DNA of 61,883 nucleotides, filler included. It is 5 parts of 5 records of this genome, joined end to end, with 100 filler letters (N's around TTAATTAATTAA, not from the genome) between each part and the next. Parts side by side here need not be neighbours in the genome. Positions count along the whole stretch, not along the records: positions 51,104 to 56,479 come from SRR2962707_3029; 4 more parts are not named here. The stretch is one strand, 5' to 3'. The notes under the pieces were generated by a model. It saw only the letters and a program-made list of their open reading frames with translations, was not told the DNA's origin and ran no database searches. Of this stretch, positions 1 through 61,883 are shown piece by piece. Position 1 is the first letter of the stretch. Each line of letters opens with the position of its first letter. The translations under genes were made by a program, and so were the position numbers.

Positions 1-24
1 CTCTCTCTCTCTCTCTCTCTCTCT
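1..24. repeat. (CT)n microsatellite at start of contig 1
   Basis: Perfect CT dinucleotide run read directly. Confidence 0.95.
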
Positions 25-126
25 TCCCGCGTGTGCTGTATTTGTGACCAATGTTGTTGTTAATTTTACTTCTTGAGCAACTCAGACTTCAGTTTGTTTT
101 CCTGTGTTTTGGGTGGTTTTGCACTG

Positions 127-224
127 CTTCGGGCGTGTGTGTGACGGCGTGCATAGGACTGGGTGCGCTCACCGACTTCGGGCGTGTGTGTGACGGCGTG
201 CACGGGACTGGGTGCGCTCACCGA
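127..224. repeat. 49-bp tandem duplication (2 copies) upstream of the helicase gene
   Basis: cttcgggcgtgtgtgtgacggcgtgca[ta/cg]ggactgggtgcgctcaccga at 127-175 and 176-224; two mismatches. Confidence 0.9.
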
Positions 225-341
225 CACGCAGTGCTTGTTCGTTTTCTTTGAACTTTCAAAACTGGTCGCTGCCTTTTTCGCCCGCTTATTTACGGCGTGA
301 TTCGCTGCGAAACTCCGCACACCGCACTCACGAGCTGCGCA

Positions 342-3300
342 ATGGCGGCCGCGGCGAGTGCCACCATTATGCAGGAGGAGTCTTCTGTGGTGTGGCAGGA
401 CTTAGTCCAGCGTGTGGCAACGAACCCAGAGAAGTTGCTCGATCTGCAACGTCTAATGACGGTCCTTGTTGTGAACGGAGCTGCAGAGCTTGCCCAACTC
501 CCCCGCGTTGTAGGAGATGTGAAGATTGAAGGTAGCTCTGATTTAGGGGCCAAAGTCTTGGACGAAGTCGAACCTACTGGTGTTGGAGCCGTGAAACTAG
601 CTCCCCCTCCATCGTTGATGCTTCAAAGAGGCGGAAGTTCACGCCGTGGAAAGCCGCAGACCTATGGGCGCGCTTTCGAACCGGTCGTGATGAGTCGAGC
701 GGTGGTTTGGAACCACGGCACCGAGTGCGCATGGGTGACTCCACTCGCGCTTTATCCCGAGGAGGTGGCCCCGTTTCAGGTGTACATTGGGACTGATCGC
801 CAGCCCCTCGATCACATTGCTAGCCAAGCAGAGCCATTGTGTATTCGGCCAGGAGAGTCAATTCCAGTTGAGATTGTAGCGAAGGCACCAAAGCTGACGC
901 CCGGCATGCCGCTCAAGAATGTGTTGGCGCGTGAGTGGCTCATGTTCCATGTGTCCGTACGATCCGCAAAAGCACACTTCGACGCAAAAACCTCATTGAC
1001 GAGAGAACCGTGGGAGATCACGGCCTGCATGGCCGGTGGCTCGGGGGGTGGTAGCAGGGAAGGTAGTGAAGAAACTGCTGGTTTGCCAGCGCGTGCCTGC
1101 GCTTCGCTGATTGGAATTCGAGCAGTCATACTTTGGACACGGAGTGCTGCTCAAGCGCAGACGCTGAATAAGCAAAGCAAACCCTTCGTGCCCCGGCGGC
1201 TGAAAAATGCATTTTCGTCCCATCCTGTTGCGTTTTATCCGTTGGGTCCCATTGACCCTGTCCCTGCCAATTTGCGTCGAATGAAGCACATTGTTGGAGT
1301 GAGCGATCAGTACGTTTCAAGGTGTCATTTCAAGTATTGAAACCAGGTTGAGACGGCAAGTAAAGGATAAGGTTTGATTATTTGCAAAACCACTTTTGTC
1401 GTGTTGCATCGTAGCTTCCGGAGATTCTTTGGCGGATTGACGGATGCAGGGATGGAGCACGCCCTCAAGAAATTGCGAACGGATCTGGTGGCCAACGCGG
1501 CCCATTTTGGCATTGAAGCACGCAACGCATGTGAGGCTGCCAGCGAAATGCCACGGCATACTTCCCGCTCATTCAGCAACAGTGCCAAGGGTTCTCGCTC
1601 TGCGAATAACCTTGGGATTGGCCGCGCCGCTGCGTGGGAAGCCATGCATCAATTCAGCGCACTCTGGAATACTCTTTTGGATCTTGTGCGTTGCTGAGCT
1701 TTCTCAACCACCTGTGTGAAAACTCGGTGAATTGTATATGTATATACATATATTTTTTTGCTACCGACATACCAATTGACTCCAAGTACACTGGGCTCTG
1801 TGACTTCCAGGAGGAATTGCAAATGCAGGTAGACATATGCGAATACGACCTTCACTATGCGGCGCTCTCCCTGCCTTCGAAGGACGCACAAGTTGGGGTG
1901 CTGACAGTCCCCGGTGCTTCGGAGTATCGACCAGCATGCTTGTTTGGAGACATCGTGCGTGTGCGCGTTCCTTGCACGCAACGCGTGAATGGCGCCGCCA
2001 AAGTTGCTCCTGCGTGTTACGAGTTTCAGGTGCGCAGCCGAGCCGCGTGTACTGTGCCGTTATTATGGTTTGCCCCCTCGTCGACCCCTGCGCCATGCAA
2101 CCGTCAAAACTTCGCACAAACTTGGGAACAGGCTGCGATTGTGGACCGCAAAAAGTCGGATCAGGTTATCATCGTCCTTGACACAAAGAACCTCCATGAA
2201 ATTTGTGCAAGCGATCATTCTGTGGTTGTGCACGTGAGATTCAACTACCCCTCGCGAGGCGTGATGCTAATGCGAAGAGCTCTTGATGTACGCGTTGCAG
2301 AGTGGCCAAAACCACAGCAATTATTGTGTCGCCTTTCTGCGTTTGGACATCAGTGTCTCACTTTGCTCTCCCTGATTAGATTTTGCTGAACCATGAACGG
2401 GAACTAGCATTGTCCTTGGTGCTTCCGCCAGCAATACCGCGCAAGTACATTTGCCAGGCGCATGCGCATCAACGAGCGTGTACCGAGCACAGAAAGCGGT
2501 ATGTTTTTTTGTTTTTTATTTTTTTTCCGCCTGCAGAAGATGACACGACCAGGAGCGTTGAAATGGTGATGTTCCCAGATTTAATCCCCTGCGCTCCTCT
2601 GGCTTTCTGTTGTTGACAAACGCAACATCGTTTTGGGTTCAGGTGGCAATGGTTTCAGCCAGGCTTGAACGAAGAACAGCGCATGGCTGTGCAGGGCCTT
2701 CTTTGCGACCGGCCTGCGGATATGCCGCACGTGCCTTTTTTACTAACTGGGTCTGTTTTTGCATGCACGTTGATGTGATACGTCAGACAAAATTACTTGG
2801 TAGCACATGACGCACTTCACGTTTATTTGTTCTTGGTAGCCCCGCGGGAACCGGAAAGACAGTCGTTGTGGTGGAGGCAGTGTTGCAAGCCCTGCTTTTG
2901 GGGTATCGAGTTGCTGTTTGCGCTCCATCAGATGCAGCTGCTGATGTTCTTGCGGAGCGACTTCGGTACGTCGTGTCAAAATGGTGTTGACCTGACGACT
3001 GGCTGCACACTCTACCTCGTGTTCTCAACTGCCGTCGACCCCTTCTCAGACCTTTCCTGATATCGTGGAAATCTCCGGAAGCTTGGAAGTCACCAAACGC
3101 ATGGTCCACGCGTGGTACTAAAAAGTCCATGCGTACGCCCCTGGATTTTGCAACCCAAGCAAGTCGTCTACTGTTGCTGTCAGATCGTGTGCTGTATGCC
3201 GCCGTGGGTTGTGTGTGAACCAACTGGCAAGGCGCGCCAACCTCCCGTAATGTGGTTTGCCCTGTCTGATTGCAGCACCGCATTCGTCACGAGGGGCCAC

Positions 3301-5300
3301 ATGGCTCAATGCTGCGCTTTAACACGTTCTCGCGCATGCCGAGCGAGGTTCGCCCCGCAGTTTTATCGTATTGCTGCACAAATTCAAGGAATTTGTTTTC
3401 CATTCCGTCGCTTTCCGAGAAGCCAACATGCGCTGAAGCTCGAGAAATTCTGCGCGAAACAAGCGTCATTGTGGCAACTTGCGCATGCATCAGTGAATTG
3501 TGAGTGCAAAAGTGGCGAAATCATGTTCTGCACCTTTGGGTCGGTGGGCCTGGATTTAGTGATGCATTTCCCCTGACCATCACGCTCTGCGACAGGTGCG
3601 GCAGTTTTGTTGTCCCAGACGACTTTGGGCTTCTGGTCGTTGATGAAGCAGCACAAGCCACCGAACCTGAGACACTATGTGCGTTGACCTCAGCCGGCCG
3701 CAAAACAAAGGTATGTCTGATAAATGACGCAGTCGAATTCCGATCGGCCAACGCCCTGCATTTTTGACCCAATTGCATACTCTTAAACAAGGTCCTCTTG
3801 AGTGGTGACCCGTTCCAGCTCGGCCCGTCGCTCCGTTCCACTGCTGCCACAAGATTGGGACTTGACGTTTCGCTGTTGGCTCGTCTGCTGAAACGGCGAA
3901 GATACTCTAATCCATCGAGAAAATTGCCGAAATGCGTTTGTTTTGTTGACTCTATTCGTTTGTGCAAAAACTATCGCTCCCACGAGGTTGGTTTCGTGAG
4001 CAACAACAACGAGGGGTTTTGTTGTCGTCAGCGTTGTCTGTGGCCTCATTGCGTCGACAACTGTGTGTGTGATTGCATTGAAGGCTCTTCTCCGCCTCCC
4101 TTCAAAGCAGTTCTACGGCAATGAACTTCAGGCGCTTGCGCGTCCAGAAAGCGTGAATTACATGCAGCAATGGCACGAGCTGGCGCGGGATGAAGGTGGC
4201 GTACTCGAGGACAGATGGCGTCGCGCGGACCCCGCGGAAAGGGAGACCATTGAGTGCGCGAAGGAAGACGCACGAGTAGCTGAATGTGTGCATCCGCCAT
4301 GCCCGCTTGTGTTCGTTGGTGTGGATGGCCGCCAAGACAACAAAGTGGATTCGCCCTCGTTCTTCAACCAGGCCGAGGCGGTCAAAGTGTGTGACATCGT
4401 CGGAGCTCTTGTCCGTGCACAGGGCGTGGACACTGTAACCACCAATAGCATCGGCGTTCTCACATCGTACCGCATGCAGGTGCGTCAAATTGAAGCCTCG
4501 TGTTGCACGGCATTGCGAATTTGAATTGTGTTGTGACAATTTTGGGTGTCTGTCGCCAGGTGGCCCTGATTCGACGTCTGTTGCGTAATGCTGGCCATGG
4601 CGCAATTCGAGTTGGAACAGTTGCCGACTATCAAGGACAGGAAGAAGACATCATTGTCGTGTCGACTGTTGAAACAACAAAGATTAAAACTGCTGTGCTG
4701 CGCAATGGTTTTATTGGCAATCCTGGACGCTATAATGTTGCAATCACTCGAGGAAAGGCGCTGGCGATAATTGTTGGAAATCCCAATTATCTGGTATGAT
4801 GATTTTCGCTCACGTTCGATTGATTTCCGTTTCACACACATGTAACTATATGTTTGCCGCTGTTGTGTCTCAGGTTCAAGACCCTCTATGGCGCCAGCTT
4901 TTAGAACTGTGTATCCGTGAAGGATCCTACCGCGGATGCCCTTGTTTAGATCTTGGGCTTACTGTGCGTTTGTGCCGTTTTCAGCTGGACTTGATTTTTC
5001 GCACCGTGTGAACTGCTGTGTAACCCCAACACTGCTCCGCCATATTCGTGTAGGAGCAAGCGGATGAAACCATGGCGGGTATTGTCGAGTACCTCCATAA
5101 TAGGATCCGCTCCAATCCTCGTGTTCTGGGGTGAGGACGCCTCGATATGTTTCAATTGTACCGGCTGATGCCTTGTCGCTTCGTGACTTTGTGCTCAGAA
5201 GTTGTGGGTACGGATTGTGTGTTGTTGCAGACGCGGTAACGTCCAAGATATGTTCCCCGACGAAAGTTTCTACAATCGGGAAATGGAGTGGAGAGTGTAG
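342..5300 (+). CDS. MOV10: MOV10/SDE3/Armitage-like superfamily-1 (Upf1-like) RNA helicase, ~16 exons
   Basis: Proposed exons: 342-1309, 1415-1685, 1811-2029, 2132-2287, 2380-2498, 2643-2750, 2840-2965, 3050-(3158 or 3203), 3276-3499, 3596-3710, 3792-3986, 4084-4479, 4560-4793, 4874-4963, 5054-5130, 5231-5300. Spliced helicase motifs: Q motif LNEEQ, Walker A LLTG|PAGTGKT (intron 2751-2839 splits the first Gly codon), Ia CAPSDAAAD, II VVDEAAQ, III GDPFQLGP, LCKNYRSH, V GTVADYQGQE, VI RYNVAITRGK. MOV10-type signatures: LLDL|EELQMQVDICEYDL, VPGASEYRPACLFGD and C-terminal DPLWRQLLELC..GSYRGCP. Confidence 0.9.
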
Positions 5301-5786
5301 CTTCCAGCCAAGTTGGATCTGGAAACTTACTCCTATGCATTCGTGATTTCGTCCTTTAAAACAACGTACGCGTCTGCTCCCACTTTGCACGGGTGAACGG
5401 TCAGGCATTACTGCTGCTTCCATTGTCGTGGACGAGGTCTTCGCTTCAACCTTGATTCAATTCCACGTCAATTGCCGGCAGCGCACTTCGAGTGTACCAA
5501 AATGCGGTTTGCGGCCATTATAGCTTCCTTTGCCTGAAATATTGTGCTGATTGAGAATTTCAAAGTGGCGCTGCCTCGAAACACCTTTTCAAGCAAGAAT
5601 TATAAATTAAAACAACGTGTCCTGGTTGGTGGCGGTCGTGAATTTACACACGCCTTTACGCCCTCTGAACAAGCTTATCTCGTGACAAACTCAAGACAAT
5701 TTACGAGCGAGTGTCTACTCTTTAAATTTGCTGCGGGCGCGAACCGTTGCTGAGAAAAAAGCGTTGCGTCATCACAAAGTGAAATA

Positions 5787-7711
5787 TCAGTATCTCCAGC
5801 GTTCTAGCTCTGGCAAGCATGGGGCATCAAGGTATTTTTTGCGCATGAAGTAGAGAATTGAGGCTGGGTGCGGCCCCACCTCTGGGTCACCGCCTGGCAC
5901 TTCACCATTGTCGCTCCCTACCGTGGAACAATGTGAAATCAATACACTTTCAGAGCTCCTGCACAAACGTTCGGGGGCATGCAGCTTCGCAACCCACCAT
6001 AAAGATCTGGATTCAGCCACACTTTGTGGTCATCGCTATCCACGTAAAACGGTCGGTCAACCGGTGTGACATTCATAGTTTTCATCACAGATGTTCCATT
6101 GTCATTTGCAAGTGCGTTCCGCATTGTTCGGAACCTGCAACACAAAAGCCGAGATTCAAGAGCAAAGCTACTGCGCTCGGCATCAATCCTAGACATCTAC
6201 AGCAGTGGCGGTGCTGGTGCGCGCTCAACTGGAACGAACTGGTCTCTTGTCAACTCAAGTACTTCTCCAGGCGGGAGATCAACTGCGAAGTCATTGCCGA
6301 GCTCCATCGAATCTGCTTCCACACTAGCTGATCCCCCTGCTCCATCAACTCCATCGGATGGCGACCTGAGCCCGCTGGCGTTGCTCTCATTTCCAACACT
6401 TCCGTCGATAGAATCGCCTTCGGATCCTTGCAACGGAATGCTGATCTTGAGCGGAGCCGCGGTTGCTATTGCCTGTCATCACCATGCAAGACCAAGAAAC
6501 GTCAGCTAACACTTGGGGTTTTCGCCTTCGTCCGTGTAAGGTTCGATCAGCAAGGACACACACCTGGGATATAGCCTCTACCCCTACGATAATCATCAAC
6601 AGACACAGCGCAAGAGCCACTTTACTTTGCTTCAAACCGTACAATGTCAACAAAACTTTTTTGAGCGCCCATGGCATATAGGCAGGCCCTCCGCAACATG
6701 GTCGCTGACGTACAAATGGCTTTTTCTCTTGGAGTGCTGGCCACGAAAATGTGATCAACAACAGAGTTGTTGAAGCCATCGCGCAGCCGAAAAAAAGTTG
6801 GCTCACCCTCAACCTCAGATACTTCAGCACCATAAACTGGCATGAAGCCGACCACAGGCTTGTTGATTTGAGAATACCTGTGACCGCGACGAAACAGCCA
6901 AAGAACAACGACGGAATCCACCAAGTAAGCACTCACCACAACTCAGTTCTACCACAAGTAATTTTATAACACAGTATGAAACAAACACGGTAGGACACGC
7001 ACTCGATGCGGTTGCTCCACAAGGCCACCTGCCGCTGCATTGCGAGCTGTGACTTCGTTCCTATTTTCTTGAGCAGTCCAACCTTGAACAATCAATTCAC
7101 CCCCAAACAAAACCCGCAGAGGTGAGTCCACAGTGAGCAGTGATCTCAAAACCCAGGAGGAAGCAGCACTACTTTCACACCAACACAGTTCGACCGCTAG
7201 ATCCACACAGCCCAATCACCAAATCTTTACACCCAATCCGGCCCCACAAAGATCTACAGCAATTGTGAGTCTGTGGTGGACCTACGAAGCAGGGAAGCTT
7301 CGTAGGTCAACCACAGCTGAGCCACAAGGTCCGCACCGCTCAAACACTCGACCTCCACAGCCCTACCGTTGGATCTACGTCTAGATCTACACAGCTCCAC
7401 CGCTCAGTAACAACGCAGCTCGCCCACAAGTCACATTCAATTCTGCTACTGTACGGATATCCACCGCCCATTCACAAGACCCCCGCGGCTCCCTCCCTCC
7501 CTCAAGCACTGCCTCCCTCCCTCAAGCACTCCCTCCCTCCCTCAAGCACTCCACAAACCTTGATCGGTGTGATCTCCTCGACGTGGTCGGAAGCCACGCT
7601 GCTGTCTTCCCACACGTGGTATCCATGTCTCAGGAAAAAGTACTCGCGGGCGTGCGACTTGGAGTTGCAAGACACCGCCCCTGCCCTTGCACGACTCTGC
7701 TCGGTGCCCAT
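5787..7711 (-). CDS. Putative N-myristoylated PH-domain protein (~305 aa, 7 exons including a 20-nt micro-exon)
   Basis: Exons (minus): 7711-7559, 7082-7003, 6877-6714, 6583-6564, 6472-6240, 6134-5998, 5917-5787. All introns GT-AG, all phases compatible, total 918 nt. Spliced product MGTEQS...PIK|VGLLKKIGTKSQLAMQRQVALWSNRIE|YSQINKPVVGFMPVYGAEVSEVEGEPTFFRLRDG...HIFVASTPREKAI|WVEAISQ|AIA matches the PH pattern including the C-terminal helix Trp. The last two exons are less certain. Confidence 0.78.
7271..7316. other. Near-perfect 20-bp-stem hairpin in intron 1 of the PH gene
   Basis: ctgtggtggacctacgaagc - agggaa loop - gcttcgtaggtcaaccacag; 19/20 positions pair. Confidence 0.85.
7491..7550. 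repeat. 20-bp tandem repeat x3
   Basis: (c/g)cctccctccctcaagcact at 7491, 7511 and 7531, just inside the 5' end of PH-gene intron 1. Confidence 0.9.
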
Positions 7712-7833
7712 GCTCCGCCGCCGACACAAGCCGACGACGATCCACGTGCGTGAGATTCACGCGCACCAGCGAGCAAGCGGCGCTCTTTTCAGAACACAAG
7801 GACAAGCGAGAGCGAGTTTGTGTTTCTGCTCGA

Positions 7834-7858
7834 TGTGTGTGTGTGTGTGTGTGTGTGT
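7834..7858. repeat. (TG)n microsatellite at contig end
   Basis: Read directly; abuts the N spacer. Confidence 0.95.
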
Positions 7859-7958
7859 NNNNNNNNNNNNNNNNNNNNNNNNNNNNNNNNNNNNNNNNNN
7901 NNTTAATTAATTAANNNNNNNNNNNNNNNNNNNNNNNNNNNNNNNNNNNNNNNNNNNN
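7859..7958. other. Artificial contig-joining spacer
   Basis: 44 N + TTAATTAATTAA (stops in all six frames) + 44 N; identical structure occurs four times. Confidence 0.97.
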
Positions 7959-8037
7959 CCCCCCCCCCCCCCCTCCCTCTCATAACTTGACCCTCTCCAG
8001 CGCATCGCGGCCGACGGCCATTCTGTTGTACAAAGGA

Positions 8038-9876
8038 ATGACGACATCCGTTTTGTCTCCTTTCATGTCTGCATCCAACGACGACAGTCTCGGAGACCTC
8101 GGGTCGCCTCCGCGGCTCACGCGCTGCGACTCGGCCACTTTCCGCGGGGATGCGGGTGGCCTCACCTCGGACAACGTCTGGGCTTTCACAGCCCGGCAGA
8201 GCCCGCTTGCCCGCTACCTCAGCGCCAGATCTCCGCGAGTGGACGACCACATTGATGAAATCGACGACACCCCACGCGACACAGTCACGGCTTCTTCGCT
8301 CGCCAACGACCCCGATCGAACGACTGCACCGGCAGCCGCCGCACCCCGCACGAAGCCTGCGTCGCTGGGTGCGCCACCATCGCTCGGCATGTCTGGCAGT
8401 AAATCTCCTGGCTTTTTGGGAGCTCCCGTTGGCTTTCTGGGCCGATACCAGTCCCCGAAACCGCTCAGTGGCGACGGAAAGGTTCCCAGGGACTTCTTAA
8501 TGAGGTCGCCCACAAATGCTGGTGCAGGCCGAGCTGCTATCGGCAATTCGGCCGCCCCCTCCGCAGGTATGGCTTCTCGGCAACTGCCCGTAGCCCTCAA
8601 CTTTGCTGCAATGTCCGAGAAAAACAACCCGAAATATGGACAATTGAGATCGTCAAGCACTGATATCATGAGCCGTTTTGCGGATGGCTCCTCCCCTTTC
8701 TCGGCCATCGACTCAAACTCTCAACCGCTGGGGCCTGATCAGGACGATGACCCGGACACCCCACATCTGAGTGCTGGAACTGGGCTGGGTATGGGCATGG
8801 GCATGAACATGGGTATGGGTATGGGCATGGGAATTGGCCTTGGAGCGGGGTCTCTGTCATCTCGCCCAGGCAGCAGTTCTGGACTCGGCTTGGACACCAC
8901 GGGCATGGGGTCATTGTTTGCCAGCCTAGATTCAAGCTCGACTGGAGGAGATGCCCTCTTTGCACCGCATCAGGCAGCTGGCAGTGCCAGCGCACGAAAC
9001 TTGACTCGAGACGCACGACGCCGCGGCGGCGGTGACGGTGACGGTGGTGTTGGCACCGCCACCATCGCCACTGCTGAAGCTGCTCAAATGCAACGCCGCT
9101 CCTCGTTCAACGCGTTTGATTCGCTAAGCCCGTCAGAACCGCAACATGGCTCCGCACGATCCTTGTCCATGCCGGTGCCCGCGTCGCTTCCCATGTCACT
9201 CGCCGGGGCCTCGCCTCGGGCTCGGACGAAGCGATCCCGCAGCGCAAGCAGCCCTTCAGTCACACACAAATCCAGCGATCGTAAGAAAGTTATGCGTACC
9301 TCTGGAGGTGTGAGAAGTAGTACCAGCAGTCCGCGCCGCCCTCGAAGCAAAAGCACCGGGCGGCAACGCACTCGCAGCCGCAGCAACAGCAGCGGGCGTG
9401 GACCAGGAGGGGGAACGCTGGGGGGCCACGGTGTGGGCCGCGTCCCGCTCCCTGTTCTCACCGAGGAGCAGTTGGAGCGTCTTGCAAGCATGGAGGTCAA
9501 GAAAGGGAAGTGGAGCCCAGAAGAAGATAAAGCCCTCGCTCGGCTTGTCGACAAATATGGTGACCATGAAGCGTGGAAGCACATTTGCCTTGAACTTGGT
9601 GGGCGCAACACAAAGCAGTGCCGGGAGAGATGGAACAACCATCTGGACCCGACTTTGCGCCACGGCGATTGGAGCCCGGAGGAAGACGAGGTCATTGAAA
9701 CCATGCGCAAGCAAGGGGCTGGGTGGGCCGAAATTGCCAAGAAGCTGCAGGGCCGCACGGACAACAAAGTTAAGATCAGATATCACTCCATCGTTCGCCG
9801 AAAGGCGCGCGAGCAACAGCAGCAACAGCAACAGCCACAGAACGATGGGTCTCCTTTTGCGCAGAAAAAGAAGTGA
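8038..9876 (+). CDS. R2R3-type Myb DNA-binding transcription factor (Myb repeats C-terminal; possibly 5'-incomplete)
   Basis: KKGKWSPEEDKAL...WKHI...GRNTKQCRERWNNHLDPTLRHGDWSPEEDEVI...GWAEIAKKLQGRTDNKVKIRY at ~9500-9785. Preceded by a long disordered S/G/P-rich region with a (GM)n run and followed by polyQ. First ATG is 8038, but a pyrimidine tract + CAG at 7998-8000 suggests an upstream exon lost at the contig break. Confidence 0.9.
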   Translation: MTTSVLSPFMSASNDDSLGDLGSPPRLTRCDSATFRGDAGGLTSDNVWAFTARQSPLARYLSARSPRVDDHIDEIDDTPRDTVTASSLANDPDRTTAPAAAAPRTKPASLGAPPSLGMSGSKSPGFLGAPVGFLGRYQSPKPLSGDGKVPRDFLMRSPTNAGAGRAAIGNSAAPSAGMASRQLPVALNFAAMSEKNNPKYGQLRSSSTDIMSRFADGSSPFSAIDSNSQPLGPDQDDDPDTPHLSAGTGLGMGMGMNMGMGMGMGIGLGAGSLSSRPGSSSGLGLDTTGMGSLFASLDSSSTGGDALFAPHQAAGSASARNLTRDARRRGGGDGDGGVGTATIATAEAAQMQRRSSFNAFDSLSPSEPQHGSARSLSMPVPASLPMSLAGASPRARTKRSRSASSPSVTHKSSDRKKVMRTSGGVRSSTSSPRRPRSKSTGRQRTRSRSNSSGRGPGGGTLGGHGVGRVPLPVLTEEQLERLASMEVKKGKWSPEEDKALARLVDKYGDHEAWKHICLELGGRNTKQCRERWNNHLDPTLRHGDWSPEEDEVIETMRKQGAGWAEIAKKLQGRTDNKVKIRYHSIVRRKAREQQQQQQQPQNDGSPFAQKKK

Positions 9877-10577
9877 TTGTGGAACTTGGCCGCTTGCTCT
9901 CGACACCAAAAAATGGCGGCGCTTGAAGCTGCTCGGTTCGAATTTTCAAGTGGCAGAAATGCTTGATTGTGGATCTCGCAGAGAGTGTTTGAGGGCAGCC
10001 ATTCCTGCACCATTCTTCTTTTTTCAGATGAATGGCGCGCAGATGTGCCCTCAGTGTGAGTGAATATATATTGTATGAGTTATTGAACGGATTACCGATC
10101 CGACTGGCGTGCCAAGGTGTATTTAAAAACTTATTCGTACAAAGTGAACTTTCTCCAGTAGGCGCGTATGAATCACGTCATTCGACGGTTATTCAAACTG
10201 CCATGTGCACAAAGTCTGCGGAGGACCAAGCTGCCCACGCACACTCGCTCGCGCTCATGCAATTTTTGTGACGAGCTGCTTTACATGCTTCCCCAATTCC
10301 AGGTTTCGTTGCGCTGTGCATGAAACGCAGAGTTCGTCTGACAAGGCATGCCTTGGACGGTTGAACTTGAGGCTTTACGTTGATTTACATGAGTGTCGAT
10401 ACTAGCGTCTGCTGCACTCTACATGTTCCGGCGCGGTTTTTGCTGCATGCATGCCTCATGGAGAGTGCACTTGGAGTGGCTTTGGTGGTGCATCGAAAAA
10501 TGCTAAATTATGCGTTGGATAAAAAATCCCAAAGTGCATGATAGTAAACATGCAGAGAATAATAATACAAGTGCAAC

Positions 10578-13500
10578 TCAGACCTCCGCCTGAGCTGCAC
10601 GAAAGAGCGCTAACCACTCGTCCCATCTCATTTGCTGGGGTTGAGCGTCAACGTGAGCCTCGTTTCCTCCAGTTGGATCGTCAACGACCAAGTGGACTCG
10701 GACGTGTGTGTGATCAACAGCCAGGTCCAAAAGCGTGCGACATGCTTCTTCCACAAATATGCCATAATTTTCGCTGCGATGGGCAATCTGGTGCCGCACA
10801 ACCGAATCCAAAACATCCAGGATCGCTGCCACCCGAGCGCGACTAAAATTGTCGTGGCTGACGACAAGCAGTTCCCTAAATATGGCAAGGTACCCCACAA
10901 CCATGTCGGGCGACTGTGGATGCATCGGCAGCCTTGACGTGCAGTGCTCGCGCAAAGCGCTCAGCACCAAATGAAAACTATCACCCTCGGCCTCGTGATC
11001 CACGACCGGATTTTCTGTGAAAGTTGACGAGTGCTGGTAGCAACACAAACGAGCAACCAATTTCGCAGTGTTTGTGGCAGCCAGCTGGATTGCCTGCTGC
11101 AAAGTGCGGTGCCGAGTAAAGACGGTGCAAACCCGTTTCAGCACAGCACCGCGCGTTTGACTCGATCGGCGTTCACTTTTCCAAATGCCGCCCATTTCGT
11201 GCTGTGTACAAAGCTTAACAACATCTGCATCAACCAGGAAATGGCAAGGAACATGAGTTCGATCCGATGCCCAAGGAAACACAAAAACGCTAAAGCATTG
11301 CGAAGCACAAGAACAAAGGGCGATGCATACCGCTGATAATCAAGAGTACTGTCAATGAAGGCGGCACTTCGTGAACTGCCAAAGGGTGGCCAGAATGTTC
11401 GTCGAATTCAACGCGCTCGTGACGGGCCGCGAAGTAGTTGACAAGCGTCTCCAGCATGCCAGACGTGAGTAGGTACCTAACTGCACGGGGCTCCGTGGAG
11501 CAAAGCGAGACGATTCGGCGCCTATTGCAACACGTGAGAACGAAGCAAACAACAACCATAGCTAAGAAACGACAGTCGCCAAGAACGCAGCAGCATCCAG
11601 CTGGGCACCGCGACACGTACAAAAGCTGAAAGAACTGTTCTGCTTGGTGGGGAAACTCGTCACCCACAACAGGGAGTAGAGACACCAGGAACGAAATGAC
11701 CCGACTTAAAGTAAAGAGCGTGATGTTACGGTCGCTGGTGGAACTACCTCCAGCGTTGGTGCTGGCATTTATACCGATTGCAGTTTGGCTGGTGTTTGTT
11801 TGGAAACTAGAGGCAGAAGTGAGGCTTGCGAAGCTGGCGTTGGCACTACCTCCCCCAGCAGGACCGTTTTTGAAGGAACCATTTGAACCAGTCAACGACG
11901 CCATGGATGACATGCTGCCAAACCCGACGCTTCCCGAACTTGGAACGTTGCGATGCCTGCTGCGCTCGCGCTCACGTTGCGCACTTCTCTGTTGTTGACG
12001 CCGTGCCTCCCGCCGCTTGCCAGCTTTAGAAAGCACGGAGCGCACACAAAAGTACACCAATGTGGCAAATTCCTCTCGAATAACTTTGTACGGGCAAGTC
12101 AAAAGGTGCAGACGAGCGTATCTGCACAAAAATTGGCGCAGCAGGAGAGTAAACGAAAGTACGCAAAGAAAGCAGCAACAAGTGTCGCACAAAAGAAAAT
12201 GAACGAAAAATAGCAGCACAGAATTTCACAATGTGCAGCTAGACGTACTGATGGTGGCTCGCTTGGTCAATCAAAGCACTGATGAACCACTGTGCTGCTG
12301 CATCACCACTTGTGGCGAAAACCTTCATCAAGCCATCGTTCCATCGCCGAATTCTGGTGCGGAATCGCGCACTGTCGACGCCACGCCACAATTTTCCAAT
12401 TGGACTGACGATTGGCAAGACGGGCTTTGCGCTGCCGTTGGCTGGTTGGACATCGTCACCACATACCACATCGGACCGTCGGACCGTCCAAACGATCGTG
12501 AGAATGGTGTGCGTTAGAATCTTTGTATTGCGTAGTTTCTCGGCCGGACTGAAGCCATGATGGAGCTGATTTTGACAGAGCAGCTCCCACAAAAAGTCTG
12601 AAAGGTTCGAGTCGAAAAGAGAGTATTCAAGAAACAGCTGCGAATGTTGTTGCCAAAATTGTTCGGCGAAGCGAGAAACCACATTCGAGGAAGCATCCTG
12701 CTCACGAACGGAGCTGAAGGGCTGGCCCTGCACGTTGGCCCGTTGAGCACTAATGGGCTCTGGTGACTCAGCAAGTTGCTCCGCTGGGTCATCGTCGCAG
12801 TCTATTGAGGACAGAGAAACATTGAGGTCTCCTCTTGGATGGCCATTGGTTGGTTCTGGAGACACAGAGCTTGCACGGGTGGTTGCCTTCATGCGATGCT
12901 TCGACGGTGTAACGGGCGTTTTCAATGCCTCGGTCAGGTCAAGAGGCTCTGCCAATGGTGGGGCAGGAAACGACTCTGGAAGCACTGATTGGTGAGACCG
13001 GGACAAACGTCGCAGGGGCGAACTGGAGGCGAGTGTGCTTGTCAAGTCACGTGACCTTTGACGCGTATGCGTTTGTGGCATACGCGGCTCCTTGACGGCC
13101 ACCACAGGTGGTAGTTTTTTGTCAAGTCGGCGGTACATCAAAATGTAGGCACTCTGTGAGTGTTCTTCGTTTGCAGACTGGTACGGGTGTTCACTCTGAA
13201 CATGGCGGCTTTGGGTAGACGTACGCACACCAAAAGCAAGCTCTGCAACTCGCTCTGCGGACACGTAGCTCACTTTATCGTCGTTGTACATCACCCACGT
13301 CGAGCCAGATCGCGCGGACTTTGCTGGAGCATTGTTCGGCCTCAGTGACTGTTGTAGCCGTTGTTCGCCGACAATAGTTTGCAATGGCGAGTTCGTATTG
13401 GTCGCGGTACCTGGATCCAACGACACGGTGGTCGGGACATGACTATCAGAGCTGCGACCGTGATGTTCCAATTTTATGAGCGTGAAGTAGTGCCCCTTTT

Positions 13501-16500
13501 TAAATGTTCCATCATGCACGATGATGCCTGCGAGCCCAAACTTTTGCTCCTCACACGGCAGTTGTTTAGGGCCTTGATGCTCGTTGGCTTGGCACAAGAC
13601 GTGTTGGTGAAACTGCGCGGGCCGCCCCAAATCATCCTCTTCCTGCACTGTTTGGCTAAGACCACTATAGCTTCGTCGATGCTTTGCAGTGCTATTCATG
13701 CGCTGGTCTGCAAAAGTACGTTCTCGCCCTCTGGGGGGATGAGATCCGTTCCACGAACCGGGGTGCCACGAAAAGTCGTCTGCGGAGTCGGTTCCGAATC
13801 CACTATTGCGCAAAGTTCGCAGCGACCCACGTCCATCCCCAGGTCCAAGACCACTACCACCCCCCATGCCTGCACTTGATGTCGATCCGGCCGAGCCGTT
13901 GCGGCGGTGAGCAGAAACTCGGCCACTGCTGCCATGCTGCTGGTGGGTTAGGCTCCTCCGTCGACTACGGCTGCGGCTTCGCCTGTGGTGGCTGCTGTCT
14001 CCACTGCCGAATACATCTGCTCCCGACCGGGCGCTCCGAGAGCGAGAGCGGCTGTGAGTCAAGGTCACCGGCGGCAAAGGAAAAGCACGCGTGGTAAACG
14101 GCGCAAAGTCGATCACGTCTGGAAAAGTGCAGCGGGCCGAAATCTTACGGTACGACATCGAACCCGGATCAAACTTGAATCGCTTCAGATGCAGCAGCAT
14201 GAAGTCACCAGGCAATTCATCGAGGACCGTCTGCCTTATTGCGCGAGACTTGTGTCGCGAGCCCTCAAACTGTACTTTATTTGGACCGTCAAGGACCTCA
14301 AATGAAACCATTGCTGCTAACGCAGAAAGTAGGTCTGAATGTCCTTCCACATCCACGCTTAACATTGAAAATGCCTCCACTTGGGACTGCATGTGGCGCC
14401 CACTTTGTGACCTGGTCGTATGCCGAAGTGTGCCGCCTACAGTCTGTGCAAGTGTTGGCACGTGTCCGTGTTTGGCCGCGCTTTCGGCATGGGGCTTCTC
14501 GGATTCATGTCGCTTGCCATTCAAAGAAAAACCATCGCTTGGTGGAGTGCTTTCGAAAAGACTGAAAACTTCAAGGCCAAATTCATGAACATCGCGTTGC
14601 TCAGCAGCAGAGAAAACGGGCGGGCAAACGGGCGGTACGACGGAAGCTTGGGCATTGCTGCTCGCGGCAGCGGCAGCGGCGCGGGCGACAAATGTGCTGG
14701 CTTCAAACGCTTCGTCGGCAGAACGCAACATCCGACCAACGAATTTCGTGTCCAACACGACCGACGGACACGCTTCCATGGACGCAAAAAGAATCTGCAA
14801 AATTTGTACTTTTTCGCGCAGCAAAATGGCTTGTGCTTCTCGCGTCCGGCGTCCCACGGAATGCCCACTGCCAGCATCCTGCTGCCCACTGCAAGCATCC
14901 TGCTCTTGCTCCACGTTAACACGGTGGGCTAAAATTGCCTCTCGCGCCGAGCCGCTGTGATACAGGAGCTGGACAAACGAGTTCAGATAGCAAGTGGAAC
15001 CCAAATTGGTCAACCCTACGCCTGGAGAATCAACAACGGCGTGGTTTAAGGCCAGACGTGCATCTCCAACGGCACATCTGCCAATGGACGCACACACACG
15101 AAGCTCGCGGTGCCATGCATCCGAGGCTGCTTCTCGAAAAAAACGCTGAAAATTTGCAACATGGCCCTCGAGAAAACTGAAAAATTGTTCCTGGATCAGC
15201 TTGCTTACGCTTGGATCAGCAAGATGCACTCCAGCAACCGACGTTTCATCCTGAGACGAACTTTTGACGAATGCCGCTGGGCGTTGTGAACCACCTTCCT
15301 GTCGGGTTTGCGTTGGCTCCAACTGTTTTGGGAGCGGGGTTGACAGAAGCAAAGCACGGAGCACACCAAAAGCAGCTCGTCGTGACAAGGGTGACTTGCA
15401 GCAAAACGCAGCGCTCTGCATCTGTTGCGCAATTTGATGAAGGGCTGTTGGTGAATCCCAGTCTGTGACAAGGAACTTGTCCTGCACAGCGCTGGTCATT
15501 GTGCTTTGCAGTAATTTCGACGGTCCAGCTGCAATCGGCGTGTCGTCATTCCTTTGACTTCCAGCATTGGTTGTGGCCACAACCGGTTTTGAAAAGTCAA
15601 ATAGTAGATTGTGCAGTAACGAGGAGCACAACTGACTTGCCATTCCATTTGGTGCATCGGGACACGAGTTTTGGGACTGGAGTGTTTGAGTGCATGGAAA
15701 GCTCGCTGTTGTTGCAACGGCGCTTTTGGAAGCAAATGTTGGTACATATGTGACAAGAAGCTCCAACACGCGAAGTGAACCCTTCAAGAAAAAGTCGTGG
15801 CGCGGTGGAGTCCAGACTGGCCGCAGTGTCTCAATTGATCGTGCACGGGAATGCACATATGCGACAGTTGATTCGAATACGTCCACCAAGAAAGTTTGAG
15901 CTGCACGGTCGAGCTCCTCAATTGAAATGTTTGCGTATGCATCTCCGACACGATTCCGCAAGCGTTCTTTTCCTTTGCTGTTTCGGGCGCCGAAACCACC
16001 AGCAGCACCGCCCCCGGCACCGGCGAAGTGCCCCCCGCGGCCAGGGCGTACGCCCGCTTTGGTGCTGTGCTTACAAAAGCTGAAGATGAGATTACAGTAC
16101 AACCAGAAGAAGTCGTTTGAGGGTGAGCACCAGAACAATTCTCGCCGGACAGACGACGTCTGAACAGGTGGAGCATTAGCGCTTTTATATCCTGCCTTCA
16201 CCTGGTCCGTATTCAACATCAATCCCTCACAATAAAAGCGATGCAATATGTCTAAGAGTACCCGACAGTCATAAGCGTTGCGGTCACAGTGACGGACGAG
16301 GAAGCGCGTCAATGTGGCACGAAGCTCCAAATTCACAAAATTGGCACAGTATCGAAACCCTCTGCGTGCATTCTGGTGGCGCTGGTGGTGCTGGGATTCG
16401 TCAACTTTGTCGTTTCTTCCAGCAGATGTCACACTCGCGGTTGGTGCTGATGCAGCTGCGCGAACTCGGTCCCAGTCAACGTCATCAGGGGCGGTCAAGT

Positions 16501-19500
16501 CGCGCACATCGCTTGATGCGTATCCACGGGTCTCGTGGTCGGGAGATCCAAGAAAGATTTCCCGAAGCCATCGTACCACTCGCGAATACGAGCTCATGAA
16601 ACAGCGCAGCTCGTTCAGCTCCGAGTCAACAAAGCCGGTAAGAATTCGCATACCGTACTTCACAACCAAAGTCTTGTCAATGACCGTTAATGGTTGACGC
16701 TCAGCACTTGTTGGATGAGGCCCATTGTCCGAGCTGTTGGGAGGACAATCACTTTGAAAGTCAGTGCATTGCTGGCCATGGATGGGATCTTGCTGCCATT
16801 TGTTGTGATCAGCACTCAAGAAAACCGACAAAATTGAATCCAGAATGGTGTGGCTGAACTTTACGACCGTTGCCCGGTCGAGTTGGTCAACAAAAGCACC
16901 GCGGAGCTTCTCGTCACCGTAGCTTTGGACTCCTCGACGAGACCAAATGTACTTCGGGTCCAGGCAGAGCATGGAGTCGAACAACTTAAAAATCATACCT
17001 AAGCAACGCGTTGCGAGCGCATAGTCATGCTCACTCATGGATTGCTCGGTGGGTGAATCTTCGCCATTGGCACCCAAAAACTTGCGCTGTTGTTTCGCCC
17101 ATTGACAACGAAGCACCATTGCCATCAAATATTCCAGACCGCCCAAGTGTGCGAAACTGTAACACCACGCCGTTACTTGTTTGGCCGGCGCGGCTGAATC
17201 AGACAGAATGCCATCGACGAGTTGGAGAGCATATAGCAGCTTGCAACAATTGTGAGGACAGAACAAGTTTTGCCACGCGACACGGAATCGCGGTTTGGCG
17301 GCCTCACTCCTTTTGTTTCCCATAGAGGCGGAATGATTGCTGCTGTCAGCACTGAGGTTGAAAGGCATCAAAGTCGAATTTTTGTTCGCCACACGACGAA
17401 TGTACATGATTTCATTAAGCAAAGCTGGGCTGACAGGTAGGAGCTGCAGAATTTCCCACACTTCCGAAGTGACGGTATTAAGCGAGGTTATATCCATCAA
17501 AGAGTGCAGTTCGTCATAGTCGACCAGCTCCAAAATCCGTGAGACGGAATACTGCTCGTTGTCATTGGGTGTTGGCTCATCATCCATTTGGGCAGACTCA
17601 GCCAGTTTGAAGTTGAAATAAGAGTGCTCCAGTAGGCTCGGCTCGCAAAACTTTGCTGCCAAGCCCTCCTCGAAGCAATGGCCAGTACCTGACAATCGAC
17701 TTGGAATAGAGGTTGCGGAGCGAATTCCATTTTCGGACTTTCGGCTTGATTCCCAGGGTGCATGTTTCGTCCCCACCGTGCTGGCGTCGGCACTTAGAAG
17801 CACGCGTTCAACGCGAATAGAATCAATGCAGTGTTCAGCAGGAGATTCTGTGATCACAGGTGACTTCGCAAGCTTATGCGTATTGAGCCCCGGCTCAGGG
17901 CTACCAAACCATAGGTATACTTGGTTGCCGATTGCGCGAGCGCTGTCTTGTGTTGTAGCGGCTTGTAACTTGCTTTCTTCCGATGATTTGAAAGAGCGAC
18001 CCACAATTTGTGACAAAGGGGTCGTGAGAGCGAGTGTCTTGGAGACTGAAATCGGTTCAAGAGTGCCGTTTGCAAGTGCGTGAACCTGTACGTGACCGTC
18101 AAGTGCTGCCGTGAAACGCTCAACACTTGCTGGGGCGCAGTGACCACCTCGTATGTCGGAGTCAAGAAGAACAGCTTGTTGAAGAGCCTTGGCCAACGAC
18201 GAAGACGCATGTAAATAGAAATTCGTCACGTGATTTCCATCACTCATCGATATGCCGCTTTTCGCAGATTTGCCGTCACTTTCGCTGTTCTTAAGGTTGC
18301 GCGGTGCCGTGGACTGGTGTTGAGGGGCGCTAATAACCGTTCCCGTTGTTGAGACGCGCCTTGGCCTTGTGTTGCCAGCGGCAGTTTCGAGTGCGCCCCC
18401 AGCGGTGTAGCGATTCCCATGCGACATATCAGCCGTCTCCACAGAGAGAGCAGACATCTTCTTGAGTGTCGTCTCAAACAAACCAGCTTCAACAACCGCA
18501 ATAACTTTGACATGTTCCACTTGGACGGTTGTCCATTGTTGCAAGAATCTGCGGAACAAGCGCAATGAGCGTTCGAGCTGCAGTCTGCCAAATCTGTGCT
18601 CGTCCAGCGTGTCCACGCTTGTCGATGGAGAGGGATTCCTCGGGGCCAGAGGAGGGTCAGAAACAATTTTTTTGCCTTCCACATTCGGAACGCGCCTGAA
18701 CTCTGAGACTGGTGCGTCTTCGAACTTGCACTCTGGTGCTCGCAGTGGGCGCGGGCCAACAGCATTGGAAGAGTGGCGGCGGGTAGGAGCCGATTGTGGC
18801 GCCAAAACACTGCTCAATGATGGCCCTTGCTGCGCTTGTGGTGCTGCTGCAAACAAGACGCCGACATCGTCAAGGTTCACTGGATCGTCGCCACCGTCGT
18901 CCATTTCCGACTTCGCTTCCGACTCGGCTGAGCTGGTGGACCTTGCTTCAACATCGAGGTTCAATAGCTCAGTCGTATCGCTACTCCCGCAGGACTTGTG
19001 AGCCGGCCACACGTCCCGTGAAGTACTGCCCAAATGTTGCGATTTGGCTGAGTGCGCTTGCAGGGACAACCCTTGTTTATACTGTGCCGCACGCGTTGTA
19101 ATTGCTTTCCAGACGCGATGCACGAAATTGTGCTGTATTTCGTCGCGCTTGGGTTTTGGCACGCGACTGTCGAGATTCACAACAAGGTCTGCGAGAATGA
19201 GAGCGCAGGTAGCCTCGACGCCCGCGTCGCTTGGCGGCAGTTTCAGGTACAGATCCTCCAGTCCGTGAATGGCCTCAACTTCGATCATTAGTCGGCGCAA
19301 TTGCTGACGATGACGAGCACACAGCTCGGCTGTCAAGGGCTCGTGGTCTAATTCATCTGCAACGGCAGCCCTGAAGTTGGTTTTGACTTGGTCAGCACCA
19401 CGAGCATGAGATTTCACAGCTTTCGGTGATGCAAACATATCCCACAGCTTCTTGTTTTTTTTGGACCGTGGTGTTGCAGTGACTGTGGCGTTCCGCGGGG

Positions 19501-22500
19501 TGACAGTCTGGGCTAAGGTATCTAAAAGCGAAGTTCTGCGCTGCGCGTCTGAGGAAATTTCTTGCCGTTGTTCGTCGCCACGATTTTCCGCGGAAAGGTT
19601 GGTGGAAATGAACGCGATGGTCCGCAGTGTTACGTTGACAGACAAAAAGAATTGCAGGAACACTGACGCCAACGCCGAACCTGCAAAGTGGCTGGTGCGG
19701 GCTATCAAATGAGAAAGCTTGTGCAATACGTAGCGTTGCACATCTACGACAAGAAACGGTTTTTGTACGGAAAATTGCAAAGGTGACCAGTGACAGCGCG
19801 GGCTGCTGACGTCACGGCCATCGCGACGGATCCCTTCAAAAAGCGAGAACACGAGCGGTTGCGCAAGAGCTTCGCGTGCAGCACGTCCAACAGGCGACGC
19901 TGCGGATGATGGCACCGCGGAGGAGGACACATTCATTCCTTGTGCTTTTAGTCCAACATGGTGCGAAGTAAATTCCCCCGGGCAGGTCGCCGCCACCAAA
20001 TACATCTTGAAGGTCGATGGATGCGCAGCTTCACCCGCAGCCGGAGAGCTGACATTCGTTTCGCCCGTGACTGGCAAACGCTGATCTAAGTGACAAAAAA
20101 ATGACTCTGGGTTCAACACATTTGCCGCTATGCTGGGCAGCGAATGAAGTGAAGCAAGACCTCCAAGCCAATGGAACACTTCTGCTTGCACACTAGGTGC
20201 AAATACGTCACACACAATGCACTCCCACACATGTGCCACCCGTTCGCCTGTGAGTGAGGGCATCACTGCAGAGTTCAACATCGATATCGCGGGCGTCGGC
20301 TTAGCACCAGCTGTTCCCACTGAGAGACCGAGAGGGCCAATCGATGCCATCCGGCTGGTGCTGCGGGCAAGGGGGAGGGGTGTTCGGGCGAGCAACAAGC
20401 ATTGAGAGAAGAACATTAACCGAGAGCGCACATGCATGAGGACGTTGAATTGCCGACCAACCAACACCTCATCGCCGCACAGGGGTTCAACCAACGAGCG
20501 ACCCTGAAGCCCACCAATGGGAATGCCAGTCGTGGAGGATGTCGATCCTGCCGGGAGCATGCCGCTCACGAGCTCCACACCGCCAGACTTGGTCTGCAAC
20601 CGCAACGAGGCCTCTTTTTTTAGAGCGTGAAAGCTACCAAGCAGAGTCTGCACGAGCCCATCGTATCCGTCAACTGCGCGAAGAATCGCTTCGTGTGAGT
20701 GAGTTGGAGTTGGTTGCGGCAGGTATTGCGCGGAGTTGGTTTCCGAGGCACCTCCAGCGGCGACACGCGGGAACGTTGAGTGCAGGACCATCGAAAGCAG
20801 AATGATGGATTGCACCACTGAGCAATTGTCTTTTAAGCGCCCGACACAAATCGAAGCTAAACGAAATTTCACGCAGCTGACATCAAGAATGCCTGCGTCT
20901 GCGAAGGCCACCACGCTGCAAATAGCATCAAGGCCCTGCATGACGAGGGAATTGGGCAGTCGGTGTCCTGTCGGTTCGTGGTCCTCCATTCGATGAAAGA
21001 TCATTAACGCGAGACGTTCAACGAGAAGAGCCTGGGGTGGATGTTTGGCATGCCGCTTACTGCGGCCATGCCGCGTTGCCGCAGATGCTTGAGCATACGC
21101 GGCTTTGTATGACTCGCTGAGCGACATATTTGCAGCATCGCTGCGGTCATCAGGGCCAAACGGATCGGGGTACTGAGTCTGGATTTGCGCGTGACGGTCA
21201 ACTAAAACTAGGGACTTGCCGAAATTCAACAAAAAGCGCAATAGCTCGAGGTCCCACGCATTGGATGGAAGTTCCTCAACAAGATCGAGAATAGTGTCGT
21301 ACAACACACGAGGCAGCACAGTCGGCGAGCTTCGTAAAAACGTTGAGGCTAATGCGCGGGCGTGCGAACCGGTGGCGCCAAGCAAGCTGCGATCTGATAC
21401 CCCGAGCGCGGTATGTAGCAGCATGTCATATAGACCACGCACAACCAGTGCAATATCTTCGACTGCTCCCGATGAGTTCCCGGGGGCCGGAGCGGTCACA
21501 TCGACCGCTCCGGTGGTGTCGTGGTCGCTGTCACAGCTACTTCGGTCCAGGTCATCGGCAGGAATGGTCGATGTTGCACTCATAGAAGCTGCCAATGACT
21601 GCACTGCTTCCCACAAAAAGCGAAGGTGGGTTTTGACAACGCCAAAATAATCACTGTGAGTTTCTCCAGAACTGGATGCATGAGGGCTGTCGGCCACACC
21701 GTAAGAGTCTTCGTCATCATTGCTTGTGGTCGAACGTTTGCCACGGCTGCCACTTTGGCTGCTGCTACGATCCGTGTGCGAGCTGCCCGTGCTTGTAGCT
21801 CCGTCGGTAAAAGCACTGCTACTGCTACTGCTGCCGCTGTGCCTGCGATGGCGATGCCTCTTGCTCTTGCGGCGCCGTAGCTGATGCGCCATTTTACATT
21901 GGACAATGTAGGACGAGCAGTAGAAATAAAGGTGCACGAGTGCACGCGAGCTATTCAAAATTTCGGCAAAGAGAATGCCAGTGCCACGAGTCACCATAGA
22001 CAAGTCAAAAAGCTTGTCTATAATGCCAGCTTGCTGCATCCAGCGTACGAAGGTACTAATCGCATGTGCGCGGGTCATTGTTGCTGTTCCAATTGCAGGG
22101 AGAGGCACGTTTGAGCCACTTGATGAAGATGACGTTGGTGTGGCTGCATCCCAACCGGGAAATTCGCCTCCGATGTCGTAAAGGCTGCCGACATTACGAA
22201 TGCGTTCACAGAAGTAATGGTAAGCGCTCTCAAGGCCAATTTTTCGCATCTCCAGATTGCGGGCTTCCATCAGCAGTGAATAGAACTGCAGCGCGATGGA
22301 GTCCCTCCATATTTGCTGGCTTGCTTCAGTACTCGACGAAGTTTGCGTCGCTGACGGAGTAGCAAGACCAAGACCTCCATCGTGAGAGGTTGCGGTGATT
22401 TCCGGTTCCCATCGGCGTTTAATGCGGTCTGTATGGCACACAATGTCGACCAACTTTTCTACAATGCTTCGCGAACACAAGTCAATGGGACTGCTGCGAA

Positions 22501-24658
22501 TGTTCCTAAAAATCCAATCCACGCCTGCGTACAAGGCGCTCAGCAGCTTGAGTCTCTGGAACGAAGGGCAAATGAAGTCCACAACAGTGTCAACAACTTT
22601 AACAAGAAGTCGGAACTGCTCAAGATTCGAGTTGCTCAGCAAGACTGCCGACTGCATTGTCGCAGCATCGTCATGACTGAGGTGTCGTTTGTGTGACAAG
22701 GATGAAGCACGTCGGTGCCGCTGCGGCCGGCTGCCTAAACTAAAGGTCGCAGCCTTTCGCAGGGTCTGCCGCGAATGGGGCGTGTCGGCAGCTTCACTCC
22801 CTAGATATGCTCCTGCCCGGTTTGTGATGGCTCCGTCCAGAGCGTCTATCGATGATTGGCGAGCTTTCGATGAGCGCCAAAAACTGTGAAGAATGTCTAC
22901 GAGGGACTCGAATCCCCCACAGTCGATCAGAAAGTGACCAATTTTGTCAGCAGCAACGTCTAGGGCTCCTTTGTTCCAAAGCGCGTCACTCTTGTTGGCT
23001 TGGGCTTGCACAGCTGTCCGAGCCATCGCTTCCAAAGATGAGTACCCCAACTCGGCACGAAGGTACGCCGCAGACGTAAACAAAGGTGCATCAAAGCGAT
23101 CAAACGCAGCGCTCGGCGAGTAGTCCATGCGACTGGTGCGCATTGACAAAGCATCGTCGGAGCTTTCATAGCTGCGAACAGGAACTAAAACTACGTAGTC
23201 GCGAATGGAAAGATCCGGGTACCACTTCTTTTCACCGTCGTCATATTTGAGCAGGTGGCCACTGACAGCACGAGGTGTCCCGGTCTTGCCCGTTTTCGAT
23301 ACGAACTTGCGGACAATTGCTTTGAACCACTGTTTCTCACCAGGCCACCAAATTCTGATGCGCAAGCCTTTGTCTGATCGATTGAAAGCAAGCTTGCGGC
23401 GCGGGTCCGCGACGTACCACTTTGCGTGTCCAAGGGCCGAGCATTTGCGCCGAATAATATAGCACTTGACTTTCACGTCGCCCCCATCCGTGACAATTTT
23501 GCGCATGGAAGTGTCGCGATACGCATACGGAACCATGTCCTCTGTAACATCAATCCAGCGAGGTTCATCTACCGGAGCGCTCTCGGTGACCACTAAATGT
23601 CGGTGTGTGCGAGAGTCGTATGCCTTTATTGTAAGGAGCTCCTCAATCTGGAACCCATGACCTTGCAGCTCCTGCGTCTCAAAGTCAAACAGTGACTCGT
23701 CGTAAGTCACCTTTTTCTTCTTCAGTGTCTTGCTCACAACCTGCAGTACTTTGTCCACATCATTCGCGCTCATTTCTAGTTCCCGGTGCGGGGTTTTGAC
23801 GAACTTGTCTTTCAACCAGCACAGCCCGTGGAGCGAATCAAGAACAACCCATTTCTTTTCGCCATCAACGTAGTGAATCAAGTGTTTCCTTGTTGACGGG
23901 CTGTAGTCCACAATCATTCCACAGTACGCAAGCTCGGTAGACTCCCACGTGTGGCGAACACAACGCCCCACAAGGTCCATGCTCCGTTTTGTGAACGCCC
24001 TTAGCGAATGTTTGCGTCGCTGGACCTGTTTGCGAAGGCGAAGCGCATCGACAAACGCACCACGTACTTCGCCAAACACCGAGCCAGGAAGAAAAATTTC
24101 TGACACGCTTGTGTTAAGTCGCGCCGGACTTGTCGCCCTGGAGTCGCTGTCTAAAGTCGTGAAAGCCTGAGAAAACAGGCTGCAAAAACAATCCAGCAAG
24201 CCCACGTGACACCATGGCAAACTGACGGCTGTGAGCCGAACGCATTTGTAGAACACAAGGTTAATCCGCTGCAAAGTTTCCGACGAGCGGTCCACACTCT
24301 CAGCTGCAGCTCGCTTCAAAAAAGGCACAATCTGTGGCAGAAACCCGCGAATGAAGTCGCTGCTGAGCACTTCGTTAAGCTTCGCCTCGTCGAGGTCTGC
24401 TGGGAGTTTCGTTTGCCGTCGTGACCACTTTGTTGGCGGCTGCGAAGAGACAGGTTCATGGGTTTTTCCTAGCTGAAGCACATCAAAAATATTGTCCAGG
24501 CACTCGTTCGCCCAGTCCACCTGCTCGCGAAGTTCTTCGCTCGGCAAATAGCCCTGTATTTGGGAGTACTCACGCTCAGCGGCCGGGTCACTCGTTGCCT
24601 CGTTGCGCGAACTGCTTTGTTGTTCGTTGTCCAGAGGCGGGGAGGACGTCCGCGACAT
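10578..24658 (-). CDS. Giant ubiquitin-specific protease (peptidase C19), USP34/USP24/USP9X-like, ~4,582 aa, with N-terminal Tudor-like domains
   Basis: Exons 24658-12249, 12121-11621, 11521-11331, 11224-10578 (13,749 nt, in frame). Catalytic motifs: Cys box GLTNLGSTCYLNSFVQ (Cys 14990-14992), QRDVHEF, LHLKRFKFD, His box LAGIIVHDGTFKKGHY (~13490), WVMYNDDKV, SAYILMYRR. Family motifs: VWEILQLLP, KLLYALQLV, W.YSF..LGGL and post-catalytic LLTCPYKVIREEF. Confidence 0.9.
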
Positions 24659-24902
24659 AAGTGCCACCCGTGCTCAAAGAGCACACTTAGTAGTGCGTGC
24701 GCGTGTCACGGCATGCGAGCAAGTTAGGCGCACAGCCAAGCTCAGCAGCTCAGCCAGCTGCCGACGTCCGGCACAGCCGGTGCCGGGCTGCTTCAGTTAC
24801 GAAAACCGAGCCTCGCCACTCATTTTTTCTGGCACTGGCCAAACGAGGCGTCGGTTGGCCAGATTTTCTACTTCTTCTTTTTTTTTGTGTGAAAAGGCAA
24901 AA

Positions 24903-24926
24903 CAGCAGCAGCAGCAGCAGCAGCAG
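24903..24926. repeat. (CAG)8 microsatellite at contig end
   Basis: Read directly; abuts the N spacer. Confidence 0.95.
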
Positions 24927-25026
24927 NNNNNNNNNNNNNNNNNNNNNNNNNNNNNNNNNNNNNNNNNNNNTTAATTAATTAANNNNNNNNNNNNNNNNNN
25001 NNNNNNNNNNNNNNNNNNNNNNNNNN
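24927..25026. other. Artificial contig-joining spacer
   Basis: 44N-TTAATTAATTAA-44N. Confidence 0.97.
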
Positions 25027-25067
25027 AGGCAATAAAAATGCAGGGAAATATCGCGTAACATTGCAGT

Positions 25068-28000
25068 TCAACAAAACGCATCAAGCTGCATTCCGTTCGA
25101 CGTTTGGACGGCCACCGTGGGCAAACGTACCCCCATGGCGTCAACTTGGCCTCGTACAGAATGCGAGCGAAGCTCACGGCACACATCGGGCCATTCGGAA
25201 TTCAGTTCCTGTGCTCCGGTCCTCGCCAGCTGCAGCTCCCGCAATGCTTTCGCTTCACTCCCGTCTACGTTGTCCTTGCTCTGTTTGGCGTCTGCAATAC
25301 TATCCAGACTTTTCGTTGTTTCTGGGGCAAACTGCACTACGTGCTGCATGTCCTTTTCAGCAACGCCCGTGGCTACGGTGATTTGCCGCCCACTCACACC
25401 AGCATTCATGCTGCCAGGCTTTTGTGCAGCATCAACAGCAGCACATGGTTGAGCTTGATCGACCGAACTGCCAATCGAGTGGCCACAGTCACTGCCCTGC
25501 ACGGCCATGTTTGTGTTGACGCAGTTGCGTCGACGAACACTATCCTTCTGTTTGCCAACCTCCGCATTTGAATGCACATCCGATCCATTGATACTGCCAC
25601 TTTCGTCCCTCCTAATTGCGTCAGACGCTGCGTTGTCTGCCTGGGTGGCATCATTTGTCTCCCCGCCCAGCTGTGAACTTCTGGGCAAAGGTTCATTGAT
25701 CGTGTTTACCGGCAGCACTTTGCGTTTGCGGCTAGGCAGACGGCGCACCAGCAGAACCAGGCCGACGACAACGGCACAAGTGCAGAATGTGGCAAGCATC
25801 GTCCACCCTGCGAGGCACAATGCGCCGCAGTCACGATCAACACAGTCAACAGGGCACACAACACGTGCCGCTGACGAACGATCCTCCACAATCAGTAATA
25901 GACGCAGGCGAGAGTCCATGGGCACGTCGAACTCCCTGGCGGCTCCGGCGCGAAGCATTGCCCATGACATGTTGGAAGAATTAGCAACTTTCCAGGTGAA
26001 GCCGAGGCTGGATGCTCCAAGCAGCATGCGCCTGTTTTGCGTTGAGCTCGCCGGTGGTATGGAAGCTGATGCATCGAGGTCACAATGCTTCACGACGTCG
26101 TCGTCATTCAGTTCGTTGAACCAACACGTGCATGTTGCACTGCAGGTTGGGAGCTGCCCATCATCGGCGGCGACAACCACGTCCAGAAACCGAGTGACGA
26201 CTGCGTTGTCCCGGTCCGACACATCAAGCCGGAACGTATATGTGCCGCTGATAAGATCGCTGACGACCAATTCAGGGGCGGAGGTGTTCCTGATCAACGG
26301 GTATCCATTTTCGTGGTCGTTAGGCACTTGCGCCCAAGCAAATGACATATCGGACACGTTTGTTGCCACAAGTGCCGAAGTTGCAAACATTCCTGACCAA
26401 CCCAAAGACGAGTTTGGATTCTCACAATCTACGTCCGCAAACTCAGGCTGCACCAGTGCTTCTCGTTTCGGGGCGTGCACAATCTCCGTCTCCTTCATGC
26501 CAACTGTCGGCAAGCAGTTAATGCGCAGCACTTCCTCCCGTGTTTCCCACGCGTAGTTGTTGTCCATGACCTTCAGCCGAACACCCATCAAACCGCAAAA
26601 CTCTTCAATCGCAAATTCTGGCAAAAAATGTGTGCTGCTGATCGCTATGACAGGATCTGCAACAACCGGCGTTAAACTAATATTTTCAAATTGTACAGCT
26701 ACGCCAGAAACTTCAACTTCAAACTTCCGAAGCTCTCCATCGACGTCGAACGACGGGGCGGTGTCGACTTGCACGGTTTGAACTGGGTACCGAATTAACT
26801 TGTTGCTGCACAGCTGCCCCGTAGAATTTGGGGTGCTATCAGGGGCAGAAGTAACGGACGCTGGACCATCAGGGCAACGGATGTTGAACAGTGGAGTCGG
26901 GAATTCTTGGAAAGCCAATGCAAACACACTGGTTACCATAGCGCCTGATACTAACCGGCGGCGAGTGCGATCCAGGCTACCAAATAAATACCGCTGACTG
27001 CCAGATCCTGGCGTCGTGAACGACTCGTTTTGGGTGGTGGAGCATAACGCGCTGCCAATGGAGCATATATCAACACAGTACTGCCCAAGCAATCGGTCAA
27101 ATCTGTCCTCCCGCGGCGAGCAGCTTTCACCAGCATCGAACCATTTGCCGGCACACCTATTGAACACCAGTATCGCAGGGGCCTCGTCATTCGATGCCTC
27201 GTAGTCATAGTCGAGGCAAATCTCAACTGGCTTGGCGAACCGGGCAACGCCATCGGGATCTGCGTTGCTGAGGGATATCGAAAAAGCGTATCCACCGAGA
27301 GTAAACTCGGCGGACACAGCCGCCTCCAGACTCGATGCTTCATCGTCCGCGCGGCCACAAACCAACTCTGTGCCGTTAGCAAACGCCCCAGCGGGAATAT
27401 TCATTGCTCCTTGAATTGGTGGAACTGTTGCGTTAGGGTTTGCGGAAACAACGTCAAACATCACGGCCGTGTCTTGCTGGGCGTTGACTTCAATTTCGCT
27501 CAGGCCAATGAACATGCCGTCCGTTTGCATGCTCGAGCTATTGACCCCGGCCGCGTTCCATGCAACGACCTCGGCAAAGTAGGCCTCACCTTGCACTAGC
27601 GGCAGCTCGCACTCGCTCCACATGTGCCCGTCGTCGATCCGTGTCCACGGTGTTACAACGCTGCCATTAGCGACGCTAAACGTTGCTATGTCATAGGCTA
27701 CTACCGGTGCTAGCTCGGCATGTGAGTCAAACACTGCAAACAAACAATCGCCAACATTGGAGTTGTCAACATCGTAGCCGTTGAGGTCGTATCCATCGTT
27801 GGCAACTGTGATTGTTGGCGGCGTCAAATCAACCCTGAAGCCATCGGTTTCTGCAAAAGACTCCAAACCAGCGCCGTTCGTGCACGTGACTCTGAAAAAA
27901 TAGGCCCCAGCGTGGTGGAACAACGGGTATCCTTCGTCGTCCAACAGCCACACAGGGGTGTCATTAGCATTGATGTCGGTCCCGCTCTGACTGCATCTCA

Positions 28001-31000
28001 GCACAGCGCCATTGAAAGAGTCATGAACACACACCACGACTGAAACAATCCCCGACTCACTGTCAAAACACGAGCTCCACGAGACCGCCGCCTGGTCTGC
28101 AAAAGCGGTGAAATTGACGTCGGCGATATCCCACGTTCCATTTTCACTGTCGGCGGGTCGAGGATACACATCCGTGGGCCTTGTTGGCAATACTGGTGGT
28201 GTAGGGTCAAAAGTGAAACTTTGCACATCATACCGAACATTGTTGCCATTCGAGCCTTGTAAGTCAAGGGTAACCCATAACTTTTCCCCAGGCGCAACAA
28301 ACTCGGACACATTTGCCGTAATTGGCATACTGGCCACAACCATAGACTCCTCGTCTGAAGCGTTCACGCACAATGACGAGCGGCATGACGAACATTGGGT
28401 CTGCAACCCGCCAGGTGAGACCAGGTCGCTGGCTTGAACTGACTGTGACGACCCGACTACGTCAACGTCTGTACCGTACCATTCAGTTGCACAGTTCAGG
28501 CATTGGTTTCCTACTTTGAAGTGGTCAGGAGGGCAGTACACCAGTGCCGCAGCAACAACGAAAGTGCCATCCAACGACCGCTCCCACACCGTAATGGTGT
28601 CGTTCATAAACGTAACAGAGCGAGAGTCGGCGGCGCTCATGTTATGACGATACACAGTTGTTTGTAGACACGCGTTGTGATTCCCGTCCGACACAAGCTC
28701 GTACACAATATAGCCAACGTCCGACGCAACCAATACCAGCGCGACACGCTGCCGGGCACCAGCGTGTCGAGGATTCGCCGGTCGTACATCAAAAACAAAC
28801 ACTTCAGTTGCATAGGCAGCATCAGCAGGTTCGCTTGACTGCAGAGTGCACACCATGTTCAGATCTTGGCCAGCGCTGGTCCTATAAACCGCAACAAAAG
28901 GCCCGTCGGCTTTGGTTTGATTGAGACTTGGACTTCCTACTGCCAAAACGCCCTTGCTTGCGTCGCATGTGGATCCGAAACTGCTGCTGGGCACCGGTGA
29001 GCGAAGTTGATCAACAACACTGGAAACTGACGACCCACCTGTGGCGTTGAAACTGCGAACATGACAAACACAACACACAACACAGTTTCGTGCAAAATAT
29101 GAAAACTAAGTCACATGCAATTCCTGTTGCGATGTCTGGCAAGACAAAACGGTCCACCCAACGTACCGGTATAGAAAGATAGAAGAGTTGGTTGGCTGTC
29201 CAACCGCAAGGTATATATCTCCGACAACTGCTAAGCAGTCACCGAAGTGGAAACCAGACGCAGACAGACCGAAAGGACGACCAAAGTGACCGTGGGAGTC
29301 AAGAGAGGCAGCGCTCACCACGCCGCCCATATTAGATCTTCTTGACCATACCAGCCCGAAGTTCGGAACCCAAACAGTCACAAGCAACGACTCCTCCTCC
29401 AAGCGAATGCCGGCTGCTCCTGCGCCTATGTATTCACTTTCTGCCGTCAAATAATCAAGATGACAGTCAACCCAACTGCTTGTGCATGAAGGGTCGGAGT
29501 GAACGGTTACGGTCGTGATTGTTTCGTGGCCGCCGTTTCCTGAAACCACAAAAACGCTTGATCCCTGGATAGCGACAACGTTTTCGCTGACAGAAGCATT
29601 GCGTATGTTAAATTCCAATGTGTGCAGCACGGTCACCGCGGTCAATCCATTCCAGTCCAGCAGTGTAGCAGTCGCAACATCATCCTCGTAAACGACCAAA
29701 TTGACAATTTTGCCAGCAACGGTCATGGTGCGGTGCATCAAGACCGCCGAGGCCAACATTGACAGTTGCGGCAACAACAGCGCACTGCGGCTGTCAGGTT
29801 CGGATGGAATTGAACTGATGAAGTTGTCCGGCAAACGCAAAGACAGTGGGCAGCAAGGGCTCACCTCATCTTCGTAGAATAGGCTACGTTGCACATATGA
29901 GCGACGTTGGACAAGCTGTGCAAACGTTGTACCGCTTGAAAGTGCAGTGCTGTTTGCAGTTAAACTGCTGCAGTCGCGGTGCACTGACCACGAAGTCGCG
30001 TCGTGAGAATTGGTCATCAACCGCTTGAGGCACGTGCTGACTTGTGCGCTTTCAAAACACGCGTTCAAACGCTTACACAACGATGCGTCACGCGCCGCAA
30101 TACGCGCAGTCGAGAGCCAAACCGTGCTCGTGTTGCTGAGGTTGCGACTAGCCACGAATGCTGCTTCATCAACAGTAGTTCCGTTAGCCTCCGCAAAAGA
30201 GCAGGAGATCATGGATTTAAAGCGCATGGACCCTGATGTCATGCATTCGCCGTCGTCGGCCCAAACAACAACGAGCAGCAAACTACTTGCGTTGGTTTCG
30301 CTGTTCGCAGCACTAAAATGAAGGCTTGAGCCCAATACGTATGGAAGCGGACCGAGTGACAAAGGGAACTGACTGCTTGGCGACATCTCCAGGTCATTGG
30401 TACTATTGCATGGCAGCTCCGTGACTGCTGAGGCGTTGACGCACGACTCATTGACAGACTGTGTGGATTGAGCCCACAGCTGGGCAGAAATGCGGCGAAG
30501 GCGCACAAACGGCAAGCCACTTCCATTCAGTTCCGGATTCGTGGACGTAGCGTCATCCGGAATGATGGCTTCCACAAGCTCAAGCTCTGGCTCTGCCACA
30601 AAGTCACGAAATGCTTGTTCAATGCCCCGGCACGCATGCGTACTTGGGTCGACCATCACATACAGTGGGACTACTGGTTGCCCACTGAAGTAGCGCGAGC
30701 CGTTGGCTATTGGTCGCGGCAGATCAACTTCTGCACCTGCAATGCACGGAAAACCCGTACGAACTGCGATGGACGGAGACGACACGTTGCGCTCGAGGCC
30801 AGCTTTGTCGGTAGCGTGCAACACCGCTCGCGACGACGTGATATTGTTCACATCGAATGCCAACATCACCGGTAGCGCAGAATCTACAACCTCGACGTCC
30901 ACAGGTTGAAGCGCAAACGCAGGTTTCCCGTTGTCATGCAAGCACGTAAAATCAAGACTTCGCAAACTTGTAAAATTGGGTGAAGTGCGCCCCAGCACCA

Positions 31001-34000
31001 ACGACACATTGGCAGATGCGGTGTGAACGAACCCGTGCACGTGTTCGGAAAAGATGGGAACAAATGAGTCCAGCGCGTGCACGTCGTCAACAAACGTGGT
31101 AGCTGCCGCTCGAAATTCAGCCGTTCGATTAAACATATCTGAGCACGTGACATGTAGAGATCGCTTGATGCCCGCAGCACCGCTTTCATACAGCTGAATG
31201 AGAGCGGTGCTGGACGATGGAAAGGTTACCACGCCCGTCGATATCGACCGAGTCTCTTCACCTGTCGAGATCAGCTGCGCGTTGCAATCGTGGAGTTGTA
31301 AGCTGGATACCGTTGTGGACAAAGCAGCTGACACCAGACCGCTACGCCCTAGAGGCAGAACATTTGACCATGGTATCGTCTGTGTCGGCGGCAAAATAAG
31401 TTTGAATCCCGCACCTGCCGTCCCTTTGGCAGCGACTTCTGCAAAGGCGAAGGAGTCTCCCAGATGTACAACGTGCTCAAGATTTGCACGGACAGACCGC
31501 CCAACTGCATCTTCAAGTGCCAGCGAAATCACAACGGTAATATCCCACGAATAATTCGTTGTCGAGAACTGCAGCGTGGCTTGCCACGCCGGCATTTCGC
31601 CGGAAAACGTCTGACATGACATGGTGGATTCCGGGTCAGGGCTGTCCTGCAATCTTGCACACCACGTGCTTCGCAGAGAAGGTGCGCTAAGGTTCAACGG
31701 CAAATGGCCAACAGCCAGTATACACTGCTCGGTCGAGCCACTAGCGCCGCTGGGGCGAATCAAAACATCACTTACAAATAAAACTGGTTCATCCAACTCC
31801 GGGTGCCCGACCAGAATGGCAGGGCTCGTTGCTGTTGACAAGAGATCGCGTTCATTGCGCGCTTGCACACGCACTGTCCACGACACCCATCCATTCCGAC
31901 CAGCGGGGCGAACGCTGGCCAGAGGCACAACGATTGTGAAGCGAGAATGATGATTGGTTCCATTGAGTAAATAGGTACTGGAGGTTACATTCGGAGCCCC
32001 GATCGAGGAAAGGTCTGTGTGCCAACCAGCCTGGCCTGTTTCACTAATCAGGTGAACACTCAACGCCGTGATTGCTGTCTGGCCATCAAAAGCATTGAAA
32101 GATACTTCCAAGCCAGATCCAACGGCATAAAGGTGCACATTCTCGACCAACTTCTTCCCAGTCGCCGAGTCGCGCATAGATAAATTCGTTATTGCAGGCG
32201 GAGAGGTATCCAATGTACTGGCGAACTCGTCTACCACCCCGCTTGGATCACTCGCAACGACTTCGTCGCACAATGCACTGGTAAGTTCCTTACTTAAATT
32301 GTTTTGTACGACCGTTTCGTGACAGCACTGCAACGAAAAACGTGGAGCACCGCCGGTGGGAGCCCAGACATCAAGAACCCACTCATCCGACTGTGAATCA
32401 AACCAGCTAAGCTCCGCTTGCCCGCGTTGTCCGTCCACGCTCAATCGCAACCAGCAAAGCGCTGGATGCTTCCACAAAAAATGCATTGGAAGACCTTCCG
32501 CGAGCCAGGAAACTCTAGCGCGAGCGTCGAGCCCGAGGCCGCTTGCTGAATGAACAGCACCGCCCAGAGACACCGAAAAACCGTACTCTGCCATGTTCGG
32601 AGCTCTCAAGCCTGGATCAAAGCGTGAAGAAAACGCCACCGGCGACACGTGGCCAACAAAGTCATACAACCGAACAGCGGCAACCATACCTTTCAAGAAA
32701 TTTGACGCGTTTGACAACTTTAAAGCACGCTCGATGGGTAACGAGAACGTAAATGTGTGGTCGTGATGCCAGCGCCCAACAGAGCAATTCCGCACTCGCT
32801 CCAATACGTCCAACGCGCCTGCTTCGCGGCCGACTTCCCATTCAATGCACTGAATGCCGGACACGCGATCAAAACAGCTATTGCATTGAATAGAGAACCG
32901 CAGTTCAGTAGCAGAAGCAGACTCTTGTCGAATCTGTACACCAGTGATGGTGGGGGCCTCACTGTCGATCGCAAATGCCGCCGTGCATTTATGGCTTACA
33001 ACCGCCAAGGATGCGGAGTCGGCGTCGCAAACATCCCCTTTTAATACAACGCAGTATTTGTACATTTGCGCCGGCACCAGGGGGGATGTGGGCAATACCA
33101 CCGCTCCAGTAGTGTTGATGACGTAGGACTCCACCACCTCGTCGTCGACAACCTGCGTAAGTTGCACCGAAGCGTCAGACCAGGAACCAGCCGGCAGGGC
33201 CACGTACAAGCTCAATTGCGGTTCTAGCGACGAAAAAAAGGTCGTGGTGACACGCTCGATGCCATCGACAGCCTCATCCAAAGACACAAGCGAAGCGTTT
33301 GCCACCGGGAGAGGTACCGCCAGTGCTTTGAATTCCTCGGTACAGACCTTCCCTTCAACCAGGGATTGGCAAATGAGGCAAGCTTGGTAATCATACCCGT
33401 CCTGCAGAGGGGTCGACTCCGCCACAATTTCGACCTTACCCACAAGTAAATCTGGACTGTCCACCGCTACACTCGCTACTTGAGACCCCAATTCACTCAC
33501 GCTCACAATGAACGCGCGGCAAGTCTGTGAAGCAGTCACCTGGTCCAAAGGTTTCCAGGTCACCGATATTGCAGAAATTTGGCGCGTACAGCTACCCGTG
33601 AAGCTGGTCACTATTGTGTCTGGCATACTGACGGAAAACAGCTCACTGCGCAAATCCACAAACCGAGTCACGACCACCTGCGCACCGACAGCATCCACTG
33701 CGCGCAAAGTTACTGTGGCATCCAGCATTGACTCATTGCCGAAATGTGCTACCAAGATGCCTGAATCCATGCACAGCCGTTCGCGATACACCGTGGTTGC
33801 ATTCTCAAAGTTCCACACATCAAATTGTCGGCACTCGATCGGGTCAGCGTCAGTGAACTCAACGGGCCACCTGACGCACACCTCGTACAATGATGTTACC
33901 GTAAAGCTGTCAACAAACGCAAGCCACTCAACATCCACGCAAGCGCTGGTTCCTGCAGCGTTGTTACTGCTGCTCTGCACCGCGACTGTCGACGAGATCG

Positions 34001-37000
34001 CAATGCCAGTTCCGTCGCTGCCGTTTGGCCGTGCCAGCACGGCACTATACACGGGTAAGGCAGGGGGGGTCGTGTCGACAACAAATTCGCGCGACGCAAC
34101 GTTGGCAATGTTACCAGCCTGGTCGCGTACTGCGCACATTACTTGGTAGGTTTTCCCAGACTCGGTAAAATTACCGCTGCCAGCAAACGTGACTTCCAAA
34201 ACCACGGCCGTGGAATTCTTCAAGCCGTGACTTGAGCTATTTCGCGCGGGAAATACAGCATTGGCCTGCTCCGCAATCGATGTGTTCGTCACGTGGTCGA
34301 CGAGACTGCACTCGAAGTTGGCTACGCTCGTTTCTTCATCACGGATGGGACCCAAGCGGACTCGCACATACTGATCCGCGCGCAGCGCGTCGAATGCGGC
34401 TGCCCCGACAGAGCGTGGCATCACTGTTGTCACGTTGACAACAACCAGAGTGTCCACAACTGGAGGCGAAGAGTCGATCACGATGGCTTCACTGCAGACA
34501 GTCGAGTAAAGTCCACCGTGGTCGTAGAACGTCACACAACCACGGCACTGATGCGCTTGTGGTAGCAAAAGCTGGCCTGGGAAAGACCCAGCAAAGCCGG
34601 AGCCATCGCCTGAAACATGCACGCCTTCGGTGGTGGGCGGCAAAATCGATACATATGCAACCGGATCAAGGGCCGATGCACACTCTACCGACCAATGCGT
34701 AGCTTCCCTGTCCAACGACACATCGTGCGGTTGCATCCACGAGACAAAGAAACGGTCTAACTCAGCTTGGACGGCAGATTGCCGAACTGCGTCAGTGATT
34801 CCAGCCAAAACTTGGGACGCCAACGGGGGTACTGGGGCCTCACAGTCAAATAGAATGGCCGTGGACACCACAATAATCTCTGGGCCAACCGATTGCTGAG
34901 CAAACACTGTTGCGTAGGCAAACGTTCCAGAGGTAACCTCAGTCGTGAAATTCGTCAGCTCGACTATCAACGGGCTACTCCACCGAAATAATGATGTTTT
35001 GTTCAAATATTCACCGGACCCTTGAGAACGACCTATGCTGAACGCGACAGTCTCAACGGTTGTCTCTGGGTCGATTAGCCCGTCAACTTGCAAAACGACA
35101 CGATTACAGTCGGAGGACACCCACAATGATGATGATGCCGATTGCGGGGGCGTCACAAACCCGTTCGAGGGCGCTGTTGCATCTGCAATGAACGATGCAT
35201 CCAATGCAATTAGAGAGACCGTTTGATTCATCATATTTGTCACATCCACGGTAACTAGGTAGGGCACAGAAACGTTGTTGCACAAACTGGTGGTGTTGAC
35301 GGTGAGGGTCAATGCATCAGGCTGAACGGCAAAAGCCATGCTGGCCATGCCCCGGCCGTCCGTGTCACTGGCCCGAGCATGAATGGTCACCGCTGACACC
35401 CCAGATTCCCTGTCTTGGCAATCGATCTGCATTACTTGGGCATCCGCGGATGTTGGGAAGCTCTCGAAGCCAAACACGACAGGCGCCGTATCATCAACCA
35501 TAACAGCGGATGAAGCACCTTGCGCTATTTGTCCATCGTCGCGACTGATGCCACGGACAGTGACCCTGTAGCTTCCTAACCAAGACTTCGAACCGCTTCC
35601 AGCAGAGACAGTGTCGAAACACACAAAGTAGTGAGATGAATTGCCGTCAAACACCCCAACGTCAAAAATGCTGAGGTTGCGCAACGCTGGTATTGCAAAT
35701 TGCTCAATGTCCCTGGCCAAAAGCGGTGGCGCCGTTGAATATCCCATCGCAGTTGTGTCAGTCGCGTGGTGTGCGTTGGTGGTGCGGTTGTTCGCGTCAT
35801 CGCCAACAGGTTGGCCAGCGGAGATTCCTCCAAATTGCCATGAATAGTCAAAAATAGAGGACGTTGGGGAAAATGGCTCCCACGACAGGCAGGCGGCCCG
35901 CGCATTCGGGTTGAAAAAGACGCTCTCGTTGCGAAGGCTTCCACCAAAGCTGATGCGTCTGGCAGCGACCTCGACGATCGCAATGGACACATGCGCTGAG
36001 ACAGCGTCACTAAAAAAACCCATGCTATTTGCGGCAGCTACCGTCAGCGTGCAATTATCTCCAGCAAATAGCGTCTGCTGTGCAAGCTTGACCACGCGAG
36101 CACGCGTGAACATGTCAAACACGTGTTCGTATCTGCTTGAATTACCGCATTCAAAGCTCCACACAAACTCAAGAAATTCAGCCATCTCACTGTCCCAAAA
36201 CACACCCTCCCAACTCAATGTTAGCTCAACATCGTCCACAGATAACGGAAAATTCGGTTGCATGTAGTGCTTCGCGGGCAGCAGCAGGGAAACAACCGGG
36301 TCGACACCTTGGGCGGTGGGTGGTGTCAGGTCGCACAAGACAGAGTTACTATGCACAGTTGTGGCCAAGCCCTGGCCATTTGTCGCGATCAGAACCAAGT
36401 TGTACAGTCTACGGTGTTGCACCAGAGCCGTCACGTTCACCGAAAACCCTGTCCTGAAGGTGGATTGTTGGGAAAACGTCGCAACGCATTCATCTGGTGC
36501 CGTACTCGCAACAAGGCACAAAGACAGTGACGCAAGCCCAGACTCCGGATCGCTGACGCTCCAAAGGGCGTCCAAAACAACAGTGTTCGCGCTGCTGTAC
36601 ACTAGGTTTAACGCCAAAAATGAAGCATTAGGCGGCGTTGTATCGGAAACAAATAACAGCTGGTTCGCGCCCGCTTGTGCATTTCGTGCGTAGTCTACGG
36701 CAACCACCGACATTTCATACTCAGTTCCCTGTGTCCATCGAAACGTGACCATGGTGGAAGGCGCTGTTGTTGCCAAGGTGAACCGGGTGCGGAAGCCACC
36801 GGAAATTCCGCGCTGCCGAAGCGTCCAGCGGTACTCTGCAACTCCGACTCCGTCGTAGCAAGTGTCGGGCACGCTGAACACTTTCGTCTGTCCAAAGCTG
36901 TTGGTGATGCTCACATTCTGCGCGGTGCACAGTGGTGGCGTTTGGTCGAGGCCGAACGCTGTTGTCGCGTCGATCCAGGCCGAAGGCCAACCCACACCGT

Positions 37001-40000
37001 CAAAGCAACGAAGACGGACAATGTATGGAACTTCGGTGTCCAATGCGGACAATGTGTCGTTCGACAAGACCACGGTGTGGGTCGTTGCGAGTGCGTTCCG
37101 GACTGGCACCGTCTCGCATGGCACCACCGGCACCGCCGAGACGACATCGCCATTTCTGTCAAATACGCACAGCTGCACGCGCGCGACTCCGGATAGATAA
37201 TCATAGGCACTCACGGTAACTTGAATGGCACCGCCATTGAAGGGATTCACCCAGCGTACACTGTTGGCGTCCGCTGCATCACCCCTGGCGCTTGTAAGAA
37301 CGGCAAACACGATGATGGGGCCGGAAGCGTCGACTCGGACGGGCTGTGAAATGGATGAGCTTTCTAGGCCAGCGCGGTTCATCGTGCGCGCGGAGAGGTA
37401 TATCGTAAACCCGTCAAGTGAACTTAAATCCAGACTGCCAGAGCCAGAGCAGTTGTGATCGAGGTTAATAACACTTGTTGTTGGTGATGCCGAGCTGCGC
37501 CACTGACAAACATCGTCGCGAAGCCCCGTCGTACCGAGTGCTAATTTGACGGACGCGATGCCGCTTTCGCCATCACGACACGAAACTCGCGTTGGGATTG
37601 ACGAAATGTTCCCGGCAAACGAGGCGTTTTCGTTGGCAATACGACAGTGTGGGGGCGTTGTGTCCATCACAAACCAACTCTCGAACGTCCTGTTGAGCAT
37701 GCCAGAGCTGAACACCGTGGCACTGACGCGAAACTTGGGCCCGTGTTTGGCAAGACCATCAACAGGTATGGCGGTTGCGTTGATGGCTGTTGCAGAAACC
37801 TTCTTGGTCAGCAAACAATCTCCAACTTGTTGATTGTGCGGCTGTCCCTCCTCTTCTGAGATGCAAACAACAACACGCCCAAGCCCAGATTGTTCGTCAA
37901 CGCAATTCCAAGCAAGACGCAAAATGTCGGAGGAAGTGACAAATGGCCCAAGTCCGAGTTTGTTGCTCTCCACTTCCGGGTTCAAGGAACAGGTAGGAGC
38001 AGAAGTGTCAACCACAAATCCATCGCTACGCACCCAGTCGCTGGAAAGTCCTGCCGCATCTACCGCCCGCACCCACGCGACGTAAGACAAACCTGGTCGC
38101 AAATTGGCAGGAATGATAGCGCTTGTCGTGTTCGAGCCTACCGTTTTTCGCCAAATTTGGGTCTCAAATTCGGTCGTTGCGGCAGTAGCCGTGCTCACAA
38201 GGACGGACGCTGTGGAGTGCGTTGCCAACGGCGAGACAGTTGTGACCGCCTTGTTGGAAAGTTCGACAGCATTCGCGACCGACGTCAATGGTTTTGCCAG
38301 CTCTGTTGTGGTGTTGTAGGCAGCAAGTTGGTCGTCACGAAATAGCTCGGTGAGTGCTGACTCAAGCTGTTGCGTGCTCGTGATGCTCTTATCCGCAATT
38401 GTGACGTCGTACAAGTCGACACCTGAACCGCCAAGGTAATCGATCCAGGGCAGCCACGACACGACCGCAAACGCCACGACTGCTTGAACGTCAACATCCG
38501 CCGCCCTATCCAGGCCATCGGTGACACTGGCGAACCCTGTGGCATGTGGTGCATGCACATCGCATTGTACAGGCACGGGAGTTGATACGCGCGATGAAAG
38601 CTGTTGGGCGTTGCTGACGGAAAGAGTGACAAAGTACCTTTCATTATGAAGCGCCCTGAACGACACGTCCCACGAGCCGTTGATACTTGTTGAACCAGGT
38701 GGCACAGGCAACGTCGTCGAGGCGACAACGTCGCAAGAGCCAGCGTACCGGCCAACACAATAGCTGGCACTGCTTATCATTGAAATATCTTCCGCGGCTT
38801 TGTACCACACGCTCAGGCGCTGCGGCCCTTCTTGTGTAATAAACGTGCCTTTTTCTGCTGGTACCCACTCGACGGACGAAGCTGGTGGCGTGATATCCAC
38901 CGTGTATAAGTCAGGTACGCACGATACAGTGGCCAGCCCGGCCTTGTCCAGCGTTTCCGCGCAAACACGCACCGACAACCCATGCACTTCGCCTCGTGGC
39001 ATAGGCAGCGGAACAAGACCGCCGGTTGCGGCAGCACTCACCTCGATGCATGCGGTCGACGACGATTTGGCTGTGGTGTCTATGCCTGCGGCTCCGCCGT
39101 CCGAACCCATGAGCTGAGCGCACAGTTGTACAAAATCAATCCCACTGTCAACGTCAACTGGTGCTGCAGGCCACACCAGCGACAGCATGTCGCCAATTGT
39201 CGCTGGCGCGATGGCACTATTGATTGTCGCATTCAAAGCCGGCGGCTCGACCGTGTCAACTAGTACGGCCGGCGCGCACCGCGCGATGTACATCCCGCTT
39301 GCAGCTGCGACTTCAGTCGGCAGCATGCCCTCGTTGCCGTAGGCTGTGTCGCTCCACGCGCGCAAGCACGTTTGATAGGTTCTGCCAGATAAGAGATCCA
39401 CTCCTTCAATTTGCCACTTGTCGTAGAGGGTGCCAACGGCCACCCACTCCTTGGCGTGGGCATGCAGTGGGTCCCACGTGGAACCCTCTACTCGACCATC
39501 GCGACTCATTGGATTAAATGCCGGATCCGTGGCGGACGTGACAAGGTACTCGATATTGGTCACCCGATCTGAGTGCGTTTCGAAGAAGACGTTGGGGAAT
39601 TGAATGCCCAGGAACGCAGACGCCGTCCAGTACTGCACATTAAAAGGCATGCCCAGGTTGTTGACGATGTTGCTGGGGTCGGCCGCTGGTACCCATGGGT
39701 TCCACATGATGCAGTGGCTGTGAAAAACAGCGGTGTTGCCGCTGAAATCGGTCAATTCGACGGTCACGTACAGCGTGCGGCCCGGTTCGAGAACAGAGTA
39801 CGCAGGCACGCTGGCAACATGGGACCCCGGTTGGATGGTGCGGAAGTCCTGCGCATAGCGAGTTGCACTAACGTTCCAGGCCAGATCCATTGGCATGATC
39901 TCGGACTCCCACATGCTCAGCCCAATGCCGATGCGCACCACGTCGATACCACTTTCGTCCACGCACGACAGGTAATGCGAGATCTCGTCCGGTCGCACTC

Positions 40001-43000
40001 CGACGAAAGTTGTGTTAGCGACCGAAGTGTTGTACAAAGACGTGCACTGTGGCGCAACAGTGTCGAAGCACACCACGGAGGAGTCAACAACCGCCGCCCG
40101 CCCACCACGGGTGAAGGCGGTGACCATTGCGAAAACATAGTCGCCTGCTCTCAAGAACGCAGACAAATCAAAACTTGCCGACGTTGCATCGCCTGCCACT
40201 GTCCATGAAGAGTCGAGCAATTCACACGCGGTGCGATTACGATCGCATTCCCGGGTCAGCCGGCGTATCTCGACCAGGTAGCAGCACATTGCCGACTCGT
40301 AATCAGTCGCTTCGGTCCACTGCACTTCGAAAGACGGCACTTGGACGCCCAACACGTGGTGAAACAGCGACTGAGCCGGGGGCGTGCGACTACGGTCAAA
40401 AATACGCACGGCGAAGTTGTCCGCAAAATCAATCCAACGCGACACTGGTACATCCAGCGGCGCTGATGCGAGGTGCATCATTCTGGAAGTCGTTAGTCCT
40501 GCGACGTGCTCGCTGAAGCCTGGCCGGTCAAAGGTCGGTGGAGTGTAGTCAAGCACAACCAGCGGCGACACGGCGTGTGACGCTAGTCCCACGGTATTGG
40601 TGACGCGGAGCGCGAAAACAAACGCGCTGCCATGAACCATGCCGCGTGGACACATTTGGACCAAGTACGTCGTGCCTTCGGCCTGCGGGACTACGCGAGT
40701 GAAACTTTCGTCGGGGAGCGAGCCAGGTTGCACAGCAATATCAGAGCAAGATGAGATGGGCTCAAAAAACGCCTTGCCGTCGTAGTACTCGTTGCTGAAG
40801 GATGACGATGATCCTTGCGTGCTCTGGGAGCAGGGAATCATCGCGTACTCCACAATAGCAGCCGTGCTGTTCCTCCCGTCGTCGCCTACGACAAACGCCA
40901 GAACAATGTCGGTGCTGTAGCTGAACTCTAGACGCCTCGGGTAGTCCGCTGGCACAGGCAGCGGGGTAAACGATACGCCCTGTGCGAAAAACGGTGCACC
41001 GAACGTGGTGTCAACGAAGGACAGCACCGGCTTCTCGTCGTCGAAGGCAATAACATTGCTGAATACGACTGTTGACAACCCTCCCGTATTATGCACAGTT
41101 GTGCGCGCTTGCACGTCCGTGAGATGACGTGCCGACACCGGCAAGACATATGTGCGGACGTTTCCAACGCTGCCAAGACAGTAAGCACCGGCTGTCGAGC
41201 GCGTGACAGCATCAACGAGACACACCTCGGAGGAGCTGGCTTGCGACTCGCGATCGATGATCCCGCCTGTGTACACGAGCACAGTGCCTTTGCCGACTTG
41301 CTGCGCTGACGTAAACTCGATTTCTGGACCAGTTGTGTCCGGCAGCGGAGCATTGAGGTGCAGTGTCCACAGTGGCTTGACCACGGTCGGCTGAGCCCAC
41401 TCCGACACATCAAACCACGTCTTGCCGCACCAGTCGAACCAGAGTCCGCAAGGAAATTTTACGCACGCTCCCATGCAGCAGCACGCCTTGCACCAAATGA
41501 TTACCGGGCACAATCGGTACTCGTAGTAGCCTCGCAACTGTAGCCTCAGCGGGTTGATGATGGCCTTGACATCCGCTTTGAAGTGCGGACGCCCGGTGGG
41601 ATCAACTGCGAGCGTTCCGGTGACTGGGAGCAACGTGTCCAGAATCGTGGCTGTCAGCATCAGGCCGGCCCGGATAATCTCAATCACCCGGAGCTCAACA
41701 TAGGCGTTGACAACGATACCCCCACCTGGGGTGATGGTGCCCTGCGCAGTAAGCTCCCACAAGTCCAGTTGCCAGGCATAGTCAACCGTGGCATAGCCGC
41801 CAGCGGACATTCCCAGAACCACCACAAAAAATAGCACCGGGATCGGAATCTCGTAGGTGAAAAAAATACCTGACCACGACCACAGCCGCCCACCGCCGGC
41901 TTTAGGCTCGAAAGCCTTGGCAAGTGCGGTGGCATCGAAAAAGACACTACCGACGTCACAGAGGTCGCCAGCGTCGAGAAAACAACGCGGCTCCACGACG
42001 TAGCGCCCTAAGAAGTTCACGAAGACCTCGTTCTCGAGGATCTTCGGCGCTAGGTTCTGCTTCAGCGGCGGAAGGCCAAGAGCGAGGCAGCGGTCTTCAA
42101 TCCCGCGTTGGTGCATCCCGAGCAGCGTCGAGCGCGTTGACAAAGATGCGCTCCACGTAGCAAGCCAAATGTCATCTGAGTCCTCATGAAAGGCAAGCGC
42201 GCCGATACCCATTGGCAACCGCACATTGCGCGCTACCGTGCCCCGCGGATACGCCTCCGGTACGAGCGTGACGGAGTTCCGGTAGTGGAACTCGACGCGG
42301 CACTGAAAGTCCGCCGCCAATGTACACCTTGACACAGCGACGTAGTCCGTGCCGAGCTGATTCACCATGACAAAGTCCTTGACATTGGGTCCGACGATGT
42401 GCACTTGGACACAGCTTGATTCAGTTCCTGCCGCCAACGATGCTTCATCGAGTGAGCACAAGACCGATCCTGCCAGCACGTACAGCTTCCCATCTTTGTT
42501 GGCAAACAATGCATGGGCCCCGTCAGGCGCGTCGAGAATCACGGCGGGTACGACCGTGCCGAGCATGTTTGGACCATTGGCCGCGGAGGCGGCGATGGCG
42601 GTCGGGTAGACAGCTAGCAAATTGCCTGAACAGAGCACCCACGTGTACAATAAACCCGCGGCAACGTCCATGGCATCGCCGCAGGTGAGGTCACGTGTAT
42701 CAGAATTAATTGCCATCACGTTGACTATGGTTCCGCTATTTTTGTCCTGCACCACCAACACCGGCGCGAACTCCTCTGCCCCCTGGCCAACCTCGCCGCT
42801 CATAGCGTGCAGCAGGTGGTCGCCAGTCGCTGACGATGCAAGGGACATTTCAAGCCCACGCGAGACGTAAAAGTTTTCGAGCCCAGGCATTCGCACACCG
42901 CGCACATCCGCGCTGCCGATGCCCTGATTCAGAATGGAAAAAAAGGGAAACTGCTCCTGAAAGCCATCAAGGTACGCTTCGTTGTCAACACCCGCGGGTG

Positions 43001-46000
43001 GGTCGTTGGTAATGCACACGTCACGTCCTCCATCAACTTGGCCCCGAATGCACCAAGTAGGCGTCACCGCCACGGCGCTCGCTGCTTCCTTGGCTCGAGA
43101 CAGTATGCTGTACAGTTCAGCTCGAACTGCATCAACCGTATCGACGAACGTCTTGTGGCGGAGACGCAACCCAGGCACAGTCGTTTGGTACCACACAAGG
43201 TCCGCATTCGCTCCTCCCATGTAAAACTGGCCGCTGATATTGACTTCGTCGTGCACCGATGCTGAAAAATCCAAAAAATTGGCAGCTGCAGCCGCACCCT
43301 GCAGAAGTGCTGGCTGCGTAGTAGTCGAGTTCGAAATCGATGCGTTGACTGCGTGCAGGACATCATGCAGAAACGTCGTCGACGTGGATGTGATATCGAT
43401 TGCAGCGCTCCAAGTTTGAAAGGTGGAGACGGCTGGGGAAAAAAAAGAAGCCGTGATGTTTTCCGCGGTCTCATGCAGATTTCTGGCAATGCTCGCTATG
43501 TCAGGTGTTACTCCTTTCGCGTCGTCTCCGTAAAAAAAATCCATGGTGTCCCCCAGGACTGTTGCCGACTCATTCGAACCATTTGAGGAGCCTTGCTGGG
43601 CGTAGGCTGGCTTCAAAAATCCGAGGCGAGCCCATCGTGCCACATCTCCGCGCGAGAACAAAGGCCAGCTAGGCACATTGTCACTGGCGCCAGCGAGAGC
43701 TGCAATGCCAGCACCAGCAAAGTCAACGAAAAGCTTCGATTCATTGGCAAACGCGCGGGTTGGAGTCGCTTGCAACGACGTGAACAGGGCCCGGATTTCG
43801 TCGGCCGTTTCCTGCCACTCAGGCGATTGCTGTTCGACACCAACGCGACTGATCTGGCGAAGCAACAAAATGGCTTGAGCGACACTGCTGCCAAACTCGA
43901 TACCAATCACGGCAGACGGAACCTGTGCCGACAACTCTGTCGCAGTGGTGGCGAAAGCTCGAAGTTTTGTGGCGTTTAGCTGCGCGGCGTTAGCAAGAAC
44001 AGCGAGTCGTCGCCGCGCCAAACACATTGATTGATTTGCACGCAGTGCGACAGCCAGAACGCAACACTGTTCACGGTTCCAGGCCTGCCTCGCTGCATCC
44101 CACAGCCGATTATCGTCGATGATGCCACCGTTAACTTCGCCAGCGAGAGCTCTGTCGATCACAGCCTTAACCTTTTGCAGCGCTGCCAGCACACTCTGTA
44201 TGGTAGTCCGAGGTTCAGTGACGTTGTCAACCAGCGTCGATGCACCAGTAAGCGCTTCGCAGTGCACGTGCAACGATGGCACGCTCGTTTGCAACGTCTG
44301 CGCTGTGGCAAATGCAGTGACGATGTTAGCATCGATCGAGGACAAGGCGGCCTCAAGCGTGGGCACCACACGCTTCAGCAGCACGGAGCGAAACACTGTC
44401 ACAACACTTAGGGCGCCAGCGTTGGCCATGTCGCTTTCCGTGGCATCGCCGTGAACCGCCTCGCCAAAACCTTGTCCCACCAACGCCACGTCGTCCAGAG
44501 CGTTTGCAAACTCAGAGAAATGCACCATCGTGTCCGCAGTGTCGTTGGAACCGTCATTCCATGCGCTCGAGTTCCATAGCACTGTCGCAGGAAATGAACT
44601 TCGAAGTGCGCGCAGACGGTCGCTGCCTGTCGCGCTGTTTAAACCTGTGAGAGCAGAGGTCACGCTACCGTTGACGCCGAACGCTGCACCCAGCGCATGT
44701 AGCTCTGTTTCCATGTCGAAACGATCAGCGTCGCTGGCCGACGATGCGAAATGTTGCAGTTCTTCGAGGCGTAAGCTGACTCTATCCAAGAACCAGTCTG
44801 TCGCGGCGAGGGCAGCGGGAATGCTGAGGTCGACGCGCTTCACTGCTCGCAACGACGATCGCATTGTGCCAGACAAGTTGTTGCTATTAGAGGCGTGCCA
44901 GGCATCCTCCATGGCATCCCACCTCTCGTTGTCCACGGCGTTCGTAAATTGTGACAACGCATTGGCCCAGTCCTGCCCGTCCACCTGTATCTGTCGCGCG
45001 ATGCTGGCGGCGGCGGCAAAGCGACCAAAGATGGTTTCTTGCTCGGGAAAAGTCTGCGTTAGCTTCGAAATCTCCTGAAGCCAACCGTTTGCTTCGTCAG
45101 CAGCGCTGTCGAGGGGCGATTCAAACCATTTCGCGCGCGATTCGAAGCTCTGCACGATGTGGGCTAGCTCTCCAAGTGCATTCGCGTCAGCCACCTCCGA
45201 GTCTGCTGCCAGCCGGGCCAACAACAGGTGTTGCGAGAGCACGAGGCTCAGGTGGCTAATTTGATCCTGCGATTCCAGCTCCCGGAGCAGCTGTGATAGC
45301 GCGTCGGCTCTTCCTTGACTTTCACCCAGCAGCGAGGCGACGCCTTCCACGGTACAGTTTTTGCCCCACAGCGTGCGATTGCCCAACTCAGCCGCAGATT
45401 CAACCATGTCGAGAACGTATTCAGCCGCATCACGTGCACCAGCCGACGCCCCGCCGGGTGGCAAGTTTTGTGGGATATTCTGTACGAGCGACTCTCGAAT
45501 GGACGAGACGACGCCTGTGGTCAGGTTGTGCAGCCGTGTCCATGCATCTAACATGACCGACGAATCGAGTCGCAGCTGCTCCGCCGTGCGCACCAAACGA
45601 GTCAGAAACGAGGTTGTGCCAATGTCTGCCAAGCGCTGCTGGGTTGCGGCAGGCGTTTCGACAAACTGCATGGCATTATTGAGAGCAATCTCCAGTTGCG
45701 TTGCTGCACCATCAAGGTCCACGCTGGCCATTTGACGCAGGGACTCCAGTGCTGCGGAACTGCTCGTCACGAGTGCATCGAACTCGGAAGTGACGTTAAA
45801 CATCGTCCTATTGTGGCGCAGTTCAAACGCCAGCGGTTCCACGTGGTGCTGATACAGCTTCAGCCACGCGCCACTGTCAGCATCGTCGTTTGCTTCGGCG
45901 AACCGAATCGCGGCGTGCATGCTGGCCAAACGTTCTCTCCACGCCAATACCCTCGACGTGACCGGCGACAATTGGTTTAGCGCGATTGACGCGGAGCTGT

Positions 46001-49000
46001 TGTTGTTGACATTGTTGCACAGTAACAAGGTTTCCGGGGCTATCGAGCGCCGCGCACCGTCAATACCCTTCAGCGCCTCCGCGACATCCTCCACCACCCG
46101 TAAAGCCGCGTCAAACGCCGCCACCCCTTCTAACTCTGTGGAGACCGGATCGCAGCTCGTCGCGTTATCAACGACAATGCCCTGGCACTCAAACACACCA
46201 ACGACACCGGCATCTGTCATTGTGGGCACAGCAGCTCCTGCCAGTGAGGAAAGTGACATCAACAGCGCGTTATTTGCGGAGGCAGCACTAGTGGCAGCAC
46301 CGACAGCTTGCGGGTAACACTCAGCGTCAAGAAGCACGTCAATCGCGCCGTTATAATCCGAATTTTCGAATTTGGAGGCGGCGTTGGGCACACAATCATC
46401 AAAAAACGACTCCAGGGAGTTGTCAAGACCGTCCAAACGTGCCCGCGCGTCGTCCGCCATGCGGGCAAGGCTCGCTGCGTTGGTTGAAAAATCGTTCAAT
46501 GCGTCAAGCGCGCCTTCGTCCACACGATAGTCCACTGCGTTCTCCCTCGCGGTGGCCCACGTCGCAGTGGCGGTCCATGGTGCCAAATGCGATCGAGCAC
46601 ATAAAAACACAGCGTGTGGAGCAGCAACTTGGCTGGCTCCGTTCTCTGAAGCAGTCACCCCGACCGACGGAGGATACGCCGCGAACCGTAGTAGTCCCGA
46701 TTCGGTCCGCCAACACTCACTTTGCTGGTCATTGCCATCCGCTCCGTCGCCCTGACCACGCGCGGTCACTTCAATGCCTAAATCAAACTCTTTGGCAGCC
46801 ATGTCGCACTGCACAACAGACGAAACAGGGGCGAACGGGTACGTGCACCCGGTGGAGCTGTTGACTTTGAAGTACGCCGTGCTGTTCTCCTGCAGCGTCA
46901 AGCCTGCCCCAGCGAACAGCTTCGGCGTAATCAGCTCCTGTAAGCTCCTCGAGGTAGACAGATAAGCAGCTGTGCTGTCATTCGCCGATTGCACCGCTTC
47001 GGCAGCTTCCTCGCTCTGCTTGACCAGCCTGCGCATGGCCCTCCAAAATGGCCCCACGAAAAACTCGGTAGATTGCACAAACGGCGCAAGCTCAGAATCG
47101 AAAAAAACCTGGTGCTCAAACTCAAACTGCTCCGCGACTTGTGTTTGCACGCCGTTCAAGTGCCGAATGGCGTCCAGCGTGTTCAAGTTCACTGAAAGTG
47201 CACCCTTGGCGTCTTCGTCTGTTTGTGCCCATAGGTCGTCCAGCGCATCCACGAGCGCCGCAATACCCGGGATGAGGTCTTCCAAGTCGTCTCGAAACGT
47301 AGCCGTTATCTGCATGAGCAGCGTGTAGTGGCCCGGTGCGAAACTACGCTGCACGTCCTCGTCTACAACGGATTCTTCCAGCACGTCGGCTGGCTGCGGG
47401 GTAATGAGCTGCAAGGGCTCAGTGACAAAGTTTGCCTTCGCTTCGAAAAGGGTAAGCTCGTGGCTGAAGGCAGTGGCCCACACACGGCCCTCGTTAACAA
47501 GCACCACGCTTGATGTGGCAAAGTATGGGTTGAGCCGGAACGCAATCTCATCATGCATGTGAACAAGCATGCTGGCGGCCACCAGCCGCGGGTCACCAAT
47601 CACCTTGCTCCAGTCAAACTGCTTGGAGATTCCCACGTTGATTGTGGGCAGCAGGTCGCCCAAGGTGAGGCGCCGGCGGTGGAATGATGTGCTACTGATA
47701 TTCCTGTAGCTGCTGTTTGGCAGGTCATCCATGGTGTCGGCGTACCCTTGTTGTCCGCCAGCAGCCCCTGCTGTGTGCGCAGCACGTTGCAGGCAATCCT
47801 GCACGGCCTGGAAGACTTCCGCAACAATTCTCAGGTCGTCGTTCTCATCCTCTCCAGATGTACTTTTCGCCCGGCCCCGTTGGTGATCGTTGACACTCGC
47901 ACCACCCGCGGCCTCGCCTTGGCTCAAGATTCGTTGCAACTCTTGCCGCAGAGTAGTGTGCGCTTCTGTGTCGTTGTATGCCGCGAGGCATGCGTCGACG
48001 GCCCGTGCCGCCAACAAGGACAGTTCAAGAGCAGCATGCGTTTGGTTCAAATTTTCGAACAGACTTGTAACAGCGTCCCGGCGCTGCGTAGTGATTGGCG
48101 CTGTGCATGCCAGGCGCACGAGCTCCAAGGTGGCATTCACGTGCACCACACGGCGCAGCACTCTGACGTAGGCGGACAGCACCCGCGGGTCCGATGCCGA
48201 GAAACGCCAAATGTCTGGGCCGACGCTGAGGATCCAATCGTCTCCCATGTTCCCCAGCCCGTGTAGCGCGTCAAGTACGGCATTCTGGATTGCCCGCGAT
48301 TCGCGGTCCCACCTATCCGCAGCGGGGTGCAAAAACTCCGTCATGGCGCGCGAGCAAATGCGAGGCCCTGTTGCAGCTTCTGGATCTGGCCCGTCGCGCT
48401 CGTAGTCTTGTCGCTCGGCCATTTCCGCTCCGGCATCTTGCTCGGGGGTGGTGTGACAATACATTGTGAGCAGCCAAGGATTCGAGGAGTAATGGTGCTT
48501 TGCGGCGCGGAGCCAGTGCATGCGACGGCGGGGAGGCGAGGAACTCCACATTGCTTTCGCCGCGGAGACTTGACTGGCACGAGAGCGACTTCGGTGGGAC
48601 TGCAGCCTGCGCAAGGATGCGAGCGCGCGGCGGCGAATGTTCAATCGCAATGCACCCACGTCGCCTCGCCGTCTCTCGAAATGATCTTGAGACAAGCGTT
48701 GGTTGTTCCAGCGCAGCCGATAATCTTCCGATCCTGCACGATGCGTAGGAGGCTGTCTCAAGCTACTGTCCACAACGACAACAGGTATCGGAGGCGACGG
48801 CGGAACCGTGGTGTCCAGCAGCGTCGCTGCAGCGCTGCCGAGCACGGCCAGGGATAAATTGGAGTCGCTCGCACCCGTGACACGGCCACTAATTTCGCCA
48901 GTGGCACGCAGGTGCGAGGTCGTCGCATTCAGCACAATATCGAACATGTGGTCGAGGGCCTCACGATGACAAATGACGCGGCAGGGGTTGGTGCCAATGG

Positions 49001-50722
49001 CTGTGAGCAGCTCGTGCATGTGCCCGCCTCGCAGCGTGCTGGTTCGAGACACAAGATTGGACAACATCCGAAGCATCGGTGGATCCGCAGCGGCTACAAG
49101 AACATGAAACAACATTTTGAGCGTCGATTCACCATAAGACCTGGACTCCTCCAATCGAATGGCAAGATGTAGCCCCACCGCAGCCACGGTGGTGCAGTTG
49201 TTAGTGTGGTTCCGCAGCAGAAGGTCCAGTCCCATCGCAACTTCCGCGCGCTGCGCATATGTGCTGCTTGGATTCTGAGTAACTGCATCGACGCGTGATA
49301 GTTGTGTTTGGAGCTTGTTGTGCAGCCACATCCCACCTTCGTGGCTTTCCAACAGCTCGCCTGCAACGGTGTCGTTCGCGATCAGTGCGTCAACGACATC
49401 CGTGCACGTCGCAACGGGCCCAGGGGCTTGGTCTTGTGCCAGATACTCGGCGGCAATCAGGTGCAGTGCTGCAACAACTGAAAGCTCATCCTCGACAGGC
49501 GTCGTCGCCGCGCTTGCCACACGCGGGATACTGTCAGAACGCGCGCGCAGCTCAACACGCATTGTGTGCTGCGAAAATCGGCTTGAAAGGTTGCCACTGG
49601 ACAAGTGAGACACGTGCAGGTGCGTCACATGTTCCACGTTGACTGGGACCATGGGTAGTGACGCGTTCCCAGAACCTTGGCCAGCGAAAGAATGAAGCAC
49701 CACTTCGTGCTCGAGAGACGTCTGCATACGCACATGCATATGTACAAACAAAACGAACGCAAAGGCAGGCAAAAGGCAGGCAGGCATGCGTCACTGCGAG
49801 CAATGCCACTCAAGCATTGCATCTCCCTTCGCTAACAAGAGCAGGCATCGCGGTCGACGAACGGACGTACCTGGACGGGTAGTGCATTTGCATGCCTCGG
49901 GAAGGCGTTGTGCATGCGCCCTGGCCGAAACTCGCGCAAGTCGCTGTGAGAGGCCATCATTGAAATGCGCAATTGACGTTGTTCCGGGCCGGACGAGACT
50001 GCGACAAGGCGTGGTGTGAAGGGACCAAAAGGCCCTTGCAGAATGGCATCTACGGTATTGCTGCTCTGCCCCTCAGTGCGGTTCAGTGCATTATGTTCGG
50101 CTTTTGGTTGTGCAAAGCCGGTCGGTAGTCGAAACTGCAACGCGGCCGCGATCCCTTTCAGTGCGTTGACGGCCTCGGCAGGAACGGCACTCTCTTTGCC
50201 AATGTTTGGCAAGAAATACGGGATAGAGCCATTGCGAAATCCAAGGAACAACCCGGTGCGCCCGTCGAGAAGGTCTATCAAATCGTCGTGCGCACGGTAC
50301 TCGACGCTCTCGCTTGGGTACAGCGGCGACTTTCTCGCAGCCATGCGTGGGCGCAAAATGGTCACCGACAACAAGAAATCTGGAGCCTCGCTATCAATGA
50401 GTAGGGCTTTCTCCACCCCTGGGCTCGGATTGTGCAAGCTTTGCCATCGAGCTGCGACTGAGGCTAACACAGTGACCGGGGGCACTGAAGAAACGGGAAT
50501 GCCGCCTGCCTGGCTGCCGTTGCCTGCGCCAGCCGACGAGACTGTGGTGGCGGTGAGCGTGGCATCAAAGTCGACAGACACCGTGCGTGGCGCCCCTTGG
50601 TGGTCGTACGACACATGCCGGATCGGCGAGCCTGTTGCAGACCCCAGGCTTATCCAATGCGTGCTGCTGCAAGCCACGACCAACAACAGCAAAAACCATT
50701 GGCCGGCACACGCTCGCTCCAT
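25068..50722 (-). CDS. Giant (~8,463 aa) single-pass type-I membrane protein: signal peptide, LLT/vitellogenin-N-like head, helical region, beta-propeller-like region, >20 FN3/Ig-like repeats, FG-GAP-like propeller, PKD-like domains, TM helix, ~225-aa tail
   Basis: The three ORF-track ORFs (302, 6893, 1336 aa) join via two canonical introns: 49870-49722 (CAG|GTACGT...ATGCAG|ACG, phase 0) and 29166-29053 (CG|GTACGT...TCGCAG|T, phase 2). Exons 852+20,555+3,985 = 25,392 nt, divisible by 3. N-terminal hydrophobic WFLLLLVVACSS; TM GALCLAGWTMLATFCTCAVVVGLVLLV (~25827-25747) followed by basic RRLPSRKRK; very many N-x-S/T sequons upstream of the TM. Gene model is strong; domain identities are by-eye. 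Confidence 0.88.
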
Positions 50723-50984
50723 GGCGCAGCAAGTGAACACGTGCGTTCAGCACTGCAGCGCCTGCGAGGGTGCCCGGCCCATCCCAAGCGATGCACACAT
50801 AGAAAAACTGATGCCGAGGCTTTTCTCAAAACAACAAAAACAGACAGAATAAACCAACCAGCTGTCGGCTGAGCAACTGAGCAGTTCAACAAAAACGCAA
50901 AGAAGGATTCTTGAGCGGGCGGAACCGCGCGTTGTTCGCGTCACCACTCAAGCGACCACCACTCACGACAACTGCAACAACAGG

Positions 50985-51003
50985 AACAACAACAACAACA
51001 ACA
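50985..51003. repeat. (AAC)n microsatellite at contig end
   Basis: Read directly; abuts the N spacer. Confidence 0.9.
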
Positions 51004-51103
51004 NNNNNNNNNNNNNNNNNNNNNNNNNNNNNNNNNNNNNNNNNNNNTTAATTAATTAANNNNNNNNNNNNNNNNNNNNNNNNNNNNNNNNNNNNNNNNN
51101 NNN
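51004..51103. other. Artificial contig-joining spacer
   Basis: 44N-TTAATTAATTAA-44N. Confidence 0.97.
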
Positions 51104-51150
51104 AGCCTGAGCCTGAGCCTGAGCCTGAGCCTGCGCCTGAGCCTGAGCCT
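51104..51150 (+). repeat. (GAGCCT)n coding hexamer repeat (Glu-Pro) at contig start
   Basis: Read directly; in frame with the ankyrin exon. Confidence 0.9.
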
Positions 51151-53668
51151 CAGGTAGCGACCAAACCTGAGCCTGAGGTCGAGCTTGAAGCTGAGCCAAA
51201 CACCGTTTTAGAATCGGAATCCACGCCGGTTACAGAATCCATAGCACATGCGCAGCAAGAACCTGAACTCAAACAGCAGCCGGAATTTACAGCAGATATA
51301 CATTCCGAATCGAGAATGGATCAAGAAGCAACAACGTATGCTGCCCAGGAGGGATATGGGCATCAGCAATGGAGTGCAGACGGCGTTGCCGAGGATGCGT
51401 ATGGTTGGGGAGACGAGGTTTACAGTGGGGAATATGAGTATTCGGCCGCTTGTGAATGGTGCCAGGATGTCGGTGACTTCAGTGCAATCTGCTATGCCTG
51501 CACCTACGGTCATTTAGAGTGCTTGAAGGCGCTGCTGGAACAGGGATACGATCCAGAAGTCGCAGATTCTCACGGGCGATCTCCAATGCACCTTGCGGCT
51601 TCTTATGGCCATGTCGCATGCGTCCAGGAGCTGGAGGAATTTGGTGCTAATCCTCTCGTACGTTTTGAAGCGTGATTTGAGATTCCGTTGTTGCAATTGG
51701 AGCTTGTTGGTCTTGTGTGTAGTGTTGCTGGCCTGAATTGTGGATGGTGATTTCCCAGGCTGTCGATTTCGACGGGCGAACGCCGTTGTTCTACGCATGC
51801 ACCACACACGAGTTCAACACAATTGCAGAGCTTGTGACTTTTGCCCCTGAATTGCTGGACATGGCCGATTCAAATGGGGATACACCATTGCATGTGTGCT
51901 GTGCAAACAACTTCATCGATTGCGCCAAGCTTTTACTGCAAACAGAAGCGGACCCTGACATCCCAAACTGCGACGGGCACACTCCCGCAAGCATTTGTAC
52001 CACTGCAGAAGGTTTAGAAGCATTGTTCGACAACGGTGCCAATCTTTTCTGCACGGACGCAAAGCAAAGATCACTCATGTTCAATGCGGCGGCCAACGGT
52101 GACATTGGTCGTGTTGCATTTCTCTTGGAGGTAGATGTTGAACAAATTATGCTGGATGCTGCAGATCTTCGTGGTGACTCTCCGCTTCACGCAGCATGTT
52201 GCAATGGTCGCCCCGAAGTCGTGGAGCTGTTGCTGTCATATGCTGCCCGTCCAGACATGAAAAACCAGGCATGTTTCACTAATTTGATTCTACTTGTTGA
52301 CAGCATTTGCCATGGGGCTAGTTCTGACCACTGACAACCGGGCATGGGTATGCTTTGCTGCACGTAGGCTGGGTACACCCCTTTGGACCTGGCAAAGCTC
52401 TGCAATAAAGCCAGATGCCAAGAAATTATGGAGGAGTATCTTGGCTTTTATAATCCCGTCACCACCGAGGCAGAAACTGCAAATGGATCTTGGGACCTCG
52501 CCACCGCGGCAACAGTTGCGAAAAATGTTGCTGCGGCCACGGGAAAATGGTCGCGAGTCCTCGACGAAGAGTCAGGGTTCGTTCCATGCCCGCTGTTGGA
52601 AGTACCAGCACACCCCAGTGCTACCTCCAGAATTGAGGTAGAATGCTGTGATGCGAGAAACGTGTATCGCTCGCTACCGTACTAAATTGGAAACTTGTCT
52701 TGGGGCTTGTGCATGTGCAGTTATTTTTATTGGGTCAACAGTGAGACTGGTGATTCTGAGTGGGAGCATGACGCTGATGGCAACTTAGTTTCGCAAGAAA
52801 GTGAACTTGCGGCAGCGCGGGCAGCAGCAGCGGAGGCGGACGCTGCAGCTGAGGCGGAAGAAGCAGCGGAAGCTGAGCGACAGCGCATTGAAGAGCAGAA
52901 CCGGCTTGATGCAATTGCCGAGGAAGAGTACGACCGTCAGCAACGTAAGCTCAGAGAACAGCAAAAACGTGAGAAGAAGGAGAGGAATCGGACGTTCCCA
53001 CGCAAAATGGTGAAAGACTACGAACTTCTTGCACGCCAATGGGTTGAATCATCCGCTTACCACATCGTCGAACACACGAAAGCAGTTCGAGGTGAAGATG
53101 ACGATGCCGCTTCCGAGCGCAACATCATGAAGGCACCGCGACAAAGCGGGAACCTCGTATGCAACATTTGCCGCAAAAATCTGGTCAAATGGGTTTTTTT
53201 GCCATGCCACCACGCTTGTTTGTGCAATGAGTGCACAAAAATGCTGAACATCACAGTGAAAGCAGAGGCAGAGGCAGTAGCTGGGCCAGTTGCAAACAAG
53301 GCGGGAATGGTGAGTTTGTTTCGTTTCTCGACGCTTGTCATGCGTTGCGTCACCGACCCATGGACAAGTTTTTGAGCGTCTTGGCGCGCGATTGACATTT
53401 TGCCGTGAATTGTGCTGACTAGGCATTTCGTGATCACAACGATAAACAAGGTGGTGATGGGGCAGGGGTCGAATCGAATTTGCAAGGTGGAGGGCGACGA
53501 AGTTCAAGTTCTAAGATGTACAGCAAGTGTCCACTTTGCCTGCACTCGATCTCAAAAATGGTGCCATTGAAAGGATTTGTTGCCGACGATTGGCTGAACG
53601 CAAGCAAACCTCCCGAATTACCAAAATCGTTTTCGTTCGCATTCAATCAAGTGGCCCAGTTTCTTTGA
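51104..53668 (+). CDS. 5'-truncated ankyrin-repeat / WW / coiled-coil / RING-HC protein (putative E3 ligase)
   Basis: Exons <51104-51657, 51759-52268, 52368-52576, 52721-53309, 53423-53668. Ankyrin motifs GRSPMHLAASYGHVACV, GRTPLFYAC, GDTPLHVCC, GDSPLHAACCNGRPEVVELLL. WW motif W-SRVLDEESG|YFYWVNSETGDSEW spans an intron. RING CNIC-x11-CHHACLCNEC...CPLC. Frame is open from the contig start through (PE)n. Confidence 0.85.
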
Positions 53669-53717
53669 GCCACAATGTGAAGTAAAACCAAGATAACGAA
53701 GTAAAAAGCTGGCAGGA

Positions 53718-55612
53718 TTAATTTGTGTCTATTTCAAAGTTCGTTTCATGTGACGACGGCCTCCCACGTTTAGCGGCAACTCTAGCGACGTTGGAAAGCT
53801 GTCTCTTGGAATTGGTGAGTGGGAGTAGAATTGGAGACAGTTCAGCTTTCTGTCGACGCGAATACACGGCATTGTATGGTTAACACGACTGCACAGATCC
53901 GAATTTGAAAACAGGGCAGCGCAGAGCATTACCGAGCCCGAAACCAACGACCGGTACTCACCGTGTAGTCTTCCTCATCTCCATCGTCGTACTGGACATG
54001 ATAGTACTTATTCCGACCAGCTCGCCACACCGTGACCTTCAAACGGCAGCAAACGTGATAAGCGACATACATGACCAATGGCCCGCAAAACGCACTGAAG
54101 GAAAGAAACAGACAACAAAAAGTGCCGACGGACCACTGTGCCTTCAAAATCACCAAAGCCAGGGAAATGTTTGCTCACCCTGCGACGCAGGAGAATGTCC
54201 TCTTTGCCACTGGTTGATTTTGAAGCTGAGGCGACCTTTTTTGCACGGCGTCTTTTCCGAGCGGACGATGACATTGGCGAGGTGGGTGCCGACTGTGCAC
54301 GAGCAGCATCGTCTCGTGCCCTGATCATTTTTGCAGGTGAAGCTTTGGACCGCGGTCGGGATGAGGCACTGCGTGGAGGGTGAATTTGGTGCTGCGTTGT
54401 GGCCTCTAACTCTGTGCGCACAGTTTCCGCCTCTTTCTCAGATGGCGGCGTGACAGTTGTCGGTTGTTGGGTTCCAGTGGGATTGGTGACGACGGCGTGG
54501 ATAAGTTCGATTGCTTTTTCTGCGGGTGAGGGGTGAGAATGGCTCGCAGGTGTTTTGTGGAGCGCAACCGGCTTCGCTGCAGGTTTCTGTGGCTCACCAT
54601 CGCGTTCTGCCCGCTTGAAGTACACCGGCAACATTGCAGCGGCAAAAACAAGCATCACGCCACCCAGTTGCTGCTCCGACGGTTGCTTTTCGACCAGCAC
54701 CATGGCCATAATCGAGACAAATCCAGCGCGCAAAGTGTTAAAAAGACTGTACACGACGGGCGATGTGCGGACCAAGAAAGCCTCTCCTGCAACGTCCATG
54801 CCATAGAGAGCAACAATGGCTAGTCCAACACCTCGGATTGGGAACGGCGGTGCTTCGGTGACCCCGTCGTGGCTGATGAATGTGTTCCAAATGTCAAATC
54901 CTTCAAAGTACGCGGCTGGCAACGCAAGCACTGCAGCGGCAGCGAACCGTGAGTAGGCGTATAGACTCTGTTTGTCAATGTCTCGCGACTTGAGCAATGT
55001 GGATCCGAAAATGGCTTTTATACTCCCGCAGAAGCCTGCAAGCACGCTGTAAAAAGTGCACAAGACAAGATCACTGCCCATCCACGTGCGCTCGCTGTGT
55101 GCAGTCTCATTGGGTGTCCCTTCAACAGCTGCGACGATTGCCGCGGAGTTGGCAATGGCGGTTCCAGCCAGGACGAGCCCCACACTCAACATTGACAGGG
55201 ACGAAACAAGCTCAATCGCAAGCACATGCGACACAACGGTGGTAAGCAGAATGCTGGCCATGGTTTTTGTTGGCAGCACGACGGAAATATCACCATGCTG
55301 CAAGGACAGGCGGTGGAAGATGTAAGTGCCAGCGATAAAAGCGCTGTAAGGCAGCATTTCCCGAAGTAAAGGAGCCCGCGTTCGAGCTGCTTGTTTCACG
55401 TTGGATGCTGCCGCCGACGCGAGTGGAGTGGGGATGCCTTGGACAAAGATGCTGAGCAGGCATAAGGTGAACGGGAAGTCGAACCGCTCTGACTCTGTGT
55501 CCTGAGCCGGTGTGCTATTCAGCAGTTTCTTCGTCTCAACATTGTTCAGCACGCTGAAGGCGTACCACCCAACAAGCGCCACAACGAGCACAGTTGTCGT
55601 CGACCGAGACAT
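53718..55612 (-). CDS. TPT/nucleotide-sugar-transporter (DMT superfamily) protein with C-terminal Tudor-like domain, ~561 aa
   Basis: Exons 55612-54134, 54036-53962, 53849-53718 (both introns phase 0, GT-AG). About 9-10 hydrophobic segments with TPT-like motifs WYAFSVLNNVETKKLL, FDFPFTL, SLQHGDIS, AYFEG, RTSPVVYSLFNTLR, QQLGGVMLV. Tail LLRRRVSKHFPGFGDFEGTV|VTVW...YYHVQYDDGDEEDYT|KAELSPIL. Confidence 0.83.
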
Positions 55613-56432
55613 GGTCGCCAGCACGAAAGCTTGGTTTTTGAAGGGGTTTCTTTCCCGCACGCGTTCAATAAGTCACTGGTCTCCCAGAAGATGAATGACA
55701 CACGAGAAACAGCAAAAAGAAAAAAGAATAAAAGAAACGAAAAGAAACGAACTCTATCCTTCGCTCTCTCACGCAAGCTGTTGAGTTTTTGAGGTTGTGA
55801 TTTTTGCGAGCGAGTCGGTGAGTTTGCACAGAGTTTGCGGTTGAGTCTGTTAGGTTGCGAGGAGTTTGCGAAGTGAGGAGTGAGGGGGAGGGAGTGAAGT
55901 GAACGCACAGAGCGAGGACCAGACTCCGCGCGCCACCCCACCAACTCTCGCACTCTTCACGCACTCACACCCACCCACCCGCCACCCACTCCCCGCTCAC
56001 TCACGTAGTCACCCACTCACATCACTCACTCCACTCACTTTGACTACTCATCACCAGAGGTGATGCTCCACTCACGCACCACAGACACTGTCTCACTTGA
56101 CCACTCTTTCTCACTCCCTCTGACCACTCACTCACTTACTTACTACTTACTTTACAAGTTCGTGTGAAGAATCTCCTCTTTGCAAAACCACAATTGACAA
56201 TTAATTCACAAGGGTTTTGAACCAGGCAAAAGCCTCCGCTTTTTAGGAGCGCGTTTCAGTGGATGGGGGGGGGGGGTGTGGCAACAGGTTCCAATATTGT
56301 AGTGGAACAAACTGAACGGACAGCATCAACGGCTGCGTGGAGAGCAGTACATGACATAATACAGTAGCGACAAAAGAGTGACAAAGTTGGCAACGACTCA
56401 GTCGTTGTTGGTCTCATGCTGCTGCTGTGTGG

Positions 56433-56479
56433 GAGTGAGTGAGTGGGTGGAAGTGGGTGAGTGAGTGAGTGAGTGAGTG
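56433..56479. repeat. (GAGT)n tetranucleotide repeat at contig end
   Basis: Read directly; interrupted GAGT/GGGT run abutting the spacer. Confidence 0.85.
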
Positions 56480-56579
56480 NNNNNNNNNNNNNNNNNNNNN
56501 NNNNNNNNNNNNNNNNNNNNNNNTTAATTAATTAANNNNNNNNNNNNNNNNNNNNNNNNNNNNNNNNNNNNNNNNNNNN
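56480..56579. other. Artificial contig-joining spacer
   Basis: 44N-TTAATTAATTAA-44N. Confidence 0.97.
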
Positions 56580-56910
56580 AGATTTAAATGCGTTGAATCA
56601 ATCCCAAATCTATTCCGCTCTTTGGCGCAGGTGGCAAGTGGCTCGTAAAAGTTCTCGTGTCGGAATCGACGTCTTTTTAAAACGCATGTGATTGGGCTGA
56701 ATTAGATGCTCTGGTCATCGTCGCCCCTTTCAAAGTTTTTACTTGCTCCTCATATTTATTTTGGAAGATTGGCGGGTTTTCTTGCGCAATTTGAAGTTGT
56801 TTTTTGTACTTTTGATTTTTTTGGCGAATTTCCTCGCTGCTCTGGGCAACTTTGCAGGGAGTGAAACCGAAATTTCTGATTCTGGCCCAAGCTGCACTGT
56901 GGAACATTTC

Positions 56911-59092
56911 ATGAAAATGAGGATCATTGTCAACTTGCTTGTAGTGCCAGTATTCGCGTTGTTGGTCGGATTTTCGGCATATGGCTCTAGCGCATTTGTT
57001 GTGAGTTCCACTCAATTCCCGTCGCAGGGTTTGTCGGTTGGCCTGTGGCCACTCCCCGCCACCGTCAAGGAAGGAACTGAGGACCCGATATTTGTCGATG
57101 CAGCTTCTTTTCGCTTTCAGTTGACGCCAGAATCTGAACTGACCCCGACGCTTTCCACTGTGATGGATCGATACGTTCGTTTGATTTTCATCCACGGTAC
57201 CAATACAAGCGTGCCTCTGGAGTGGCAACGAACGAGCAGTGTCCTGTCCTCGTGCACGTTGCGTGTGGCAAGCGCCAACACTACAGTTTGGGTCGGAATG
57301 GACGAAAGCTACACTTTGACGGTGTCAGCAACGAATGGATGTCACATTGAAGCTGTCACGTTTGTTGGAGCAATGTATGGCATGGAAACCCTTTCGCAAT
57401 TGGTGTTGTCCGATGCTGGCGCATTGACGAACAGCCAAGTGACGTATTTCATCCCGAACTCGCCCTGGGAAATCCAGGATGCTCCGCGCTTCCAATGGCG
57501 AGGACTCATGGTGGATACCGCTCGACACTTTCTGCCTGTAAACGCACTGTTGAGACAGCTTGATGGCATGGCTTTCAGCAAAATGAATGTTTTCCATTGG
57601 CACTTGTCTGACGCACAAAGCTTTCCGTTTGCCAGTGAAGTGCACCCGAATATTACCGTTGGGGCGTTCTCCGCCCGGGCTGTTTACCTTCCGACTGATA
57701 TCGCTGCTGTTGTGGAATACGCACGTCTCCGAGGAATCAACGTCGTAGTTGAGACAGACATGCCAGGGCACAGCTACGCAATGACCATGGCGTAAGTTCC
57801 ACAGTTTGTGGGAGCTCGTAATGTGGGTATCCACTGTTCGTTCTACTCAGAGTTGTGTTCCCAATTGTTTGCCTTGATAACCACAGGTATCCCCACTTCG
57901 GAGTGACTTGCCCTTTAATGGAACCTCTCGACACTGAATTTTGGCGAGGAGGACTCAATCCTGCCAATGAGGACGTATATGAATTCGTATTCTCTCTTCT
58001 TAATGAGTTGATTACACTTGTCCCAGGCCAATTTTTTCACCTCGGTGGGGATGAGATTCAGGCTGATTGCTGGCAAGGCGACGCGCGTATTGCCGAGTTC
58101 TTAAAGACGCACAATATGACGGTTACTGAGCTTTACCAACTTTTCTTAGGACGCACCATGAACGAAACGATTCGCCTCGGGCGTCGGCCAGTGACTTGGG
58201 ACTCCCTTTGGCTTTCGAATGCCACAATGCCAGAGAGTGCTGTCGTTCATGTGTGCGTGAGCAGGCTTGGATTGGATTTGCTTGATTCAAGAATCGGTTG
58301 TGTGCCGGTGAGCCGAAGATTTCGATCTGACTTTGCTGAGTGTCCCTCTTGCAGATATCCACATACTCACAACAATAACACCGTTGAGCAAGTTGTGAAA
58401 GATGGGCTTGATGCAGTAGTTTCCATATTTAACGGGGACTATCTTGCCCACCAGTACGTGCCTCGCTACCCCTTCTGCTAAAAGATGTTTGCTGAGCCCA
58501 CGGAATGGGAACCAAAACGGCTTGTTGTAGCGATCTAACACCAATGCTAAATGTGCCGTCCTAGGTATGGATGGGACTCGCTGTTTGTGGCTGAAATCAT
58601 GCCACCCAATCTCACCCCGTTGGAGGAGGAACACGTTCTCGGGGCTGAAGCATGCATGTGGGGCGAGACGATGGATGACTCAGCTATTGACACCCTGGTG
58701 TGGCCCGACACCGCTGCCGTTGCCGAGCGCTGCTGGAGTCGGCCTGGAAGTGTTGTGCCTCCGGGATCCACAGTTCCCGATGCCTACAATGTCTCACAAG
58801 CGTCGAATAGGATTGTTCCCCACCGTTGTCGGCTGTATCAGCGAGGCATTCGCTCCAAAGCAGTGGATGCGCGCGATACGTTCGGAAGGCGACGGTTGCA
58901 GGTAGGTGCTCAAGTGAAGGCTGCCGCGCTTCGATTTGAAAACGTTTTCTGCCGCTTTACATGTTGCTCGCCATGTGTGTTTGTGTGTGTTGCGTTTTGC
59001 TTCAACAGCTTCAGTGCGAAACCCTTTTACCGCGCGGGCCCATGGCTGTGTCTCTTGCGCCACTTTCAGCAACGTTCCCCGGAAACAATTGA
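56911..59092 (+). CDS. Beta-N-acetylhexosaminidase, glycoside hydrolase family 20 (secreted/lysosomal)
   Basis: Exons 56911-57791, 57887-58252, 58355-58453, 58565-58901, 59009-59092. Signal peptide, then LWPLP, DESYTL, IQDAPRFQWRGLMVDTARHF, KMNVFHWHLSDAQSFP, ETDMPGHS, catalytic FHLGGDE, LGAEACMWGE, WPDTAAVAERCWS, HRCRLYQRGI. Confidence 0.93.
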
Positions 59093-59251
59093 CGCGATAC
59101 CGGACTTGGTGCAATAAACAAGAAAAACGTAGCTCGTGGATCAAACTGAACTTATGTGTCTTTTATGGAAAGAGTACAACGACATGTAAATTCGAAGGTT
59201 ACACGAATTACTTCGTGAATTACATGTACAATAAAAAATCCACTGCCGAAA

Positions 59252-61347
59252 TCAGCAATTCCACCAGTCGCACTTGGTTGTAAAACACGTCGAACAGTCA
59301 CAGTCAGGGTACCTGGCATGTGGATAAAAAAAGCAAATTCAGCACGAAATTTGAGGGGATGTGAAATTCCCCGCACAACAGGGGACCTGCTTTCGTCAAA
59401 CGAAAGCCATGCGAGACCGCCCGCACGCACATTTTGTCAAACTCGGTTTCAGACATGGTGGACGTGAAAAGCGCCCCACACGTTGACTCGCCGCATGCCG
59501 TTTTGGCGCATGTTGCCTGCAACAAACAAACACATTCAATGCAGTTGGTTCAGTGACTTGAGCACGGTGATGGTGAATGACGAAACACAATCACGCACTC
59601 AGTGTCACACATTTGGAATAGCTCTGTGTGAAGCGCCACCTACCGAAATACCACTCGATGGAGTAGTCGTGCGTAGGTGGCGGGTTGTTGTTTCTGTTGT
59701 GGCTTCCGCTGCGGCCGCAGCTTCAGCTGCGCACTGTGCTGCGATGGACCCAGCCCCAACTGCAGCTTCCACATTGCCATACATGTCGAAGATTGCAGTA
59801 ATACCTGTTGACGCTGTTGGAGCATAACTGTCAGATACGCCAGAACCAGCGCTTGTGCAAGAACCTATAATACAACACGCCAGTGATTCAGGTTTATGCA
59901 AACTTAACTTGGCCAAGAGCATGACTATAAACTTTCGTTTCCACACAAACCGTCTGCTAAAGTCTCTGCCGTGCAACCAACGTAGCATCTGTTTTTATGA
60001 TGAAAAGATAGGTGGAAAACGATTGACTTCTGCAAATGAAATGTACAACAATACTCTCGAATAGCAAGCGCGTCTTGCTACTACTGAAAATATTGGGGAA
60101 AGCTTACTTGATAGAGTACGGGTAGTCCTCGGCACTCGGCATTGGTGAGGATGGTAACGTGGCTAGGTCCGAGGTTTCACCACTAAAGTAGTACCTATGT
60201 AAATTATATAAAATCGCCAAATACCAACAATGCCAAGCGCAAAGCTCAACCAGTCGAAGAGTGCACATACCGCAGCCAGCCCAGCACTGAAAAATCGGCC
60301 GAACGCACCGATACAAGAAGTCGTCCAAGCCCTCAAGCTGCTCTGTACGACCTCCACATCCGTCGAGGCACAGACTACTATCCGGTGAAGTTTGGCAGAA
60401 GTCAGACGAGGCAGAACGCATGAGTTCGCCATCTGCTCCAATAGGACCATATATTGGGAACCTGTGTGACAAACGACATGTTTCGGACTTGTTCAACCCA
60501 ACCGCACGCTTCTCGTCATCGGAGCGAATGCTAGCCGGCGTGTGCCATTCAAGGAACCAACCCTGGTCGACAAGGCACGCTTACCCATCGTAACTCCATC
60601 CGATTTGTGGGGAATGACCTTCGATGCTGGCTGGTTGGTCTTTCGCTGCTTGGGCAATCAAGCAGGACGGTGGGAAGTGGTAGTGGTACATCCCTTGCTG
60701 CTGTGAGTGACCAGAGCACATGTCGAACGAAGTCCACTCGCTTGTGTCGTCGTTCGGGTCAAGCTACAGCACACGAACACACAAAAGCACGAAGCCCAAG
60801 AGCAGATGATATTGCAGGAGGGCTCATAACAAGGTATTGTACATTGAGTGCAGCAGCTGCAACACACCATGTTGCAGTCCGAGTCAACAGCACCACCGAA
60901 AATTCCAACACCATTCAAAGCAACGGCAATCGCGCCCAATTCACATTCAATATCGGTTGTCGAAGTTGCAAACACCGGCAGTGCTGGAATGGAAATCGTG
61001 GTTGAACCGTCACCATTCGCAGAGTTCATTACAGCTTCAGTCGCAGTGCCCTCCACTCCAACCCCTCCGCACCCAGTCAAGCCCTGCTTCCCTGTGCACA
61101 CGGAGTAGTGGTTGGGGCACCCATTGGTCGTGATCTGGCGGACAGCGAACCCGTAGTCCGCGTCCAACACCACCTTTTCGGAATATGATGCGCTGGAACC
61201 GCACTGATCGCAAGCAGCACCACCTCCACCGCTGCCGCTGCCTCCACCAGTCGGTGGCCCGCCATTTCCTCCGCCAGGGGGTGGGAACTGGGACTCAACT
61301 ACTTGCAGCCCCACCAGCGCGGCGAGTGCTCCGCAGAAAAAATTCAT
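59252..61347 (-). CDS. Secreted YHYH-domain protein with Cys-rich C-terminus, ~434 aa, 8 exons
   Basis: Exons 61347-60868, 60763-60585, 60461-60309, 60194-60108, 59988-59951, 59864-59644, 59516-59431, 59312-59252 (1,305 nt, in frame). Motifs ITTNGCPNH, GAIAVALNGVGIF, FDMCSGH..QGMYHYH, HSPQIGWSYDG|FPIYGP, LDGCGG, YR|YY, YPYSIKCY. The last two exons are less certain; the alternative is a stop at 59605. Confidence 0.85.
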
Positions 61348-61755
61348 CTTCCCCACACAACAAAGTATTTCTCGTCCGTCCCTGGGCGAAAAGTCACTCC
61401 AAACAGAAACAAAAGCACGAAACTTGAAGGAGGAAAACAACTTTGCACTTAACAATGAGGTGGACTGCAACGCCGTTATTTGCACACGCTGTTTTTGTTA
61501 GTTAAAAGCTGATAACTGCACCACCAAAAAAGTTCTCCGTGCCCAAATGCACGTTGCAGCCGTATTTATTTGCTCAGTCTGGATCTGTACCTCTGGACAA
61601 GCAAACAAATGAGTCTCGTCTTCGGTCTGTGTCGTGTGTGTTGTTTCATGACCAGAACGTGTGCATCTGGGCTCTCATCTTGCTTTTAGAGAGAAGGCGT
61701 GTGTGCTGGCAGCTGCTGAGACTGGCTACACCTCATCACTGTCATCACCTCACAG

Positions 61756-61792
61756 GACATCAAGTGGACATCAAGTGGCGCGACATCAAGTG
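61756..61792. repeat. 11-bp motif GACATCAAGTG x3
   Basis: Copies at 61756, 61767 and 61782, ~410 bp upstream of the YHYH start codon. Confidence 0.8.
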
Positions 61793-61883
61793 CCTTCACA
61801 TCACAATGGCAACAACCAGAGGGAGAGCGAAAATTAAATCTCGTCGTGGGGGAGGGGGGGGGGAGCATTTATTTATTTGCGGA

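What the first reader, a model, noticed from the sequence alone, without database searches (positions are those of the whole stretch)
25068..50722. An ~8,460-aa membrane-tethered large-lipid-transfer-like protein: a vitellogenin/apoB-type head on a very long stalk
Seen: three apparently separate ORFs splice into one 25,392-nt CDS with a signal peptide, one C-terminal TM helix and a short tail. The N-terminus has GFRNGSIPYF...VNALKGIAAALQF (~50240-50131) and a helical region containing LDALHGLGNMG (~48276-48244). Established: in the LLTP superfamily (vitellogenin, apoB, MTP, apolipophorin) the beta-barrel has an N-x-K/R-G-I/L-x-S-L-x-Q motif and the helical domain an L-x-A-L-G-N-A-G-like motif. 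These proteins are classically soluble and metazoan. Inference: this is a protist surface protein holding a lipid-binding module far from the cell, e.g. for lipid scavenging, prey or substrate capture, or membrane recognition. It is my best candidate for an undescribed system here.
Basis: partly seen in the sequence, partly recalled or inferred. Interest (0 to 1): 0.82.

Follow-up and report, generated by a model that had tools for sequence, protein, structure and literature searches.

The report
Giant orphan surface protein of a protist
This is a real, expressed gene for an 8,463-residue membrane-anchored surface glycoprotein of a gliding marine flagellate, built as an unrecognised helical head on a long chain of immunoglobulin-like domains; its proposed kinship with animal lipid carriers could be neither proven nor excluded.

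Summary
Three minus-strand ORFs join through two GT-AG introns into one 25,392-nt CDS of 8,463 aa. A transcriptome protein matches the first 3,979 aa across intron 1. One 25,480-nt spliced contig skips exactly intron 2. The protein has a signal-peptide-like start, one C-terminal TM helix and a 225-aa tail. It carries 126 N-glycosylation sequons against 57 expected.

The architecture has four parts:
- a Pro/Gly-rich N-terminal region of about 330 aa;
- about 2,100 aa of helix-rich sequence;
- a 570-aa Gly/Cys-rich beta region;
- about 5,000 aa of divergent Ig/FN3-like units, 21 found by HMM, followed by one PKD domain.

The vitellogenin/apoB-type head is unproven.
- Pfam, PDB sequence searches and comparison with bacterial Vitellogenin_N proteins gave nothing significant.
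- Two AlphaFold models were too poor to test the fold (pLDDT 40 and 35).
- In favour are only three short hallmark-like motifs in the right order and language-model neighbours scoring 0.87, below the tool's reliability line.

Among about 15 billion proteins the only relative is one 292-aa fragment. My best reading is a fibrillar surface adhesion, recognition or coat protein.

The parts
49871..50722 (-). Exon 1 (aa 1-284), ATG at 50722
   Evidence: P0001 starts with the same Met and runs through the joint.
49722..49870 (-). Intron 1, 149 nt, GTACGT...CAG
   Evidence: It is absent from transcriptome protein P0001.
29167..49721 (-). Exon 2 (aa 285-7135 plus two bases of codon 7136)
   Evidence: Contig of run X1 is continuous over 29167-47499.
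29053..29166 (-). Intron 2, 114 nt, GTACGT...CAG
   Evidence: It is skipped exactly by the 25,480-nt contig of run X1.
25068..29052 (-). Exon 3 (aa 7136 third base to 8463, stop TGA at 25070-25068)
50636..50722 (-). Signal-peptide-like N-terminus (aa 1 to about 19-29)
   Evidence: Read from the sequence. No predictor was run.
50138..50167 (-). Motif A, NALKGIAAAL (aa 186-195), in the Pro/Gly-rich N-terminal region (aa 30-359)
   Evidence: It is unique in the protein. The same pattern occurs in bacterial Vitellogenin_N protein L151 at residue 164.
48807..49496 (-). Helix-rich region, part 1 (aa 360-589). Holds the block LL.AI.TNPCRV.CHR shared with the only relative, P0002.
   Evidence: Helices are seen in both low-confidence models.
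48369..48806 (-). Basic Arg/Ser-rich insertion (aa 590-735)
   Evidence: Sequence, composition.
47697..48368 (-). Helix-rich region, part 2 (aa 736-959), with motif B, LHGLGNMG (aa 770-777, 48266-48243)
47337..47696 (-). Short non-helical zone (aa 960-1079) with motif C, SKQFDWS (aa 983-989, 47627-47607)
43077..47336 (-). Helix-rich, Cys-poor tract (aa 1080-2499). No family hit and no internal repeat.
41367..43076 (-). Gly/Cys-rich beta-type region (aa 2500-3069) with a hydrophobic 19-mer at aa 2902 (about 41870-41796)
27810..41354 (-). Array of divergent Ig/FN3-like units (aa 3074-7550; spans intron 2). 21 copies were found by HMM.
   Evidence: - The D-x-[TSDE]-[AP]-P boundary motif occurs 16 times in the array, against 1.2 expected for the whole protein.
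- The HMM found 21 copies and none in decoys.
- The profile hits titin and an adhesin in the PDB.
- Weak Pfam hits: fn3, Big_3 and DUF7743.
26172..26357 (-). K319L-like PKD domain (aa 8035-8096)
   Evidence: Pfam PF22352, 27.9-28 bits against a cut-off of 27.
25746..25820 (-). Transmembrane helix (aa 8214-8238), followed by RRLPSRKRK
25071..25745 (-). Cytoplasmic tail (aa 8239-8463, 225 aa). No Tyr, one sequon, no family hit.
38537..38637 (-). Optional 101-nt GT-AG intron inside exon 2. Removing it shifts the frame and stops after 9 codons, giving a 3,988-aa anchorless product.
   Evidence: It is spliced out in P0001 and retained in the X1 contig.

Best explanation
The locus is a single three-exon gene of a heterotrophic stramenopile flagellate. 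The only named identical protein is filed under Incisomonas marina. It encodes an 8,463-aa, roughly 930-kDa type I membrane glycoprotein.

**Shown**
- The gene is spliced and transcribed.
- It has a signal-peptide-like start, one C-terminal membrane helix with positive residues inside, and a 225-aa tail.
- Its ectodomain is twofold enriched in N-glycosylation sequons.
- It contains at least 21 tandem, very divergent Ig/FN3-like units and a membrane-proximal PKD domain.

**Inferred**
- The beta-rich 5,000 aa could hold about 40-45 such units. They would form a fibril on the order of 150-200 nm.
- This fibril would hold a 2,500-aa, Cys-poor, mostly helical distal part away from the cell.

**Most likely function**
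- The protein acts as a surface fibril for contact at a distance. That could be adhesion to the substrate on which the organism glides, and/or capture and recognition of bacterial prey. Its tail would couple it to the cell interior.
- A related possibility is that it builds or regulates the surface coat, as FMG1 does in Chlamydomonas.
- The first 1,000 aa may be an extremely diverged front half (barrel plus helical solenoid) of the vitellogenin/MTP/apoB superfamily. I put this at about 0.4 and do not build the explanation on it.
For: - **Gene model and splicing:**
- **Topology features:**
- **Sequons:** 126 observed against 57.3 +/- 6.5 in 300 shuffles (maximum 77). 125 lie in the ectodomain and 1 in the tail.
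- **Stalk:**
  - Boundary motif found 17 times in all, 16 of them at aa 3342-7544, against 1.2 +/- 1.2 in 200 shuffles of the protein.
  - An HMM seeded from 8 units finds 21 copies at aa 3074-7550 and 0 in block-shuffled or reversed decoys.
  - The profile of the 21 units matches titin (E 3e-4), an adhesin (7e-4) and other Ig/FN3 chains in the PDB.
  - PKD domain is above the Pfam cut-off.
- **Three-zone composition** (Pro/Gly-rich, helix-rich, beta-rich).
- **Organism context:** 'a uniciliate gliding opalozoan' is a title in the reference list of PMC12614181.
- **Analogue:** Chlamydomonas FMG-1B has 4,389 aa, a 4,340-aa outer part, one TM helix and a short cytoplasmic part, and was linked to gliding (PMC7759384, introduction passages). 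It is built from structural repeats of low sequence self-similarity (bioRxiv 10.1101/2024.09.28.615573, abstract and section headings).
Against: - No localisation, binding or phenotype data exist, so function rests on architecture and analogy alone.
- No signal-peptide or topology predictor was run.
- The hydrophobic 19-mer at aa 2902 (Kyte-Doolittle 2.11) could be a second membrane segment, which would change the topology. I think this unlikely because both flanks look extracellular.
- The newer FMG1 study reports that the double mutant still glides and adheres more (abstract). The analogy therefore argues as much for a coat or anti-adhesive role as for an adhesin.
- The run behind the spliced contig is only guessed to be RNA. 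It may not be independent of the transcriptome behind P0001.
Confidence: 0.6

Rival explanations
1. The N-terminal 1,000 aa or so is a true large-lipid-transfer module (vitellogenin/MTP/apoB type). The stalk holds it out to bind lipids or amphiphilic bacterial surface molecules, for scavenging or prey recognition.
For: - **Language-model neighbours.** For aa 25-1224, ranks 1 and 3 are eukaryotic Vitellogenin_N clusters (0.87 and 0.86). All ten best family-bearing hits share that family or its HEAT-like clan.
- **Three ordered motifs.** Each is unique in the 8,463 aa, and they occur in the same order as in L151, a bacterial protein that matches PF01347 at HMM positions 1-164 and 300-524.
  - NALKGIAAAL at 186, against residue 164 in L151.
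  - LHGLGNMG at 770, against 495.
  - SKQFDWS at 983, against 573.
- **Motif chance rates.** In shuffled 1,300-aa heads the motifs occur at 4.5e-4, 2e-3 and 5e-3.
- **Register.** hhalign's best, though insignificant, local alignments put the first two motifs in register with the bacterial consensus.
- **Recalled background.** A secreted helical solenoid preceded by a non-helical domain is unusual outside this superfamily.
Against: - PF01347, DUF1943, DUF1081 and VWD are all absent at E<=10.
- No LLTP appears among PDB sequence hits at E<=10.
- hhalign against the 31-sequence bacterial profile gives P=0.21, against 0.23-0.87 for other parts of the protein and 0.72 for the reversed head. Sub-regions give P 0.057-0.64, within the range of shuffles.
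- Smith-Waterman Z-scores against matching L151 segments are -0.6 to 0.9.
- The colinear chaining score was reached by 118 of 2,409 block shuffles, and it does not pass through the motifs.
- The motif patterns were written after seeing both sequences, so their shuffle rates overstate significance. The LGNxG plus VRxAAxAL pattern also looks like generic HEAT repeats.
- The Atlas 'recognition' value of 1729 is below the 2300 line, under which the tool calls a high score weak evidence.
- No room is evident for the lipid-cavity sheets.
Confidence: 0.2
2. It is a glycocalyx or mucin-like coat protein. The giant N-glycosylated ectodomain forms a protective, adhesion-limiting layer on the cell or cilium, and the head has no ligand of its own.
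For: - Strong sequon enrichment.
- Repeats of low sequence self-similarity, as described for FMG1. That study found FMG1 to be protective and adhesion-regulating rather than adhesion-conferring (abstract).
- An optional splice would give an anchorless 3,988-aa form that could be shed into the coat.
Against: - Ser/Thr/Pro-rich mucin tracts are absent.
- A 2,500-aa ordered-looking, Cys-poor helical part with a block conserved in the only relative suggests a specific distal module rather than filler.
- Abundance is unknown.
Confidence: 0.2
3. It is an artefact: a mis-assembled or chimeric contig, a pseudogene, or three separate genes.
For: - The assembly piece is almost exactly gene-sized and bounded by artificial linkers.
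- A prokaryote-style gene call split it into ORFs of 296 and 6,893 aa.
Against: - There is an uninterrupted 8,463-codon frame with consistent intron phases.
- A spliced 25,480-nt contig covers window 27500-47499 with no differing letters.
- An independent-format transcriptome ORF is identical over 3,979 aa.
Confidence: 0.03

Closest known systems
Large lipid transfer proteins (vitellogenin/lipovitellin, MTP large subunit, apoB, apolipophorin; Pfam Vitellogenin_N PF01347)
   Same: - Secretory N-terminus.
- A non-helical N-terminal region followed by a long helical region.
- Three short hallmark-like motifs in the same order as in a PF01347-positive bacterial protein.
- Language-model neighbours.
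   Different: - No significant sequence, profile or structural match.
- A 145-aa basic insertion splits the helical region.
- No recognisable lipid-cavity sheets or VWD domain.
- Membrane-anchored, and five to ten times longer than most members.
Chlamydomonas FMG-1B / FMG1 ciliary glycoprotein
   Same: - A giant N-glycosylated ectodomain, one C-terminal TM helix and a small cytoplasmic part.
- Structural repeats with little sequence self-similarity.
- Host cell glides on surfaces.
   Different: - About half the size (4,389 aa).
- Homology was not tested, because no FMG1 sequence was available to the tools.
- FMG1 is described as a mucin orthologue. The protein here has a large helical distal part and a longer, 225-aa tail.
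Giant tandem Ig-like fibrillar adhesins (bacterial Big/SiiE-type, titin-like Ig/FN3 arrays)
   Same: Tandem beta-sandwich units of 100-130 aa with a D-x-T-P-P type boundary. The profile matches titin, an adhesin, and PDB entry 2yn3 (filed as 'putative inner membrane protein', which I recall to be a SiiE fragment). Weak Big_3 and fn3 Pfam hits were also seen.
   Different: - Eukaryotic, spliced and type I anchored.
- Units share only 14-28% identity with the reference unit.
- Most are below Pfam cut-offs.
KIAA0319-like PKD-domain surface proteins
   Same: One K319L-like PKD domain next to the membrane helix.
   Different: Only a single domain, barely above the cut-off. The rest of the protein is unrelated.
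Myxobacterial Vitellogenin_N proteins (e.g. L151, 829 aa; about 650-700-aa membrane-anchored forms)
   Same: They are anchored or exported proteins. They carry the NxxKRG..AL-type, LGNxG-type and S..Y.WS-type motifs used here as tool-derived references.
   Different: They are clear PF01347 members (26-58 bits). The protist head is not, and it shows no significant profile similarity to them.

Membership tests
LLTP superfamily (Vitellogenin_N / LPD_N) | Match to Pfam PF01347 at or above its cut-off (24 bits) | tested here: not met
   No family at all was found at E<=10. This held for P0001 (aa 1-3988), for exon-wise pieces and for nine pieces of 241-561 aa. P0002 is also negative.
LLTP superfamily (Vitellogenin_N / LPD_N) | Sequence similarity to solved members (lipovitellin, MTP, vitellogenin, apoB chains in the PDB) | tested here: not met
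   phmmer with P0001 and hmmsearch with alignment A1 at E<=10 returned only unrelated chance hits.
LLTP superfamily (Vitellogenin_N / LPD_N) | Fold: N-terminal beta-barrel packed against a two-layer helical solenoid | tested here: inconclusive
AlphaFold2 on aa 25-1224 (alignment depth 2) gave pLDDT 39.7. On aa 285-620 it gave 35.4.
LLTP superfamily (Vitellogenin_N / LPD_N) | Large beta-sheets (C and A sheets; DUF1943/DUF1081 regions) forming the lipid cavity after the helical domain | tested here: inconclusive
   No Pfam hit was found. Only about 120 non-helical residues (aa 960-1079) precede a helix-rich 1,400 aa. There is no reliable structure to judge from.
LLTP superfamily (Vitellogenin_N / LPD_N) | [quoted passage not shown] The published N1-N22 set is given only in supplements of PMC1783640, which were closed. 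| tested here: inconclusive
   Three motifs, defined from PF01347-positive bacterial proteins, are present once each and in order. The patterns are post hoc, and one of them is HEAT-like.
LLTP superfamily (Vitellogenin_N / LPD_N) | Profile-profile similarity to verified family members | tested here: not met
   hhalign against 31 myxobacterial members gave P=0.21 for the whole head and 0.057-0.64 for parts, no better than controls. The chaining test was reached by 118 of 2,409 shuffles. No eukaryotic member sequences were available.
LLTP superfamily (Vitellogenin_N / LPD_N) | Binds or transfers lipid | not testable with these tools
   Needs biochemistry.
Tandem Ig/FN3-like fibrillar surface proteins | Head-to-tail beta-sandwich units of about 100-130 aa | tested here: met
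   16 boundary motifs fall in the array, against 1.2 expected for the whole protein. An HMM finds 21 units and none in decoys. The profile hits Ig/FN3 chains in the PDB.
Tandem Ig/FN3-like fibrillar surface proteins | Units reach a curated Pfam cut-off | tested here: inconclusive
   DUF7743 scored 31 bits (cut-off 27) in the long piece but only 20.2 bits in a shorter piece. fn3, Big_3_2, Big_13 and Big_3_4 are all below cut-off.
PKD domain (K319L-like, PF22352) | Match above the cut-off of 27 bits | tested here: met
   27.9 and 28.0 bits at aa 8035-8096. This is marginal.
FMG1-type giant ciliary glycoproteins (functional analogue) | Signal peptide, giant N-glycosylated ectodomain, one C-terminal TM helix, small tail | tested here: met
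   Compared with the description in PMC7759384.
FMG1-type giant ciliary glycoproteins (functional analogue) | Sequence homology to FMG1 and ciliary location | not tested
   No FMG1 sequence was available to the tools. Location needs experiment.

The most novel reading that the evidence does not exclude
The head is a genuine but extremely diverged vitellogenin/MTP/apoB-type module: a barrel plus solenoid, split by a basic insertion. It is permanently tethered to the plasma or ciliary membrane at the tip of a fibril some 150-200 nm long, in a bacterivorous stramenopile. There it would recognise amphiphilic bacterial surface molecules or pick up lipid. That would be a membrane-anchored, receptor-like use of a fold known from soluble animal lipid carriers. 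An optional splice would release a 3,988-aa soluble form.
Probability: 0.25. Interest if true: 0.75.

Novelty: new variant of a known kind. Interest (0 to 1): 0.42.

Why it matters
- Marine heterotrophic stramenopiles (MAST groups) are major bacterial grazers. The molecules by which they touch surfaces and prey are essentially unknown.
- This gene gives a concrete, expressed candidate: one of the largest proteins encoded by the organism, with a 2,500-aa distal part. The one exhaustive search made, on aa 285-1384, found no relative among about 15 billion predicted proteins except one 292-aa fragment; the rest of that part was tested only against family, PDB and Atlas libraries.
- If the head proves to be LLTP-related, a membrane-tethered, receptor-like form would be added to the family. 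The family already appears in bacteria and, per earlier unchecked notes of this scan, in Naegleria.
- That would bear on whether pattern recognition or lipid carriage was the family's older role.
- If it is not LLTP-related, the head is a new extracellular helical module worth a structure.

Tried and rejected
**Searches for relatives**
- Self-BLAST of 250-aa chunks gave 1 weak off-diagonal match. Single-seed iterative phmmer gave no repeats. Repeats appeared only with a multi-unit seed.
- Exhaustive phmmer of aa 285-1384 over 1.84 billion representatives found only P0002, E 2.7e-5.
- Word-index searches were run three ways: near lengths, shorter lengths, and the two-sequence profile. They returned only the window's own products and P0002.
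- Two metagenome scans gave 195 and 142 pattern matches and 0 confirmed relatives.

**Family, structure and PDB look-ups**
- Atlas on aa 1225-2500 gave no usable hit.
- PDB phmmer on aa 2480-3180 gave 0 hits at E<=10.
- Foldseek was run on a low-confidence model, so its solenoid hits mean nothing.
- Self-hhalign of the helix-rich tract found no repeats.
- hhalign -glob did not give a global alignment (12 columns), so that test was discarded.

**Genome searches**
- The window's own genome is not held.
- PF01347 matched in 1 of 124 genomes of the phylum of G002, the genome holding locus L066 (titled Bdellovibrionota). This was too few to widen the reference profile.

**RNA evidence**
- No RNA holder is listed. 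The one run is only guessed to be RNA.

**Literature**
- Searches for LLTPs in protists or stramenopiles found none. No paper holds 'LLTP', 'vitellogenin' and 'protists' together. Three hold 'vitellogenin' and 'stramenopile', none on this topic by title or abstract.
- A search for motif strings found nothing relevant.
- The Incisomonas paper PMC12614181 has no occurrence of vitellogenin, lipid transfer or adhesi-.
- The N1-N22 motif alignment of PMC1783640 sits in closed supplements.

**Neighbours**
- The 4,144-aa neighbouring ORF is not a paralogue. It is a UCH-type deubiquitinase on another assembly piece.

Full report
**1. What is in the sequence**

The region holds three long minus-strand ORFs. 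Reading the joints shows two short introns.
- Intron 1 is 49870-49722 (149 nt) and intron 2 is 29166-29053 (114 nt).
- Both start GTACGT and end CAG, and the phases fit.
- Joined in a script, the exons are 50722-49871, 49721-29167 and 29052-25068.

The window is not one continuous molecule. Four 100-nt linkers (44 N, TTAATTAATTAA, 44 N) lie at 7859-7958, 24927-25026, 51004-51103 and 56480-56579. The gene therefore fills one 25,977-nt assembly piece by itself, and neighbours beyond the linkers cannot be used as context.

**2. Is it one expressed gene?**

Yes.
- A word-index search returned P0001, a 3,988-aa TransDecoder-style ORF filed in EukProt under Incisomonas marina.
- P0001 is identical to my model from Met1 to residue 3979, running straight across the exon 1/2 joint.
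- The only public run found to hold the stretch (X1, kept as contigs, kind only guessed as RNA) contains a single 25,480-nt contig.
- That contig covers window 27500-47499 without a differing letter. Its only joint is a skip of exactly 29053-29166.
- A contig lacking an intron that the genomic piece has is most simply cDNA. Its length fits the whole mRNA. Whether it also lacks intron 1 was not seen, because the laid stretch ended at 47499.
- X1 and the transcriptome behind P0001 may not be independent.

P0001 departs from the model after residue 3979 because a further 101-nt GT-AG intron (38637-38537) is removed there.
- The removal shifts the frame, and a stop follows after 9 codons.
- The X1 contig keeps these 101 nt.
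- Both forms therefore seem to exist. One encodes the full anchored protein. The other encodes a 3,988-aa product with signal peptide but no anchor. Their proportions are unknown.

**3. Anatomy of the protein**

*Ends.*
- The N-terminus looks like a signal peptide: R3, then hydrophobic W9-A17, then small residues.
- A hydrophobic stretch at aa 8214-8238 is followed by RRLPSRKRK and a 225-aa tail without Tyr.
- The tail is longer than 'short'.

*Glycosylation.* N-x-S/T sequons number 126, against 57.3 +/- 6.5 in 300 shuffles (maximum 77). 125 lie before the membrane helix. This fits a heavily N-glycosylated ectodomain.

*Zones by composition and sequence.*

| Residues | Character |
|---|---|
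| 30-359 | Pro/Gly-rich (15.5%), not helical-looking |
| 360-2499 | Helix-favouring, Cys-poor (25 Cys in the first 2,499 aa) |
| 590-735 | Basic Arg/Ser-rich insertion within the helical zone |
| 960-1079 | Short non-helical zone within the helical zone |
| 2500-3069 | Gly/Cys-rich and beta-favouring; hydrophobic 19-mer at aa 2902 (Kyte-Doolittle 2.11) |
| 3070-8213 | Beta-favouring; together with aa 2500-3069 it holds 146 Cys |

I take the hydrophobic 19-mer at aa 2902 to be buried rather than membrane-spanning, because both of its flanks look extracellular. This is inference.

*The stalk.*
- Simple self-comparison found almost nothing.
- The boundary pattern D-x-[TSDE]-[AP]-P occurs 17 times in the whole protein, 16 of them between aa 3342 and 7544, often 101-133 aa apart. 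Shuffles of the whole protein give 1.2.
- An HMM seeded from eight such units and iterated finds 21 units between aa 3074 and 7550, and none in block-shuffled or reversed decoys.
- The units share 14-28% identity with the reference unit.
- Their profile weakly matches titin (E 3e-4), an adhesin (7e-4), myomesin, and PDB entry 2yn3 (filed as 'putative inner membrane protein', which I recall to be a SiiE fragment), among other Ig/FN3 chains.
- Pfam gives only marginal Ig-type hits: DUF7743 at 31 bits in one scan and 20 in another, plus fn3, Big_3_2, Big_13 and Big_3_4 below cut-off.
- One K319L-like PKD domain just above cut-off lies at aa 8035-8096, next to the membrane.
- At about 115 aa per unit, the 5,000-aa beta tract could hold some 40-45 units, that is a fibril of the order of 150-200 nm. 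This is inference.

**4. The head: is it a large-lipid-transfer module?**

The quoted strings are at the stated places (aa 161-197 and 767-777). Every alignment-based test I could run was negative.
- Pfam at E<=10 gave nothing on P0001 whole, on exon-wise pieces or on nine pieces of 241-561 aa. It also gave nothing relevant on the only relative, P0002.
- PDB sequence and profile searches at E<=10 listed no lipovitellin, MTP, vitellogenin or apoB.
- Exhaustive phmmer of aa 285-1384 over 1.84 billion representatives found one protein only. It is P0002, a 292-aa fragment from a 2,493-nt contig, about 40% identical over the helical block LL.AI.TNPCRV.CHR.
- Further word-index and metagenome searches added nothing.
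- With an alignment depth of two, AlphaFold2 gave mean pLDDT 39.7 (aa 25-1224) and 35.4 (aa 285-620).
This is neither support nor refutation.

To obtain reference sequences from tools rather than memory, I searched Myxococcota genomes with PF01347.
- 59 of 301 genomes match, mostly over the helical half of the model.
- One 829-aa protein (L151) matches HMM positions 1-164 and 300-524. It is related to the 650-700-aa proteins over its residues of about 110-560.
- L151 carries NLKRGVISAL at residue 164, LSALGNAG at 495 and SLTYYWS at 573.
- The protist protein has NALKGIAAAL at 186, LHGLGNMG at 770 and SKQFDWS at 983. Each is unique in 8,463 aa, and the order is the same.
- In shuffled 1,300-aa heads these patterns occur at rates of 4.5e-4, 2e-3 and 5e-3.
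- The patterns were written after seeing both sequences, however. Many window pairs and many family motifs were implicitly tried. The second motif, with its following VRxAAxAL-type helix, also looks like ordinary HEAT repeats. I therefore treat the motifs as suggestive only.

Profile tests do not back the motifs.

| Test | Result |
|---|---|
| hhalign, head against 31-sequence bacterial profile | P=0.21 |
| Same, six other 1,200-aa parts of the protein | P=0.23-0.87 |
| Same, reversed head | P=0.72 |
| hhalign, sub-regions of the head | P=0.057-0.64, scores within those of shuffles |
| Smith-Waterman against matching L151 segments | Z = -0.6 to 0.9 |
| Cheap-gap colinear chaining against a PSSM of the bacterial set | Reached by 118 of 2,409 composition-preserving shuffles |

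- In the sub-region test, the best local alignments do put motifs A and B in register with the bacterial consensus.
- The best chain in the chaining test did not run through the motifs.
- These references are bacterial. No eukaryotic LLTP sequence could be obtained, so the power of the tests is limited.

The one independent positive is the protein-language-model search.
- For aa 25-1224, the nearest clusters are Vitellogenin_N clusters from arthropods and chordates (0.87 and 0.86) and bacterial HEAT/Vitellogenin_N clusters. 169 of 256 features are shared.
- By the tool's own calibration, scores under 0.9 with 'recognition' 1729 (below 2300) are a lead only. The helical repeats alone might draw such neighbours.
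- The same search on aa 1225-2500 gave no usable hit.

Only about 120 non-helical residues follow the solenoid before 1,400 helix-rich residues. I see no place for the large sheets that make the lipid cavity of this family. Even if the front half is related, a lipid-carrying function is not implied.

I put homology of the head to the family's front half at about 0.4, and a lipid-binding role at about 0.2-0.25.

**5. What it most likely does**

The shown features are secretory entry, a single C-terminal anchor, dense sequons, a long Ig-like array, a membrane-proximal PKD domain and a distinct distal module conserved in the one known relative. These are the features of a fibrillar cell-surface protein that makes contact at a distance.
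- The species name attached to the identical transcriptome protein belongs to 'a uniciliate gliding opalozoan' (title in the reference list of PMC12614181). That paper has no occurrence of vitellogenin, lipid transfer or adhesi-.
- The nearest functional analogue I could document is Chlamydomonas FMG-1B. It has 4,389 aa, of which 4,340 lie outside, one TM helix and a short cytoplasmic part thought to meet intraflagellar transport. It was linked to gliding (PMC7759384, introduction passages).
- A later preprint describes FMG1 as built from structural repeats of low sequence self-similarity. It reports that the double mutant still glides and adheres more, making FMG1 a protective, adhesion-regulating coat (abstract and headings).
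- Hence my best explanation is a surface fibril for adhesion to substrate and/or prey. A coat role is a serious rival, and the tethered lipid-binding module is a less likely but more novel rival.

**6. Novelty**
- Giant repetitive type I surface glycoproteins are a known kind.
- This one is a new variant. It is about 930 kDa, and its 2,500-aa helical distal part matches no catalogued family. The exhaustive search (aa 285-1384 only) and the word-index searches (which cover aa 1-1284) found no relative among about 15 billion proteins beyond one fragment.
- I found no paper on LLTPs in protists or stramenopiles in the searchable library.
- Earlier unchecked notes of this scan report Pfam-positive LLTPs in Naegleria and split LLTP-like modules in bacteria. 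My Myxococcota search agrees that the domain is not confined to animals.
- The supplements of PMC1783640, which hold the family's N1-N22 motif alignment, were closed. They could sharpen or weaken the motif argument.

**7. Verdict**
- Interest is moderate. It would be high if the head's fold proves to be LLTP-like.

Noticed in passing
window 7859-7958, 24927-25026, 51004-51103, 56480-56579: There are four artificial 100-nt linkers (44 N, TTAATTAATTAA, 44 N). The window is therefore a chain of separate assembly pieces, and gene neighbourhood across them is not evidence of linkage.
   Followed up: yes
window 38537-38637 (-): An optional 101-nt GT-AG intron lies inside exon 2. It is removed in the EukProt transcriptome ORF and kept in the X1 contig. 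Removal gives a 3,988-aa product with signal peptide but no membrane anchor.
   Followed up: partly
window 12242-24673 (-): A second giant open frame of 4,144 aa lies on the adjoining assembly piece. It has a ubiquitin C-terminal hydrolase (UCH, PF00443) domain at residues 3219-3847, E 9.8e-24. It is unrelated to the finding.
   Followed up: partly
window about 41796-41870 (-), aa 2902-2926: A strongly hydrophobic segment sits inside a Gly/Cys-rich beta region (aa 2500-3069), followed about 110 aa later by a cluster of cysteines. No Pfam or PDB sequence match was found. It could be a buried core, a membrane-inserting element or a second TM helix.
   Followed up: partly
window 54011-55672 (-) and 56701-57792 (+): On other assembly pieces there is an ORF with a triose-phosphate-transporter family domain. 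There is also an ORF with glycoside hydrolase family 20 (hexosaminidase) domains.
   Followed up: no
L151:870-3356 (-) and loci L121-L150: Myxococcota commonly encode membrane-anchored or exported proteins matching Pfam Vitellogenin_N (59 of 301 genomes). One 829-aa protein matches both the barrel and the helical parts of the model and continues into a beta-rich C-terminal part.
   Followed up: partly
P0002 versus window 49721 (start of exon 2): The only relative, a 292-aa ORF from a 2,493-nt contig, begins aligned to the first residues of exon 2. This hints at an intron at the same position in the relative. Its contig could not be fetched.
   Followed up: no

Follow-up and report, generated by a model that had tools for sequence, protein, structure and literature searches.

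The locus lies on the minus strand at 55612..53718 of the window, the whole stretch of 61,883 nucleotides that was analysed (five parts from five records joined by filler), and holds a three-exon gene with a spliced product of 561 amino acids. The gene is real, expressed and spliced, and its host is a marine eukaryote. Transcript sequence was taken from run X1, one public run that holds 0.79 of the sampled words of the stretch and whose kind is guessed as RNA. The features of the gene, read in the direction of transcription, are the following.

55613..55700, minus strand, 5′ untranslated region, as far as the run X1 contig reaches (contig start 55700)
54134..55612, minus strand, coding part of exon 1, residues 1-493, by translation; covered by the run X1 contig with 0 differences
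54596..55612, minus strand, ten-helix TPT/DMT transporter domain, residues 1-339, from Pfam PF03151, AlphaFold and Foldseek
54179..54595, minus strand, basic, probably disordered linker, residues 340-478, mostly with pLDDT below 50
54329..54373, minus strand, S/R-rich patch RSASSRPRSKASPAK, residues 414-428, from the sequence
54236..54262, minus strand, NLS-like basic run ARKRRRAKK, residues 451-459, putative NLS by sequence pattern only
54134..54178, minus strand, putative first part of the Tudor-like domain, residues 479-493 (VSKHFPGFGDFEGTV), corresponding by ungapped count to PF21743 positions 1-15
54037..54133, minus strand, intron 1, 97 nt, GT..AG, absent from the run X1 contig
53962..54036, minus strand, exon 2, residues 494-518, putative Tudor-like core of 25 amino acids reading VTVWRAGRNKYYHVQYDDGDEEDYT
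53850..53961, minus strand, intron 2, 112 nt, GT..AG, absent from the run X1 contig
53718..53849, minus strand, exon 3, residues 519-561 (43 residues, in frame) and the TAA stop
53826-53849, minus strand, putative closing 8 residues of the 48-position Tudor-like profile, at the start of exon 3, by count
53754..53771, minus strand, AT-hook-like core KRGRPS, residues 545-550, by motif only

The exon structure follows from a single 1778-nt contig of run X1, which aligns to 55700..54131, 54033..53962 and 53849..53715 with 0 differing letters and leaves two gaps, of 97 and 112 nt, that are bounded by CT..AC on the plus strand. A shift of the cut by +3 places these gaps exactly at the junctions 54134/54036 and 53962/53849, and the two junctions proposed in the initial annotation are thus matched to the base. 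The same contig joins all three exons in frame, in agreement with the earlier claim that the Tudor-like stretch is complete only after splicing of two further exons. The depths in the intron bins equal the contribution of the spliced contig alone, by arithmetic on binned depths, and the region 55749-56000 has zero cover in run X1. With introns and upstream DNA uncovered, run X1 fits RNA, the kind that is recorded for it as a guess. Translation begins at the first ATG, at 55612, upstream of which an in-frame stop is found at 55673-55675, and the exon 1 protein begins MSRSTTTVLVV, contains both SSRPRSK and ARKRRRAKK, and terminates in RRVSKHFPGFGDFEGTV. A word-indexed protein search with exon 1 as the query returned only the unspliced ORF of the window itself (P0004, 550 aa), which runs into intron 1.

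Residues 1-339 are a divergent but intact transporter of the TPT/DMT family, and the defining features of the family were found in them. The match to Pfam TPT (PF03151) has an E of 1.7e-12 and 47.8 bits, the cut-off being 30. An AlphaFold model, which comprises residues 1-493 only and was built on a 15-sequence alignment (mean pLDDT 69, pTM 0.63), displays ten confident helices within residues 3-339. Foldseek against the PDB gave 37 matches at E up to 0.001, with TM-scores (target) of 0.64-0.77. All those listed at this threshold are DMT-fold carriers, including the GDP-mannose transporter Vrg4, the triose-phosphate/phosphate translocator, SLC35B1, the CMP-sialic acid transporter (CST), PfCRT and LicB, and solved examples of the fold are Vrg4 (5oge), the red-algal TPT (5y78), SLC35B1 (9i20) and the CMP-sialic acid transporter (6oh3). 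Searched by sequence, the transporter profile gave 0 matches in the PDB at E up to 1. The polar and charged residues typical of the family (N23, N24, T27, K28, H100, R101 and K116) are retained in the 15-sequence alignment, K116 being invariant across all 15 sequences, and the arginine of NTLR in helix 9 (TM9) is R in 12, K in one and C in one of the 14 sequences covering it. In the TPT structure, basic residues conserved in helices 4 and 9 reportedly bind the phosphate group. As these residues are kept, the transporter part looks like a working carrier rather than a decayed anchor. The conservation of substrate-binding residues, which the initial annotation had put forward as a check, accordingly holds for the family-typical positions of the alignment, as distinct from a one-by-one mapping on the solved pockets.

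The first helix begins as early as residue 3, and the orthologue described below has its start at the same alignment position. An N-terminal presequence is thus absent, which argues against the plastid inner membranes, and a plastid-envelope translocator was rejected as a candidate on this ground. Ten helices would place the N and C ends on one side of the membrane. Both N-x-S/T sequons (residues 32 and 168) are situated in loops predicted to be lumenal, and K+R counts are 5 in the loops of the N-terminal side, 3 in those of the opposite side and 37 in the tail; sequons and charge distribution together point to a tail on the cytosolic or nucleoplasmic face. In nucleotide-sugar transporters the tail side faces the cytosol.

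The whole tail, residues 340-561, comprises 222 aa with a mass of 24.4 kDa and a pI of 10.1. Residues 340-476 have a pI of 10.8 and a GRAVY of -0.94, and the AlphaFold pLDDT is below 50 at residues 348-350, 352-360, 377-390, 405-472 and 484-493. The basic run ARKRRRAKK is found 111 residues after the last helix. Sequence, pI and low pLDDT all agree with the description first given of this part, a basic disordered linker of ~140 aa past the last TM helix that carries SSRPRSK and the NLS-like ARKRRRAKK.

A Tudor-like module of the PTM/DIR17 type had been proposed for the end of the protein, and a partial match of exon 2 alone to PF21743, the PTM/DIR17-like Tudor family, speaks for it. This match has an E of 1.3e-4 and 22.2 bits, under the family cut-off of 27.2, and spans profile positions 24-38, i.e. 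15 of 48. Three Pfam families are listed for exon 2, namely PF21743, Tudor_5 as the next Tudor family (E 0.031) and a peptidase propeptide. Extending the match by an ungapped count, which is distinct from a tool alignment, puts profile position 1 at V479 (VSKHF) and position 48 at L526, so that the domain would draw on all three exons. In an ESM Atlas feature search with exon 2 the top two named clusters carry PF21743, with a score of 0.78, and further clusters are Tudor-knot/Agenet, Spin/Ssty and Tudor_3, the scores as a whole being 0.75-0.78 and all of them to be taken as leads only. As a control, other stop-to-stop ORFs of the window were scanned, and 0 of 150 and 0 of 28 had any Tudor match with an E of 0.001 or less. 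Pfam had no match for the final 30 residues of exon 1 alone, residues 470-493 had no usable match in the ESM Atlas, and exon 2 had 0 matches in the PDB by sequence at E up to 10. In the relatives search, residues 41-81 of the stop-to-stop ORF around exon 2 gave no candidate sharing three words. On balance, a PTM/DIR17-type Tudor domain is the probable identity of the C-terminal module, with residues 479-526 assigned to it by count and the profile match confined to exon 2. PF21743 belongs to the SH3-like group, and SH3-like barrels can bind protein motifs too, according to the available part of PMC11836899.

Exon 3 also holds KRGRP, which was overlooked in the initial annotation. The chance expectation of RGRP is 0.007 per protein of like composition, and the KRGRPS core is followed by no basic residues. 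Even with the E threshold set at 10, exon 3 matched no Pfam family, which leaves the putative AT-hook with the motif as its basis. Judged from its sequence, the tail is a series of four nuclear-type elements in a sensible order, in which a long flexible linker leads to a strong basic run, then to the Tudor-like module and last to the AT-hook-like motif.

In sequence searches the protein stands far apart from others. When 1.84 billion representatives were searched exhaustively with HMMER, 10 proteins were returned at E up to 0.001 including the window's own unspliced ORF, two of them close relatives, P0005 (338 aa, 47% identity) and P0006 (42%, a fragment of 251 aa), and the other seven distant. 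TPT was the best Pfam family in 9/9 relatives, and 0/9 matched any Tudor family with an E of 0.01 or less. The closest cluster consists of marine sequences, and 6/6 members are 333-338 aa long and stop about 15 residues past helix 10. No homologue of the linker was found among the 1.84 billion representatives. A scan of metagenome contigs revealed one locus, L001, on a 12.1-kb seawater contig, with an ORF of 44% identity over query residues 1-343 and a stop directly after helix 10. No tail-like sequence was found in the 7.8 kb of L001 searched with the spliced protein. A convergent Ank-RING gene adjoins the transporter in L001 as it does in the window, with identities of 81% (Ank) and 61-65% (RING), and this shared neighbour makes L001 the positional orthologue. 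Measured from where the shared transporter part ends to where the last exon of the RING gene ends, the distance by arithmetic is about 366 nt in L001 as against about 916 nt in the window. The transporter gene, with 44-47% identity as against 61-81% for the neighbouring Ank-RING gene, is by this comparison fast-evolving.

Since both the L001 orthologue and the other relatives are tailless, the tail is, among the few relatives found, confined to the lineage of the window, and represents either a gain in this lineage or a loss in the relative. The statement that such a tail is unusual for TPT/NST transporters is therefore borne out by the nine relatives and by the syntenic orthologue. No fusion of a TPT-family transporter with a Tudor module is described in the titles or abstract starts listed by the literature searches, which were text searches as distinct from an architecture search. 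A neighbouring GH20 gene has its best identity, 48-53%, to transcriptome or metagenome proteins.

The reading tentatively preferred is that of an ER/nuclear-envelope transporter whose nuclear-type tail may deliver it to the inner nuclear membrane or keep it there, a serious possibility that stops short of being probable. The protein would insert into the ER with the tail on the cytosolic face, and ARKRRRAKK would act as a nuclear localisation signal at the far end of a long flexible linker. A tail of 24 kDa would be small enough for passage along the nuclear pore membrane, and the protein would in this way arrive at the inner nuclear membrane. Diffusion followed by retention through binding is another route to the inner membrane, which extralumenal domains of less than roughly 60 kDa can take. 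The putative Tudor-like module and the AT-hook would hold the protein there by binding chromatin and AT-rich DNA, making it a chromatin-to-envelope tether. With the pocket residues kept, the transporter would probably still be a carrier, and the solute moved across the inner nuclear membrane might be a phosphorylated sugar or one of nucleotide type. Such a logic would parallel those of LBR and Heh1/Heh2, assembled independently from other parts.

Published work on sorting has a bearing on this proposal. According to the available part of PMC4569319, an NLS and a disordered linker are sufficient for inner-membrane accumulation of yeast reporters, and the order TM-L-NLS works as well. A linker of 53 residues abolishes accumulation and one of 180 works, and in human cells a linker of 37 residues gives little enrichment compared to 180 residues (PMC4569319, same part). 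Polytopic membrane anchors, Sec61 and bacterial RibU among them, travel with such a signal, as described in the portion of PMC4695851 at hand. These TM-linker-NLS data (PMC4569319) make the inner-nuclear-membrane tether or transceptor suggested in the initial annotation more plausible, as something we still infer. The NLSs of Sun2, Lem2, LBR and Lap2beta gave no inner-membrane import in yeast in the same part of PMC4569319, and a basic run and a linker alone would accordingly not predict the destination. The preferred reading is further weakened by the tailless positional orthologue together with the lack of any tailed orthologue among the relatives found, and by the PF21743 score under the cut-off over 15 of 48 positions with no match for the exon 1 piece.

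A rival reading is an ordinary ER/Golgi-type carrier of the TPT family with a young, lineage-specific tail, which would serve in cytosolic regulation or partner binding, or have little function, the nuclear-looking motifs being incidental. It would suit a positional orthologue and 6/6 cluster members that stop right past the last helix, a tail with no detectable relatives, a fast-evolving gene, a Tudor match under the cut-off and an AT-hook with no profile behind it. The ability of SH3-like barrels to bind protein motifs also (PMC11836899, in the part available) speaks on the same side. However, a linker, a basic run, a Tudor-like module and RGRP in the right order are more than would be expected of a random extension, and the frame stays open across two precisely spliced in-phase introns. 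A carrier of this ordinary kind is conceivable and, on the present evidence, on the unlikely side.

Considerably less probable is a membrane-tethered nuclear factor. The transporter would then anchor the tail at the ER or another endomembrane until a signal, possibly substrate-dependent, causes a protease to cut the linker and release a fragment with NLS, Tudor and AT-hook to chromatin, as proposed for plant PTM. The envelope-to-nucleus role of PTM has been disputed. A long, exposed and disordered linker would be accessible to proteases, the NLS sits distally on the linker alongside the chromatin modules, and the Pfam family matching exon 2 bears the name of PTM. PTM is described as chloroplast-envelope-bound and as moving to the nucleus upon proteolytic cleavage in the available part of PMC10396365. 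Against such a factor, the linker has no known protease site and the fragment has no evident effector domain beyond its binding modules. The RNA displays one full-length spliced form only, which is uninformative on protein processing.

An artefact, in which the tail is not translated with the transporter (3′ untranslated sequence, read-through of two genes or an assembly chimera), is very improbable, for although the spliced form derives from one contig of one run of guessed kind, from which neither the ends nor the isoform ratios nor the expression level of transcripts can be read, all 1778 nt of that contig agree with the window and three exons are joined in frame, the chance of the 222 codons past the last helix staying open is about 2e-5, introns and upstream region are uncovered as RNA should leave them, and exon 2 matches a protein family.

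The inner-nuclear-membrane transporter thus stands as the preferred reading. In its widest form, a protist would have independently evolved an LBR-like device, in which a DMT carrier in the inner nuclear membrane, tied to chromatin via a Tudor-like reader and an AT-hook, would couple the passage of a phosphorylated metabolite between perinuclear lumen and nucleoplasm to chromatin position. The fusion would be recent, because the syntenic orthologue is tailless. This wider proposal is regarded as doubtful. If true, it would be a simple example, open to test, of the LBR design arising convergently, and one of the rare indications that solutes are transported through the inner nuclear membrane, with the tailless syntenic relative as a natural control. 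To our knowledge few inner-nuclear-membrane proteins have been described from lineages other than animals, fungi and plants, and how chromatin is attached to the envelope in protists without lamins is largely an open question. Should the tail be a cytosolic add-on, what is left of the finding would be a fast-evolving transporter with an unusual fused domain.

Compared with known systems, the protein resembles the TPT/nucleotide-sugar family (PF03151) in its ten-helix fold, in a Pfam score over the cut-off and in the conserved polar and charged residues, and differs from it in a very divergent sequence and in the 222-aa nuclear-type C-terminal tail that is absent in 9/9 relatives. From PTM it differs in that the membrane part is a complete transporter, whereas PTM is a large protein with C-terminal transmembrane helices. 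With the same Arabidopsis protein (PTM, DDP1) it shares, by a partial match, the family of the Tudor-like module, combined with transmembrane segments in one protein, as far as the available part of PMC10396365 describes it. PTM is there a PHD-type factor with transmembrane domains in the DDT-PHD group (PMC10396365), whereas neither PHD nor DDT is found here.

The likeness to LBR is one of design only. On the partial account of LBR at hand, both combine a polytopic membrane protein of metabolic type with a Tudor-type module, putative here, and a basic S/R region facing chromatin. LBR has a sterol-reductase (ERG4/ERG24) membrane domain, whereas the membrane domain is TPT/DMT here by Pfam and by fold, and the tail is C-terminal here and N-terminal in LBR. 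None of the three Pfam families that exon 2 matched is the Tudor family of LBR, and the S/R patch has few SR/RS pairs. Membership in the LBR family was rejected for the missing sterol reductase domain, the opposite order of parts and the unmatched LBR Tudor family. The lamin-B-receptor-like logic of the initial annotation consequently does not hold as kinship, a C-terminally tailed DMT transporter being something other than a sterol reductase, and is retained as an analogy. Heh1/Heh2 differ in having the LEM and MSC domains that are absent here, and the Heh2 signal is an NLS of high affinity and IBB-like character. With Heh1/Heh2 and Pom121 the protein shares an NLS-like run set off from the membrane by a long disordered linker, and its 111 residues, mostly with pLDDT below 50, compare with the roughly 100 or more that a linker of the Heh1/Heh2 type requires according to the available part of PMC4569319.

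The neighbour of the transporter gene is convergent with it and encodes ankyrin repeats and a RING finger (Ank-RING):

51723-53668, plus strand: ankyrin-repeat and RING-finger gene

The transporter stop codon lies about 50 nt from the end of the last Ank-RING exon, and the transcript contigs of this convergent pair end at 53711 (Ank-RING) and 53715 (transporter), so the 3′ ends of the two genes must abut or overlap. In L001, a 12.1-kb seawater metagenome contig, the orthologue of the transporter is likewise followed by an Ank-RING gene. Identity between the window and L001 is 61-81% for the Ank-RING gene and only 44-47% for the transporter (window 54584-55612 against its positional orthologue at L001:4001-5005), and the transporter is evolving much faster than the adjacent gene.

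Directly upstream of the start of the transporter transcript contig is an A/T-rich low-complexity stretch (55714-55747), where the depth of run contigs aligned to the window spikes to 389 from many short unrelated contigs. This stretch may have shortened the assembled 5′ end of the transcript.

Elsewhere in the window three giant stop-to-stop open reading frames were found:

12242-24673, minus strand: stop-free frame of 4144 codons
25071-29105, minus strand: stop-free frame of 1345 codons
29109-49790, minus strand: stop-free frame of 6894 codons

They run nearly head to tail along window coordinates, the first in a different part from the other two. Residues 3219-3847 of the 4144-codon frame form a ubiquitin hydrolase (UCH) domain, and the 1345- and 6894-codon frames gave only weak matches (PKD-like, DUF7743 and Ig-like). 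Together the three frames may represent one or two giant genes of more than 12,000 codons in total.

At the joins between parts (7859-7958, 24927-25026, 51004-51103 and 56480-56579) the N's form four pairs of 44-base runs with 12 bases between pair members, a regular spacing that looks like masking and not like assembly gaps.

Two further plus-strand regions were recognised:

1610-4796, plus strand: MOV10-like helicase pieces (a beta-barrel domain match and two AAA_12 pieces)
56701-59114, plus strand: GH20 beta-hexosaminidase gene in at least three coding pieces

The beta-barrel match of the helicase region scores under the cut-off. The closest database proteins to the beta-hexosaminidase are unnamed and just 48-53% identical, indicating that the source organism is poorly sampled.
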